DNA from: Mobula hypostoma
Lineage: Eukaryota
Direction of reading: 5' to 3'
DNA: 64,000 nucleotides
Assembly (NCBI RefSeq): GCF_963921235.1
Contig: NC_086097.1
Location: 1,302,001-1,366,000 of the forward strand
In this document: in pieces, positions 1-64,000 of the stretch
How the letters are laid out: every line of letters starts with the position of its first letter
Position numbering within the stretch: the stretch's first letter is position 1
Position numbers and translations under genes: made by a program
Notes under the pieces: generated by a model
Databases searched by the model: none
Told to the model about the DNA's origin: nothing
Seen by the model: only the letters and a program-made list of their open reading frames with translations

Positions 1-819
1 TCAACATCCACAAAATAAAGGTCTAACTAATTTCATATAGTGGAGCATCCGATGAACGAAAAGTTCCCCTCACACTGACCTAATGAGTGTATCAAGGCAT
101 CACATTTTAAATTCTGTGCATCTAAATGAAAGATCAGACCCCTTTAAATCCCAGCAGTGAGTAGAAGGGCCCCAAAAACAGGGGTTAAAATCCAAGGGGG
201 ATCTGGTGTGATCTGCTGACAGCTGATCTTGTCACACATGACACTGAGCCAAGACCGAGGGAGAAAGTCCAAATCCAGTCTGTAGTGAGAACATCAGCCT
301 CAGTATATATGGGCTCGTCAGGGTTGGAGCTGGAGTGGGAAGTGTCCACCCATCCCTGGATCAAGCTGACGTCTCTGATGTGCCTCTCAGTTCAAGCCTG
401 CCTCATGCCAGGAGACAAGGCTGGAGCAGAGACCCTGCTGGCACCTGTGGAACGGCGGAGCAGAAATAATTCCAGGATCAGAACTGACCTGTATACTCCC
501 CTTCTCATCTACTGTCTCTGATCCCTGAAACTGAACGATTGATGGAACTTGCATGAACAGATACTGTCAAGAGAGTATTGCAGAGTAACAAATTTGATTG
601 CTGAAGGCAACTTCTAAACTGATAAACCCTTTCAGCACTGTTCAGCATCACCTGGGTGTGGCTCTAAAATTTTAAAGCTTACATCAAGATCAATTTCTTC
701 AGGGAAATAGTGAGTTTTCAGTTTAAGGATTGTCCGCACTGTCCTGATTATACAATGCCCATCATACTGAGGTACCCGTTACATTTTCATGTAACACTTC
801 TGAGGACCAGAAGAAAGAA

Positions 820-1460
820 GGCTGGCCCTTGCCTCTCAAGCCTGATCCACCATTCATACAACCTCCACTGATCATCACCTCAATTCTACTTTGCTGAGGA
901 TTATTTTTGCATAATGTGTTCATCCCTATCCAGTGAACTAACTTCCATGCTCTCTAGGACAGAGAATTCCAAGATTCACATCTCTTGAGTAGAGATTACT
1001 CTGCATCATCATCTTAAAAGGCTGACTCCTTGTTCTGAAAACATGACTCCCGGTTCCAGAATCTCTCATCATCATCATCTCAGGAACTAACCTGTCAATA
1101 CCCTACAGCAACTCGTCTTGCAATATCATAATTTCTCATTGTACAAACTCCAGAACATTAACATAATGTTCCCTCCCTGTAATGTCTTCAGACTTTCATG
1201 GTATAAAGCTGGTGGGAGTGTCAGCTGTGAGGTAAATACAGAGGCTTGGGGAAATACAGATGGCTATCATGATAGGCAAGGCCTGAGCAGATGGAATATA
1301 ATCCAGAAAAAGTTGTAAAGTCACCCATTTTGGGGAAAATAGAAAGAAAGAATATATTTTAAATGGTGAGACAAAAAACTATTGAATTAATGGAATCTGT
1401 GTGTTCTTTTACAAAAAATCACTTACAAGCTATACAGGAACAGCACAACTGGGAAGTGAC
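820..1460. mobile_element. Highly degraded CR1 remnants (minus-strand 3' piece, then plus-strand RT piece)
   Basis: Weak similarity to the CR1 copies elsewhere in the window (e.g. gcagatggaatataatccagaaaaa ~ WQMEYNPEK). Confidence 0.45.
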
Positions 1461-1494
1461 AGGCAGGGTTGTCTTTTATTTCAGGAGTAAAGAT

Positions 1495-3819
1495 GAGGGG
1501 AGAACACGTTGGACCTTGTTTACACAAACATTCCCAACGCATACCGGGCGGAGCCCCGACCCCACCTCGGTTACTCAGACCACATCTCTGTTATGCTAAT
1601 CCCAGCATACAGACCGCTCGTCAGACGCTCCAGACCAGTTCAGAAGCAGGTGAAAACCCGGCCAGCGGGAGCCATCTCTGCTCTTCAAGACTGCTTTGAG
1701 CACACTGACTGGCACATGTTCAGGGAGGCTGCAACCGATGGCGACTTTACCAACTTAGAGGAGTACACGGCATCAGTGACTAGCTACATCAGCAAGTGCA
1801 TCGATGATGTCACTGTGTCCAAACCATCACTACACGCGCTAACCAGAAGCCATGGATAACCGTGCGCTGCTGAGGACCCGTGACTCCGCCTTCAGAACAG
1901 GCAACAAGGCAGCCCTAACAACAGCGAGGGCCAAACTCTCCCGTGCCATCAGAGAGGCAAAGCGTGCACACGCCCAGCGAATCCACAGCCACTTCCAGGA
2001 CAGTGGAGACACACGGCGCATGTGGAAGGGCATTCAGGACATCACCAACTACAAGACGACAACACCTGCCTGTGCTGGTGATGCCACCCTCCCAGTTGCG
2101 TTGAACAACTTCTACACTCGTTCTTAGGTGGAAAATGACGTGGCGGCGAGGAAGACCACCCCTCCTCCAAATGACCAGGTGCTGTGTCTTACCGTGGCCG
2201 ATGTGAGGGGAACCCTGTGCAGGGTCAACCCACGGAAGGCTGCTGGACCAGACAATATTCCTGGCAGAGTGCTCAGAGGATGTGCAGACCAGCTAGCTGA
2301 GATTCTCACTGACATCTTCAACATCTCCCTGAGCAGCGCCGTTGTTCCAACGTGCTTCAAGGCTACCACCATCGTCCCCGTGCCGAAGAAGTCTTCAGTG
2401 TCCTGCCTCAACGACTACCGTCCCGTTCACTCACATCCAACATCATGAAGTGTTTCGAGAGGCTCATCATGAGGCACATCAAGACCCTGCTGCCCCCCTC
2501 ACTGGACCCGCTGCAGTTTGCGTACCGTCCCAACCGTTCAACAGACAACGCCATCGCCATCACCCTCCACCTGGCCTTAACCCACCTGGACAAAAAAGAC
2601 ACGTTGGTTCAAATGCTGTTCATAGACTTCAGTTCAGCATTCAACACAATCATTCCTCAGAAACTGATTGGAAAGCTGAGCCTGCTGGGCCTGAACACCT
2701 CCCTCTGCAACTGGATCCTAGACTTCCTGACTCGGAGAGTCAGTCCGGATCAGGAGCAGCATCTCCAACACTGAGCACGGGGGCTCCCCGGGGCTGTGTG
2801 CTCAGTCCACTGCTGTTCACTCTGCTGACCCACGACCGTGCTGCAACACACAGCTCGAACCACATCATCAAGTTCGCCGATGACAGAACCATGGCGGGTC
2901 TCATTAGCAAGAACAATGAGTCAGCATACAGAGAGGAGGTGCAGCGGCTAACGGACTGGTGCAGAGTCAACAACCTGTCTCTGAATGTGAACAAAACAAA
3001 AGAGATCGTTGTTGACTTCAGGAGGACACAGAGCAACCACTCTCCGCTGAACATCGACAACTCCTCCGTAGAGATTGTTAAAAGCACCAAATTTCTTGGT
3101 GTTCCCCTGGCGGAGAATCTCACCTGGTCCCTCAACACCAGCTCCATAGCAAAGAAAGCCCAGCAGCGTCTCTACTTTCTACGAAGGCTGAGAAAAGACA
3201 ATCTCCCAGCCCCCATCCTCACCACATTCAACAGAGGTTGTATTGAGAGCATCCTGAGCAGCTGCATCACTGCCTGGTTCGGAAATTGCACCGTCTTGGA
3301 TCGCAAGACCCTGCAGCGGATAGTGAGGTCAGCTGAGAAGATCATCGGGGTCTCTCTTCCCGCCATTACAGACATTTACACCACACACTGCATCCGTAAA
3401 GCAAACAGCATTGTGAAGGACCCCACGCCCCCCTCATACAAACTCTTCTCCCTCCTGCCATCTGGAAAAAGGCACCGAAGCATTTGGGCTCTCACGACCA
3501 GACTATGTAACAGTTTCTTCCCCCTAGTCATCAGACTCCTCAATACCCAGAGCCTGGACTGACACCAACTTACTGCCCTCTACTGTGCCTATTGTCTTAT
3601 TTATTATTTATTGTAATGCCTGCACTGTTTTGTGCACTTTATGCAGTCCTGGGTAGGTCTGTAGTCTAGTGTAGTTTTTGTGTTGTTTTACGTAGTTCAG
3701 TGTAGTTTTTGTACTGTTCATGTAGCACCATGGTCCTGAAAAACGTCGTCTCGTTTTTACTGTGTACTGCACCAGCAGTTATGGTGGAAATGACCATAAA
3801 AAGTGACTTGACTTGACTT
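1495..3819 (+). mobile_element. Rex1/Babar-clade LINE, 5'-truncated and frameshifted (end of APE domain, RT, 3'UTR)
   Basis: Overlapping ORFs carry TLDLVY..SDH (APE), [34 protein letters not shown] and KFADD; ends in a (TGACT)n tail at 3804-3819. Confidence 0.88.
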
Positions 3820-4326
3820 CTGAAATGCTGCTGCTGGTGTGAGATGTGCTGCTGAGACCAGACCTAGAACATTGGTATCTGTCTGATCTCCTCACCAGGA
3901 GGCAATGTACCTGCAATGCAGGGAGCTGATTGTGAGATGGCAGGCTTGGCACGGACAGATAAAACAGACTGGGCCTGAATACCTGAGTTTAGAAGATTAA
4001 AGGAAGATGTCACTAAATGGTTAAAATTCAGCTGGAACCAGAAAGAGTAGATTCTCTCCGCTGAAGAAGCAGGGTCAGAGATGAGGAGGAATGCCTTCCC
4101 CTGAGGGGAGTGTTCCTTCATAATTCTTTATCCAAGGGTACTAGGGAGGCTCAGGCACTGAGTATAATCAATAGTTATTTATCTATTAAGATAATTATTT
4201 ATATGTTAAGGTAATCAAAGGATATTTTGGGTTACCCGGGAAAGCAAGGGTGAGATAAGAGGGTAGTGTTGATATTATTGAACAACATCATGAAACAAGC
4301 AGATGGAAGTTTACTGTCTCCTCTCA

Positions 4327-5695
4327 TAAGACGTAGGAGCAGCGCTAGGCCATTCAGCCCATCGAATCTGCTCTACATACCATCGTGGCTGATCTTGGAC
4401 CCCACTCAACCACATACACCTGCCTTTTTGCAATATAGAAACATAGAAAATAGGTGCAGGAGTAGGCCATTCGGCCCTTCGAGCCTGCACCGCCATTTAT
4501 TATGATCATGGCTGATCATCCAACTCAGAACCCAGCCTTCCCTCCATACCCCCTGACCCCTGTAGCCACAAGGGCCATATCTAACTTCCTTTTAAACATA
4601 GCTAATGAACTGGCCTCAACAGTTTGCTGTGGCAGAGAATTCCACAGATTCACCACTCTCTGTGTGAAGAAGTTTTTCCTAACCTCGGTCCTAAAAGGCT
4701 TCCCCTCTATCCTCAAACTGTGACCCCTCGTTCTAGACCTCCCCAACATCGGGAACAATCTTCCCGCATCTAGCCTGTCCAATCCCTTTAGGATCTTATA
4801 CGTTTCAATCAGATCCCCCCTCAATCTTCTAAATTCCAACGAGTACAAGCCCAGTTCATCCAGTCTTTCTTCATATGAAAGACCTGCCATCCCAGGAATC
4901 AATCTGGTGAACCTTCTTTGTACTCCCTCTATGGCAAAGATGTCTTTCCTCAGATTAGGGGACCAAAACTGCACACATATGCTTTGATGCCCTAGCTGAT
5001 CAGGAAATGATCAACTTCTGCCTTAAGTATACCCAAGGACTTGGACTCCACTGCAGTCTGCGGCAGAGCATTCCACAGATTTACTACTCTCTGGCTAAAA
5101 AAATTCCACCTCACCTCTGTTCTAAAGGGTTGCCCCTCAATTTTGAGGCTGTGCCCTCCAGTTCTGGATACCCCACCACAGGAAACATCCTCTCCACGTC
5201 CACCCTATCTAGTCTTTTCAACATTCGGTAGCTTTCAATGAGTTCCCCAAGCATTCTTCTAATTTCCAGTGAGTACAGGCCCTAAGCTGCCAAAAGCTCA
5301 TCATATGTTAATCCCTTCATTCCCAGAATCATCCTTGTGAACCTCCTGTGGACTCTCTCAAATGACAACACATCCTTTCTGAAATATGGGGCACAAAACT
5401 GTTGACAATACTCCAAAAGTGGCCTGACTCGTGTCTTATAAAGGCTCAGCATTATCTCCTTGCTTTTATACTCTATTCCTCTTGAAATAAATGCCAACAT
5501 TGCATTTGCCTTCTTCACCACAGACTCAACCTGTAAATTAACTTTCTGGGGGTCTTGCACGAGGACTCCTAAGTCCCTCTGCACCTCTGATATTTGAACC
5601 TTCTCCCCATTTAGCTAATATTCTGCACTATTGTTCCTTTTACTAAAATACATTATCATACATTTCCCAACACTGTATTCCATCTGCCATTTTGT
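4327..5695 (-). mobile_element. CR1 3' fragment interrupted by a younger CR1 at 4435-4975
   Basis: ORF 5282-5584 carries RPLLEYCQQF; the host 3'UTR resumes at 4327-4434. Confidence 0.8.
4435..4975 (-). mobile_element. Young CR1 3' end nested in another CR1
   Basis: Open 149-aa ORF2 C-terminus (VQRRFTRLIPG...FFTQRVVNLWN) with a TTTCTATG-type tail. Confidence 0.9.
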
Positions 5696-5710
5696 CTGAC
5701 TCCTGCTGCC

Positions 5711-6040
5711 ATCATAAGACCATAAGATTTAGGAGCAGAAGTAGGCCATTCAGCCCATCGAGTCTGCTCCGCCATTCAATCATGGGCTGATCCAATTCTT
5801 CCAGTCATCCCCACTCCCCTGCTTTCACCCCATACCCTTTGAAGTCCTGGCTAATTAAGAACATATCTATCTCTGCCTTAAATACACGCAATGACTTGGC
5901 CTCCACAGCCGCTCGTGGCAAAAAATTCCACAAATTTACCACCCTCTGACTAAAGTAATTTCTCTGCATCTCAGTTCTAAAAGAATGTCCTTCAATTCTG
6001 AAGTTGTGCCCTCTTGTCCTAGAATCCCCTACCATGGGAA
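5711..6040 (-). mobile_element. CR1 3' fragment with TCTTATGG tail
   Basis: FPMVGDSRTRGH..FSQRVVNLWN; nearly identical to 55191-55520. Confidence 0.85.
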
Positions 6041-6107
6041 ATCTATATCTACAGGCATCCATTAGACTCATGAGACCATGGATTTGTGCCTTGGAAGGTT
6101 TCCAGCT

Positions 6108-6268
6108 AGAATCTCTTACTAGCTCTTCTTTCAGTTAGTCCTGACAAAGGGTCTCAGCCTGAAACGTCGACTGTACCTCTTCCTAGAGATGCTGCCTGGC
6201 CTACTGTGTTCACCAGTAACTTTTATGTGTGTTGCTTGAAATTCCAGCATCTGCAGATTTCCTCGTGT
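6108..6268 (+). mobile_element. Penelope-like terminal repeat (pLTR) fragment with hammerhead motif
   Basis: Shares gatgctgcctggcc...ccagcatctgcaga with 25924-26027, 34283-34490 and 36322-36491. Confidence 0.75.
6137..6172 (+). ncRNA. Hammerhead ribozyme motif with mutated core (CTGACAA), probably inactive
   Basis: agtc-ctgacaa-agggtctcagcct-gaaacgtc-gact; CpG-type G>A change in the CUGANGA box. Confidence 0.6.
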
Positions 6269-6512
6269 CTGCACCCTTTCTATGGTTTCCACATCCTTCT
6301 TGTAGTGAGGTGACCAGAACTGAGCAGAGTACTCTAAGTGGGGCCTGACCAGGGTCCTATATAGCTGCAACATTACCTCTCGGCTCCTAAATTCAATTCC
6401 ACGATTGATGAAGGCCAATACACCGTATGCCTTCTAAACCACAGAGTCAACCTGCACAGCAGCTTTGAGTGTCCTATGGACTCGGACACTCCACACTGCC
6501 AAGAGTCTTACC
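6269..6512 (-). mobile_element. CR1 ORF2 fragment
   Basis: AFINRGIEFRSREVMLQLYRTLVRPHLEY. Confidence 0.85.
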
Positions 6513-6699
6513 ATATTTATATTTAATCAGAATGGCTAAACTGACAGGATCTGAAAGTCTGAACAGAGAGTGATTGGCTGAACCCACACCAAGGGTTCCT
6601 TTGTTCCTTTCCACACTTTACAGCACCAAATGTCAACATAATTAGTGCACTGTCTGAAGAAGAGCTCACATAAATACTTGTTATTGAATACAGAGCAAA

Positions 6700-6912
6700 A
6701 AACATGTGCTGGTGGAACTCCAGCTCAGAGGCCAGGCAGACAGAGGGGTAACCAATGTTTCAGGACAAAACCCTGGCACCAGTTCAGATGAAAGGTCTCA
6801 GCTCAAAGTGTCAACTGTTTATTTCCCTCTGTAGATGCTGCCAGACCTGCTGAGTTCCTCCAGTATGTGTGCATGGTGCTCAAAACTTTCAGCACCTTCA
6901 GTCTCACTTGTG
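6700..6912. mobile_element. Old PLE pLTR pair in inverted (minus then plus) arrangement
   Basis: Degenerate tgctgg..gaactc arm, followed by agttcagatgaaaggtctcagctcaaagtgtcaact and gatgctgccagacctgctgagttcctccag. Confidence 0.55.
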
Positions 6913-6963
6913 TCTCTGTGTAGCATTTTTTAAATTCAGGTTTTCAGCATTCATACTTGTATT

Positions 6964-7870
6964 TAGAAACATAGTGGTATCGGACCATGATACAGGCCCT
7001 TCAGCCCACAATGCTGTGCTGAACATGTACTTACTTTAGAAATTACCTAGGGTTACCCATAGCCCTCTATTTGTCTGAGCTCCATGTACCTAACCAGGGG
7101 TCTCTTAAGACACCCTATTGTATCCGCCTCCACCACCATCGCCGGCAGCCCATTCCACGCACTCCCCACTCTCTGCGTAAAAACTTACCCCTGACATCCC
7201 CTCTGTACCTACTTCCAAGCACCTTAAAACTGTGCCCTCTTGTGCTAGCCATTTCAGCCTCTGAAATGGAAAAAGCCTCTGACTATCCACACGATCAATG
7301 CCTCTCATCATCTTATACACCTCTATCAGGTCACCTCTCATCCTCCGTCTCTCCAAGGAGAAGAGGCTGAGTTCACTCAACCTGCTTTCATGAGGCATAC
7401 TCCCCAATCCAGGCAACATCCTTGTAAATCTCCTCTGCTCCCTTTCTATGGTTTCCACATCCTTCCTGTAGTGAGGTGACCAGAACTGAGCACAGTACTC
7501 CAAGTGGGGTCTGACAAGGGTCCAAAATAGCTGTGACATTACCTCTTGGTTCTTGAACTCAATTCCATGGTTGATGAAGGCCAATGCACCGTACGCCTTC
7601 TTAACCACACAGTCAACCTGCGCAGCAGCTTTGAGTGTCCTATGGACTCGGACCCCAAGATCCCTCTGATCCTCCACACTGCCAAGAGTCTTACCATTAA
7701 TACTATATTCTGCCATCATATTTGACCTACCAAAATGAACCATCTCACACTTATCTGGGTTGGACTCCATCTGCCACTTCTCAGCCCAGTTTTGCATCCT
7801 ATCAATGTCCTGCTGTAACCTCTGACAGCCCTCCACACTATCCACAATACCCCAAACCTTTGTGTCATCA
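6964..7870 (-). mobile_element. CR1 3' ~0.9 kb
   Basis: ORF 7105-7881 runs from DDTK to the C-terminus; tail near 6964. Confidence 0.9.
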
Positions 7871-8527
7871 AATTTCTTCATATAAGTTCCATAAATTCAA
7901 TGCCCTCAATCATCTTCAATAACTTTTTTTAAGCCAATACTTCAATGGAGCCAATTATGACCCTGGGGAAAAAAAACACACACACACACAGTTTTAATAT
8001 TTAAGGTGGGAAGATCAATCACTTCCCTTTTCACAGACTTATTCTAGCTCAGACATTGAAAAAAAACCACATGTGATTGTTGATTAGTCCTGTTACTAAA
8101 ATGCACAGTTAAAACAATGAATCAGACTGCTCTGGCCCATCCTTTTCCCCAGCATAACTATGAGGAAGCTGACAGACAGGTCCACAGCCCCGGATTACGT
8201 TAAAGGAACATTCCAGCTTTCTGTCACACACCCATTCTGTTAACCTCAGCATTCCATCTCAGGAGGCATGCTCTCCACTCAGTGACTAAAAGCAGTATAA
8301 GGGTGTGAGTTTGGCACACTTCGCTGAAGAACATGGAATGATATGCATGCAAAGGATTTAAATTGTTTGAATAGGCTCTCCAACAGTGGTAATGGCTGAA
8401 ATTCACTGAAGACTTAATGCCTGTGATTCATGTTTGTGAATTAACTGGAAACATCGTTGACAGAAGTGCTGTTTATTCACATTGCAGAGAAAAATAAATA
8501 ATTCTGTGTTCAAAATAATCAGGAAAT

Positions 8528-8687
8528 AATGTGACAAAAATTAATTGTAAGCCACTCAGTGATTCAATGTGACGAAGATTAATTGTAAGCCACTCAGTGA
8601 TTCAATGTGACGAAGATTAATTGTAAGCCACTCAGTGATTCAATGTGACGAAGATTAATTGTAAGCTGTTCAGTGATTCAATGTGAC
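8528..8687 (+). repeat. 38-bp minisatellite, ~4.2 copies
   Basis: Unit AATGTGACGAAGATTAATTGTAAGCCACTCAGTGATTC starts at 8528, 8566, 8604 and 8642, plus a partial copy. Confidence 0.95.
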
Positions 8688-9279
8688 ATCGACACACAGT
8701 AGACTCTGCTATGGGCTCACTAATGAACCCTCATAGTATTGGGAACCCAGTCACTGAAAAAAATCAGAACATGACACGTATTGTGTACTAGTAACAGGTA
8801 CAGTAAACTATTCCCTACAGACCTGCTTCCTTTGTTCCTTTGTGTCATATACAGTTTGCAGAACACACAGTGTAGCAAATGGCCAGCTGAGAGAGCAGAT
8901 CTAACTCCGTAATAAATTAGAGGAGCTAAACTGTTTAATTTAGGACTGAATTTCTTTCAAAAATGAAATTCTTACCTGCATGAATTTTCTTCACATCATT
9001 TTTGCAAATAAACAAACACACAATAAACTAATATCATTACAATGCAATAAAAACAATTTGGGTAATCAGTAACCAGAATACATACAATGGCAGTCAATAA
9101 CAAATACATGCAGTTTTACTTGGCAGCATAGGATTTAGAAAATTACCAAAGTTTAAACAAGGATCATTTACCAGCAGAGGAAGTTGGACCCCACATTCCA
9201 GGCAGAAAAGGCCAGTAAATTAGAAAGTGCTGATATGGAAAGCTCCTCTAAATTATCCACAGTATTGACTGTGAAGGTG

Positions 9280-9427
9280 CGGCTTGTGGCTACGGGGATC
9301 AGGGGGTATGGAGGGAAGGCTGGGGCGGGGTTCTGAGTTGGATGATCAGCCATGATCATAATAAATGGCGGTGCAGGCTCGAAGGGCCGAATGGCCTACT
9401 CCTGCACCTATTTTCTATGTTTCTATA
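9280..9427 (+). mobile_element. CR1 3' terminal fragment, same subfamily as 4435-4975
   Basis: Reverse complement of 4435-4570; ends ttttctatgtttctat. Confidence 0.85.
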
Positions 9428-9488
9428 AGAGGAGGAGCAGACTGTCTGGCCCATTAAACCTGGTCCACCATTCAGTGAGATCATGATG

Positions 9489-10090
9489 AACACACACAAA
9501 ATGCTAGAGGAACTCAGCAGGCCAGGCTGCATCCATGGAAAAGAGTACAGTCAATGTTTTGGGCCGAAACATTGACTGTACACAATATGTAGATAAGTCT
9601 ACAAGAGGAGAGGCTGTACTTGATCTGGTATTGGAAAATGAACCTGGTCAGATGTCAGGTCTCTCAGTGGGAGAGCATTTTGGAGATAGTGATCACAATT
9701 CTATCTCCTTACCATAGCATTTGAGAGGGATAGGAACAGACAAGTTAGGAAAGCGTTCAATTGGAGTAAGGGGAAATATGAAGCTACCAAGCAGGAACTT
9801 GGAAGCGTGGAATAGGCTGCCGGCAATGATGGTGGTAGTGGTGGATACAATAGGGTCTTTTGAGAGACTCCTGGATAGGTACATAGAGCTTAGAAAAATA
9901 GAGGGCTATGGGGGCTATGGGTAACCCTAGGTAATTTCTAAGTAAGTCCATGTTTGGCACAGCGTTGTGGACTGAAGTGATGTAGGTTTTCTATGACTAC
10001 TCTTTTGCATAATACTGCCTGGCCGGCTAAGTTCCTCCAGCATTTTGTATGTATTGCTCGAATTTCCAGCATCTGTGGATTTTCTCTTGT
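9489..10090. mobile_element. Palindromic PLE pLTR pair (minus arm 9489-9559; plus arm 9567-9581 and ~9998-10090) split by a CR1 insertion
   Basis: Perfect 15-bp inverted repeat at the centre; the right arm resumes after 9994. Confidence 0.7.
9582..9994 (+). mobile_element. Internally deleted CR1 (APE piece fused to 3' end)
   Basis: QYVDKSTRGEAVLDLVL..DSDHNSI is joined to AWNRLP..LLDRY and the 3' tail. Confidence 0.75.
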
Positions 10091-10239
10091 AGGTCATGAT
10101 TAATACGTGGAGCCAACTCTTTATACTCACCTTATGCCCAAATTCACCTGCTCTGGTGGATGAAATTCTCTCCATCTTAGATTTACAAACAATAATTGGC
10201 ATCCAGCTCCATTTGTTGAAAAGGATACCAAATTTTGAC

Positions 10240-11410
10240 TACCCTATTTGTGTAAAGACAAGGCAAAGCATTGGGACTGGATGGTGTAAACCCCAAGATA
10301 CTGAAGGAGTGTGCTGAGCAACTGTGTGGAGTTCTCCAGTGCATTTTCAATCTGAGCCTCATGCTGGAAAGGCTCCCAACTGTGTGGAAAACATCATGTA
10401 TGGTCCCAGTACCCAAGACGGGCCAACCAAAAGTCTTGAATGACTATTGTCCAGTGGCCCTGACTTCACACATCATGAAGACCCTAGAGAGACTAGTCCT
10501 GGCTCACCTCCAACCCCTGGTCAGATCTGCCTCGACCCCCTGCAGTTTTCCTGTCAGGAGCACATTGGAGTCGATGAGACTGTCATCTACCTGCTGAACA
10601 GAGCCTACTCCCATTTGGATAACAGGGTAGTACTATGAGAATCATGTTTTTTTGAATTCTCAAGTAGCTTCAATACCACACAGCCCTTATTGCTGGGGGA
10701 AAAGCTCTGTTCAATGCAGGTTGGCACTTCCATCGTCTACCTTGGACTTTAGATACAACACTGAGTCATGTCTTCTGCAGAAATTCTCTAATGTTGGGTG
10801 TATAAAGAGAGAACAGGATGAAGTATACAGGGCCCTGGTGGAGGACTTTGCCAAATGGTGCAAGCTGAATCACCTGCAGCTCAACATCAGCAAGACGAAG
10901 AAGATGGTGATGGACTTTAGGAAGACTAAGCCAGCACTGCTCCCTGTTACTGTTGATGGGGAGGGCGTGGATGTGGTGAGAACCTATGAGTACCTGGATG
11001 CACCTGGATGACAGACTTGAGTAGAGCATCAACAAGAAGGGCAAGAATCGCTTCTACTTACTAAGGAGACTGAGGTCACTTGGAGTATACAGGCCTCTCC
11101 TTCACATGTTCTATCAGTTCATTATTACCACTACAATCTTCTATGCAGTGTTGTCTTGGGGCAACGGCATCAACACCTGTGATGCCAACAGGCAACTGAT
11201 TAGAAAGGCTGGCTCTGCTATAGGAGTCAAACTGGACACACTGGAGGCAGTGGTAGAACAAATAAACCTACAGAAAATTCTGGCAATTCTGGACAATGTT
11301 TCTCACTCTCTGCATGCCACCTGGTCTGAACAGAGGATCACTTTTAGTAATAGACTAAGACATCTGTCTATATAGAGCACTATATTAGGTCAATGTTACA
11401 CTCAGCCATT
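10240..11410 (+). mobile_element. Degraded Rex1/Babar-like LINE (RT to C-terminus)
   Basis: GLDGVNPKILKECAEQL, PVALTSHIMKTLERLV, LNISKTKKMVMDFR. Confidence 0.8.
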
Positions 11411-14000
11411 AGACCATAAGACCAAATGCCACAGGAGCAGAATTTTAGGCTGTCTGGCCCATCAACTCTGCTCTGCCATTCAATCATGGCTGATCCTTTT
11501 TTTCTTCTCTCCTCCTCAACCCCATTTTCCAGCCTTCTCCCCATAACCTTTGAAGCCATGTCCAATCAAGAACACATCAATCTCTGCCTTAAATACACCC
11601 ATTGACTGTACTTCCAGAGCTGCAAGGGGCAACAAATTGCACAAATTTACCACCCTCTGGCTAAAGAAATTTCTCAGCACATCTGTTTTGAAAGGGCGCC
11701 CCTCTATCTTGAGGCTGTGCCCTCTTGTCCTAGACTCTCCCACCACGGGAAACATCCTTTCCACATCTACTCTGTCTAGGCCTTTCAACATTCGAAAGGT
11801 TTCAATGAGGTCCCCACCACCCATCCTTCTGAATTCCAGTGAGTTGAGGCCAAGAGCCATCAAACGATGTTCGTATGATAACCCCTTCATTGCTGCAATC
11901 ATCCTTGTGAACCTCCTCTGGACTCTCTCCAATGCCAGCACATCTTTTCAAAGATGAGGAGCCCAAAACTGTACAATACTCAAGGTGAGGCCTCACCATT
12001 GCCTTATAAAGCCTCAGCATCACATCCCTGCTCTTGTATTCTACACCTCTTGAAATGAATGCTAACATGGCATTTGCCTTCCTCACCACCAACTCTACCT
12101 GCAAGTTAACCTTCAGGGTGTTCTGCACAAGGAATCCCAAGTCCCTTTGCATCTCAGATTCTTGGACTTTCTCCCCGTTTAGAAAATAGTCTACACATTT
12201 ATTTCTATTACCAAAGTGCATGACCATGCATTTTCCAGCATTGTATTTCATTTGCCACTTTCTTGTCCATTCTCCTGATCTGTCCTTCTGCAGCCTACCT
12301 GTTTCTTCAACACTACCTGCCCCTCCACCAATTTTCATATTGTCTGCAAACTTGGCAACTAAGCCATCTATTCCAACATCTAAATCATTTATATAAAAAG
12401 TGAAAAGAAGTGGTCCCGATACCAACCCCTGCGGAACACCACTAGTCACTGGCAGCCAACCAGACAAGGATCCTTTTATTCCCACTCACTGCCTCCTTCC
12501 AACCAGCCAATGTTCTAAATATGCCATTAACTTTCCTGTAATACCATGGGCACTTAACTTGGTAAGCAGCCTCATATGTGGCACCTTGTCAAAGGCCTTC
12601 TGAAAGTCCAAATATACAACATCCACTGCATCCCCTTTATCTATCCTACTTGTAATCTCCTCAAAGAATTTCAACAGGTTTGTCAAGCAAGATTTTCCCT
12701 CGAGGAAACCATGCAGACTTTGTCCTATCTTGACCTGTGTCACCAAGTACTCCCTAACTTCATCCTTAACAACTGAGTCCAACATCTTCCCAACCACTGA
12801 GGTCAGGCTAACTGGTCTATAGTTTCCTTTCTTCTGCCTTCCTCATTTCTTAAAGAGTGGAGTAACATTTGCAATTTTCCAGTCCTCTGGCACCATGCCA
12901 GAGTCCAAAGATTTTTGAACGATCATTGCTAATGCTGTCATAATCTCTAACGCTACCTCTTTCAGAACCCTAGGATGTAGTTCATCTGGTCCGGGTGACT
13001 TATGTACCTTTAGGTCTTTCAGCTTTTTGAGCACCTTCTCCCTTGTAATAGTAACTGCACCCACTTCTTGTCCTTCAGACACTACAACATCTGGCACAAT
13101 TCTAGTGTCTTCCACAGTGAAGAATGATACAAAATACTCATTTAGTTAATCAACCAACTCCTTGTTCCCCGTTATTATTTCTCCTGCCTCATTTTCTAGC
13201 ATGCCATATCCACTCTCATCTCTCTTCTGTTTTTTTTACATACTTGCAAAAGCTTTTACTATCCATTTTGATATATTTCCTCACTTGCTTTCATATTTCA
13301 TCTTTTCCTTTCAAATAATTATTTTAGTTGCTCTCTGTAGGTTTTTAAAAACAGCCCAACCCTCTACCTTTCCACTAATTTTTGCTTCGTTGTATACCCT
13401 CTCTTTTGTTTTTACTTTAGCTTTGACTTTAACCCACAAGAATTCAATCTTCCAGTCCTATGTTACATCTTTCTACTGATTTGGTGCCATTCATTACCAG
13501 CAGAGCCACACCACCCCCTCTGCCGACCTTCCTATCCCTCCAATATTACATGTAACCTTGGACATTCAGCTCCCAACTACAACCATCCTTCAGCTACGAT
13601 TCAGTGATGGCCACAACATCATACCTGGCCATCTGTAATGGTGCAATAAGATCATCCACCTTACTGTGCATTGAGAGACAACACATTGAGTACTGTACTT
13701 GTTACCCTTTTCGATTTTGCATCCCTAATATACTGATACTCGCCCTGTTGGCTGCGACTATATTCCATCACCTGCCTGCCCTTCCTGACAGTCTGACTGC
13801 ACGCTATCTTTACTCTTTTTACCATCTGTCCTATCCTGAGTCCCTTCACTCCGGTTCCCACCCCCCGGCCAAATTAGTTTAAACCCTCCCCAACAGCTCT
13901 AACAAACCTGCCTGCTGAATATTGGTCCCCATTGGGGTTAGGTGCAACTCTTCACTTTTGAACATGTCATACCTCCCCCAGAAGAGAACCCAATGATCCA
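11410..14000 (-). mobile_element. CR1 ~2.6 kb with internal deletions (ORF1 end, RT, 3'UTR)
   Basis: KSPGPDELHPRVLKE, YLDFQKAFDKVPH, SGVPQG and KFADN across broken ORFs. Confidence 0.88.
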
Positions 14001-14589
14001 AGCATGAGTCTCCAGGATTAAGCTCTAGAATTAATCAACCTATAGCTAAGGAAGTGATGACTCCCTCCTCTTAGACTGTTGAAGGTAACTTACTTTCTAA
14101 TCTTTCTTACTCTCTTCTAATATTTGTATATTTGTATATCTGTGCACTTGTAATGCCACTGTGGGACCAATAAAGTACACTCTAGAAGAGTTTCCCGTTC
14201 TGAGCCCAGAGCTCCTCTAACAAGCTGAATAGTATCTCTCCATTACATCAATCACTTCCCCTACATACCACGAAAACTTCAATCAATTCGTCCTTCTAAA
14301 TCCTGGAGAACACAACTGCAATGACAACTGTTTAAGGGAAAACTTCCACAGACCTTGGATGGAAGGCGGGACCCCAGGATTAGCAGAGATGGGCCATTTG
14401 CCTTATTCTTGTGGGGGCAGCAGGTGGTTACCTGGTTAACTGACAGCTTGTGGGCCGAAGGAGCTGAATGTGAAGTACTTGTAAAAACAGACACTCATAT
14501 ATACTGAGAGTGAATTGTGATGTGGGAACACGGACTGTCAAAGGCTCATTTTGACCCTCGCATCTCTCTATTATCAATCAGAAACTTAA

Positions 14590-17500
14590 ACATAGAACAT
14601 AGAATAGTACAGCACATTACAGGCCCTTCGGCCCACAATGTCATGCCGACCCTCAAACCCTGCCTCCCATATAAGCCCCCACCATAAATTCCTCCATATA
14701 CCTGTCTAGTAGTCTCTTAAACTTCACTAGTGTATCTGCCTCCACCACTGACTCAGGCAGTGCATTCCACGCACCAACCTCTCGCTGAGTAAAAAACCTT
14801 CCTCTAATATCCCCCTTGAACTTCCCACCCCTTACCTTAAAGCCATGTCCTCTTGTATTGAGCAGTGGTGCCCTGGGGAAGAGGCGCTGGCTATCCACTC
14901 CATCTATTCCTCTTATTATCTTGTACACCTCTATCATGTCTCCTCTCATCCTCCTTCTCTCTCCAAAGAGTAAAGCCCCAGCTCCCTTAATCTCTGATCA
15001 TAATGCATACTCTCTAAACCAGGCAGCATCCTGGTAAATCTCCTCTGTACCCTTTCCAATGCTTCCACATCCTTCCTATAGTGAGGCGACCAGAACTGGA
15101 CACAGTACTCCAAGTGTGGCCTAACCAGAATTTTACAGAGCTGCATCACTACATCGCGACTCTTAAACACTATCCCTTGACTTATGAAAGCTAACACCCC
15201 ATAAGCTTTCTTAACTACCCTATCTACCTGTGAGGCAACTTTCAGGGATCTGTGGACATGTACCCCCAGATCCCTCTGCTCCTCCACACTACCAAGTATC
15301 CTGCCATTTACTTTGTACTCTGCCTTGGAGTTTGTCCTTTCAAGATGTACCACCTCACACTTCTCCAGGTTGAACTCCATCTGCCACTTCTCAGCCCACT
15401 TCTGCATCCTATCAATGTCTCTCTGCAATCTTCGACAATCCTCTACATTATCTACAACACCACCGACCTTTGAGTCATCTGCAAACTTGCCAACCCACCC
15501 TTCTACCCCCACATCAAGGTCGTTAATAAAAATCACGAAAAGTAGAGGTTCCAGAACAGATCCTTGTGGGACACCACTAGTCACAACCCTCCAATCTGAA
15601 TGTACTCCCTCCACCATGACCCTCTGCTTTCTGCAGGCAAGCCAATTCTGAATCCACCTGGCCAAACTTCCCTGGATCCCATGCCTTCTGACTTTCTGAA
15701 TGAGCCTGCCGTGTGGAACCTTGTCAAATGCCTTACTAAAATCCATATAGATCACATCCACTGCACTACCCTCATCTATATGCCTGGTCACCTCCTCAAA
15801 GAACTCTATCAGGCTTGTTAGACATGATCTGCCCTTCACAAAGCCATGTTGACTGTCTGTGATCAGACCATGATTCTCTAAATGCCCATAGATCCTACCT
15901 CTAAGAATCTTTTCCAACAGCTTTCCCACCACAGATGCAAGGCTCACTAGTCTATAATTACCCGGACTATCCCTACTACCTTTTTTGAACAAGGGGACAA
16001 CATTCGCCTCCCTCCAGTCCTCTGGTACCATTCCTGTGGACAACGAGGACATAAAGATCCTAGCCAGAGGCTCAGCAATCTCTTCCCTCGCCTCGTGGAG
16101 CAGCCTGGGGAATATTCCGTCAGGCCCCGGGGACTTACCCGTCCTAATGTATTTTAACAACTCCAACACCTCCACTCCCTTAATATCAACATGCTCCAGA
16201 ACATTAACCTCACTCATATTGTCCTCACCATCATCAAGTTCCCTCTCATTGGTGAATACCAAAGAGAAGTATTCATTGAGGACCTCGCTCACTTCCACAG
16301 CCTCCAGGCACATCTTCCCACCTTTATCTCTAAATGGTCCTATCTTCACTCCTGTCATCCTTTTTTTCTTCACACAACTGAAGAATGCCTTGGGGTTTTC
16401 CTTTACCCTACTCACCAAGGCCTTCTCATGCCCCCTTCTTGCTCTTCTCAGCCCCTTCTTAAGCTCCTTTCTTGCTGCCCTATATTCCTCAATAGACCCA
16501 TCTGATCCTTGCTTCCTAAACCTCATGTATGCTACCTTCTTCCACCTGACTAGATTTTCCACTTCACTTGTCACCCATGGTTCCTTCACTCTACCATTCT
16601 TTCTTTCTTTCTTTTTAAATCTTTTTATTAATTTTTCAAAATTATAAACTCAATAAGAATGTTGGAACAAAGAGATTGGAAAATGTTCATCAGCATATAT
16701 AAAATGAATTTTAAGCAACATAGAAGTAAAAGACTTCCAAACTCATAATGAGATTAAACATTAACAAAGAAATTAAAAGAAAAAATATATAAACAAAAAA
16801 AAACCCCAAAAGAAAAAAAGAGAACCCCCCCGCAAAAAAAAAGGCAAAACAGGGCTAGACCAACAGCTTCTATCAGACACGTTCAATAAATTCCTTAACT
16901 CCGCTCCTCTCATCATATAATTTTAGAAAAAAGATTCAGAAAGGTCAGATTATTTCATATGAAAATGTTGCGTAAGAGGTTTCCAAGTATCTTCAAATTT
17001 AACCGAAGGGTCAAAAATATCACTTCTAATTTTTTTCTAAATTTAAACTTAATATGGTTTGAGAAAACCATTGGGATGTAGTTGGAGGATTAGTTTCCTT
17101 CCAGTTCAACAAAATAGATCTTGCCATTAAAGTAACAAAAGCTATCATTCGAGAGGCTGAAGAAGACAAAGATCTGTGTTCTACCATTGGCAATCCAAAG
17201 ATTGCCGTAATAGGATGGGGTTTTAAATTAAAGCATAGAACTGTTGAAATGTCTTTCCAATATTTTTCCAAAAGAGGACAGGACCAAAACATATGAGTTA
17301 AAGAAGCCACTTCAGAGTGACATCTATCACAAGTAGGGTTTATATGGGAATAAAAACGAGCTAGTTTATCTTTGGACATACGAGCTCTGTGTACTACTTT
17401 AAATTGTATCAATGTATATTTAGCACATATAGAAGAAGTACTAATTAATTGAAATTTTTTTTCCCCATTTCCCTATAGGTAGGGAAAGTTGAAGTTCCCT

Positions 17501-19416
17501 TTCCCATTCATTTTTTAAATTTTATCAGATATATCTGGCTGTAATTTCATAATTATATCACAAATTATTGCTATTAATCCCTTCTACAAAGGATCACTCT
17601 ACCATTCTTTATCTTCCTCACCGGGACAAATTTATCCCTAACATCCTGCAAGAGATCTCTAAACATCGACCACATGTCCATAATACACTTCCCTGCAAAA
17701 ACATCATCCCAATTCACACCCCCAAGTTCTAGCCTTATAGCCTCATAACTTGCCCTTCCCCAATTAAAAATTTTCCTGTCCTCTCTGATTCTATCTTTTT
17801 CCATGATAATGCTAAGGCCAGGGAGCAGTGGTCAATGTCCCCCAGATGCTCACCCACTGAGAGATCTGTGACCTGACCTGGTTCATTACCTAGTACTAGA
17901 TCCAGTATGGCATTCCCCCTAGTCAGCCTGTCAACATACTGTGACAGGTATCCGTCCTGGACACACTTAACAAACTCTGCCCCATCTAAACCCTTGGAAC
18001 TAATCAGGTGCCAATCAATATTAGGGAAGTTAAAGTCACCCATGATAACAACCCTGTTATTTTTGCACCTTTCCAAAATCTGCCTCCCAATCTGCTCCTC
18101 TGTATCTCTGCTGCTACCGGGGGCCTATAGAATACTCCCAATAGAGTAACTGCTCCCTTCCTGTTCCTGACTTCCACCCATATTGACTCAAAAGAGGATC
18201 CTGCTACATTACCCACCCTTTCTGTAGCTGTAATAGTATCCCTGACTAGTAATGCCACCCCTCCTCCCCTTTTTCCACCCTCTCTATCCCTTTTAAAGCA
18301 CTGAAATCCAGGAATATTGAGAATCCATTCCTGCCCTGGTGCCAGCCAAGTCTCTGTAATAGCCACTACATCATAATTCCATATATGTATCCAAGCTCTC
18401 AGTTCATCACCTTTGTTCCTGATGCTTCTTGCATTGAGGTACACACATTTCAGCCCTTCTACCTTACTGTCTTTACACCATTTATTCTGCTTCTCTTTCC
18501 TCAAAGCCTCTCTGTATGTTAGATCTGGCTTTACTCCATACACTTCTTTCACTGCTCTATCGCTCTGGGTCCCATCCCCCTCGTAAATTAGTTTAAACCC
18601 TCCCGAACCATGCTAGCAAACCTACCTGCAAGAATATTGCTCCCCCTCGAGTTCAGGTGCAACCCATCCAATCTGTACAGGTCCCACCTTCCCCAGAAGA
18701 GATCCCAATGATCCAAAAATCTAAAACTCTTCCCCCTGCACCAACTCCTCAGCCACGCATTCAACTGCCATCTCCTCCAATTCTTACCATCGCTGTCATG
18801 TAGCACTGGCAGCAATCCTGAGAACGCCACCCTTGAGGTCCTATTCTTCAGCCTTCTGCCTAGTTCCCGAAACTCACACTTCAGGACCTCATCCCTCTTC
18901 CTGCCTATGTCGTTGGCACCAACATGTATCACGACTTATGGTTGCTTTCCCTCTCGTACCAGGATGTCGTGCACCTGGTCAGAGACATCCCGGACCCTGG
19001 CACCCGGGAGGCAACGAACCATGCGGGTGTCCTTCTTACATCCACAAAATCTCCTGTCTGCTCCCCTGTATAGAGTCTCCAATGACGACAGCTCTCCTCT
19101 TCTCCATCCCACCCTTCTGCACCACAGGGTCAGACTCAGTGCCAGAGGCCCTGCCACCGTGGCTCACACCTGGTCGGTCGTCCCCGCCAACAGTTTCCAG
19201 GACTGGAAACTTATTATTCAGGGGAATGGCTACAGGGGTGCTCTGCACTACCTGTCTATACACCTTTGCTCTCCCCCCTCTGTAACCCAACGACCTGCTT
19301 CCAGCAACCTAGGTGTGATTACCTCCCTGTAGCTCTCATTTATGACTGCCTCATTCTCCTTTACGAGTCAAAGGTCATCCAGCTGCTGCTCCAGATTCCT
19401 TACACGGTCTTCCAGA
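14590..19416 (-). mobile_element. Near full-length CR1 (ORF1 SGNH esterase; ORF2 APE + RT), interrupted by L1 at 16603-17593
   Basis: ORF1: VVIGDS, HVGANDI, DGLHLN. APE: YLNARSIRNK, ITETWL, MGDFN, LDLVL. RT: a 547-aa ORF with DFSKAFDKVPH, GVPQGS, FADD. (TTCTATG)n tail at ~14591. Confidence 0.93.
16603..17593 (-). mobile_element. L1-clade LINE 3' fragment with 17-bp TSD
   Basis: ORF 17026-17412 has the CDRC..LTHMFWSC zinc knuckle; A-rich tail; TCACTCTACCATTCTTT at 16586-16602 and 17594-17610. Confidence 0.88.
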
Positions 19417-19601
19417 TTGCCCAGCATCTTCTCGCATGGTCTATGACCCAACAATAGACAGCTGTCTTCCCCCATATCGAGTACCTCAGTGTAATGACCA
19501 CTTCCCATCAGTGTTAGAACATTCCAGATTTTCACCACTTTCATGCTTATGAGGATGTTTGTGACCCACCCTGCCCAATCAACAGAAATAGTTTCTCATT
19601 A

Positions 19602-20160
19602 CATGGTACCCTGGTCAGACCCCACTTGGAGTATGTGCTATGTTCTGGTCGCCTCACTACAGGAAGGACGTGGAAACTACAGAAAGGGTGCAGAGGAGAT
19701 TTACAAGGATGTTGCCTGGATTGGGGAGCATGCCTTATGAGAATAGGTTGAGTGAACTCGGCCTTTTCTCCTTGGAGCGATGGAGGATGAGAGGTGACCT
19801 GATAGAGGTGTATAAGATGATGAGAGGCATTGATCATGTGGATAGTCAGAGGCTTCTTCCCAGGGCTGAAATGGCTAGCATGAGAGGGCACAGTTTTAAG
19901 GTGCTGGGGAGTAGGTACAGAGGAGATGTCAGGGGTAAGTATTTTATGCAGAGAGTGGTGAGTGCGTGGAATGGGCTGCCAGTGACAGTGGTGGAGGTGG
20001 ATATGATAGGGTCTTTTAAGAGACTCCTGGACAGGTACATGGAGCTTAGAAAAATAGAGGGCTATGGGTAACCCGAGGTAATTTCTCAGGTGAGGAATAG
20101 TCAGCACAGTTTTGTGGGCCGTAGGGCCTGTATTGTGCTGTAGGTTTTCTATGTTTCTAT
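19602..20160 (+). mobile_element. CR1 3' fragment
   Basis: ORF 19640-20071; tail ttttctatgtttctat. Confidence 0.9.
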
Positions 20161-20695
20161 CTACCATTCAGTACAGAAAATAACCCCCTTGGCCCACTTT
20201 GTCCACACCAGTTATGTTGTGTATCTACATCAATGTAGCTGCTTGCATTAGTCCTCCACTCCTTTCCTATCCAAATGCATTTTAAATTCTGCAGTCTGAC
20301 TCCTCCTAATACCTTTCCAAATGAACATGAATTCTGTTCCTCAGAATTTTCTCCAACGACTTCCTTCCTACTGACACAAGCCTCACTGGCCAGTCATTTC
20401 CAGGCTTAACCTTACCGACGTTTTTGAATATGGGGACTACGTTAGCTCTCCTCTGTCGCCAGGTCCCTCAGTGTTGGCTACTGAACAAGAACTACATTAA
20501 CTCTTCTGTCCTCTGAAGTTTCCCCTCATGTTCCCCTTAAATCTTTCACCTTACCTACCTGAGATGACACTTCAAACGAATTATGGGCCTGCAGTCCCAG
20601 ATCCCTTTGTTCTACCACGATCCTCAGTGCCACTGTTTAAGACCTAGTTGGTCCTACTGAAGTGCAGTATCTTGCACTTGTCTACGTTAAATTCC

Positions 20696-22539
20696 TTTTT
20701 TTTCCTCCTTTTTGTTTAAATTTTATTTTTATTTGGATAAGGAATTCACAAGTATCATGTACTTTTTCCACACTTATAACCTTTTCCATTTTTTTATATG
20801 TATAAAACTATAATTATTTATACATTCTTAAGTACACATTGAGATGATATAAAAGGAAATTAGATACTTAAATAGATAATTATGTACAGTGGTAATTCTA
20901 ATCTATTAGGCTAAGTAATGGTATTAGTTGTTAGGGAACATTGTAACAATAGTTTCCATACATCTCTTCTGGACCATTTCTTTCTGGTCCAAAATGTTGT
21001 ATGTAAGCCCATGTAACAACCATTGTAGGTGTTTATATCTTAACTTGTTCATGCTTGCTCCTGCCCCCAGACATAATTATCTAATCCCTAGGTACTTATT
21101 TACTTAATTTTATCATTTTTTATCCCTTTCCCAAATCTTTTCCTTTACTTGTATTAATTCTCTATTTTCCAAAAGAAAACAAAAACAGTAAACATTTAGA
21201 CTAGGGGTGCTTACGTTAGCAATATTACTGTGTTGATGAGAAGAGCAGTATAAATCATTAGGAGAGTCATCTAAAGTCTGCTCGCATTGGGGTTATATAT
21301 TCAATCCATTTATTCCAGATTTGATAAAATTTTTCTTTTTGAATTCTCAGGGAGTAAGTCAACTTTTCCATTTTAAATATTTCCAAGATAATTTCGTGCC
21401 AATCTTCTAATGTAGGTGGTACTGGATTTAGCCACTTTCTAGTGATTGATTTCTTACTTGCCGCTAAGAGGGCCTGCAGCAACTTTGTATCTTCCTTCTG
21501 TTCAAGAAACAATACATGCCCCAAATAGAGCGTCTCAAAGTTCAGAGGTATCTGGGATCTAAGTACCTTAACTAATGTTCTATGAATACCTTCCCAATAT
21601 AGACTTAATTTAGGGCAATCCCAGAAAATATGAAAATGATTTGCCTCCTTGGAGCCGCACCTTCTCCAACACGTCACGTTTGTATCTTTATATTTTTCCT
21701 GATATGGGGTCTTGAAGTACCTTATAATGTTTTTCCAACAATGTTCTCTCCAAGTCAAAGAATTAGTCGAGGACCATTGAAAGCTGCTAATTTTCCCCCA
21801 AGCCTCCTCTGAAAGTACCAACCCCGCTTCTTTCTCCCACTTCTCTTTAATATACAATGTGTTTACATTTTTAGCATGGGAGAGTGCATTATATACTCGA
21901 GAAACTGATTTACTAGGTATTGAACTGCAAACCAAATTCAGAATCTTGAAAAATTCTAATTCTACTGTTGATAGGTCTGTATATCTACAACTCTGGTTAA
22001 CATAGTTTCGTACTTGAAGGTACCTAAAAAAGTCATTGTGTTCTAGGCCATGTTTGTCCTGCAGGATTTGGAAACTTTGTAATACTCTTTTATCTATAAA
22101 TGAGAGGTAGGTTGTAAGACCTCCCTTTATCCATAATTCAAATCTTTTATCTCCTCTGTTGGGAAGGAATTCGGTATCATATGCACACCATCTGAAGAGT
22201 TTTAACATGTTATTAATTCCACATGAATTAATCACCTTCTGCCATACTTTGAATGTAAGATTTATCCAACTGTTTTTAAATTTTTCCAATTGGGCCATCA
22301 ATCCTTTGTCAGCTATTAAGTCCTGTAGAGGAAAACTGTCAACTAATCCAAATTCTATTTCCTTCCATCTAGCCTTATATTCCCTATTACGCCAATATAA
22401 TAGAGGGGTTATCTGTGAGGCATAAAAATAATTTCTCAGGCAAGGAAGAACCATACCTCCTCCTTCCTTCCCTAACTGTAAGGTGTTATATCGAATTCTA
22501 GGTTTCTTTCCTTGCCAAATGAAGTGGGAAATCCATTTG
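20696..22539 (-). mobile_element. L1-clade LINE 3' ~1.85 kb (second family) with 16-bp TSD
   Basis: 395-aa open ORF2 C-terminus with CWRRC..HFHIFWDC; poly(A) tail with AATAAA; GTCTAC(G/T)TTAAATTCC at 20680-20695 and 22540-22555. Confidence 0.88.
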
Positions 22540-22804
22540 GTCTACTTTAAATTCCATCTCCCATTTTTCCAGCTGATGCAGATTCCTCTGTAAGTCATGA
22601 TAGCCTTCCTCGCTGTCCACTACACCACTCAATTCTGGTGTCATCTGCAAATTTGCTGATCCAGTTAACCAAATTTCGATTCAGATCATTGATGTAGCTG
22701 ACAAACAATGAAAGACCCAGCACTACTAGTCACAGGCTTCCTATGCTAACTCCTTAGCCACATGTTAAACTGTATAATCTTTCTAGTTCTGGCCTCTCTA
22801 GTAC

Positions 22805-23278
22805 ATACAATGATTCCAGGATTGAGTGGTTTGTCACATGAAGAGCATTTGATGGCTCTGGGCCTGTATTCACTAAAATTCTGAAGAATGAGGAGTGACC
22901 TCATTGAAACCTATTGAATGGTGAAAAGGCTTGATAGAGTGGAGGTGGAGAGGATGTTTCCTATGGTGGGAGAGTCTAAGACCAGAGGACACGGCCTCAG
23001 AATAGAGGGGTATCCTTTCAGACTGAGATGAGGAGGAATTTCTTTAGTCAGAGAATAGTGAATCTGTGGAATTCTTTGCCAGGGGCAACTGTGGAGGCCA
23101 AGACTTTATGTATATTTAAGGCAGAGGTTGAGAGATTCATAAATGGTCAGAGCATGAAGGGATACGGGGAGAAGGCATGAGATTGGGACTGACAGGAAAA
23201 TTGGATCAGCACTGATGAAATGGTGGAGCAGACACGACAGGCCAAATGGTCTAATTCTGCTCCTATATCTTATGGTCC
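22805..23278 (+). mobile_element. CR1 3' fragment
   Basis: Matches the CR1 C-terminus and 3'UTR; tail tcttatgg. Confidence 0.8.
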
Positions 23279-23279
23279 T

Positions 23280-23760
23280 GAACCATCCAGGAGTCTCATT
23301 TTTCACACAGAACCTCATTTCTGTTTCCCCAAACTAATGAATCTCCTATCACCACAGTGCACCTCTTTACAACCCCTTCGCTTCTGAGTCACGGAGCCAG
23401 ACTCAGTGCCAGAGAACCAACTGCTGTGACTTTTCTCTGCTAGGTCATCTGCCCGACAGTATCCAGAGTGATATACCTGTTGTTGAGGGATACACTGCAC
23501 TGGCTCCTTTCTCCATCCCGACTGTCACCCAGCTTCCAGTGTCCTCCACCCTACCTTTCTATATGTCCTATCCATCACCCCGTCAGCCTCTCCAATGATC
23601 TGGAGTTCATCCAGTTCCAGCTCCAACTCCTTAACGCAGACTGTTAGAAGCTCAGCTGGATGCACTTCTCAACAGTTGTAGTCATCAGGGACACTGGAGT
23701 CTTCCCGCCAACCCACATTCCACAAGAGGTACATTCAACTATCCCGCCCGGCATCTCGAC
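23280..23760 (-). mobile_element. Degraded CR1 ORF1 5' region (zinc finger / leucine zipper)
   Basis: Minus strand gives MPGGIVECTSCGMW...EKCIQL and ..VKELELELDEL. Confidence 0.6.
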
Positions 23761-24009
23761 TGTCATAATTAAGCAAACATAAAGAAGGAAAGGAAAAAAA
23801 AACTCTATTTGGAACTTTTCTTTGTTGCCTTCTCTGACTGAAACCTTGAAGAGCTAAAGCCTCAGAATCACCATTCTAACTCTGTCCACTCCAACGATGG
23901 CTGTTGTGCTTGCATCTAGCTTCCTTTAATTTATTAACATTTCTGCATAATCCAATCCTGAGAACCCTGGGACAGAATCTTTACCGTGCTCCCAACAAGG
24001 CCATTCGCT

Positions 24010-24158
24010 CCCCAGGAGTGGGGCCTTGGGAGGGTACACAGTGCCTCAGGATTGGGACCCATGAGGGTACACAGTGCCCAGGATGGAGGCCCAGGAGGCT
24101 ATGTAATGCCAAAGGAAGGCACACAATGCCCTGGATTAAGACCTAGGAGGGTACATAA
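24010..24158 (+). repeat. Degenerate ~32-bp tandem repeat
   Basis: Recurrent gagggtacacagtgcc / aggcacacaatgcc / ggagggtaca motifs. Confidence 0.55.
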
Positions 24159-24277
24159 CAAATAGCATAGACATCTGGCCCAACTCATCGCTGCAGACCA
24201 AAGTACTTACCTGACCTAGCCCCATTTGCCAGTATTTAGCCTGCTTGCATCTAACCCTTTCATGTTTTCCAGAAGCT

Positions 24278-25660
24278 TAGAAAACCTATAGCACAATACA
24301 GGCCCTTCGGCCCACAAAGTTGTGCCGAACATGTCCCTACTTAGAAATTACTAGGGTTACCCATAGCCCTCTATTTTTCTAAGCTCCATGTACCTATCCA
24401 AAAGTCTCTTAAAAGACCCTATCGTATCCTCCTCCACCACCATTGCCAGCAGCCCATTCCACGCACTCACCACTCTCTGCGTAATAAACTTACACCTGAA
24501 ATCTCCTCTGTACCTACTTCCAAGCAACTTAAAACTCTGCCCTCTTGTGGCAGCCATTTCAGCCCTGGGAAAAAGCCTCTGACTATCCACACGATCAATG
24601 TCTCTCATCACCTTGTACACCTCCATCAAGTCACCTCTCATCCTCCGTCGCTCCGAAGAAAAAAGGCTGAATTCACTCAACCTGTTTTCATAAGTCATGC
24701 TCCCCAATCCAGGCAACATCCTTGTAAATCTCCTCTGCACCCTTTCTATGGTTTCCACATCCTTCTTCTAGTGAGGCAACCAGAAATGAGCACAGTACTC
24801 CAAGTGGGGTCTGACCAGGGTCCTATATAGCTGCAACATTACCTCTTGGCTCCTAAATTCAATTCTACGATTGATAAAGGCCAATACAACCTGTGCAGCT
24901 GCTTTGAGCGTCCTATGGACTTGGACCCCAAGATCCCTCTGATCCTCCACACTGCCAAGAGTCTTACCATTAATAGTATATTCTGCCATCATATTTGACC
25001 TACGAAAATGAACCACCCTCACTTATCTGGATTGAACTCCACCTGCCACTTCTCAGCCCAGTTTTGCATCCTATCAATGTCCTGCTGTAACCTCTGACAG
25101 CCCTCCACACTATCCACAACACCCCCAACCTTTGTGTCATCAGCAAATTTACTAACCCATCCCTCCACTTCCTCATCCAGGTCATTTATAAAAATCGCAA
25201 AGTAAGGGTCCCAAAACAGATCCCTGAGGCACACCACTGGTCACCGACCTCCATGCAGAATATGACCCGTCTACAACCACACTTTACCTTCTGTGGGCAA
25301 GACAGTTCTGGATCCACAAAGCAATGTCTCCTTGGATCCCATGTCTCCTTACTTTCTCAATAAGCCTTGCATGGGGTACCTTATCAAATGCCTTGCTGAA
25401 ATCCATATACACTACATCGACTGCTCTTCCTTCATCAATGTGTTTAGTCACATCCTCAAAAATTCAATCAGGCTCGTAAGGCACGACCTGCCCTTAACAA
25501 AGCCATGCTGAGTATTCCTAATCATATTATACCTCTCCAAATGTTCATAAATCCTGCCTCTCAGGATCTTCTCCATCAATTTACCAACCACTAAAGTAAG
25601 ACCTTTCTTGAAAAACGGAACAACATCCGCAAAGCTCCAGTCCTCCGGGACCTTTCCTCG
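24278..25660 (-). mobile_element. CR1 3' ~1.4 kb
   Basis: QHGFVKGRSCLT, KFADDTK, C-terminus and tail. Confidence 0.9.
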
Positions 25661-25923
25661 GTCTACGTCTAGAACACAGAACATTACAGCTCAGTAAGTG
25701 CCCTCCAGCCATAAATTTTGTGCTGGCCCTTTAACCTACTCCAAACACCTTTTAAATGTTGCAGTTGGACCCATCTCCCAGCACTCTCAGCCCCTTCTAA
25801 ATATTTCCTCTCTCCTCATGTCTGTGGCCCAGAACTGTACACAATACTCTGGGTGTGACTTACCAAGGCTTTGTGCAGCAGTGCAGATATTTACACACCA
25901 CTAACAAAGGCATTCCAACTATT

Positions 25924-26027
25924 CCAACAGAGTCCTGACGAAGGGTCTCGGCCTGAAACGTCGACTGTACCTCTTCCTAGAGATGCTGCCTGGCCTGCTG
26001 CGTTCACCAGCAACTTTGATGTGTGTT
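25924..26027 (+). mobile_element. ~104-bp PLE-derived hammerhead insertion with 14-bp TSD
   Basis: GCATTCCAACTATT at 25910-25923 and 26028-26041. Confidence 0.85.
25931..25966 (+). ncRNA. Minimal type I hammerhead ribozyme, intact core
   Basis: AGTC-CTGACGA-AGGGTCTCGGCCT-GAAAC-GTC-GACT. Stem I is AGTC/GACT, stem III is the palindromic ACGT, and predicted cleavage follows GUC at 25962. Confidence 0.8.
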
Positions 26028-26194
26028 GCATTCCAACTATTGTTTGTATTTTTCTACTGCACAGACAACCAAAATGTTTGGTTTCCATTGTTGCTGGCTT
26101 TTTATCATTTAAGTAACTCTCTGATCAATCCAAATCACCATCTAACAGCCTCACTGCAATGTTTTACCTTGCCTATACTGCTTGTTTCTAACTA

Positions 26195-26502
26195 ACCTTC
26201 CCAGGGCTGAAATAGCTATCACGAGAGGGCACAGTGTTAAGATGCTTGGAAGTAGGTACAGAGGAGCTGTCAGGGGTAAGTTTTTTTTACGCAGAGAGTT
26301 GTGAGTGTGTGGAATGGGCTGCCGGCGACAGTGGTGGAGGCGGATACAATAGGGTCTTTTAAGAGACTCCTGGACAGCTACATGGAACTTAGAAAAATAG
26401 AGGGCAATGGGTAACCCTAGTAATTTCTAAAATAGGGACATGTTCAGCACAGCATTGTGGGCCAAAGGGCCTGTATTGTGCTGTAGGTTTTCTATGTTTC
26501 TA
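26195..26502 (+). mobile_element. CR1 3' fragment
   Basis: Homologous to 19856-20160. Confidence 0.85.
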
Positions 26503-26939
26503 ATGAGGAAAAGCCAACCATAAGGCATATGAACAGAATTACGCCATTCAGCCCATCTAGTAATGACAAGTGAACCTGAGTTTCATTCTACATGAAACCG
26601 CTGGATATATTTAGTAAAGTTAGCATGCATAAATTGTGCAAGTATTTTGGTAACACATATCTAATGATTAATACTGGTCCAGAACACAAGACATCAGTGT
26701 GCTATGTTGTGGAACGTTATCTGAAACCTGATCGTCACCAGCTCCTTGTACAGATACTCTGGTGTAGAATGTGCTCACGCATGGACAGTGACGGTTAGCA
26801 GTGACATCAACGGAAGTGCAATGCACAGACAACTTCACCTGCAGAATATTCTAGCACAAACAAGTAAATTGTGGCTCACATCTCAAAACCAGCAACAAGC
26901 ATCTACCAGAGGGAGGGGGCCAACGAAAACACAACTTAA

Positions 26940-28650
26940 CTTGTAACTTGGTAAATGGGGTTATTATTGTCACACACATATGAAAAGATTGTCTTGCATA
27001 CTGTCCATACAGACAGTGATTTGAGGTAGTACATTAACAGGATACAGAATAAAATGTGAGAGGTACAGAGAGCCTGTAGTGCAGGTAGATGGTAAGGTGC
27101 CAGGTTTCAACAAGAGGCCATGATATTATACTAGGGAATTATTTAGTAGTCTTCTGACAGTGGGGTAGAAGCTATCCTTAATCCTGGTGGTAGGGGCTTT
27201 CAGGCTTTTGTATCTGTTGCCTGATGGGAAGGGGGAGAAGAGAGAATATCTGGGGTGGGTGTGGTTTATGGTTAAATTGGCTGCGTGATCAAAGTAGTGA
27301 GAAGTACAGGTACAGTCCATGGGGGGGGGGGGGGAGAGGAGTCTGGTTTCCATGATGTCACTAGGTTTTCCCTGCACTCCAACATATCATTATTTCAGAT
27401 ATGGCCCACTGCACTGGTATCATCTGCAAACTTGTAGACACAGTAGAACAGAATCTGGCCATTAAGTCATGAATGTACAGGGAGTAGAGTAGGGGACTGA
27501 ATATACAGCCCTGTGGGGTGCTAGTGTTGAGAATAATCATGACAAAGATGTTGCTCTTATTGATTGCAGTCTGTTTGTCAGAAAGCTAAGCATCTAGATG
27601 TAAAGGGAAGTGTTGAGTCTCATGATTATATATTTGGGAATAAGCTTAGTTGGAATTATAGCACTGAAAGCAGAGTTGATGTTAATAAAAAACAGTCTGA
27701 CCTAGGTCTCTTTACTGTCCAAGTGCTCCAGAGATGTGTGCAAAGTTAGAGAGATGGCATCCACTGGAGACCTTAATATCAGTGGAAGGCAAATTGCAAT
27801 GGGTCGAGGTTGTCTGGAAAACTGCAACTGATGCGTGCCACGACAAGCCTCTCGAAGAACTTCATGATGGTGGATGCTGGAGCCACTGGGTGGTAGACAT
27901 TAAGATATGTTACCTTGTTTTTCTTAGCTACTGGGATGATAGCGGTCTTCTTAAAGCAAGTGGAAGCTAAAGCAGGGTGAAGTTAAAAATGTCTAAGTAG
28001 CTCAGCCAACTGACCTGCACGGAATCTAAAGCCAGGCCAGAGACACACTCCGAACCAGATGCTTTCCACGGGTTCAGTCTCCAGAAGGCTGATCTTATGT
28101 CCACATTGGTGAGTGTGGGTTCAGGCACATTGGAGACTTCCAGGGTGCATGGTGAGATTCCAACCCCCTCTGCTCAAACCATGAATAGAATGCGTTAAGC
28201 TCATTGGGAAAGGACTTGCCGTTGTCAGCAACGCTTCCTGACTTGGTTTTGTATCCTGCTATGGTATCTAAGTCCTGCCACTATGGACAGCTGATCAGGA
28301 ACTACATTTCAGACTGATGTTGTCTCTTAACATCTCTGATGCCTTTACAGAAGTCATATCTGGATTTCTTGCAAAGATGAGTGCTGTGTTTAGGAAGTCA
28401 AAGTCTTAAACTGCAGAAGGGAATGGATCTCCTTGTTCCCGCAGAGATTTTGGTTTGGGAATATCCACACCTCTCTGATCAAAGTTCCCCGGGTCACTGA
28501 CCTCTCAGAAAACTGCTGGGAGCTAAGTAATAATTGCTGGCTTGTATGATGAACCCTCAAGCACGCAATGCTCCACTGACTGAGAGAGATGATCAGGAAT
28601 CAACCTTGGACCATCCAATGCCTTCAGTGCTCTTTCCATGCTGAGATTGT
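26940..28650 (-). mobile_element. Degraded Rex1/Babar-like LINE
   Basis: HPRYSLFSPFPSGNRYKSLKAPTTRIKDSFYP; RT remnants upstream on the minus strand. Confidence 0.7.
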
Positions 28651-28764
28651 AGAACAAATATCCGCTTCTCTCTCAGCTCAGTACTATTGTACACTTTGTG
28701 TAACAATTATGCATACAAGACTTGGAGCTCACAATCTCATAGAACGTAGTTGCTAATGTACATC

Positions 28765-30460
28765 ACAAGATATAGGAGAAGTATTAGGTCACTCTGACCA
28801 TCGAGTCCGTTCCACCATTCCATCACGGTTGGTTTATTATCTCTCGTCTGCCTTCTCCCCCTAACCTTTGATGCCCTGACTAATCAAGAACTTATCAACC
28901 TCCACTTGAAATGTATCGAATGACTTGGTTTCTACAGCCACCTGTGGCACTGAATTCCACAGATTCACCACCATTTGGCTAAAGAATTTCCTCATCTCTG
29001 TTCTAAATGGACATCCTTCCATTCTGAGGCTGTGCCCTCTGGTCCTAGACTCCCCCACACATCCTCTCCTCAGTCACTGTCAAGGCTTTTCAATATTCAA
29101 TAGGTTTTGATGAGATCCATCCTCATTCTTCTAAACTCTGGTAAGTACAGGCACAGAGTCATCAAATGCTCATCATACATTAACGCTTTCGTTCTCAGAA
29201 TAATTCTTGTGAACCACCACTGGATTCTCTCTAATGCCAACATGTCCTTTCTTAGATAAGGGCCCAAAACTGCTCAAAATACTTTGTGAAGCCTCACCAA
29301 TGTCTTAAAAAGTTCAGCATTACATCCTTGCTTTTAAATTCTAGTCTTCTTGAAAAGAGTGCTAACTTTGCATTTGCCTTCATTACCACCAACGTAACCC
29401 TGAAAGTTAATCTTTAGGGAATCCTGCACAAGGACTCCCACGTCCCTTAGCACCTCAGACTTTTGAATTTTCTCCCCGTTTAGAAAATAGTCTACACTTT
29501 TATTCCTTCAACCAAAGTGCATGATCACACACTTCCATATACTATGTTCCATAGGCCACTCTTTTGCCCATTCTCCCAACATCCAAAGTCCTTTTGCAGG
29601 CTCTCTGTTTCCTCAATACTACCTGTTCCCCCACCAATCTTCGCATCGTCCACAAACTTAGCCACAAAGCCATCAATTCCATAATCTAAATCATTGACAA
29701 ACAACATGAAAAGCAGCCCCAACAGTGACACCTGCAGAACACCACTAGTAGCAGCAGCCAAACAGAAAAGGCCCCCTTTATTCTCAATCTTTGCCCCTGC
29801 CTGGCAGTCAATCTAACATCCATGCAATTATCTTTCCTGTAATACCATGGGTTCTTAACCGGTTCAGCAGCCTCATGTGCAGCACCTTGTCAAAGTCCTT
29901 CTAAAAAATCCTAAGTAAACAACATCGACTGATTTCCTTTGTCTAACCTGTCTGTTATTTCCTCAAAGAATTTCAACAGATTTGACAGGCAAGATTTTCC
30001 CTTAAGGCAGGGGTTCTCAACTTTTGTTATGCCATGGATCAATACCATTAAGCGAAGGGTCCCTGTTCCCCAGGCTGACTTAGGCCTACCTTATCATGTG
30101 TCTTCAAGTACTCCGAAATCTCATCCTTAATAATGGACTCCAAAATCCTTCCCAACCACTCAAGTAAAGCTAACCGATCTGTAATTTCCTTTCTTCTGCC
30201 TCCCACATTTCTTAAAAAATGGTGTGACTTTGCAAATTTCCAGTCCTCCAGAACCAGTCCAGAATCTAGTGACTTTTCAAAGATCATTACTAATGCCTCC
30301 AGAATCTCTTTGGTTACCTCTTTCAGAACCCTGGGGTGTAATCCATCTGGTCCAGGTGACTTACCTACCTTCAGACCATTAAGTTTCCCGAGCATCTTCA
30401 CCTTAGCAACAGCAACTGTCTACCCCCTGACACTCTGGAGTTTTTGGTATACTGTTAAGT
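28765..30460 (-). mobile_element. CR1 ~1.7 kb
   Basis: KSPGPDGLHPRVLKE, KFVDD, C-terminus. Confidence 0.85.
30008..30075 (+). mobile_element. Tiny hAT/Charlie-type MITE fragment inside CR1
   Basis: Begins caggggttctcaac (hAT TIR-like) and interrupts CR1 colinearity. Confidence 0.45.
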
Positions 30461-30464
30461 GTGA

Positions 30465-31170
30465 ATCTAGAGAAGAACAGCACAGCACAGGACAGACCCT
30501 TTGGACCACAATGTTGCGCCAAATTAAATCAATGGCCAAATGAAGTACACTGTTCTCCCTGGACAATTTCCGTATTGTTCCATTTCCAGTACATTCATGG
30601 ACCTATCTAAGAGCTTCTTGAACGTCTCTATTGTACTCGTGCCCACCACCACCTCAGGCAGCACATTCCAGGTACCCACTACACTATGGGAAAAAATTTG
30701 CCCCACACATCACTTTTCAACTTACTGCTTCTTATCATAAGCACATGCCCTCTGGTATAATAGACATCTCAACCCAAGGAAAAAGATACTGGCTGACTAT
30801 TCTATCTGAGCTTTGCATGATCTTATAAATCGCTATTAGGTCTCCCCTCAGTCTCCAACGCTCTAGGGAGAACGACCCAAGTCCATTCAAACTCTTGTTT
30901 TAGCACATGGCCTCTAACCCAAGCATTATCCTGGTAAACCTCTTCTGCACCCTCTCCAAAGCCCTTGCATCCTTCCTGTAATGAGGTGACCAGAACTGCA
31001 ATACTCCAGATGTGGCATTACTATAGTTCTATAAACCTGCAACATACCTTCCCAACTCAGCTCCTCAACTAATAAAGACTACCTTCTCTACCACTTTTTC
31101 AACCTGTGCAAGAAACTTTGAACTTGACCTATAGAATCTCACTGCATGTCAACACTATTAAGGGTCTTGC
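30465..31170 (-). mobile_element. Old CR1 3' fragment
   Basis: FSHSVVGTWNVLPEVVV; 3'UTR similarity. Confidence 0.7.
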
Positions 31171-31179
31171 CAATAATAG

Positions 31180-31382
31180 CACTGCTCCCTCTGAGCTGCA
31201 TGGGTGTGCATCAGCGCAGTAACTGAAACGCTTCCGTGCACATAGCCTTTGTTGCCACACAGCTGGAATCTTCTTTTATACAATGCTTTGTTATAGTGCC
31301 ACACAATTTTTAGGGCGTGTGAAGTTTTCCTGCTCAGAGCAATGGTTGGTCTGCGCAGCCTTAAAAAATAATTAGAAGGAAC
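31180..31382. mobile_element. Putative hAT-type MITE
   Basis: Imperfect termini cactgctccctct ... tagaaggaac. Confidence 0.35.
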
Positions 31383-31667
31383 TGTTATATTTTGTAACTC
31401 CCCAAAACATAAAAACTAATTTGAAGGAAAAGATGGAGAGTCTAACTTTATTTTTTTTACTTTAAATGACGTGAGTACCTATCACGTGGTAGTGTCATGA
31501 CGTATGCAATTCACTTATTTTTACCTATCACCTGTAATGAATCATTTAAACAAACAAGAATGCTTAATCAAACAATGTATTTATAGTATTACTCAAATAC
31601 TGAATATTAAATACACTCCTCCCTGTGTAACTAAACTCCAACTCAATATAGAATGCATCTCAACTTA

Positions 31668-31730
31668 TGTACATGCACACACACACACACACACACGTAC
31701 ATATACATATATACTGTACATACATGCACA
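31668..31730 (+). repeat. (CA)n/(TA)n microsatellite
   Basis: gcacacacacacacacacacacgtacatatacatatat. Confidence 0.85.
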
Positions 31731-32934
31731 TTCACATTATGTACAGTACACAATACACAATACAGTAATACAACTACTATATGGACATCCATTACATAAT
31801 AAATTTTAAGTTATCCCTTTTGGGCCCAAAGATCTAATCTTTAGTAAGACTAAGAGGATATCTTACTCTTGTGGGAAAACATTATTCTTGACAAGGGGAA
31901 TCCCTTTGCTTGGCAGGTGCCACTTGAGGCTATGAACCAATCTCGGGCTCTGCGACCGTCACTGTGGTGGTTGCACTGTAGGAGTTGACCGTGACACTGT
32001 AGGAAGTGGCCCCAGAAGCTCTGGACACCTTTCTCCTTCTAGTTTGTTCATTTTGATCTCAGAAAAGTGTACTCAGTTCCCCGGAGTATTCTCTTATTAA
32101 TCTTTCGATTGCACCCTTTATCATCTGATCTCTCTCTTCAGGTTTCCTCATCCACAACATCTGACGAATCCTATTTTCATATCTCCATGGTCTCCTTTCT
32201 GCTTGGCCTTCCATTTATCCCGCTGGGCTTTGGCCTTTGTATCTACTTTTACAAGCAGCTTTTTGTGATAATCCTATAACCATTATGCACGCAGAATAGA
32301 TTCTGGTTCTTTACACTCATAAAAGCCAAATGCTTGCAACTTTTCTGAAGCTTTTTGAATTCTCTTCCAACTTGATCCCCAATCAGGTTGTAGTTGTCTC
32401 AGCCAATCATAACCTCACAATGCCTGCTCTCCTGTTTTTACCACATATCTTATTGTAGTCCAATGTAGCTTATTGGTTGTTGTATCTGACTGTTAGGAAT
32501 GTCATTGCCACAGGAATTTTGTCCAGTACAAGTTCTTAGTTGGATATCTGCAGGCTTCAGTTTAGTACCTTTGAAATGCCATTCAAACTCAATTTGTGGA
32601 GTGACTGAAACAGCTGAGGCAGTGTCCAATTGCATTTGAATTAAATTGCTGCTCACTTCCAGTGCAAGCCATATGACTTGTCCATTGTTAGCTTTCACAT
32701 TGTAAATCTCAAGGCTACCCATCATTAGCAGATTTTTCATCAACAGTATGCAGTTTAGTGCTTTTTTTGAAACTACAACTTGATTTCTTAGCCTTTTTTC
32801 TTCCCTGCATAGCTCATTTATTTTTGTCTGATGACATGCTCTTTGTATGGGTCCTACTTTGTTGCATTCTCTGCAAGTTTCAGCTTTAAACCTGCATTGG
32901 TCTGGTATATGTGAGCCCCTGCACAATGGTAACA

Positions 32935-33268
32935 GGAAGATTGTTCCCGATGTTGGGGAAGTCCAGAACGAGGGGCCACAGTTTGAGGATAGAGGGGAAG
33001 CCTTTTAGGACCGAGATGAGGAAAAACTTCTTCACACAGAGAGTGGTGAATCTGTGGAATTCTCTGCCACAGGAAACAGTTGAGGCCAGTTCATTGGCTA
33101 TATTTAAGAGGGAGTTAGATATGGCCCTTGTGGCTAAAGGGATCGGGGGTATGGAGAGAAGGCAGGTACAGGGTTCTGAGTTGGATGATCAGCCATGATC
33201 ATACTGAATGGCGGTGCAGGCTCGAAGGGCCAAATGGCCTACTCCTGCACCTATTTTCTATGTTTCTA
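32935..33268 (+). mobile_element. Young CR1 3' fragment inserted into Gypsy gag
   Basis: Highly similar to the reverse complement of 4435-4765; TAACA duplicated at 32930 and 33271. Confidence 0.88.
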
Positions 33269-33422
33269 CATAACACAATTTGTTCTGCCAGACCGGTTTC
33301 TGTTTAGACATTGCAACTTTGTTCACACTCACTTTCATTCTTGACTGCAACTCAATTACGACTCTGTCTATTGTTTCCATTGATACAATTATTTCAACTG
33401 CTCCTTCAAATGTAAATTACAC

Positions 33423-33668
33423 CAGTGGTCCCCAACCACCGGGCCGCAAAGCATGTGCTACCGGGCCTTGAGGAAATGATACTATTTGGCGATATGAAAT
33501 AATACGAGTCAGCTGCACCTTTCCTCATTCTCTGTCATGCACTGTTGAAATTGAAATAACCTACCAAATCATACCAAATAACAAATAAAACCTAAAATAA
33601 CACTAACATATAGTAAAAGCAGGAATGATATGATAAATACACAGCCTATATAAAGTAGAAATAATGTA
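33423..33668 (+). mobile_element. hAT/Charlie-type non-autonomous DNA transposon, left part
   Basis: Begins CAGTGGTCCCCAACC; no right TIR seen. Confidence 0.55.
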
Positions 33669-33669
33669 A

Positions 33670-34490
33670 CAGAGAAGATGGGGTTGGGGGCATACCGTAA
33701 GTTCAAGAAATCGATGTTCATGCCATCATGTTAGAGGCTACCCAGACGGAATATAAAGTGTTGTTCTTCCAATGTAAGTGTGGCCTCATCACGACATTGG
33801 AGGACATGGATAGACATATTAGAATGGGAAAGGGAAGTAGAACTAAAATGGGTGGCTACTGTGAGATCCTGCTTTTCCTGGCAGATGAAGCATAGGTGCT
33901 TGGCGAAGCAGTCTCCCAATCTACGCTGGGTCTCATCGATATACAGGAGGCCAAACCAGGAGCACCGGACACAGTATGTGACCCCAACAGATTCACGAGT
34001 GAAGTGTCGCCTCACCTGGAAGGACTGTTTAGGGCCCTGAGTGCTAGTGAGGGAGGAGGTGTAGAGGCAGGTGTAGCCCTTGATCCACTTGCAAGGATAA
34101 GTGCCAGGAGGGCGATTAGTGGGGAGGGATGAATGGCCAAGGGAGTCACGTAGGGAGTGGTCCCTGTGGAAGGCAGAAAGTGGGGGAGGGGAAGGAAAGA
34201 TGTGCTTGCTGGTGGGATCCTGTTGGCGATGGTGGAAGTTTTGGAGAATTATGCATTGGATGCAGAAGATGGTGGTGTAGTACTTCATCTCTCCCCCTTC
34301 AGATTTCACCGATTACCTTGTGTTTTTCTCTCCACTCCCCCCGCCATCAGCTTTTTTTCTCCACTCCTGCCGAAGGACCTCGGCCCGAAATGTTGACGGT
34401 TTTTTTCCCATAGATGCCGCCTGGCCTCTTAGTACATCCAGCATATTGAGTGTGTTGCTTGGATTTCCAGCACCTGCAGAGTTTCTCTTG
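33670..34490 (-). mobile_element. Penelope-like element remnant: GIY-YIG endonuclease plus inverted pLTR (34283-34490, plus strand)
   Basis: ORF 33731-34309 contains TYPC..CLY...VTYCVRCSWFGLLYIDETQRRLGDCFAKH. The inverted repeat carries a degenerate hammerhead at ~34363-34398. Confidence 0.82.
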
Positions 34491-35004
34491 TTATCCAACT
34501 TCCCATGCACATTGATATCTTACGTGCCCTTTCCTTGGCTTTTATGCAGTCCTGAGCTCACCTTGCCTAGCCCTGCGATTTGAGAACTATTGCTTCTGTG
34601 GGGAATATCTATCCTGTGCCTTGTCAACTATTCCCAGAAATTTCAGAAACCTCTGCTCTGCCGTCATCTGTGCGAGTAACCATCTCCGATCCACTTGGGC
34701 AAGCTCCTCTTTCATTGTCTGTTATTCCCATTATTCCATTGTGATACTGATACGTATGACTTACGCTTCTCTCTCTCAGATTGTAGTAAGAATTCAATCA
34801 TATTATGCTCACTGTCTCCTAAGGGTTCCTTTACATTAAGCTCCCTAATAAGACCATAAGCAGAGTTGGGCCATTGGTCCCTTTGAGTCTGCTCTCACAT
34901 TCATTCGGGGCTGATCCTTTGCCCCCTCGTCAACCCCATAGCCCGCACGTCTCCTCTCAACTTTTGATTCCACGTCCAATCAAGAACCTATCAATCTCTG
35001 CCTC

Positions 35005-35929
35005 TGCATTTGATAAGGTACCCTATGCACGGCTTATTGAGAAAGTAAGGAGGCATGCGATCCAAGGGGAAATTGCTTTGTGGATCCAGAAATGGCTAGC
35101 CCACAGAAGGGTCATATTCTGCATGGAGGTCGGTGACCAGTGGTGTGCCTCACAGATCTGTTCTGGGACCCCTACTCTTCGTGATTTTTATAAGTGATCT
35201 GGATGATGAAGTGCAGGGACGTTGTGGATAGTGTGGAGGGCTGTCAGAGGTTACAGCAGGACATTGATAGGATGCAAAACTGGGCTGAGAAGTGGCAGAT
35301 GGAGTTCAACCCAGATAAGTGTGAGGTGGTTCATTTTGGTAGGTCAAGTATGATGACAGAATATAGCATTAATGGTAAGACTCTTGGCAGTGTGGAGGAT
35401 CAGAGGGATCTTGGGGTCTGAGTCCATAGGACACTCAAAGCAGCTGCGCAGGTTGACTCTATAGTTAAGAAAGCATACGGTGTAATGACCTTCATCAACT
35501 GTGGGATTGAGTTTAGGAATCGAGAGGTAATGTTGCAGCTATATAGGACCCTGGTCAGACCCCACTTGGAGTACTGTGCTCAGTTCTGGTCACCTCACTA
35601 GAAGAAGGGTGTGGAAACTATAGAAAGGGTGCAGAGAAGATTTACAAGGATGTTGCCTGGACAGGGGAGCATGCCTTATGAGAATAGGTTGAGTGAACTT
35701 GGACTTTTTCCTTGGAGTGACGGAGGATGAGAGGTGACCTGATAGAGGTGTATAAGATGATGAGAGGCATCGATTGTGTGAATAGTCAAGAGGCTTTCTC
35801 CCAGGGCTGAAATGGCTAATACGACAGGGCTATGGGTAACTCGAGGTAATTTCTAAAGTAAGTACATGTTTGGCATAGCGTTGCGGACTGAAGGGCCTGT
35901 ATTGTGCAGCAGGTTTTCTATGTTTCTAT
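35005..35929 (+). mobile_element. CR1 3' fragment with deletions
   Basis: AFDKVPYARL, WQMEFNPDKC, tail. Confidence 0.85.
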
Positions 35930-36321
35930 GGTAGAGGGATAAGTAGTGTTGAGGAAATAGGTAGGCTGCAGAGGGGCTTGGACAGATTAGGGGAATGGGC
36001 AAGAAAATGGCAAAATACAATGTTGGAAATTGCCTGGTCATGTACTTTAGTAGTAGAAATAAATGTGCAGACTATCTTCTAAATGGGTAGGAAACCCAAA
36101 AATCTGAGATGCAAAGGGACTTGGGAGTTCTTGTGCAGAACACCCTAAAGGTTAACTTGCAGGTCGAGCCGGTGGTGAGAAAGGCAAATACAATGTTATA
36201 TTCATTTCAAGAGGTGTAGAAAAAAGAGCAGGGATGTGATGCTGAGGCTTTATAAGTCACTGGTGAGGCCTCACCTTGAGTATTGTGAATAGTTTTAGGC
36301 TCCTTATCCAAGAAAAGATGT

Positions 36322-36491
36322 AAACAACAGGAATTCTGCAGATGCTGGAAATTCAAGCAACATACATCAAAGTTGCTGGTGAACGCAGCAGGCCAAGTCC
36401 TGACGAAGGGTCTCGGCCTGAAACGTCGACTGCGCCTCTTCCTATAGATGCTGCTTGGCCTGCTGCGTTCACCAGCAACTTTGATGTATGT
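36322..36491. mobile_element. 170-bp fold-back PLE-derived hammerhead insertion with 15-bp TSD
   Basis: TCCAAGAAAAGATGT at 36307-36321 and 36492-36506; perfect 39-bp inverted repeat at 36359-36397 / 36454-36492. Confidence 0.88.
36396..36431 (+). ncRNA. Minimal type I hammerhead ribozyme, intact core
   Basis: Same 36-nt sequence as 25931-25966; predicted cleavage after 36427. Confidence 0.8.
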
Positions 36492-36972
36492 TCCAAGAAA
36501 AGATGTGCTGGCATTGGAGAGGGTTCAGAGGAGGTTCACAAGGATTATTCTAGGAATGAAAGGGTGACGATATGAGGAATGTTTGATAGCTCTTGGTCTG
36601 AATTGGCTAGAATTTAGAAGGGGGGGGGATCTCATTGAAACCTTTCGAATGTTGAAAGACCTCGACAGAGTAGATGTGGAAAGGATGTTTCCCATGGTGG
36701 GGGAGTACTAGGACAAGAGGGCACAGCCTCAGGATAGAGGGGAGTCCATTCAAAACAGGGATATGGAGAAATTTCTTTATCCAGAGGGTGGAAAATGTTT
36801 GGAATCTGTTACCATAGGCAAGTGTGGAGGCCAGGTCATTGGGTGTATTTAGAAACAGAGAAAACCTGCAGAACAATACAGGCCCTTTGGCCTACAAAGC
36901 TGTGCCGAACATGTCCTTACCTGAGAAATTACCTAGAGTTAAACATATCCCTCTATTTTTCTGAGCTCCATA

Positions 36973-38500
36973 TAGAGGTCTGTGAGTGTCAGGGGGGCAG
37001 GAGTAAGTGTCATTGCTATTACAAACAATTAAGTGCTAGGCAAACTCAAAGGTATGAAGATGGATAAGTCACCCGGACAGATGGACTACATCCCAGAGTC
37101 CTGAGAGAGGTTGATGAAGAGATAACGAAAGTGTTGGTCATGATTCTGGCATGGTTCCGGAGGACTGGAAGATTGCAAATGTCACTCCACTCTTTGAGAA
37201 GGGAAGAATGCAAAAGAAAGGAAATTATAGGCTGGTTAGCCTAACCTCAGTGGTTGGGAAAGTGTTCAATTCTATTATTAAGTGTGAGGTTTTGGGGTAC
37301 TTGAAGGCTAACGATAAAGTAGTCAAAGTCAGCAAGGTTCCTGCAAAGGGAAATCTTGCCTGTTAAATCTGTTAAGAGTTCTTTGAGAAAGTAACAAGCT
37401 GGGTGGACAAACGAGAGTCAGTGGATGTCATTTACTTGGATTTTCTGAAGGCGTTTGATAAGATGCCACATGGTGAGGCTGCTTAACAAGATTAAATCCT
37501 GTGATGTTACTGGGAAGTTTCTGGCGTGGATAGTGGAATGGCTGATAGGCAGGAGACAATGAGTTGGAATAAAAGGGGCCTTTTCTAGTTGGCTGCCAAT
37601 GACTAGTGGTGTTCCTAGGGGTCAGTATTGGGATCACTGTTTTTCACATTGTTTGTCACTGATTTAGATAATGGAATTGATGACTTTGTGGCAAAGTTTG
37701 TAGAAGATACCAGGACAGGTGGAGGGGTAGGTAGTGCTGAGGAAGCAATGTGATTGCAGAAGGACTTATACAAATTGGAAGAATGGGTAAAAAAAAGTGA
37801 CAGATGGAATAGAGTGTTGGGAAATGTATGATAATGTATTTTAGTAAAAGGAACAATTGTGCTGAATTCAAACATCAGGAGGTGCAGAGGGACTGCAGAT
37901 TCCTTGTGCAAGACTCTCAGAAGGTTAATTTACAGGTTGACTCTTTGGTAAAAAAGGCAAATGCAATGCTGGCATTTATTACAAGGAAGAATAGAATGCA
38001 AGTCGGTAATGCTGAGGCTTTATAAGACAGTAGTCAGGCCGCACTTGCAGTATTGTCAACAGTTTTGGGCTAGATATCTCACAAAGGATATGTTGTCATT
38101 GGAGAGAGTCTGGAGGAGATTCTCGAGGATGATTCATGGAGTGAAGGGGGTTGACATATGAGCAGCGTTTTGCAGCTTCGGGCCTGTACTCACTGGAATT
38201 TAGAAGAATGCATGGGGATTTTATTGAAACTTACACATGTTCAAAGGACTTGATAAGTCAGATGTGGAGATGATGTTTCCTTTGGTGGGGGTATCCAGAA
38301 CTAGAGGGTACAGCCTCAGAACTGAGGGGTGATCTTTTAGAACAGAGGTAAAGAGGAATTTTTTTAGCCAGAGAGTAGTGAATCTGTGAAATGCTCTGCC
38401 ACGGACTGCAGTGGAGGCCAAGTTGATGGGTATGTTTAAAGCGGAAGTTGATAGTTTTTGATAGGTCAGGGCATCAAAGGATATGGTGAGAAGGCAGGTA
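36973..38500 (+). mobile_element. CR1 ~1.5 kb; its 3'UTR resumes at ~40651-40752 after the Rex1 insertion
   Basis: VPEDWKIANVTPLF..NYRLVSLTSVVGK through the C-terminus. Confidence 0.85.
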
Positions 38501-38501
38501 C

Positions 38502-40626
38502 GTTATACTTTATACTTTACTGTTGCCAAACAATTGGTACTAGAACGTACAATCATCACAGCGATATTTGATTCTGCGCTTCACACTCCCTGGATTACAA
38601 ATAAATATTAAAAATAGTTAAAATTGGTAAATATTAAAACTTTAAATTATAACTCATAAATAGAAAATAGAAAAATGGGAAGTAAGGTAGTGCAAAAAAG
38701 CCAAGAGGCAGGTCTGGATATTTGGAGGGTACAGCCCAGATCCGGGTCAGGATCTGTTCAGCAGTCTTATCACAGTTGGAAAGAAGCTGTTCCCAAATCT
38801 GGCCGTACGAGTCTTCAAGCTCCTGAGCCTTCTCCCGGAGGGAAGAGGGACGAAAAGTGTGTTGGCTGGGTGAGTCGTGTCCTTGATTATCCTGGCAGCA
38901 CTGCTCCAACAGCATGCGGTGTAAAGTGAGTCCACAGACGGAAGATTGGTTTGTGTGATGTGCTGCGCCGTGTTCACGATCTTCTGTAGCTTCTTTTGGT
39001 CTTGGACAGGACAACTTCCATACCAGGTTGTGATGCACCCTAGAAGAATGCTTTCTACAGCGCATCTATAAAAATTAGTGTGGGTTTTAGGGGACAGGCC
39101 AAATTTCTTTAGTTTTCTCAGGAAGTAAAGGCGCTGGTGGGCCTACTTGGCAGTGGACTCTGCTTGGTTGGACCAAGTCAGATCATTTGTGATATTGACC
39201 CTGAGGAACTTAAAGCTTTTGACCTGTTCCACTTGCGCACCACCAATGTAAATTGGGTCATGCGGTCCGCTACTCCTTCTGAAGTCAACAACCAATTCCT
39301 TCGTCTTGCTGATGTTGAGGGATAGGTTATTGCCTTCGCACCATGCCACCAGGTTCTTAATTTCCTCTCTGTACTCAAACTCATCATTACCCGAGATACG
39401 ACCTACAATTGTTGTGTCATCAGCAGACTTATATATTGAGTTTGATGGAAGCTTGGCTACACAATCATGGGTGTACAGTGAGTACAGCAGGGGGCTGAGT
39501 ACACAGCCTTGTGGGGCACCGGTGCTCAGAGTGATTGTAGAGGAGAGCTTGTCCCCTACTTTTACAGCCTGGGTCCTGTCTGTGAGGAAGTTGAAGATCC
39601 AGCTGCAGATCTGAGTGCTAAGGCCCAGGTTCCGGAGCTTAGGAATCAGTTTATTTGGAATGATGGTATTAAATCCCGATGGATCGAAAATCCCTCCGGT
39701 CGGATGGCACAGTCGGGAGTGGCAGGGGTGAGCCAGGTCTCGGTGAAACAGAATACACAGCAGTTCTGCATCTCCCTGCAGTAGGTGATCATCCACCTTG
39801 TTCTCTATGGCTTGCACATTAGCTAGTAGGATGGTGGGCATAGGGATCCTGAAGCCCTTCAGCTTCAATCTGACCAGCAGCCCAGCTCTTTTCCCACGCT
39901 TCCTCGGTAAGTAGTGCATCTTTCCAGGTTTCCATTGATGCAGTGTGTTGTCGGCGGCTCTTTGATGTTGGTGGACGCGTCCTGTGGGGATCGATCAGCG
40001 GGACGCGTCGTTGTGCGCTCTGGGTCAGGCCGAGTAACGGGGGAGGCTCCGCTGCCACTTCCAGCTGCCGGGGGCCTGGGCTGTCGATTGGGTCAGGACC
40101 CAAAGCCGACACTTAATCCCAGAGGGCCGGGCTCCTGGCTGAAACAAGTCCCTAAGCCGAGTCACGGTTGCGGAGGCCTCCGCTCCTCGGGCTCGATTTC
40201 CGAGGTTGGCGGCGGAGGCCTCACTTCCGGCAGCTGTGGTTGGCCACCAACGGGGGCTTTACGGTGGTCGCTCTGGGGAAGCGTCTGGGGCACCTTGAGG
40301 TCTCCGCCGTCACTTCTGTGTGGTCATCTGCTCTGGAGAGGTGCTGGTTGGAATGGGCTGTGTCTCCAAGCGCTCCAGCACGGTAGCAGACCACGGGTCT
40401 CCGGGAACGTGGTGCGCCTTGCTGGTCAGGTCCAGGTGCGGTCCGGAGTTTAAGAAGCAATTCTGGTGCAGTGGTCTCCAGCTAGGTCAGTAGCTTCGCC
40501 AGGGTGTTGTTGATCTTGATCTTGCTGGATTGGAGGTTTAGAAGGGTTTCTCAGGTATAGGATAGTGGAGAGGGCAGTTTGCTCGGGAGAGCACGCGCAG
40601 AGTCGCCAGTTACCGGCGACATCTTT
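38502..40626 (-). mobile_element. Rex1/Babar LINE with apparently complete 5' end and a large internal deletion
   Basis: (TAAAGTA)n tail; [14 protein letters not shown] and SADD; APE start [12 protein letters not shown] fused to RT FNTII at ~39673; GC/CpG-rich leader starting AAGATGTCGCC. Confidence 0.85.
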
Positions 40627-40754
40627 ATCATCTTTAATGGAGTTAATGATGGTATATGGAGTTGAGTGGGATCTAGGATCAGTCATGATGGAATGGTGGA
40701 CCAGAATCGATGGACTGAATGGCCTAATTCTGCTCCTTTGCCTTATGGTCTTCT

Positions 40755-41405
40755 GATCTTAATTTGCAGGTTGAGTCTGTGGTGAGGAAGGTTCACATTC
40801 ATTTCACGAGCACTAGAATTTAAACACAATGATGTCATGTTGAAACTTCATAAAGCATTGGCGAAGCTTCACTTCGAGTACTGTGAGCAGGTTTGGGCCC
40901 CTTATCTTAGAAAGGAGGTGATGAAACTGGAGAAAGATCAAAGGAGATACAAAAAAATGATTCCAGGATTGACTGGTTTGTCATATGAAGAGCGTTTGAT
41001 GGCTCTGGGCCTGTATTCACTGCAATTCAGAAGAAAGAGGGGTGACCTCATTGAAACCTATTGAATGGTGAAAGGCCTTGATAGAGTGGATGTGGAGAGG
41101 ATGCTTCCTATGGTGAGAGAGTCTGCGACAAGAGGACACAGCCTCAGAATGGAGGGGCAATCTTTTGGAATAGAGATGAGGAGGAATTTCTTTAGCCAGA
41201 GAGTGATGAATCTGTGGAATTCCTTGCCACAGGTATCTGTGGATATTTAAGGCAGAGGTTGATAGAGTCTTGATTGGTCAGAGCATGAAGGGATATGGGG
41301 AGAAGACAGGAATTAGGGCTGAGACAAATATTGGATGAGCCATGATGAAATGGTGGATCAGAGTCGATGGGCCAAAGGGGCTAATTCTGCTCCTGTGTGT
41401 CATGG
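40755..41405 (+). mobile_element. CR1 3' fragment
   Basis: ORFs 40837-41250. Confidence 0.85.
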
Positions 41406-42971
41406 AAAGTTTAATATTCCATCTACAACAGCTGGTGGGACACATCTGACTCTCAAGCACCACGTCTGCAAGGGTGGATGCCCTCGAATATAATACAGAT
41501 CCTCACCATCAGGGCAAACAACTGCCTCTCAGAGCCCTTAAGTGAGGTGTAGTGTTGTGGCAAATAGCATCAGAGAAGCAGTGTAAGCCACTTGACACCT
41601 GGAAACGCTCAGCAGCCTCCAAACTCTGGCAATAACTTCACTCCATGGTTTTCTCCTCAAAGGTGGAAACTAGTGCTCTCAGCTCACAAGCTGTGTACTT
41701 GAGCTAAAGCTGCTGGCAGCTGCATTACAAAAACTGGTCATTTCAGACTGAGTCAGAGTAATTTCTTCACTCAGAGAGAGGTTTGTGAATCTTCGGAACT
41801 CTCCCCACAGAGAGGGATTAATGTATGTCATTGATTATATTGAAACTAAATAAACTTTTGTGCACTCAAGCAAAAGGAGTCAGTGGGAATTAGGTGGGAG
41901 ATGAGCCATGATCTAACTGAATGGTGGAGCAGTTGGAGGCATTGCATGAGTGTATTCTGCACCCGGTTCCTGTGCTCTTAAAGCTGTGTAACTCGTCAGC
42001 CTTTTGGTGTTTTCCAACAACTAGTTTGTGGTCACTGTCTTTGTCCTTGATCACAGTGAGATCTGACTTTAGATACGGTAGTCTTATAGACCAGCTCATT
42101 ATCTATTTATATACGTGTTCACAAATTTGTGGTTGCTACTGGCTGGGTCAACATTTCTTGCCCATTTCAAGTCACCCTAGTCCAAGGGACTTGGTAGGTT
42201 ATTTCAGAGTCAGCACATCACATGCAAGGTTAGGATAGTGAAGTCACATTGCTGAACCAATTCTGTCATTTTCACGGTCACGATGGTCCTGTATTTCCAT
42301 ATTTAGTCAGATATGTACAGTTCAACTTCCCAGCTGCTGTTTGGATTTTGAACTCAAGCATCTGGGTCCTGCTCGAGTAATTTAATTACCATGCTCCTGT
42401 TAACAATTAACCAAAGCCTTTCTTTGATGAGGGTGTACTATCAGTGCACCCTTTTCCATTTTTATCAGGAAGACAGGAATGTGTACCACTGGTACATTAA
42501 GAAAGACCAATATCATCTTTCCCAGACAAGATGGCATACATTCCTTACAGCTGTTAAGGATTTTGAAGTATCCAGTTTCTTCCCATAGTTAAGTACCTTA
42601 TGCCAAAGTAATGGTTAAACATTCGTTGAGACTCATGAAGTCTGTTAACTTGTGGTGCTAGCACCATTACCAGGATGTATCTGGCTTTGAAAAGCTTGGA
42701 CCTTTGCACTTTGGACTAAGTAAAGCTACAGGAAAAACAATGAAGTATGCTAATTACAATGAATGCTAAAATGGAGGTTGTTGAGAGATGGGAATAGGTG
42801 ATGCAGCTCTTAGTTCCAAGGTAGTGAGGTTGGAGTGAGTAAGAAGCAGTGTTTCATTGCTGAGGTGAGTGGTAGATTTCAAAATCACTTCTCAGAGATA
42901 GAACACAGACTGTTCAGTTTCTCTAGGAATTTAGGTTTCTAGATTTGCAAAGATTTTTCACTTACTTATGC

Positions 42972-44233
42972 AGAACATAGAACATAGAACATAGAATAGT
43001 ACAGCACAGTACAGGCCTTTCGGCCCACAATGTTATGCCAAACCTCAAACCCTGCCTCCCATATAAGCCCCCACCTTAGATTCCTCCATATACCTGTCTA
43101 GTAGTCTCTTAAACTTCACTAGTGTATCTGCCTCCACCACTGACTCAGGCAGTGCATTCCACACAACAACCACTCTCTGAGTAAAAAACCTCCCTCTAAT
43201 ATCCCCCTTGAACTTCCCACCCCTTACCATAAAGCCATGTCCTCTTGTATTGAGCAGTGGTGCCCTGGGGAAGAGGCGCTGGCTATCCACTCTATCTATT
43301 CCTCTTATTATCTTGTACACCTCTATCATGTCTCCTCTCATTCTCCTTCTCTCCAAAGAGTAAAGCCCTAGCTCCCTTAATCTCTGATCATAATGCATAC
43401 TTTCTAAACCAGGCAGCATCCTGGTAAATATCCTCTGTACCCTTTCCAATGCTTCCACATCCTTCCTATAGTGAAGAGACCAGAACTGGACACAATACTC
43501 CAAGTGTGGCCTAACCAGAGTTTTATAGAGCTGCATCATTACATCGCGACTCTTAAACTCTATCCCTCGACTTATGAAAGCTAATACCCCATAAGCTTTC
43601 TTAACTACCCTATCCACCTGTGAGGCAACTTTCAGGGATCTGTGGACATGTACCCCGAGATCCCTCTGCTCCTCCACACTACCAAGTATCCTGCCATTTA
43701 CTTTGTACTCTGCCTTGGAGTTTGTCCTTCCAAAGTGTACCACCTCACACTTCTCCGGGTTGAACTCCATCTGCCACTTCTCAGCCCACTTCTGCATCCT
43801 ATCAATGTCTCTCTGCAACCTTTGACAATCCTCTACACTATCTACAACACCACCAACCTTTGTGTCGTCTGCAAACTTGCCAACCCACCCTTCTACCCCC
43901 ACATCCAGGTCATTAATAAAAATCACGAAAAGTAGAGGTCCCAGAACAGATCCTTGTGGGACACCACTAGTCACAATCCTCCAATCTGAATGTACTCCCT
44001 CCACCACCACCCTCTGCCTTCTGCAGGCAAGCCAATTCTGAATCCACCTGGCCAAAGTTCCCTGGATCCCATGCCTTCTAATTTTCTGAATAAGCCTACT
44101 GAGTGGAACCTAGTCAAATGCCTTACTAAAATCCATATAGATCACATCCACTGCACTACCCTCATCTATATGCCTGGTCACCTCCTTAAAGAACTCTATC
44201 AGGCTTGTTAGACACGATCTGCCCTTCACAAAG
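42972..44233 (-). mobile_element. Young CR1 3' 1.26 kb, same subfamily as 14590-19416
   Basis: Uninterrupted 336-aa ORF2 C-half; (TTCTATG)3 tail. Confidence 0.93.
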
Positions 44234-45534
44234 CAAATCACAAAGAAGGACTGATATTTATTTGACCAATTCTAACCATGAAGACTGTTTAAGATACTTA
44301 CATGTAACGTCCAGTTTAAGCTCTGTGGTTATGGGAACAAGTTTCTCCTCAAGTGCAGCAAAAATCAAAACAAGAGTAAATGAAATGCTTACAATGGAGA
44401 ACAACAGCATATAACCCTATTCTTAGCAAAGTGCCTAACCCTTCATGTTTATACTATATATGACAATAGGAAACAAATTACACATGGACCCAGCACACAG
44501 ATTAGACATGGCTTGCTATGATCCAGTGTTCACAATTGCTATGAGTGTTTTCAGCCACTTTCCACTGATACAGGTGGAAGTAATACGTAACTCTGGCCAC
44601 AGTTACAATGTCAAGGATACACACGAATGACACAGCAAAGGTTGCCACAGACTGATACAACGTTACTTCACCTACCTTTTCCAATTTTAAACAACTAATG
44701 GAAATTAGAAAAATTGTTTTTTAAAGCACCTGGTATTTAAAGCACTACAGTCTGGTAGTTATAATAACAGTAAACATCCCAGTGGAGCAGATCAATTTCC
44801 AAACTTAGCAAACTCTGAAAAATATAGCCTGCCCCAGCGAAAGGAAAGTGCTAACACATGTACAGAACCAGGATTGCCGCAAGAGTTGATTAACATCAGC
44901 CCTGTTAGTCTGAGATGACGTACTCACAGGGAAACCAGTCTCAGAATAGCGAACCTGCACAGAAGGAACTAACAATTCACTGACTCCCAGTATTTGGGAC
45001 TTCTGTACCTTTTCATGTAGGGCACAGGCCAGGGATGTGCTGAAAGGAGTTACAAGTAACCTGGCCATCAGGGAAGTACAACGGACAATGTGCATAATTC
45101 GTCATCACACAATATTGTCAATTGTCAAGATAATATTGCTTCTTTATAGAATTACAGAATTTTACAGCAGAGGATGAGGTCTATTGGTCCAACTCGCACA
45201 GCAGCCAAACTGGCCTTGTGTTAATCCCACTGCTCTTCAAACAGTCATCTTGTCATGGTAGTATAGACTCATTCTCCCAGTTTGTGCACTTCAGGCTAGA
45301 ATATTCTGTGCTGACCAATTAAGTACCTAGTCTGGCCAGGAACTGTCTTCCTCCCTCTATTAAAAGTAAGAGAACCATTGTGGGTTTGTTGTCCTCCTGC
45401 ACTTCTAATGATCTCGGTGGTTAATCCCATGATCTTTCTTTCCCTTCCCCAGAGTTGTGGGCAGTAATTAGACAATAGATTTTGTTTTCAGAATGAAAGA
45501 GAACAGTGGAGAGCTGTTTGGGGTGAACTCTTAC

Positions 45535-45638
45535 TTGTATGTTTGAGTTTTATCCAACCAGATTCCGCAGATAATGGAGCCAACCATTCCGGAAACCACG
45601 ATAGTGAGGCCAATCCTCCCTGCATTCAGTTCTTCACC
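45535..45638 (-). CDS. FLVCR2: Internal coding exon of an FLVCR-family (SLC49/MFSD7) MFS choline/ethanolamine/heme transporter, exon 5 equivalent; FLVCR2-like, FLVCR1 not excluded
   Basis: The minus strand reads CTGTTTCTCAG|GGTGAA...ACATACAA|GTAAGA: 104 nt, phase 0 to 2, translating [34 protein letters not shown](K). This matches the FLVCR1/2 segment [16 protein letters not shown]....G.WLD..KTYK with the same exon boundaries. TIVV and GIWLD lean towards FLVCR2 (from recall, not a search). Confidence 0.9.
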
Positions 45639-46372
45639 CTGAGAAACAGATAGTTATTAGTGAGCTTCCTCAGGTTATTACACGAGAAACATTTCCATCT
45701 GGTGGATGACTACAGCTGCAGGGACGGTTCACATTCATTTACCACACATACACAAACTGGTCTGCACTCACACTTGCTAAAAACCATCAACATTGACTCT
45801 AAAACAAGGTTCATTCCAAAAACAAAAAAAAAATTAGCATCTGGATTATTTCTGTCTTCAGTTATTCCTGCTGAAAATTAATATCTTCAGAGTTCAATCC
45901 AAAAGGTTAAGTCTCTTCAAGATTAATTGGGTTAAATATCTTCAGCAGAGAAATATGAGCAGATACATCTGCAAGGATAGTTTCCTTGAGTTTGTCTACT
46001 TTTTGAACATCTCAGACCATTGACATTCAAACAGCAGCTGTGGGAGCAAACGCCAAAGCACTTTGCACTGTCATTCTAATACAGTATTTTCTTAAGACAG
46101 CACTTTCAAAGTGCTTCAAAATATAAAAGAACACCACAAAGTTTATAACTGGTCACAAATGTCTCAAAGACAAATTGTACCCATCCAGTTAAATGATGTA
46201 AAAAGTACAGATTAAGCTAGCAAAGCACTAGGTCTCTTTTCTGGTACATTACACAAGGCCTTACTGAAAAAATATCATCACTCCCAAACAAATGGACATA
46301 TTGAGTTTGGACAAGACCTGCTGGACTGATCTACTGAACGGATCTATTGGTTCAACTGGACTCACAAATGAA

Positions 46373-47097
46373 CATATGGTAAGGCTCTTGGCAGTGTGGA
46401 GGATCACAGAGGTCTTGAGGTCCATTTCAAAGCTATTGTGCAGGTTGACAGTGTTGTTAAGAAAGTGTATGGTATATTACTATTCATCAACCATGGAATT
46501 GAGTTCAAAAGCCGTGAGATAATGTTACAGCTATATAAGACCTTAGTCAGACCCAACTTAGAGTACTATGTTCAGTTCTGGTCACCTCACTACAGGAAGG
46601 ATGTGGATACTATAAAGCGAGTGCAGAGGAGATTTATAAGGATGTTGCCTGGATTGGAGAATGTGCTTTAAGAGAACAGGTTGAGTGAACTCGGCCTTTA
46701 CTCCTTGGAGCGGCGGAGGATGAGAGGTGACCTGATAGAGGCGTACGAGATGATGAGAGGCATTGATCGTGTGGATAGTCAGAGGCATTTTCCCAGGGCT
46801 GAAATGGCTAACACAAGGGTGCATAGTTTTAAGGTGCTTGGTAGTAGGTACAGAAGGGATGTCAGGGGCAAGTCTTTCACACAGAGTGGTGGGTGCATGG
46901 AATACACTGCTGGCGATGGTGGTGGAGGTGGATACAATGGGGTCTTTTCAGAGACTCGTAAATAGGTATGTGGAGCTTAGAAAAATAGAGGGCTATGTGG
47001 TGGAGTAATACTATGCAGTTTCTAGAGTAGGTTACATAGTCGGCACAACATTGTGGTCCGAAGGACCTCTAATGTGCTGTAAATTTCTATGTTCTAC
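46373..47097 (+). mobile_element. CR1 3' fragment
   Basis: LYKTLVRPNLEYYVQFWSPHYRKD; tail. Confidence 0.88.
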
Positions 47098-47904
47098 ATC
47101 GGTTTGGACGTAATATATTGAACTGACAAATGGACAAACTTGGGTTTAGATGATATCTGTCTGATTGAGGTTGGCCAAACTAAAAAGCATAATGTGGCAA
47201 TGATGTGGTAAAATAGAGCAAAGTTTCATCAGATTACACTATGGTGCACGCTGCCAATCTCAACCATACTCCAGTGTCGAGTGAACAGCAGAAGCCAAAG
47301 AGCTGGCCAGAATAAAGGCAGGAGGAAAGACTGTGGGATAACTATCTCAGACTCCAGTCATGAACATCCCAACAGCCAAATGAAAAGGAAGGACAAAGAG
47401 TATCTAGAGGCATGGTGCCCAGGGACCCAGTAGAAACACCTTTGTACATAAGAGGGGCCATTTGGCCCACATTTCCCATTCTGCCCTATAATAATATCAC
47501 ACATGACAAACTGGGTCATTTTAAAATGAAGCTTCCAATTGCAGGGTCTTTCAGTCTGATCAAGTTGAAGAGCTTTTAGTTATTTGGTCTTGAGGATCCC
47601 TCTGACATTTGGCAGATCACACTGCACCTTGACCGTCTTCCCTTGCAAAACACTGGAATTAATCTGATAGCCATCCCTCAGAGGTGGGAGGCAGCACCTA
47701 CTTTCTGAAATGGGAATAATATGCACTCAGAGCTAAACCCATGAACATTCTTCATTCCTTAAATGTTATCAATCCACTTGCATCACAGAAATAAAGTTGT
47801 GTTAACACTAGGAAAACTAACAAGCAAAAAGTTTGGAATCAGAAATCCCTCCAATATTTCACTAAGTAAAACACAAGACTTAGTAAGAATGATAAATTGC
47901 ATCA

Positions 47905-48775
47905 GGTTATAATGTGGTAACTGGATCAGCAAATTTGCTGATGACACCAAGATTGAGGTGGACAGCAAGGAAGTCTATCAAAGCAGGATCTGAACCAGCT
48001 GGAAAAACAGGCTGAAAAATGGCTGATAGTTCTTACACAGCGAATGAAAGGGCACTGAGGACTGCGGCTGAACAAAGGGATCTGGGAATACAGATCCATT
48101 ATTCATTGAAAGTGGTGGCACAGGTTGGTAGGGTCATAAAGAAAGCTTTTGGCATGATGGCCTTCGCAAATCGAAGTATTGAATAAAGGACATGGGATGT
48201 TATGTTGGAGTTGTATTAGACATTGGTGAGGCCTAATTTGAAGTAATATGTGCAGTTTTGGTCACCTACTTACAGGAAAGATGCAAATAAGGTTGGAAGA
48301 GTACAGAGAAAATTTACAAGGATGTTGCTGAAATTGGAGGACCTGAGTAATAAGGTCCTCAAGTCGCATGGGGACTAGGTTAGGAGTTTACTCCTTGGTA
48401 CGTAGAAGCTTGAGCAGAGATTTGACAGAGATGTACAAAATTATGAGAGGTATAGATGGGGTAAATGCAAACAGGCCCTTTTCACTGAGGTTGGGTGGGA
48501 CCACAACTACAGGTCACGGGTTAAGGGTGAAAGGTGAAAAGTTTAAAGGGAACATGAGGGGAAATCCCTTCATTCAGAGGGTCATGAACTGCCAGCACAA
48601 GTGGTGCACTTGAGCTCCATTTCAACATTTAAGTGAAGTTCAGATGGGTACATGGATGGCAGGGTATGGAGGGCTGTGGTCCGGGTACAGGTTGATAGGA
48701 CCAGGCACCTTAAACAGTTTGGCATGGACTAGATGGGCAAAAGGGCCCATGTTTGTGTTGTATTTTTCTATGACT
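47905..48775 (+). mobile_element. Old CR1 3' fragment
   Basis: aaatttgctgatgacaccaag (KFADDTK) through a degenerate C-terminus. Confidence 0.78.
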
Positions 48776-51700
48776 CCGTAATCTCTTTTAGAAAGGAGGA
48801 GTTTGGCAGCTTTCATGAAGGGGAATCTAGGCCAAAAATAAAACTTCTAGTTATGTGATCTTCATTAAATTTTATTCAGTTTAGATCCTACTGATTGGTT
48901 ATAACCTGGCTGGTTGGAGAAGCAGACAGGAGCTTTGTGCATACATGCAAGCTAAGTAACTAGTAACTAGTTTCTTCTCTCACTATGCCTTTTAATTTTT
49001 TTCTTTATTATCAGTCCCGTGTGTTTTTGATGCCATTCATTATAGTACTGTGGTGGTTTGGTTACCATGTGTATATTCTGACTTTTGGACTAAATTGACT
49101 TCAGGATGTCTGTAAAAACAGAAACTGTTTGTTACCCGGGGATGGCAGTAACAGGGGAAGCTTCTAGCCCAAAGACACTAATAGGCAGTCCTGACCATGG
49201 TGTAGAGAGAGAAGATCCTGGTATTGCTGACTCACGGTTTTCCAGGGTGACAGACTACTCCTGTGGTATGCCAGAATGAAGAAGAATCATATTTGAATTA
49301 ATTCACCATAAACAAATTTACTTTTAAAACACACAGCTCCTGTAAAGTACAGTTAAATATCTATGCTTTGATTTGGATTCTAAACCATTGTAGGGTATTA
49401 AAAAAAATCTATTCCATTTGGTTGATTTGAGCTTGGTATTCATCCTGGCTCTTTCAGGTTTTATCACTTACAAATGAATTTGAATTCAATGAACCATTTC
49501 ATCACTTCCTACCGGAGTTCTTCCAGCTGCGTTGTACGTCTGTAGGAACCAACACAGTAGTACTGTACTCCAGCTACCCGGCATCCGCTGGAAGAATCTG
49601 TTTACTGGGTAAGATGACACTATCATTTTGTACAATATACGGATGTCCCAAACAGACACTCAGGAGTTGCAGTACAAATTGTAGTCACATTAATTAAGCT
49701 GAAATAATGAAGACATTAGATTGCTGTATTTAAAATTCCAGCAGCACCAAATCTCAGACTGTTAACAATAGGCTGCAGCACCTCTCAATGCTGCTTTGCA
49801 GGTAGCTGACAGAATATGCAAGAAAGGCCAGCACCAGCCCTGAACGAGATTTCCTTCCATTACTATCAGCGAGCATCTCTTACCCACCAGGCTTCTCCTC
49901 AAGATTGAACAATCGAAGTGGAGAAATTAGTGGGAAATGCCAGCACAATCTCTAAGGCTTTGATTGCGTGGTACAGCACACAGATACACCAGCGTGTCTC
50001 AGAGTGCACCGGCTGCTCTGTATTTCACTATGTTAGGGCAGATGGCAGAATTGCAGAGGAAAAGGATTGACAAAGGCAGAAGAAACTTGTCCTCATGACT
50101 CATTCGATAACATTCATCAGATAAATTATGATCAACGTTAACATTCTGGTTTCCCTACAAGTTGTAGCAAATGCATCAAGAGCAAAATGCTGAGATTGTA
50201 ACAGTAACATTTACACAAATTAATAATGTTTACACATTTCCATCTATACATCCTGAGACTGGTTTGCTATAATGTAGATGTATAATGCTCCCAAATCTAT
50301 TTGTAGACCAGAAGAATATTATCCTGTTATTGGTAATTATTGGATTATCATTCCTTCATTGGTAATAACAGTGCATAGGACATTAACCCATCGAACACAG
50401 GAGGTCCATTGGATGAGGGAGGAAATGACCATCAGCATATACAACTGAAAACAGTGCGCACACACACGCTCACTCAAACAGCAGCAGGACAGTTTACTAG
50501 ACTGAGTCACTGGAGATTGTAGCACATATCAAGCTCTCTCGGATAAAGTGTGCAATTTGAGTGGCTGCAGAAACCAAACATCAGTGGTGCCTGACAGAAG
50601 CTGTTCAGTTCTTCAGCCTCCGACAATTCCATCCAAATAAATTGGGATTGATCAATCAAGTCTGGAAATCTGAATATTGAGAGATGAAACATGCACCAAG
50701 TCTTTCTCCAATGTGAAAGGACTGTTTGTAATGGTGATGTTCAATCAAGGGGAATAAATTCTAAAGGTGAAAAAAACCAATCAACTTATCAGAGTGAAGC
50801 AGTGTGTGGTGGGGTGAAAACGATCTTTGATACTACTGAAATCGACAGAGGTTGAAGAATTTTGCTGCTGAAAAGTTCTCAAAGATAAAAAAAATGAGAA
50901 GCACAGAAATAATGAATGGCACTAATGTGCCTTCATGAGTCCCTGCTGAAATAACAGGTCATTTGGATGAATAAGGAAAATGGACAGACCTTGAGGAGAT
51001 GATGATTTTGTTAAACCAATAAGATTAGTAATGATTAGATACAGAAAGTGGAACAGCTAGTAAAAGAATATCTTCACTTTTGACAAGTTGGGTTACTTTG
51101 TGAAACAGCATAACATTGGCAAAAACAGTCGAGTATTTCAACAGAAGAGTTAGAATAAGGCCATAAAACATAGGAGTAGAGTTAGGCCATTCAGCTCTTC
51201 AAATCTGCTCTGCCATTCGATCATAACTATTTATTTCTCTCTCTCTCCCCCCCATTCTCCTCTCTTCCCCATCCCCCCCCCATTTGTAACCTTTAATACC
51301 CACACTAATCAAGAATCTATCAATCTCTGCTTTAAGTATACCGAATTGCTTGGCCTCCACAGCCGTCTGTGGCACTGAATTCCATAGATTCAGCACCCTC
51401 TGGTTAAAGGAACTATTCCTCATCTCAATTCTAAGGAGATGTTCTTGTATTCTGAAGCTGTTCCCTCTGGTCATGGGCTTCACCACTACTGGAAACATCA
51501 ACTCTATCTTGGCCTTTCAATATTTTGATAGGTTTCAATGAGATTCCCCAGCGCATTCTTCTAAACTCCAGTGACTACAGGCTCAGAGCCATCCAATGCG
51601 CTTCATATATTAACCCTTTCATTCCTGGGGTCATTCTGCTAAATATACTCCAGACCCACTCCAACACCAGCGCATCCTTTCTTATATATGGGGCCAAAAT

Positions 51701-51826
51701 CTGCTCATAGTAATCCAAATATGGTCTCACAAATGCCTTATACAGCTTCGGAATTACACCCTTGGTCTTATAATCTAGTCTTATCAAAATTAATGTTAAC
51801 ATTGTGTTTGCATTCCTGACTACAAA

Positions 51827-52620
51827 AGGAGTTGGTGAAGAATGTGCAGAAAAGGAAGCTGGAATATGCCGGGCACTTGTTAACATAGAACATAGAGTTA
51901 GTACAGCACAGAACAGGTCCTTCGGCCCACAATGTTGTGCCGACCCTCAAACCCTGCCTCCCATATAAGCCCCCACCTTAGATTCCTCCATATACCTGTC
52001 TAGTAGTCTCTTAAACTTCACTAGTGTATCTGCCTCCACCACTGACTCAGGCAGTGCATTCCACACACCAACCACTCTCTGAGTAAAAAACCTTCCTCTA
52101 ATATCCCCCTTGAACTTCCCACCCCTCACCTTAAAGCCATGTCCTCTTGTATTGAGCAGTGGTGCCCTGGGGAAGAGGCGCTGACTATCCACTCTATCTA
52201 TTCCTCTTATCATCTTGTACACCTCTATCATGTCTCCTCTCATTCTCCTTCTCTCCAAAGAGTAAAGCCCTAGCTCCCTTAATCTCTGATCATAATGCAT
52301 ACTTTCTAAACCAGGCAGCATCCTGGTAAATCTCCTCTGTACCCTTTCCAATGCTTCCACATCCTTCCTATAGTGAGGTGACCAGAACTGGACACAGTAC
52401 TCCAAGTACTTAAGATGTGGTGGGCCGCAGAAATTGTTATTGGAAGGGATGACAGAAGGAAAGAGGGAAAGAGGAAGGCAGCGAACCACTTGGTACGATA
52501 ATGTGAGGCAATGGACTGGGCTGAGATACGCTGAGGCCAGGAAAATAGCGCGAGATCGAAGAAGACGGAGGTGCACAGCCGCCAACTCCGGATTGGGGAC
52601 GGCACCCACTGACTGACTGA
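51827..52620 (+). mobile_element. RTE-clade LINE 3' fragment with (CTGA)n tail, split by a young CR1
   Basis: Rejoined frame reads VQKRKLEYAGHLLRCGGPQKLLLEGMTEGKRERGRQRTTWYDNVRQWTG; 11-bp TSD. Confidence 0.8.
51884..52409 (-). mobile_element. Young CR1 3' fragment nested in RTE
   Basis: Nearly identical to 42984-43505; TTAA at both junctions. Confidence 0.92.
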
Positions 52621-53401
52621 CTGACTACAAATTAAACTTTAGAGAAACCTGCACTCCCAAGTCCCTTTGCATATCCGATTTCTGAATTATCTCAACATTT
52701 TAAAAAATGTCTTTATTCCTTCTACCAAAGTGTATGACCATACTCTTCCTACACTATATTCCAACTGGCACCTCTTTGCTTATTCTCCCAATCTGTCCAA
52801 GTCCTTCTGCAGGCTCCCTGCTTCCTCAACACCATCTCCCTTCTCCCTATGTTTGTATCAGCTGCAAATTTAGCCACAAAACTAAAATTCTGTCATCTAG
52901 ATCATTTAAATATAATGTGAAAAGTTGCAGATCCTAATTGAACATCACTAATTCCTGGCAGCCAATCAAAAAAAGCCCCCTTTATTCACACTCTCTGTCT
53001 TCTGCCAGTCAGCCAATCTTCTAGCCATACAAGCAACTTTTCTGTAATACCATGGGCTCCTATCTCAAGTATGGCACCTTCTCAAAGGCCTTCTGGAAAT
53101 CCAAGTAAACAACATCCACTGATCTCTTTTACCTGTTATTTCCTCAAATAATTGCAACAGATTTATTAGGCAAGATCTCCTCTTAAGGAAACGATGGCAA
53201 TTTCACCCCTGTTTTATTGTGTGCTTCCAAGTACCATGAAATCTCATCCTTAATAACGGACTCCAACATCTTCCATTCCACTGAAGTCAGGCAAACTGGC
53301 CGATCATTTCCGTTCCTCTGCCTCCCTCCCTTCTTAAAGAGTGGAATGACATTTGTGATTTTCCAGTCCTCTGGAACTATTCCAGAATCTAGTGATTCTT
53401 G

Positions 53402-54950
53402 AAAGGAACACTAGAACAAATGAGGTGCTTATGGAGTACAGGAAATGCAAGAGAACACTTAAAAAAGAAATCAAGAGGGCTAAAAGAAAGCACAAAGTTG
53501 TCCCAGCAGACAAGGTGAAGGAGAATCCTAAGAGATTCTACAGATATGTTAAGAGCAAAAAGATTGCAAGGGACAAAATTGGTCTTCTGGAAGACCAGAG
53601 TGGTAATCTATGTGGAGAAAAAAAAAAGATGTGAAAGAAATGGCATTCTTTGGAGAGACGAATACAGAGTTCATAGAAGTGAGGCAAAGTGGCATCAACT
53701 TCATGGACCCTGTTACAGATTACAGAGAAGGAGGTGTTTGCTACCCTGAGGTAACTCAGTGTGGATAAATCCCCAGGGCCTGACATGGTGCTCCCTCCGA
53801 CCCTACGGGAGGCAAATGAAGAAATTGCCGGAGTCCTGGCAGAGACATTTAAAACATCCTCAGTGAAGAGAGAGATACCAGAGAATGTTGTTCCGCTGTT
53901 TAAAAAAAGGCCCTAAACGTAAACCAGGAAATTATATGCCAGTGAGTGTGACATCAGTTGTGGGAAAGTTATTGAAAGGTAATCTAAGGGATCAGATATA
54001 GACGTGGACTGATTAAGGATAGACAGCATGGCTTGTGTGTAGTAGGTTATACCTAACTAATCTGATAGACTTTTTCGAGGAAGCTACCAGGAAAGTGGAT
54101 GAAGGTAAGGCAGTGGAAGTTGTCTACAGGAACTTTCCTAAGGCACTTTACAAGGTCCCGCATGGGAAGCTGGTCAAGAAGGTTCAGTCACTCAGCATTC
54201 CAGGATGAGGTAGTAAATTGGATTAGACATTGGCTTTGTGGGAGAACCCTGAGAGTGGTAATAAATGGTTGCCTCTCTAGTGGAAGCCTGTGACTAGTGA
54301 TGTGCTGCAGGGATCAGTTCTGGGTCCTTTGTTACTTGTCATCTATATCAGTGATCTGGATGATAATGTGGTTAATGGATCAGCAAATTTGTGGATGACA
54401 CCAAGACTGGAGGTGGACAGTGAGGAAGGCTATCATGGCTTGCAGATGGTATTTAATACAGACAAGTACGAGGTTTTGCACTTTGGTAGAACCAGCAGGG
54501 TAGGTCTTACACAGTGAATGGTCGGGCACTGAGGAGTGTGGTGGAACAAAGGGTTCTGGTAATACAGGTACATAATTCATTGAAAGTGGCATCACAGGTA
54601 GATAGGGTTACAAAGAAAACTTTTGGTACATTGGCCTTCATAAATCAATGTATTGAGTACAGAAGATGGGATATTATGTTGAAGTTGTACAAGATGTTGG
54701 TGAGGCTAAATTTGAGGTATTCTGTGCAGTTTCGGTCACCTATCTACAGGAAAGATGTAAACAAGGTTGAAAGAGGGCAGAGAAAATTTACAAGGATGTT
54801 GCCGGGTCAGGAGAACCTGAGTTCTAAAGAAACATTGAATCAGTTAGGACTGTATTAGAACGTAAAAGATTGAGAGGAGATTTGATAAGGGTTATATAAA
54901 ATTATGAGGGGTATAGATCGGGGAAATGCAAACAGGCTTTTTCCACTGAG
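53402..54950 (+). mobile_element. Old CR1 ORF2 fragment
   Basis: [25 protein letters not shown]. Confidence 0.8.
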
Positions 54951-57900
54951 GCTCCTCTGGAATCTCTCCAATGACAACACATCCTTTCTGAAATACAGGG
55001 CCCAAAACTGTTGGCAATACAGCAAGTGCAGCCTGACTAGTGTCTTATAAAAACTCAGCATTATCTCCTTGTTTTTATATTCTATTCCCCTTGAAATAAA
55101 TGCCAACATTGCATTTGCCTTCTTTACCGCAGACTCAACCTGTAACTTCACCTTCTGGGAGTCTTGCACAAGGACTCCTAAGTCCCTTTGCATAAGACCA
55201 TAAGATTTAGGAGCAGAAGTAGGCCATTCGGCCCATTGAGTCTGCTCTGCCATTCAATCATGGCTGATCCAATTCTTCCAGTCATCCCCACTCCCCTGCT
55301 TTCACCCCATACCCTTTGATGCCCTGGCTAATCAAAAACCTACCTATCTCTGCCTTAAATACACCCAATGACTTGGCCTCCACAGTCACTCGTGGTAACA
55401 AATTCCACAGAGTTACCACCCTCTGACTAAAGTAATTTCTCTGCATCTCAGTTCTAAATGGACATCCTTCAATCCTGAGGTCGTGCCCTCTTGTCCTAGA
55501 ATCCCCTACCATGGGAAATAACTTTGCCAGATCTAATCTGTTCAGGCCTTGTAACATTTGGAATGTTTCTATGAGATCCCCCATCATTCTCCTGAACTCC
55601 AGGGAATACAGCCCAAGAGCTGCCAGATGTTCTTCATACAATAACCCTTTCATTCCTGGAATCATTCTCGTGAATCTTCTCTGACCCCTCTCCAATGTCA
55701 GTATATCCTTTCTAAAATAAGGAGCCCAAAACTGCACACAGTACTCCAAGTGTGGTCTCATGAGTGTCTTATAGAGCCTCAACATCACATCCCTGCTCTT
55801 ATATTCTATACCTCTAGAAATGAATGCCAACATTACATTTGCCTTCTTCACAACTGACTGAACTTGGAGGTTAACCTTCAAGGTATCCTGCACACGGACA
55901 CGCAAGTCCCTTTGCATCTCTGCATTCTGAATTCTCTCCCCATCTAAATAATAGTCTGCCTGTTTAGTTCTTTCACCAAATTGCATGACCACACACTTTC
56001 CAACATTATATTTCATTTGCCATTTCTTTCCCATTCCCCTAAACTATTTAAGTCTCTCTGCAGGCTTTCTGTTTCCCCAACACCACCCACTCCTTCACCT
56101 GTCTTTGTATTATCAGCAAATTTAGCCACAAATTGATTAATACCGTGGTGCAAATACTGACCCCTGTGGAACTCCTCTGGTAACCAGCAGCCAGTCAGAA
56201 TAGGATCCCTTTATTCCCACTCTCTGTTTTCTGCCAACCAGCCAATGCTCCACCCACACTAGTAACTTCCCTGCAATTCCATGGGATCTTATCTTGCTGA
56301 GCAGCTTCATGTGCGGCACCTTGTCAAAGGCCTTCTGAAAATCCAAGTACACCACATCTACTGCATCTCCTTTGACTACCTTTCTTGTAATTTCCTCAAA
56401 GAATTGCAGTAGGTCTGTCAGGCAGGATTTTCCTTTCAAGAAACCATACTGGCTTTGGCCTATCTTCCCATTTGCCTCCAGGTATTCCGTAATCTCATCC
56501 TTAACAATTGATTCCAACTTCTTCCCAACCACTGATGTCAGGCTAACAGGTCTATAATTTCCTTTCTGCTGCCTCCCACCCTTCTTAAATAGCGGAGTTA
56601 CATTTGACCAATGCATCTGTTATCTCTTCAGCAACCTCTCTCAGGACTCTGGGATGCAGTCCATCTGGTCCAGATGACCAGATCCACCTTAAGACCTTTG
56701 AATTTGCTGAGCACTTTTTCCTTTGTAATAGCAATGGCTCTCACTCCTGCTCCCTGACACTCACAGACCTCTGGCGCACTGCCAGTGTCTTCCACAGTGA
56801 AGACAGATGCAAAGTACCCTTTAAGTTCATCTGCCATTTCTTTGTCCACCATTACTACCTCACCAGCATCATTTTCCAGTGGTCTAATATCAACTTTCAT
56901 CCCCCTATTATTCTTTAGATAACTGAAAAATCTTTTGCTATCTTGTTAAATATTATGGCTAGTATGCCCTCATATTTCATCTTTTCCCTTAGATCTTTTC
57001 TTAGTTACCTTTTGTTGGATTTTAAAAACATAGAAAACCTACAGCACAATACAGGCCTTTCGGCCCACAAAGCTGTGCCGAACATGTCCTTACCTTAGAA
57101 CTACCTAGGCTGACCCATAGCCCTCTATTTTTCTAAGCTCCATGTACCCATCCAGGAGTCTCTTAAAAGATGCTATCGTTTCCGTCTCCACCATCGCCGC
57201 TGGCAGCCCATTCCACGCACTCACCACTCTCTGCGTAAAAAAAAATTACCCCTGATATCTCCTCTGTACCTACTTCCAAGCACCTTAAAACTATGCCCTC
57301 TTGTGCGAGCCATTTCAGCCAGGGAAAAAGCCTCTGACTATCCACATGATCAATGCCTCTCATCATCTTATATACCTCTATCAGGTCACCCCTCATCCTC
57401 TGTCGCTCCAAGGAGAAAAGGCCGAGTTTACTCAACCTATTCTCATAAGGCATGCTCCCCAATCCAGGCAACATCCTTGTAAATCTCCTCTGCACCCTTT
57501 CTATGGGTTCCACCGTCCCTCCTGTAGTGAGGTGACCAGAATTGAGCATAGTACTCCACGTGCGGTCTGACTAGGGTTCTATATAGCTGCAATATTAGGG
57601 TCCTAACCTCTCAGCTCTTAAAATCAATCCCACTGTTGATGAGGGCCAATGCACCATATGCCTTCTTAACCACAGTCAACCTGCATAGCAGCTTTGAGTG
57701 TCCTATGGACTCAGACCCCAAGATCCCTCTAATCCTCCACACTGCCAAGAGCCTTACCATTAATGCTATATTCTGCCATTATATTTGACCTACCAAAAAT
57801 GAACCATCTCACACTTATCTGGGTTGAACTCCATCTGCTACTTCTCAGCCCAGTTCTGCATCCTATCAATATTCCACTGTAACCTCTGACAGCCCTCCAC

Positions 57901-59030
57901 ACTATCCACAACACCCCCAACCTTTCTGTTACCAGCAAATTTACTAACCCATCCCTCCACTTCCTCATCCAGGTCATTTATAAAAATCACGAAGAGTAAG
58001 GGTCCCAGAACAGATCCCTGAGGCACACCACTGGTCACCGACCTCCATGCAGAACATGACCCGTCTACAACCACTCTTTGCCTTCTGTGGGCAAACCAGT
58101 TCTGGATCCACAAAGCAATGTCCCCTTGGATCCCATGCCTCCTTACTTTCTCAATAAGCCTTGCTGAAATCCATATACTTAAACTTCCCAATCATCCAAC
58201 TTGCCACTCACTTTTGCTACCTTACATGCCCTTTTTTGGCTTTTATACAGTCCTTAACTTCCCTTGTCAGCCATGGTTGCTCATCCCTGCCATTTGAGAA
58301 ATTCTTCTCTGTTGGACAAATTTACCCTGCGCCTTGTGAACTACTCCCAGAAACTTCAGCCATCTCTGCTCTGCCACAGTACCGTCCTCCAATCCACCTG
58401 CCTCTGTATTTCGCTTCTTTCCATTGCAATACTGATACGTGTGACTTGTGCTTCTCCCTCACAAATCGCAGTATGAATTCAATCATATTATGATCACTGC
58501 TTCCTAAGGGTTCCTTTACCTTAAGCTCCCTAATAAGATCTGGGTTATTACACAACACCCAATCTAAAATAGCCTTTCCCACAGTAGGATCAAGCACAAG
58601 CTGCTCTAAAATGGCATCTTGTGGGCATCCAACAAATTCCCACTCTTGTGATCCATCTTCTTTTTTCAAATGCTATGTGCCTTCCAAATGTCCAACTTCA
58701 GTCCTTCATTCTTCGCCCATTTGAATCTTGCCTCAGTAGTTCAATTTAACCCTTTGCTCTGTTCTCCCTTCCCTCTCCTGAGTCACCCATTATCTGCCTC
58801 CTGTAGCCTTGAGGTGACGACCTCCCTGTAGCTCCTGTCTATCATGCCTTACTTTCCCTAACAAGCCAAAGGTCGTCGAGCTGCAGCTCCAGTTCCCTAA
58901 CTCGGTCTCTAAGGAGCTGCATCTCGATGCATAGGGTGCAGATGTTGCCATCAGGGATGCTTGGCATCTCCTGGAAAACCCATATCAGAATACTGGCACT
59001 GTAGACATACCCTCTGTTCTCTCAGGATTA
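54951..59030 (-). mobile_element. Stack of CR1 copies: 54951-55190; host 55191-57025 plus 58181-59030; nested 57026-58180
   Basis: RT ORFs at 55282-56900 and 57163-58191; APE piece at 58322-58669; ORF1 remnant at ~58800-59000. Confidence 0.82.
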
Positions 59031-59687
59031 AAATAAGAAATGAGGAATGAACCCAGGCTCCGAAATCTGAATCTGTGTAATGCAGTTATAATTATATTGG
59101 ATCAATAGGCCTGCCATCTGGCAGGTGGTGAGAACCGCGTAGAGCTCATGTTAAAACACTAAGACAGGAAGCCTACTTCAATTCATCAGGGGATAAACTT
59201 TAAGTACAGCAGTGGCATTTAATGTATTGATTTTAGTTAATTATCAACTGAACATGAAACACTTCTCCATAGAGACTGGGCATCTGCTGGTGCTTACACA
59301 TTTCAAACCAGCCGCAGGAGGGGGCAGTGCTTGCAACACCACATGGTAACAATGAGAAACCAAGGACAACAGGTCTGTCCATGCTCCACAACACAACTTC
59401 TTTCTATACTCCAGTCAGTGACAGCAGCTAATTTTGTTCTCAACAAATCAAAAACATTATTTGTGACCGAATCAGCTCAGCTGCCCTATGCCAACCTTTA
59501 TGTCCAATGTGAGCCTTCACCTTTCATATCACATGAGCACATTCTCCAATTCCTTTCTCTACCACATCCTAATCCAGCTTCCCTTAAAAGCATTCATCAA
59601 GGCAGACTCAGAGTAATATGGCCTGGAAGCAGACAATTAAATCAAATCTATCCATGCTGACCACTAAACTAGTCACATTTGCCTGTA

Positions 59688-59917
59688 GGAACACTCACAA
59701 TGCGCTGGAGGAACTCAGCAGGTCAGTCAGCATCAGTTGAAAAGATTAGTCGACGTTTCGGGCCGAAACCCTTCGTCAGGACTGAAGGAAGAACTTTGGG
59801 GAGGGTTTGAAGAATGCTGGTAGTTGAAAAAGACAGTAATTTGAAAGACAAAGGGGTGGGGGAGGGGAAGCAGGGAGGTGATTGGCAGGAGAACAGCATC
59901 TGCAGATTATTTTGTGT
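59688..59917 (-). mobile_element. 230-bp PLE-derived hammerhead insertion with 15-bp TSD and short inverted tail
   Basis: TCACATTTGCCTGTA at 59673-59687 and 59918-59932; inverted cagcatctgcagattattttgtgtt at the right end. Confidence 0.85.
59748..59783 (-). ncRNA. Minimal type I hammerhead ribozyme, intact core
   Basis: Reverse complement is AGTC-CTGACGA-A-GGGT-TTCG-GCCC-GAAAC-GTC-GACT; stem II is closed by a UUCG loop. Confidence 0.8.
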
Positions 59918-62900
59918 TCACATTTGCCTGTATTTGACCCACATCTCTCTAAATCATGGGTTCCCAACCAGGACTCCATGACATAAAATAGGTTAGGAAT
60001 CTTTCCTGTCCATGTTCTTATCTAAATGTCAATTAAATGCTACTTTGTACCTGCCTCATCTACTTTCTCTGACATCTTACTATGCAAATTCTCTGCCTTT
60101 AAATCTCCATCCACACCTTAAACCTGTGCCCACTGGTTCTTGATTCCTTTTCCCTGGCAAAAAGTGTGTGTGTCTTCACCCTATCTGTATCCCTCATGAC
60201 TCATGTTACTAGTCTAAACTAATCCTTGAGTAAAGCTCATACTTTATAGCTGGAATAAATGGACATAGGGAAGAGTAGAAGTGGCGTAGAAACACCTTGG
60301 GTTTTCCTTTGTCTGGGTCAAGGGTCATAATCTCAGAACTGGGGATCAGCCATTCACCACAGGGTGGTAAATCTTAGGAATTCTTTACCCTGGAGGATTT
60401 TCGAGACTAAACAGCCAGGTACAGTTGAGACAGAAATCGATGGACTTTTAGAAATTAAGGCAATCACTGGCATAGGGCTGGTGCAGTAAAGATCTGCCAT
60501 GATTTTAGGAGAATGGCAGAGCAAACACAATGAGCGGAATAGACTATTCCAGATGCCTCTTGTTATGGAAAAGAATCTGAAGGTTGATAACTTTGTCCTA
60601 CAACAGAGTTTGATTGTGGAGGAGATAGCAAGGGCTCTGTGCACAATATGTCAAATACAAGTAAGAGACAAACCAATAAGATTGAATTAAGTCAGTCTAA
60701 CGTTTGTTGTGGGAAAGCTGGTAACAAACTAAGACAGCATCAATGATCGGGTGGATCTCACTGGATTTTTAAGATTCCTTAACAACATACTATCGAAGTA
60801 AAAGGAATGTAGATAAGCACACAGGGAAAAAGCAAAGCACAGATGTACTGAAAGAACAAAAGGCTAACACTGAAATCTTTAAAACCAATTGGTCAGTTTC
60901 TCTAGCAGGCACTTAACGATGGAAATGTTTCTAAGTTATCACCTCCATGTTACAAACAAAGGGATTTACCCTGAAAGTATTGTTTATTATTTACAGCCCT
61001 TGTTTTGGGATCTTTAATAGATGAAATATTCTCTCGACATTTACTTTATCAAAGTCATTCATGTTTTAAAAGACCTATCAGAGCATCTCTCAGCATTTCC
61101 CAGTACACATCTGTTTGATTCGTTATAAATATCTGTAACAATTTACGTCTTTACTTCATGCTGTCAGGGGTGGAACTGACACTGAGCAATGTGCATCAGA
61201 TTATTGGTGAGTGGAGTCACATGAGCTCCATGGATGCATTCTCCTCTCAGTTACGTTTGTAAGGAAGTTAATAAGGCAATAAACGGATGGATAAGATCTC
61301 ACTTATTCTTTGACTAGGACATGCCCAGACAATTTTCACACTATTCAGCCAACACCAGTGTTATTACTGCATTGGAACAGCTCGATTCACATGACATTCC
61401 TATTTTAGCATTGACTTTAGTTAATGCACTATTACCAATTCATTGCTGATTTTATATTTGCCAGAACATCCAAATATCCTTTGCATTTTTTAGTAACTTG
61501 CCAATCTTAAGTACAAAGATGCTTACAGCCTGGGGTGGCTGCAGACTTCTGGAATTGGCTGCGGCAGATAGTTGGTTGTCCAAAGGCTCACAGATCAGAT
61601 GGACTCCTTGAAACCTGCTCCATGCAAATACTGAAGAGAAACAGATTCCGAAAGTCCAATTTCAAATGCAAATACTTCAGTTTCTATAGACAAATTCTGC
61701 CAAAGCATTCCAATATTATCATTAAAGATTAAGAAATTACAAAAGGACAATATAATTATCTTTACTGGTGTGTTAATAAATAAAACTGCTGTCAAACTAA
61801 TGGTATAGATGAACTGGCTATGTCTGTGAAGTGAAGTTTATGTACACATAAACCAGCCAAAGAAGTGCACATGCTTTTCCTCACTTTCCCATCAGCAGGA
61901 ACTCTGGGGACAGTTCTGAGTCTCAGACCCAGGCATCAGGAGTCCTTAAACAGTGGAACAATCGTACAACCTCACATCCTAACAGCTACCTCCTGTTGGG
62001 TCTGTGGAAGGGACAAGGTTCCCACATTGGCCTGATCAGCCACATCAGAACCCAGAGAAAGGGAAACCAAGCTGCCCATCCTCGGCCTCCAAGGATTGCC
62101 TGAGGAGACTTACTGATTGAAGGAAATTGACTCTTCTATTACTACAACCACTGAACTGTTTTGTTTGTTTTTCAAAGAACACATTTTAAAAAATAAAGCA
62201 CGTAACAGCTCTTAAACAGAAATATGAATTACACAACATTTAAGCTAATTTACCTGATGAGGTGGTATCTTCTGCAGCTCTAGGCTAGCATGAGAAAATA
62301 AAGAAGTGGACTATTGTGGGTATGAATGGATGGGTATAATCACAAAGCAAAAGCTGGTCAGGCCCTAGATATACAAGCATCAGCTTGCATCTTTGCTCCC
62401 CAAACTATTGACAATCTGAGCATCTGCTGTTAATAGGAGTAGTGTGCCCTTGTCTTCTATACTGTTACCACCATGTGTCCCCAATGGATGGCTACATTTC
62501 CATTCCCATTCTCACTGGATAGGTACTTCTGAACACAGGAGCACAGAGAATATACCACTGACTTCCAACACATACACCACTGGTTACCTACTAAGATTTT
62601 AAAATACACTTTGATCAGTTACAATAATGATTTTTTAGAAGCCCAAACAGACAGAGTACGTACTGGGTAATGAGTCAGCACCATCTTGTTCAGGAGAGTT
62701 GAAACTGCATAATAGGAACCCGTGTTAATTCCTGTTAATTAAAACAAAATAGTTAAAGACACTCTCTACACCCATTACTCAGTTAGCTCTACCATACCTC
62801 GGACAGAAGTCATGCTAATGGAGGTGCTCAAGCTCAAAATTCATTTAAATACTAGGGCACACAATGTGAAATTAAAGAAATTGAACAAATTGTGTATTTG

Positions 62901-63201
62901 GGTAATAAAGACAGAAGCTAGGAATAATCAAGGCGCAGAAAAGATTCACAAGGATATGGCCAAGACTGGCAGGCTTGAGTTATGAGAAAACACTGGAGAG
63001 GTGGAAACTGTTTCTCACTGGGGTGAATGAGGCTGGCCGGTGTGCTTACAGTGGGTTAGAAGATCATAAGGCACAGTGATAGGGTACTGCGGAGTCTAAA
63101 GCAAGAGGGCATAGGCTTAGACCATGTGACACAGGAGAAGAATTAGGCCATTTAGCACTCAAGAACTGCAATGGTGCATTCCCATTCTTGGAGCTTGCCG
63201 A

Positions 63202-63568
63202 TTAGTCATAGTCATAGTCATACTTTATTGATCCCGGGGGAAATTGGCTTTCATTACAGATGCACCATAAATAATAAATAGTAATAAAACCATAAACAGT
63301 TAAACAGTAATATGTAAATTATGCCAGGAAATAAGTCCAGGACCAGCCTATTGGCTCAGGGTGTCTGACCCTCCAAGGGAGGAGTTGTAAAGTTTGATGG
63401 CCATAGGCAGAAATGACTTCCTATGACGCTCTGTGTTGCATCTCGGTGGAATGAGTCTCTGGCTGAATGTACTCTTGTGCCCATCCAGTACATTATGTAG
63501 TGGATGGGAGACATTGTCCAAGATGGCATGCAACTTGGACAGCATCCTCTTTTCAGACACCACCGTCA
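63202..63568 (-). mobile_element. Rex1-like LINE 3' end with (ATGACT)n tail
   Basis: ILDNVSHPLH..RKSFLPMAIKLYN; agtcatagtcatagtcat. Confidence 0.8.
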
Positions 63569-64000
63569 GGTTAGAAAGTTAAATATGTGGCTCAAGGATT
63601 GGTGTGGGAGAAGTGGGTTTGAATTCATGGGAAATTTGCACTAGTACTGGGGAAGGAGGGAGCTGTACCAATGGGACGGGCTCCACCTGAACTGATGGGA
63701 CCTGGATCCTAGTGAATCGAATAACTAGGGCTTTAAACTAAATAGTAGGAGGGTGGGTTCAACAGATTGGCGAAGTATGGATAAAGTAAAAGAGAAAAGT
63801 GTGGATAAAGGTAAAGAAAAAGCAAAGGACAAAAAAGAGAAAAGTAAGAGTGGAGTAATGAAAAGTGAAGTGCAAAAGAGAAAAAGATTACAAGATTTTA
63901 AAAGCACAATGAGTGTAAGGGCACCTTATCAGAATGCCTGTAGTCAGTGAACTTGTGGCACAAATCAATACATTAGTGATCTTGTAATTTGGGATTCTCT
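63569..64000 (+). mobile_element. Degraded CR1 ORF1/ORF2 junction
   Basis: ..WLKDWCGRSGFEFMG..WDGLHLN followed by LYQNACS. Confidence 0.65.

What the first reader, a model, noticed from the sequence alone, without database searches (positions are those of the whole stretch)
6137..59783. Dispersed family of minimal hammerhead ribozymes in short Penelope-derived repeats
Seen: the motif AGTC-CTGACGA-(A)GGG.N6.CC(C/T)-GAAAC-GTC-GACT is intact at 25931, 36396 and 59748 (minus), and decayed or partial at 6137, 6781, 9545-9581 and 34363. That is seven sites in 64 kb, always inside the same non-coding repeat. It has the CUGANGA and GAAA boxes, a GUC cleavage triplet, stem I AGUC/GACU, and a loopless ACGU stem III that can form only in a dimer. 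Established: minimal type I hammerheads with a palindromic stem III occur in PLE terminal repeats and in metazoan retrozymes. Inference: this is an abundant self-cleaving, non-autonomous retroelement family that gene annotation would miss. I cannot confirm whether it has been described in this lineage.
Basis: partly seen in the sequence, partly recalled or inferred. Interest (0 to 1): 0.78.

Follow-up and report, generated by a model that had tools for sequence, protein, structure and literature searches.

The report
Penelope retroelement tails with minimal hammerheads
The repeated motif is the small hammerhead self-cutting RNA motif that Penelope-like jumping genes are already known to carry near their ends, here in very high copy number in a probable cartilaginous-fish genome, and the copies in this window are dead tail-end fragments.

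Summary
Three complete minimal type I hammerhead (HHR) motifs lie at 25931-25966 (+), 36396-36431 (+) and 59748-59783 (-), against 0 expected by chance. Relics lie at 6137, 6781 and 34363. The 9545-9581 site is a fold-back of the 3' half only.

The repeat is the 3' end of an autonomous, Neptune-like Penelope-like element (PLE). A full copy, L021, reads HHR, then a 1043-aa RT plus GIY-YIG frame, then HHR, inside 611-nt pseudo-LTRs. The window copies are 5'-truncated or fold-back insertions with 14-15 nt target duplications. They are not a separate non-autonomous family.

Genome-wide I counted 42,891 exact cores plus 15,462 of a variant class; reversed-pattern controls gave 0.

The kind is known (Cervera and De la Pena 2014), and this scan met it before in other shark-like genomes.

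Cleavage is unproven:
- The stems show no covariation.
- The predicted energy disfavours the active fold.
- No RNA data could be had.

One new hint: copies whose first base is the G just after GUC are 1.9-3.4 times as frequent as copies starting at the neighbouring positions tested, in two families. A palindrome at the site is a confounder.

The parts
25924..26027 (+). 5'-truncated family-A PLE tail insertion. It holds 7 extra bases, the HHR and the tail without the last ~35-nt extension. It is flanked by the 14-nt target duplication GCATTCCAACTATT at 25910-25923 and 26028-26041.
25931..25966 (+). Intact minimal type I hammerhead motif. Predicted cleavage is after C25962.
36322..36491 (+). Family-A fold-back insertion. 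An inverted tail arm with the tail extension (36322-36395) abuts a + arm that starts exactly at the HHR (36396-36491). It is flanked by the 15-nt target duplication TCCAAGAAAAGATGT at 36307-36321 and 36492-36506.
   Evidence: inverted repeat of 46 nt, 93% complementary
36396..36431 (+). Intact minimal hammerhead motif. Predicted cleavage is after C36427.
59688..59917 (-). Family-C PLE tail insertion on the - strand: about 105 nt of 3' UTR, the HHR and the tail. A 25-nt tail extension lies in the opposite orientation at its 5' end (59893-59917). The 15-nt target duplication TCACATTTGCCTGTA is read by eye at 59673-59687 and 59918-59932; one search found 13 nt of it within the limits I set.
59748..59783 (-). 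Intact minimal hammerhead, variant form: helix II closes with G-C instead of G.U, and the loop is UUCG. Predicted cleavage is after the C at 59752.
6102..6272 (+). Family-A tail copy with a full tail extension. The HHR at 6137-6172 is dead (G8 to A and a loop G to A, both CpG to CpA).
6691..6917 (.). Old family-B head-to-head pair: a - arm at 6691-6774 and a + arm at 6781-6917. The HHR relic is at 6781-6816.
9485..9581 (-). Old family-B tail on the - strand ending in a fold-back. The junction lies in the helix II region, and only the 3' half of the HHR is present, in both orientations (9545-9581).
9995..10091 (+). Family-B tail-only copy. Its first base is the G that follows the GUC site. No HHR is present.
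33695..34288 (-). PLE endonuclease-coding fragment, matching aa 843-1043 of the L021 frame at 70% identity. It lies head-to-head with the + copy that follows.
   Evidence: tblastn E 5e-75
34283..34495 (+). Older copy with 3' UTR, an HHR relic (34363-34398: CUGCCGA in place of CUGANGA, and GAAAUGUU) and a full tail.

Best explanation
The seven sites are insertions of the 3' end of Penelope-like retroelements (PLEs) of a Neptune-like type. A full unit is about 3.5 kb. It holds one RT plus C-terminal GIY-YIG frame of about 1040 aa, about 300 nt of 3' UTR, the 36-nt minimal type I hammerhead, and then a tail of about 100 nt at which genomic copies end.

Shown here: full copies sit in partial tandem, so the hammerhead and tail recur upstream of the frame as a pseudo-LTR. 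Most copies are 5'-truncated. Many carry an inverted 5'-truncated partner, head to head.

Inferred, by analogy with published work on other PLEs:
- In tandem master copies the transcript carries two hammerheads 3.5 kb apart.
- Each lacks a helix III of its own, so they can cut after GUC only by pairing their ACGU stretches with each other, or with help from the element's protein.
- Reverse transcription starts internally at the tail end.

The short dispersed copies in this window are dead on arrival. Their hammerheads are passengers with no same-strand partner nearby, and most have decayed at their four CpG sites.
For: Identity of the element.
- L021 has HHR cores at 3024-3051 and 6539-6566 flanking a stop-to-stop frame of 1043 aa at 3109-6237. 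The stretch 2545-3153 repeats 6058-6668 at 98.5% identity.
- Pfam gives RVT_1 (E 2e-4) and GIY-YIG (E 1e-3), both below the curated cut-offs. All 120 listed homologues carry at least one of the RT-associated families PF00078, PF28514 and PF26215; all three together are the commonest set, and 27 of the 120 also list PF01541. The best named hit is a bamboo-shark protein at 71% identity.
- The linker reads C-x4-C-x2-C before the GIY-YIG domain. In the passages of PMC8557442 that I read, that motif is absent from Penelope/Poseidon.

Insertion signatures.
- L023 has inverted arms of 1180 nt at 99.7% identity.
- Among the first 100 exact cores, 10 adjacent pairs within 1.5 kb are head-to-head, 1 is same-strand and 0 are of other kinds. 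About 2.4 close pairs would be expected at random.
- Three window copies have target duplications of 14-15 nt.
- The last ~35 nt of the tail is present at one end only, as described in PMC8557442.

Abundance. The exact 28-nt core occurs 21,383 + 21,508 times. The class with C at 11.1 occurs 7,687 + 7,775 times. Controls gave 0.

Depth. Contig depth in 4 runs peaks over the HHR and tail and falls about 500-fold after the tail end.

Conservation.
- Families A and C agree at 32-34 of 36 HHR positions, against 57-58 of 90 in the tail. Upstream identity is at the level of shuffled sequence (47-50 of 80; shuffled mean 49-50).
- 13 of 30 nhmmer alignments start at the HHR's 5' edge.

A hint of cutting. 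I counted copies with three non-native bases upstream, by the first base kept.
- Family A: +1, 487; +2, 182; +3, 159; +4, 148; +5, 263; -3, 214.
- Family C: +1, 61; +2, 18; +3, 22.
Against: - No compensatory change occurs in helix I or helix II among 22 copies of three families. There is only the one-sided G-C to G.U change, and shuffles reach the observed covariation score in 300 of 500 trials. RNAalifold does not recover the fold.
- ViennaRNA puts the double-hammerhead fold at -9.5 to -11.9 kcal/mol, against -28 to -46 for the best dimers. The monomer's best fold pairs core bases 5-8 with 15.2-17.
- Rfam's hammerhead models do not report the motif even at E up to 10.
- The family-C and some family-A2 copies used for the conservation figure were fetched with a pattern that fixed the core. 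Their HHR identity is therefore biased upward, and the limited variation in the core is partly by construction.
- The +1 excess shrinks once recurrent junction forms are removed. By my count by eye these are 58 of the first 100 rows, read as fold-backs and microhomology deletions. What remains is about 1.4-1.8 fold in family A and about 1.9 fold in family C.
- GTC|GAC is itself a 6-nt palindrome, and palindromes attract fold-back junctions here. A second hotspot sits on GT|AC (25 of the first 100 rows).
- For another PLE (Anolis PAc), cutting needed the protein, was not needed for insertion in vitro, and left no reads ending at the site (PMC11167929, passages read).
Confidence: 0.8

Rival explanations
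1. One reading: the short repeats are a distinct non-autonomous, self-cleaving retroelement family (retrozyme-like or SINE-like). They would be copied in trans by PLE enzymes and would spread as short units, perhaps through circular RNA.
For: - Most copies are short.
- One insertion, L033:4990-5355, holds two decayed HHR-plus-tail modules 194 nt apart on one strand, joined by about 60 nt of the unit's 5' start. That looks like an internally deleted mini-element.
- One same-strand pair of exact cores lies 460 nt apart at C1:5927975 and C1:5928435.
- A 2026 preprint argues that animal retrozymes derive from PLE pseudo-LTRs (10.64898/2026.07.22.740005; abstract and Results read).
Against: - The 5' ends vary and run continuously into the 3' UTR and endonuclease frame of the autonomous element.
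- The window has no same-strand pair of intact motifs closer than 10.5 kb.
- Among close pairs of exact cores, 10 of 11 are head-to-head. That arrangement puts an antisense copy, not a second ribozyme, on the same transcript.
- No circular RNA or any RNA evidence could be obtained.
Confidence: 0.08
2. The hammerhead-like block is kept for a reason other than cutting. Examples are a binding or positioning element for the element's own RT/EN protein, part of the signal for internal initiation together with the conserved tail blocks, or a hitch-hiker that exploits the PLE. On this view it rarely or never cleaves in vivo.
For: - The stems show no covariation.
- The predicted energy of the active fold is poor.
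- Conservation continues into tail blocks such as GATGCTGCC and CCAGCATCTGCAG in all families.
- Published work: in vitro activity of such motifs is low even as dimers (PMC4209133). For PAc, cutting was not needed for insertion and no reads ended at the site (PMC11167929). Naiad PLEs thrive without a hammerhead, and the authors raise the idea that HHRs 'simply parasitize PLEs' (PMC8557442, passages read).
Against: - Every canonical core base is retained in both abundant forms of the core: C3 to A9, G12 to A14, A15.1, U16.1 and C17.
- Two of those families have flanks that diverged to 63% identity in the tail and to random levels upstream.
- Copy starts at the exact predicted product end are in excess in two families.
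- Pausing of the RT at the base of helix I would predict ends at +4 or +5 rather than +1. The count at +4 is the lowest tested (148), although +5 is raised (263).
Confidence: 0.3

Closest known systems
Minimal hammerheads (min-HHR) in the pseudo-LTRs of metazoan Penelope-like elements (Cervera and De la Pena 2014, PMC4209133; parts 1 and 2 of the text read)
   Same: - Type I topology with a short helix I (4-5 bp).
- An unpaired base between positions 9 and 10.1.
- G10.1-C11.1 in the variant form.
- No helix III loop and a palindromic 15.2/16.2.
- Location in both flanking repeats of an RT-EN frame.
- Thousands of dispersed single motifs from truncated PLEs.
- Pairs on opposite strands about 100-700 bp apart.
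   Different: - Helix II here is only 4 bp with a tetraloop; the paper reports 7-8 bp in Schistosoma.
- The main form closes helix II with G.U.
- The copy number is far higher: at least 58,353 intact cores of two forms, against about 4,000 in coelacanth and about 9,000 in Xenopus in that paper.
- The host is a probable cartilaginous fish, which that paper does not list.
Poseidon element PAc of Anolis carolinensis (Frangieh et al. 2024, PMC11167929; passages read)
   Same: - Tandem pLTR-ORF-pLTR layout.
- An HHR just upstream of, or at, the start of the frame.
- Genomic copies end at a fixed 'tail' downstream of the HHR, which fits internal initiation of reverse transcription.
   Different: - In PAc the frame starts inside the HHR. 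Here the first conserved ATG lies about 35 nt past the tail end.
- The endonuclease linker here has the C-x4-C-x2-C motif, which points to Neptune rather than Poseidon.
- Nothing was tested at the bench here.
Non-LTR retrozymes of animals (Cervera and de la Pena 2020, PMC7229834, search listing only; Li, Clavereau and Pollet 2026 preprint, abstract and Results read)
   Same: Type I hammerheads related to PLE pseudo-LTRs. One mini-tandem was seen, in L033.
   Different: Retrozymes are short tandem units, each with an HHR, that give circular RNAs. The copies here are dispersed, 5'-truncated or fold-back single insertions.
Double-hammerhead cutting of newt satellite and viroid RNAs (Forster et al. 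1988; seen only as cited in PMC4209133 and PMC6765202)
   Same: Helix III is too weak to form within one copy, so two copies must pair to build the active site.
   Different: Those RNAs come from close tandem repeats. Here same-strand partners are 3.5 kb apart in full copies and absent for dispersed copies.

Membership tests
Hammerhead ribozyme, minimal type I form of PLEs (min-HHR) | Conserved core: C3 U4 G5 A6 N7 G8 A9, G12 A13 A14, A15.1, U16.1, H17 | tested here: met
   All are present at 25931, 36396 and 59748(-). They are lost at 6137 (G8A), 6781, 34363 and 9545.
Hammerhead ribozyme, minimal type I form of PLEs (min-HHR) | Helix I closes the motif (open ends) and is 4-5 bp long | tested here: met
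   AGUC pairs with GACU. 89.8% of cells are paired in 22 copies. No pair shows a change on both sides.
Hammerhead ribozyme, minimal type I form of PLEs (min-HHR) | Helix II hairpin with an extra base after A9 and a G10.1-C11.1 pair | tested here: met
   An A follows CUGACGA. GGGU pairs with GCCY, with 98.9% of cells paired. The closing pair is G-C in 11 copies and G.U in 11. The G.U form is the commoner one genome-wide.
Hammerhead ribozyme, minimal type I form of PLEs (min-HHR) | No helix III loop, and palindromic 15.2/16.2 so that two copies can pair | tested here: met
   ACGU is read directly from the sequence. The dimer fold can be written as a nested structure, but it is predicted to be much weaker than its rivals.
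Hammerhead ribozyme, minimal type I form of PLEs (min-HHR) | Self-cleavage after H17 | tested here: inconclusive
   No bench test and no RNA reads were available. The only indirect sign is an excess of genomic copies that start at the next base, and it is confounded by the GTCGAC palindrome.
Rfam hammerhead families (covariance models) | A match at the gathering score, or any reported match | tested here: not met
   There were 0 matches at gathering on the window. No hammerhead match appeared at E up to 10 on 25800-26100, or at E up to 1 on L008:600-1700. That these models expect a helix III hairpin is my own knowledge, not a tool result.
Penelope-like elements, canonical C-terminal EN+ | A single frame with RT followed by a GIY-YIG endonuclease | tested here: met
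   The L021 frame is 1043 aa. RVT_1 matches at residues 507-671 and GIY-YIG at 919-993, both below Pfam's cut-offs. There are 307 homologues, the best at E 5e-282, and the listed ones carry RT-associated and, in part, GIY-YIG families.
Penelope-like elements, canonical C-terminal EN+ | Pseudo-LTRs from partial tandem copies, an adjacent inverted 5'-truncated copy, and a 30-40 bp tail extension at one end | tested here: met
   Direct repeat of 611 nt in L021 and inverted repeat of 1180 nt in L023. Window cases at 36322-36491 and 59688-59917.
Neptune clade of PLEs | A CX2-5CxxC linker before GIY-YIG, plus CCHH; the linker is absent in Penelope/Poseidon | tested here: inconclusive
   The linker C-KRNK-C-YA-C is present. 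I did not map CCHH and made no RT tree, so the clade name is provisional.
Non-LTR retrozymes | Short tandem units, each with a type I HHR | tested here: not met
   The window has no same-strand intact pair closer than 10.5 kb. Of 11 close pairs among 100 exact cores, 1 is same-strand.
Non-LTR retrozymes | Unit-length circular RNA | not testable with these tools
   No listed run is on record as RNA, and the runs are held only as contigs.
SINE | A fixed 5' head with an internal pol III promoter | tested here: not met
   Copy 5' ends vary from position 2 to 332 of the 431-nt reference. I did not run a tRNA or pol III scan.

The most novel reading that the evidence does not exclude
The genome may itself record that these minimal hammerheads cut in vivo. 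In two independent PLE families, dead copies start at the exact base after GUC about 2 to 3 times as often as at neighbouring bases. Many fold-back junctions also have their long arm ending there. This is what would be expected if the 3' cleavage fragment (tail plus downstream RNA) is often the template that the element's RT copies to its end. If true, it would be the first in vivo evidence for cleavage by a vertebrate PLE hammerhead. It would also explain why so many copies are HHR-less or HHR-edge tails.
Probability: 0.3. Interest if true: 0.55.

Novelty: new member of a known kind. Interest (0 to 1): 0.25.

Why it matters
The catch adds a very large and apparently young example to a known kind: at least 58,000 intact cores, copies 97-99% alike, and open 1040-aa frames. 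The host is a probable cartilaginous fish, a group for which I found no description of these motifs. Gene annotation would not show them.

The size of the family is its main value. The function of PLE hammerheads is still open, because in vitro activity is low, cutting is not needed for insertion in the one system studied, and some PLE clades lack the motif. Tens of thousands of dated dead copies allow the RNA ends that were reverse-transcribed to be read from copy boundaries. The modest excess at the predicted cleavage product found here shows that such a test is feasible. It needs a full boundary map to be convincing.

Tried and rejected
- Rfam at gathering score and at loose E-values gave no hammerhead match.
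- RNAalifold on 22 copies predicted an unrelated weak long-range pairing with no compensatory changes.
- A candidate hairpin at the tail end (GAAUUU...CAG CAU CUG...AGAAUUC) has one pair with a change on both sides, in 2 copies. That is not above the shuffles, so I make no claim for it.
- RNA evidence: no RNA holder was listed by the look-up of sequencing runs. All 22 runs are of guessed or unknown kind and are held as contigs. Laying 4 of them gave depth and boundaries only, with no molecule ends (table 6: none).
The unbiased sample is therefore 264 kb, giving 30 copies.
- A paper by Lunse, Weinberg and Breaker on PLE hammerheads cleaving as dimers (PMC5785218) is not held. I saw it only as cited in PMC6765202.
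- I considered counting perfect palindromes centred on the cleavage site as evidence of cutting. I rejected this because GTCGAC is self-complementary and would attract such junctions anyway.
- I considered a SINE reading and rejected it because the 5' ends vary.
- Supplements of PMC4209133, which hold the descriptor figure and the species table, were not opened. They may list further fish species.
Full report
**1. The observation**

The 36-nt motif is exact at 25931-25966 and 36396-36431 on the + strand. It has two changes at 59748-59783 on the - strand and at 6137-6172. The looser pattern CTGANGA-N(4-30)-GAAACGTC gives 3 matches, against 0 in 100 shuffles.

I also wrote a descriptor of my own. 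It required the core boxes, helix II of at least 3 bp, a paired 15.2/16.2, UH, and helix I of at least 4 bp. It finds exactly the three intact sites in the window, 4 in 264 kb, and none in 50 shuffles.

The other sites are not intact:
- The 6137 copy has lost G8 and one loop base through CpG decay.
- 6781 and 34363 are old relics.
- 9545-9581 is not a hammerhead. It is a fold-back junction that repeats only the GAAAC...GACTGTAC half in both orientations.

Rfam reports nothing, even at loose thresholds.

**2. What the repeat is**

The window lies in a 3.48-Gb assembly. There the exact 28-nt core occurs 21,383 + 21,508 times, and the reversed-pattern control gives 0. A variant class with C at position 11.1 occurs 7,687 + 7,775 times.

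Longer copies run upstream through about 300 nt of pyrimidine-rich 3' UTR into a reading frame. Its last 165 residues hit Pfam GIY-YIG and give 200,969 first-look candidates in the genome. Some of the 150 scored places lie in open frames of up to 1043 aa.

Three loci were examined in detail:
- L021 is a full unit. It has an HHR core at 3024-3051, a stop-to-stop frame at 3109-6237 and a second HHR core at 6539-6566. The stretch 2545-3153 repeats 6058-6668 at 98.5% identity, so the unit is 3,513 nt and the pseudo-LTR is 611 nt.
- L023 has an inverted 1,180-nt 5'-truncated copy abutting the forward copy at 99.7% identity.
- L021, L022 and L023 are 97-98% alike.

The frame has RVT_1 and GIY-YIG matches, both weak and below the curated cut-offs. 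It has 307 homologues, and the listed ones carry RT-associated families and, in part, GIY-YIG. The best named one is a bamboo-shark protein at 71% identity. The linker before GIY-YIG reads C-x4-C-x2-C. By the passages I read in PMC8557442, that speaks for Neptune rather than Penelope/Poseidon. I made no tree.

**3. Anatomy of the window copies**

An nhmmer search with the 431-nt 3' UTR + HHR + tail of L021 gives 30 hits in 264 kb (the window plus the next 200 kb), 9 of them in the window. A profile built from three families adds two weak inverted arms. A tblastn search adds an endonuclease fragment at 33695-34288 on the - strand, head-to-head with the 34283-34495 copy.

The three young copies have target duplications of 14-15 nt. 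Two of them carry, at their 5' end, an inverted piece of the tail that includes the last ~35 nt, which the forward arm lacks. This 'tail at one end' pattern, together with the inverted 5'-truncated partner, is the published signature of PLE insertions (PMC8557442, passages read).

Among the first 100 exact cores in the genome, 10 adjacent pairs within 1.5 kb are head-to-head and 1 is same-strand. About 2.4 close pairs of any kind would be expected at random.

Contigs of four public runs of unknown kind show depth rising towards the HHR and tail. Depth then falls about 500-fold just past the tail end. That fits massive 5' truncation and a fixed 3' end.

**4. Families and conservation**

At least three families share the module:
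- Family A is young. Its subforms differ at CpG sites.
- Family C has a different 3' UTR and helix II loops UUCC or UUUC.
- Family B is older.

Between A and C the HHR agrees at 32-34 of 36 positions and the tail at 57-58 of 90. The 80 nt upstream agree no better than shuffled sequence. With tail-level divergence, 4 or fewer differences in 36 positions has probability 5e-4.

In addition, 13 of 30 nhmmer alignments begin within a few bases of the HHR's 5' edge. Contigs of three runs diverge upstream at that same edge (table 7).

One caveat applies. The family-C and some family-A2 copies were fetched with a pattern that fixed the core, so their HHR identity is biased upward. The family-level point rests on the whole-genome counts of intact cores.

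There is no covariation. Helix I and helix II are simply conserved. The only variation is G-C against G.U at the closing pair of helix II, and shuffles match the observed scores. Within a family, dead copies decay fastest in the motif, because it holds four CpGs.

**5. Does it cut?**

This cannot be tested here. ViennaRNA predicts that the 36-nt motif prefers a rod in which core bases 5-8 pair with 15.2-17. It puts the domain-swapped double hammerhead at -9.5 to -11.9 kcal/mol, against -28 to -46 for the best dimers. The model ignores tertiary contacts.

This agrees with what is published:
- In vitro activity of such motifs is low (PMC4209133).
- The Anolis element cleaves only with its protein (PMC11167929).
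- Dispersed copies have no same-strand partner nearby. In full tandem copies the partners are 3.5 kb apart.

**6. A genomic test of cutting**

If RNA cut after GUC is reverse-transcribed from the tail, the copies should begin at the next base. I counted genome-wide matches to the tail anchor preceded by three non-native bases, for different first retained bases.

| First retained base | Family A | Family C |
|---|---|---|
| -3 | 214 | not tested |
| +1 | 487 | 61 |
| +2 | 182 | 18 |
| +3 | 159 | 22 |
| +4 | 148 | not tested |
| +5 | 263 | not tested |

All reversed-pattern controls gave 0.

The excess at +1 is real as a count, but it is not clean. The following counts are mine, by eye:
- In the first 100 rows for +1, 58 carry six recurrent upstream triplets: CAG 15, CCT 14, AGA 9, CGA 7, AGT 7 and ACA 6. 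I read most of these as fold-backs or microhomology deletions.
- Removing recurrent forms from every list leaves about 205 at +1, against about 110-150 at the other positions, in family A.
- In family C it leaves 31 at +1, against 16 at +2 and 16 at +3.

GTC|GAC is also a palindrome, and a second junction hotspot lies on GT|AC (25 of the first 100 rows). I rate this as a hint only.

**7. Comparison with what is known, and novelty**

Everything structural matches canonical PLEs and their min-HHRs (PMC4209133, PMC8557442, PMC11167929, PMC6765202). The retrozyme reading fails on layout. I saw only one mini-tandem (L033) and one close same-strand pair.

I found no paper on these motifs in cartilaginous fishes. 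A 2026 preprint sampled one chondrichthyan for retrozymes.

This scan had already reached the same reading on other shark-like DNA. I saw those notes, after my own analysis. Notes on this same genome call it a cartilaginous fish.

**Verdict**

The catch is correct. It is a new and very abundant member of a known kind, and its function is still open.

Noticed in passing
L033:4990-5355 (about 95-97 kb beyond the window's end): One insertion, with the target duplication GATAAAATAAGTCAG, lies inside a LINE RT frame. It holds an inverted tail, then HHR + tail, then about 60 nt of the PLE unit's 5' start, then HHR + tail again. The two decayed hammerheads are 194 nt apart on one strand. This looks like an internally deleted mini-PLE, close to a retrozyme dimer.
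   Followed up: partly
Genome C1:5927975 and C1:5928435: Two exact HHR cores on the same strand, 460 nt apart. This is the only same-strand close pair among the first 100 exact cores. I did not fetch it.
   Followed up: no
Genome-wide, rows: About 22 of the first 100 rows read [C/T]TAGTC|GACTG. That is an exact loss of the 28 nt enclosed by helix I. It could come from the RT skipping across a formed helix I, or from a deletion between the two GTC repeats.
   Followed up: no
Genome-wide, rows: Perfect inverted duplications are centred on the element's own short palindromes. They sit on GTC|GAC in 22 of the first 100 rows, and on GT|AC six bases downstream in 25 of the first 100 rows. Fold-back junctions therefore favour self-complementary sites.
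   Followed up: partly
window 9995-10091: A family-B tail copy begins exactly with the G that follows the GUC site. It abuts what looks like the 3' end of a LINE.
   Followed up: partly
window 9580-9900: A LINE endonuclease-coding fragment (...SDHN...), read by eye from the sequence only.
   Followed up: no
L021:3109-3200: The 1043-aa stop-to-stop frame opens inside the upstream tail. An in-frame ATG there is present in A1 copies but reads GTG in A2 copies. The first conserved ATG is about 35 nt past the tail end.
   Followed up: partly
window 107-130 of alignment A1 (for example window 6243-6266): The invariant block CCAGCATCTGCAG near the tail end is flanked by bases that could pair (GAAUUU with AGAAUUC). 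One pair switches U-A to A-U in two copies, which is not significant. It may mark the site where reverse transcription starts.
   Followed up: partly
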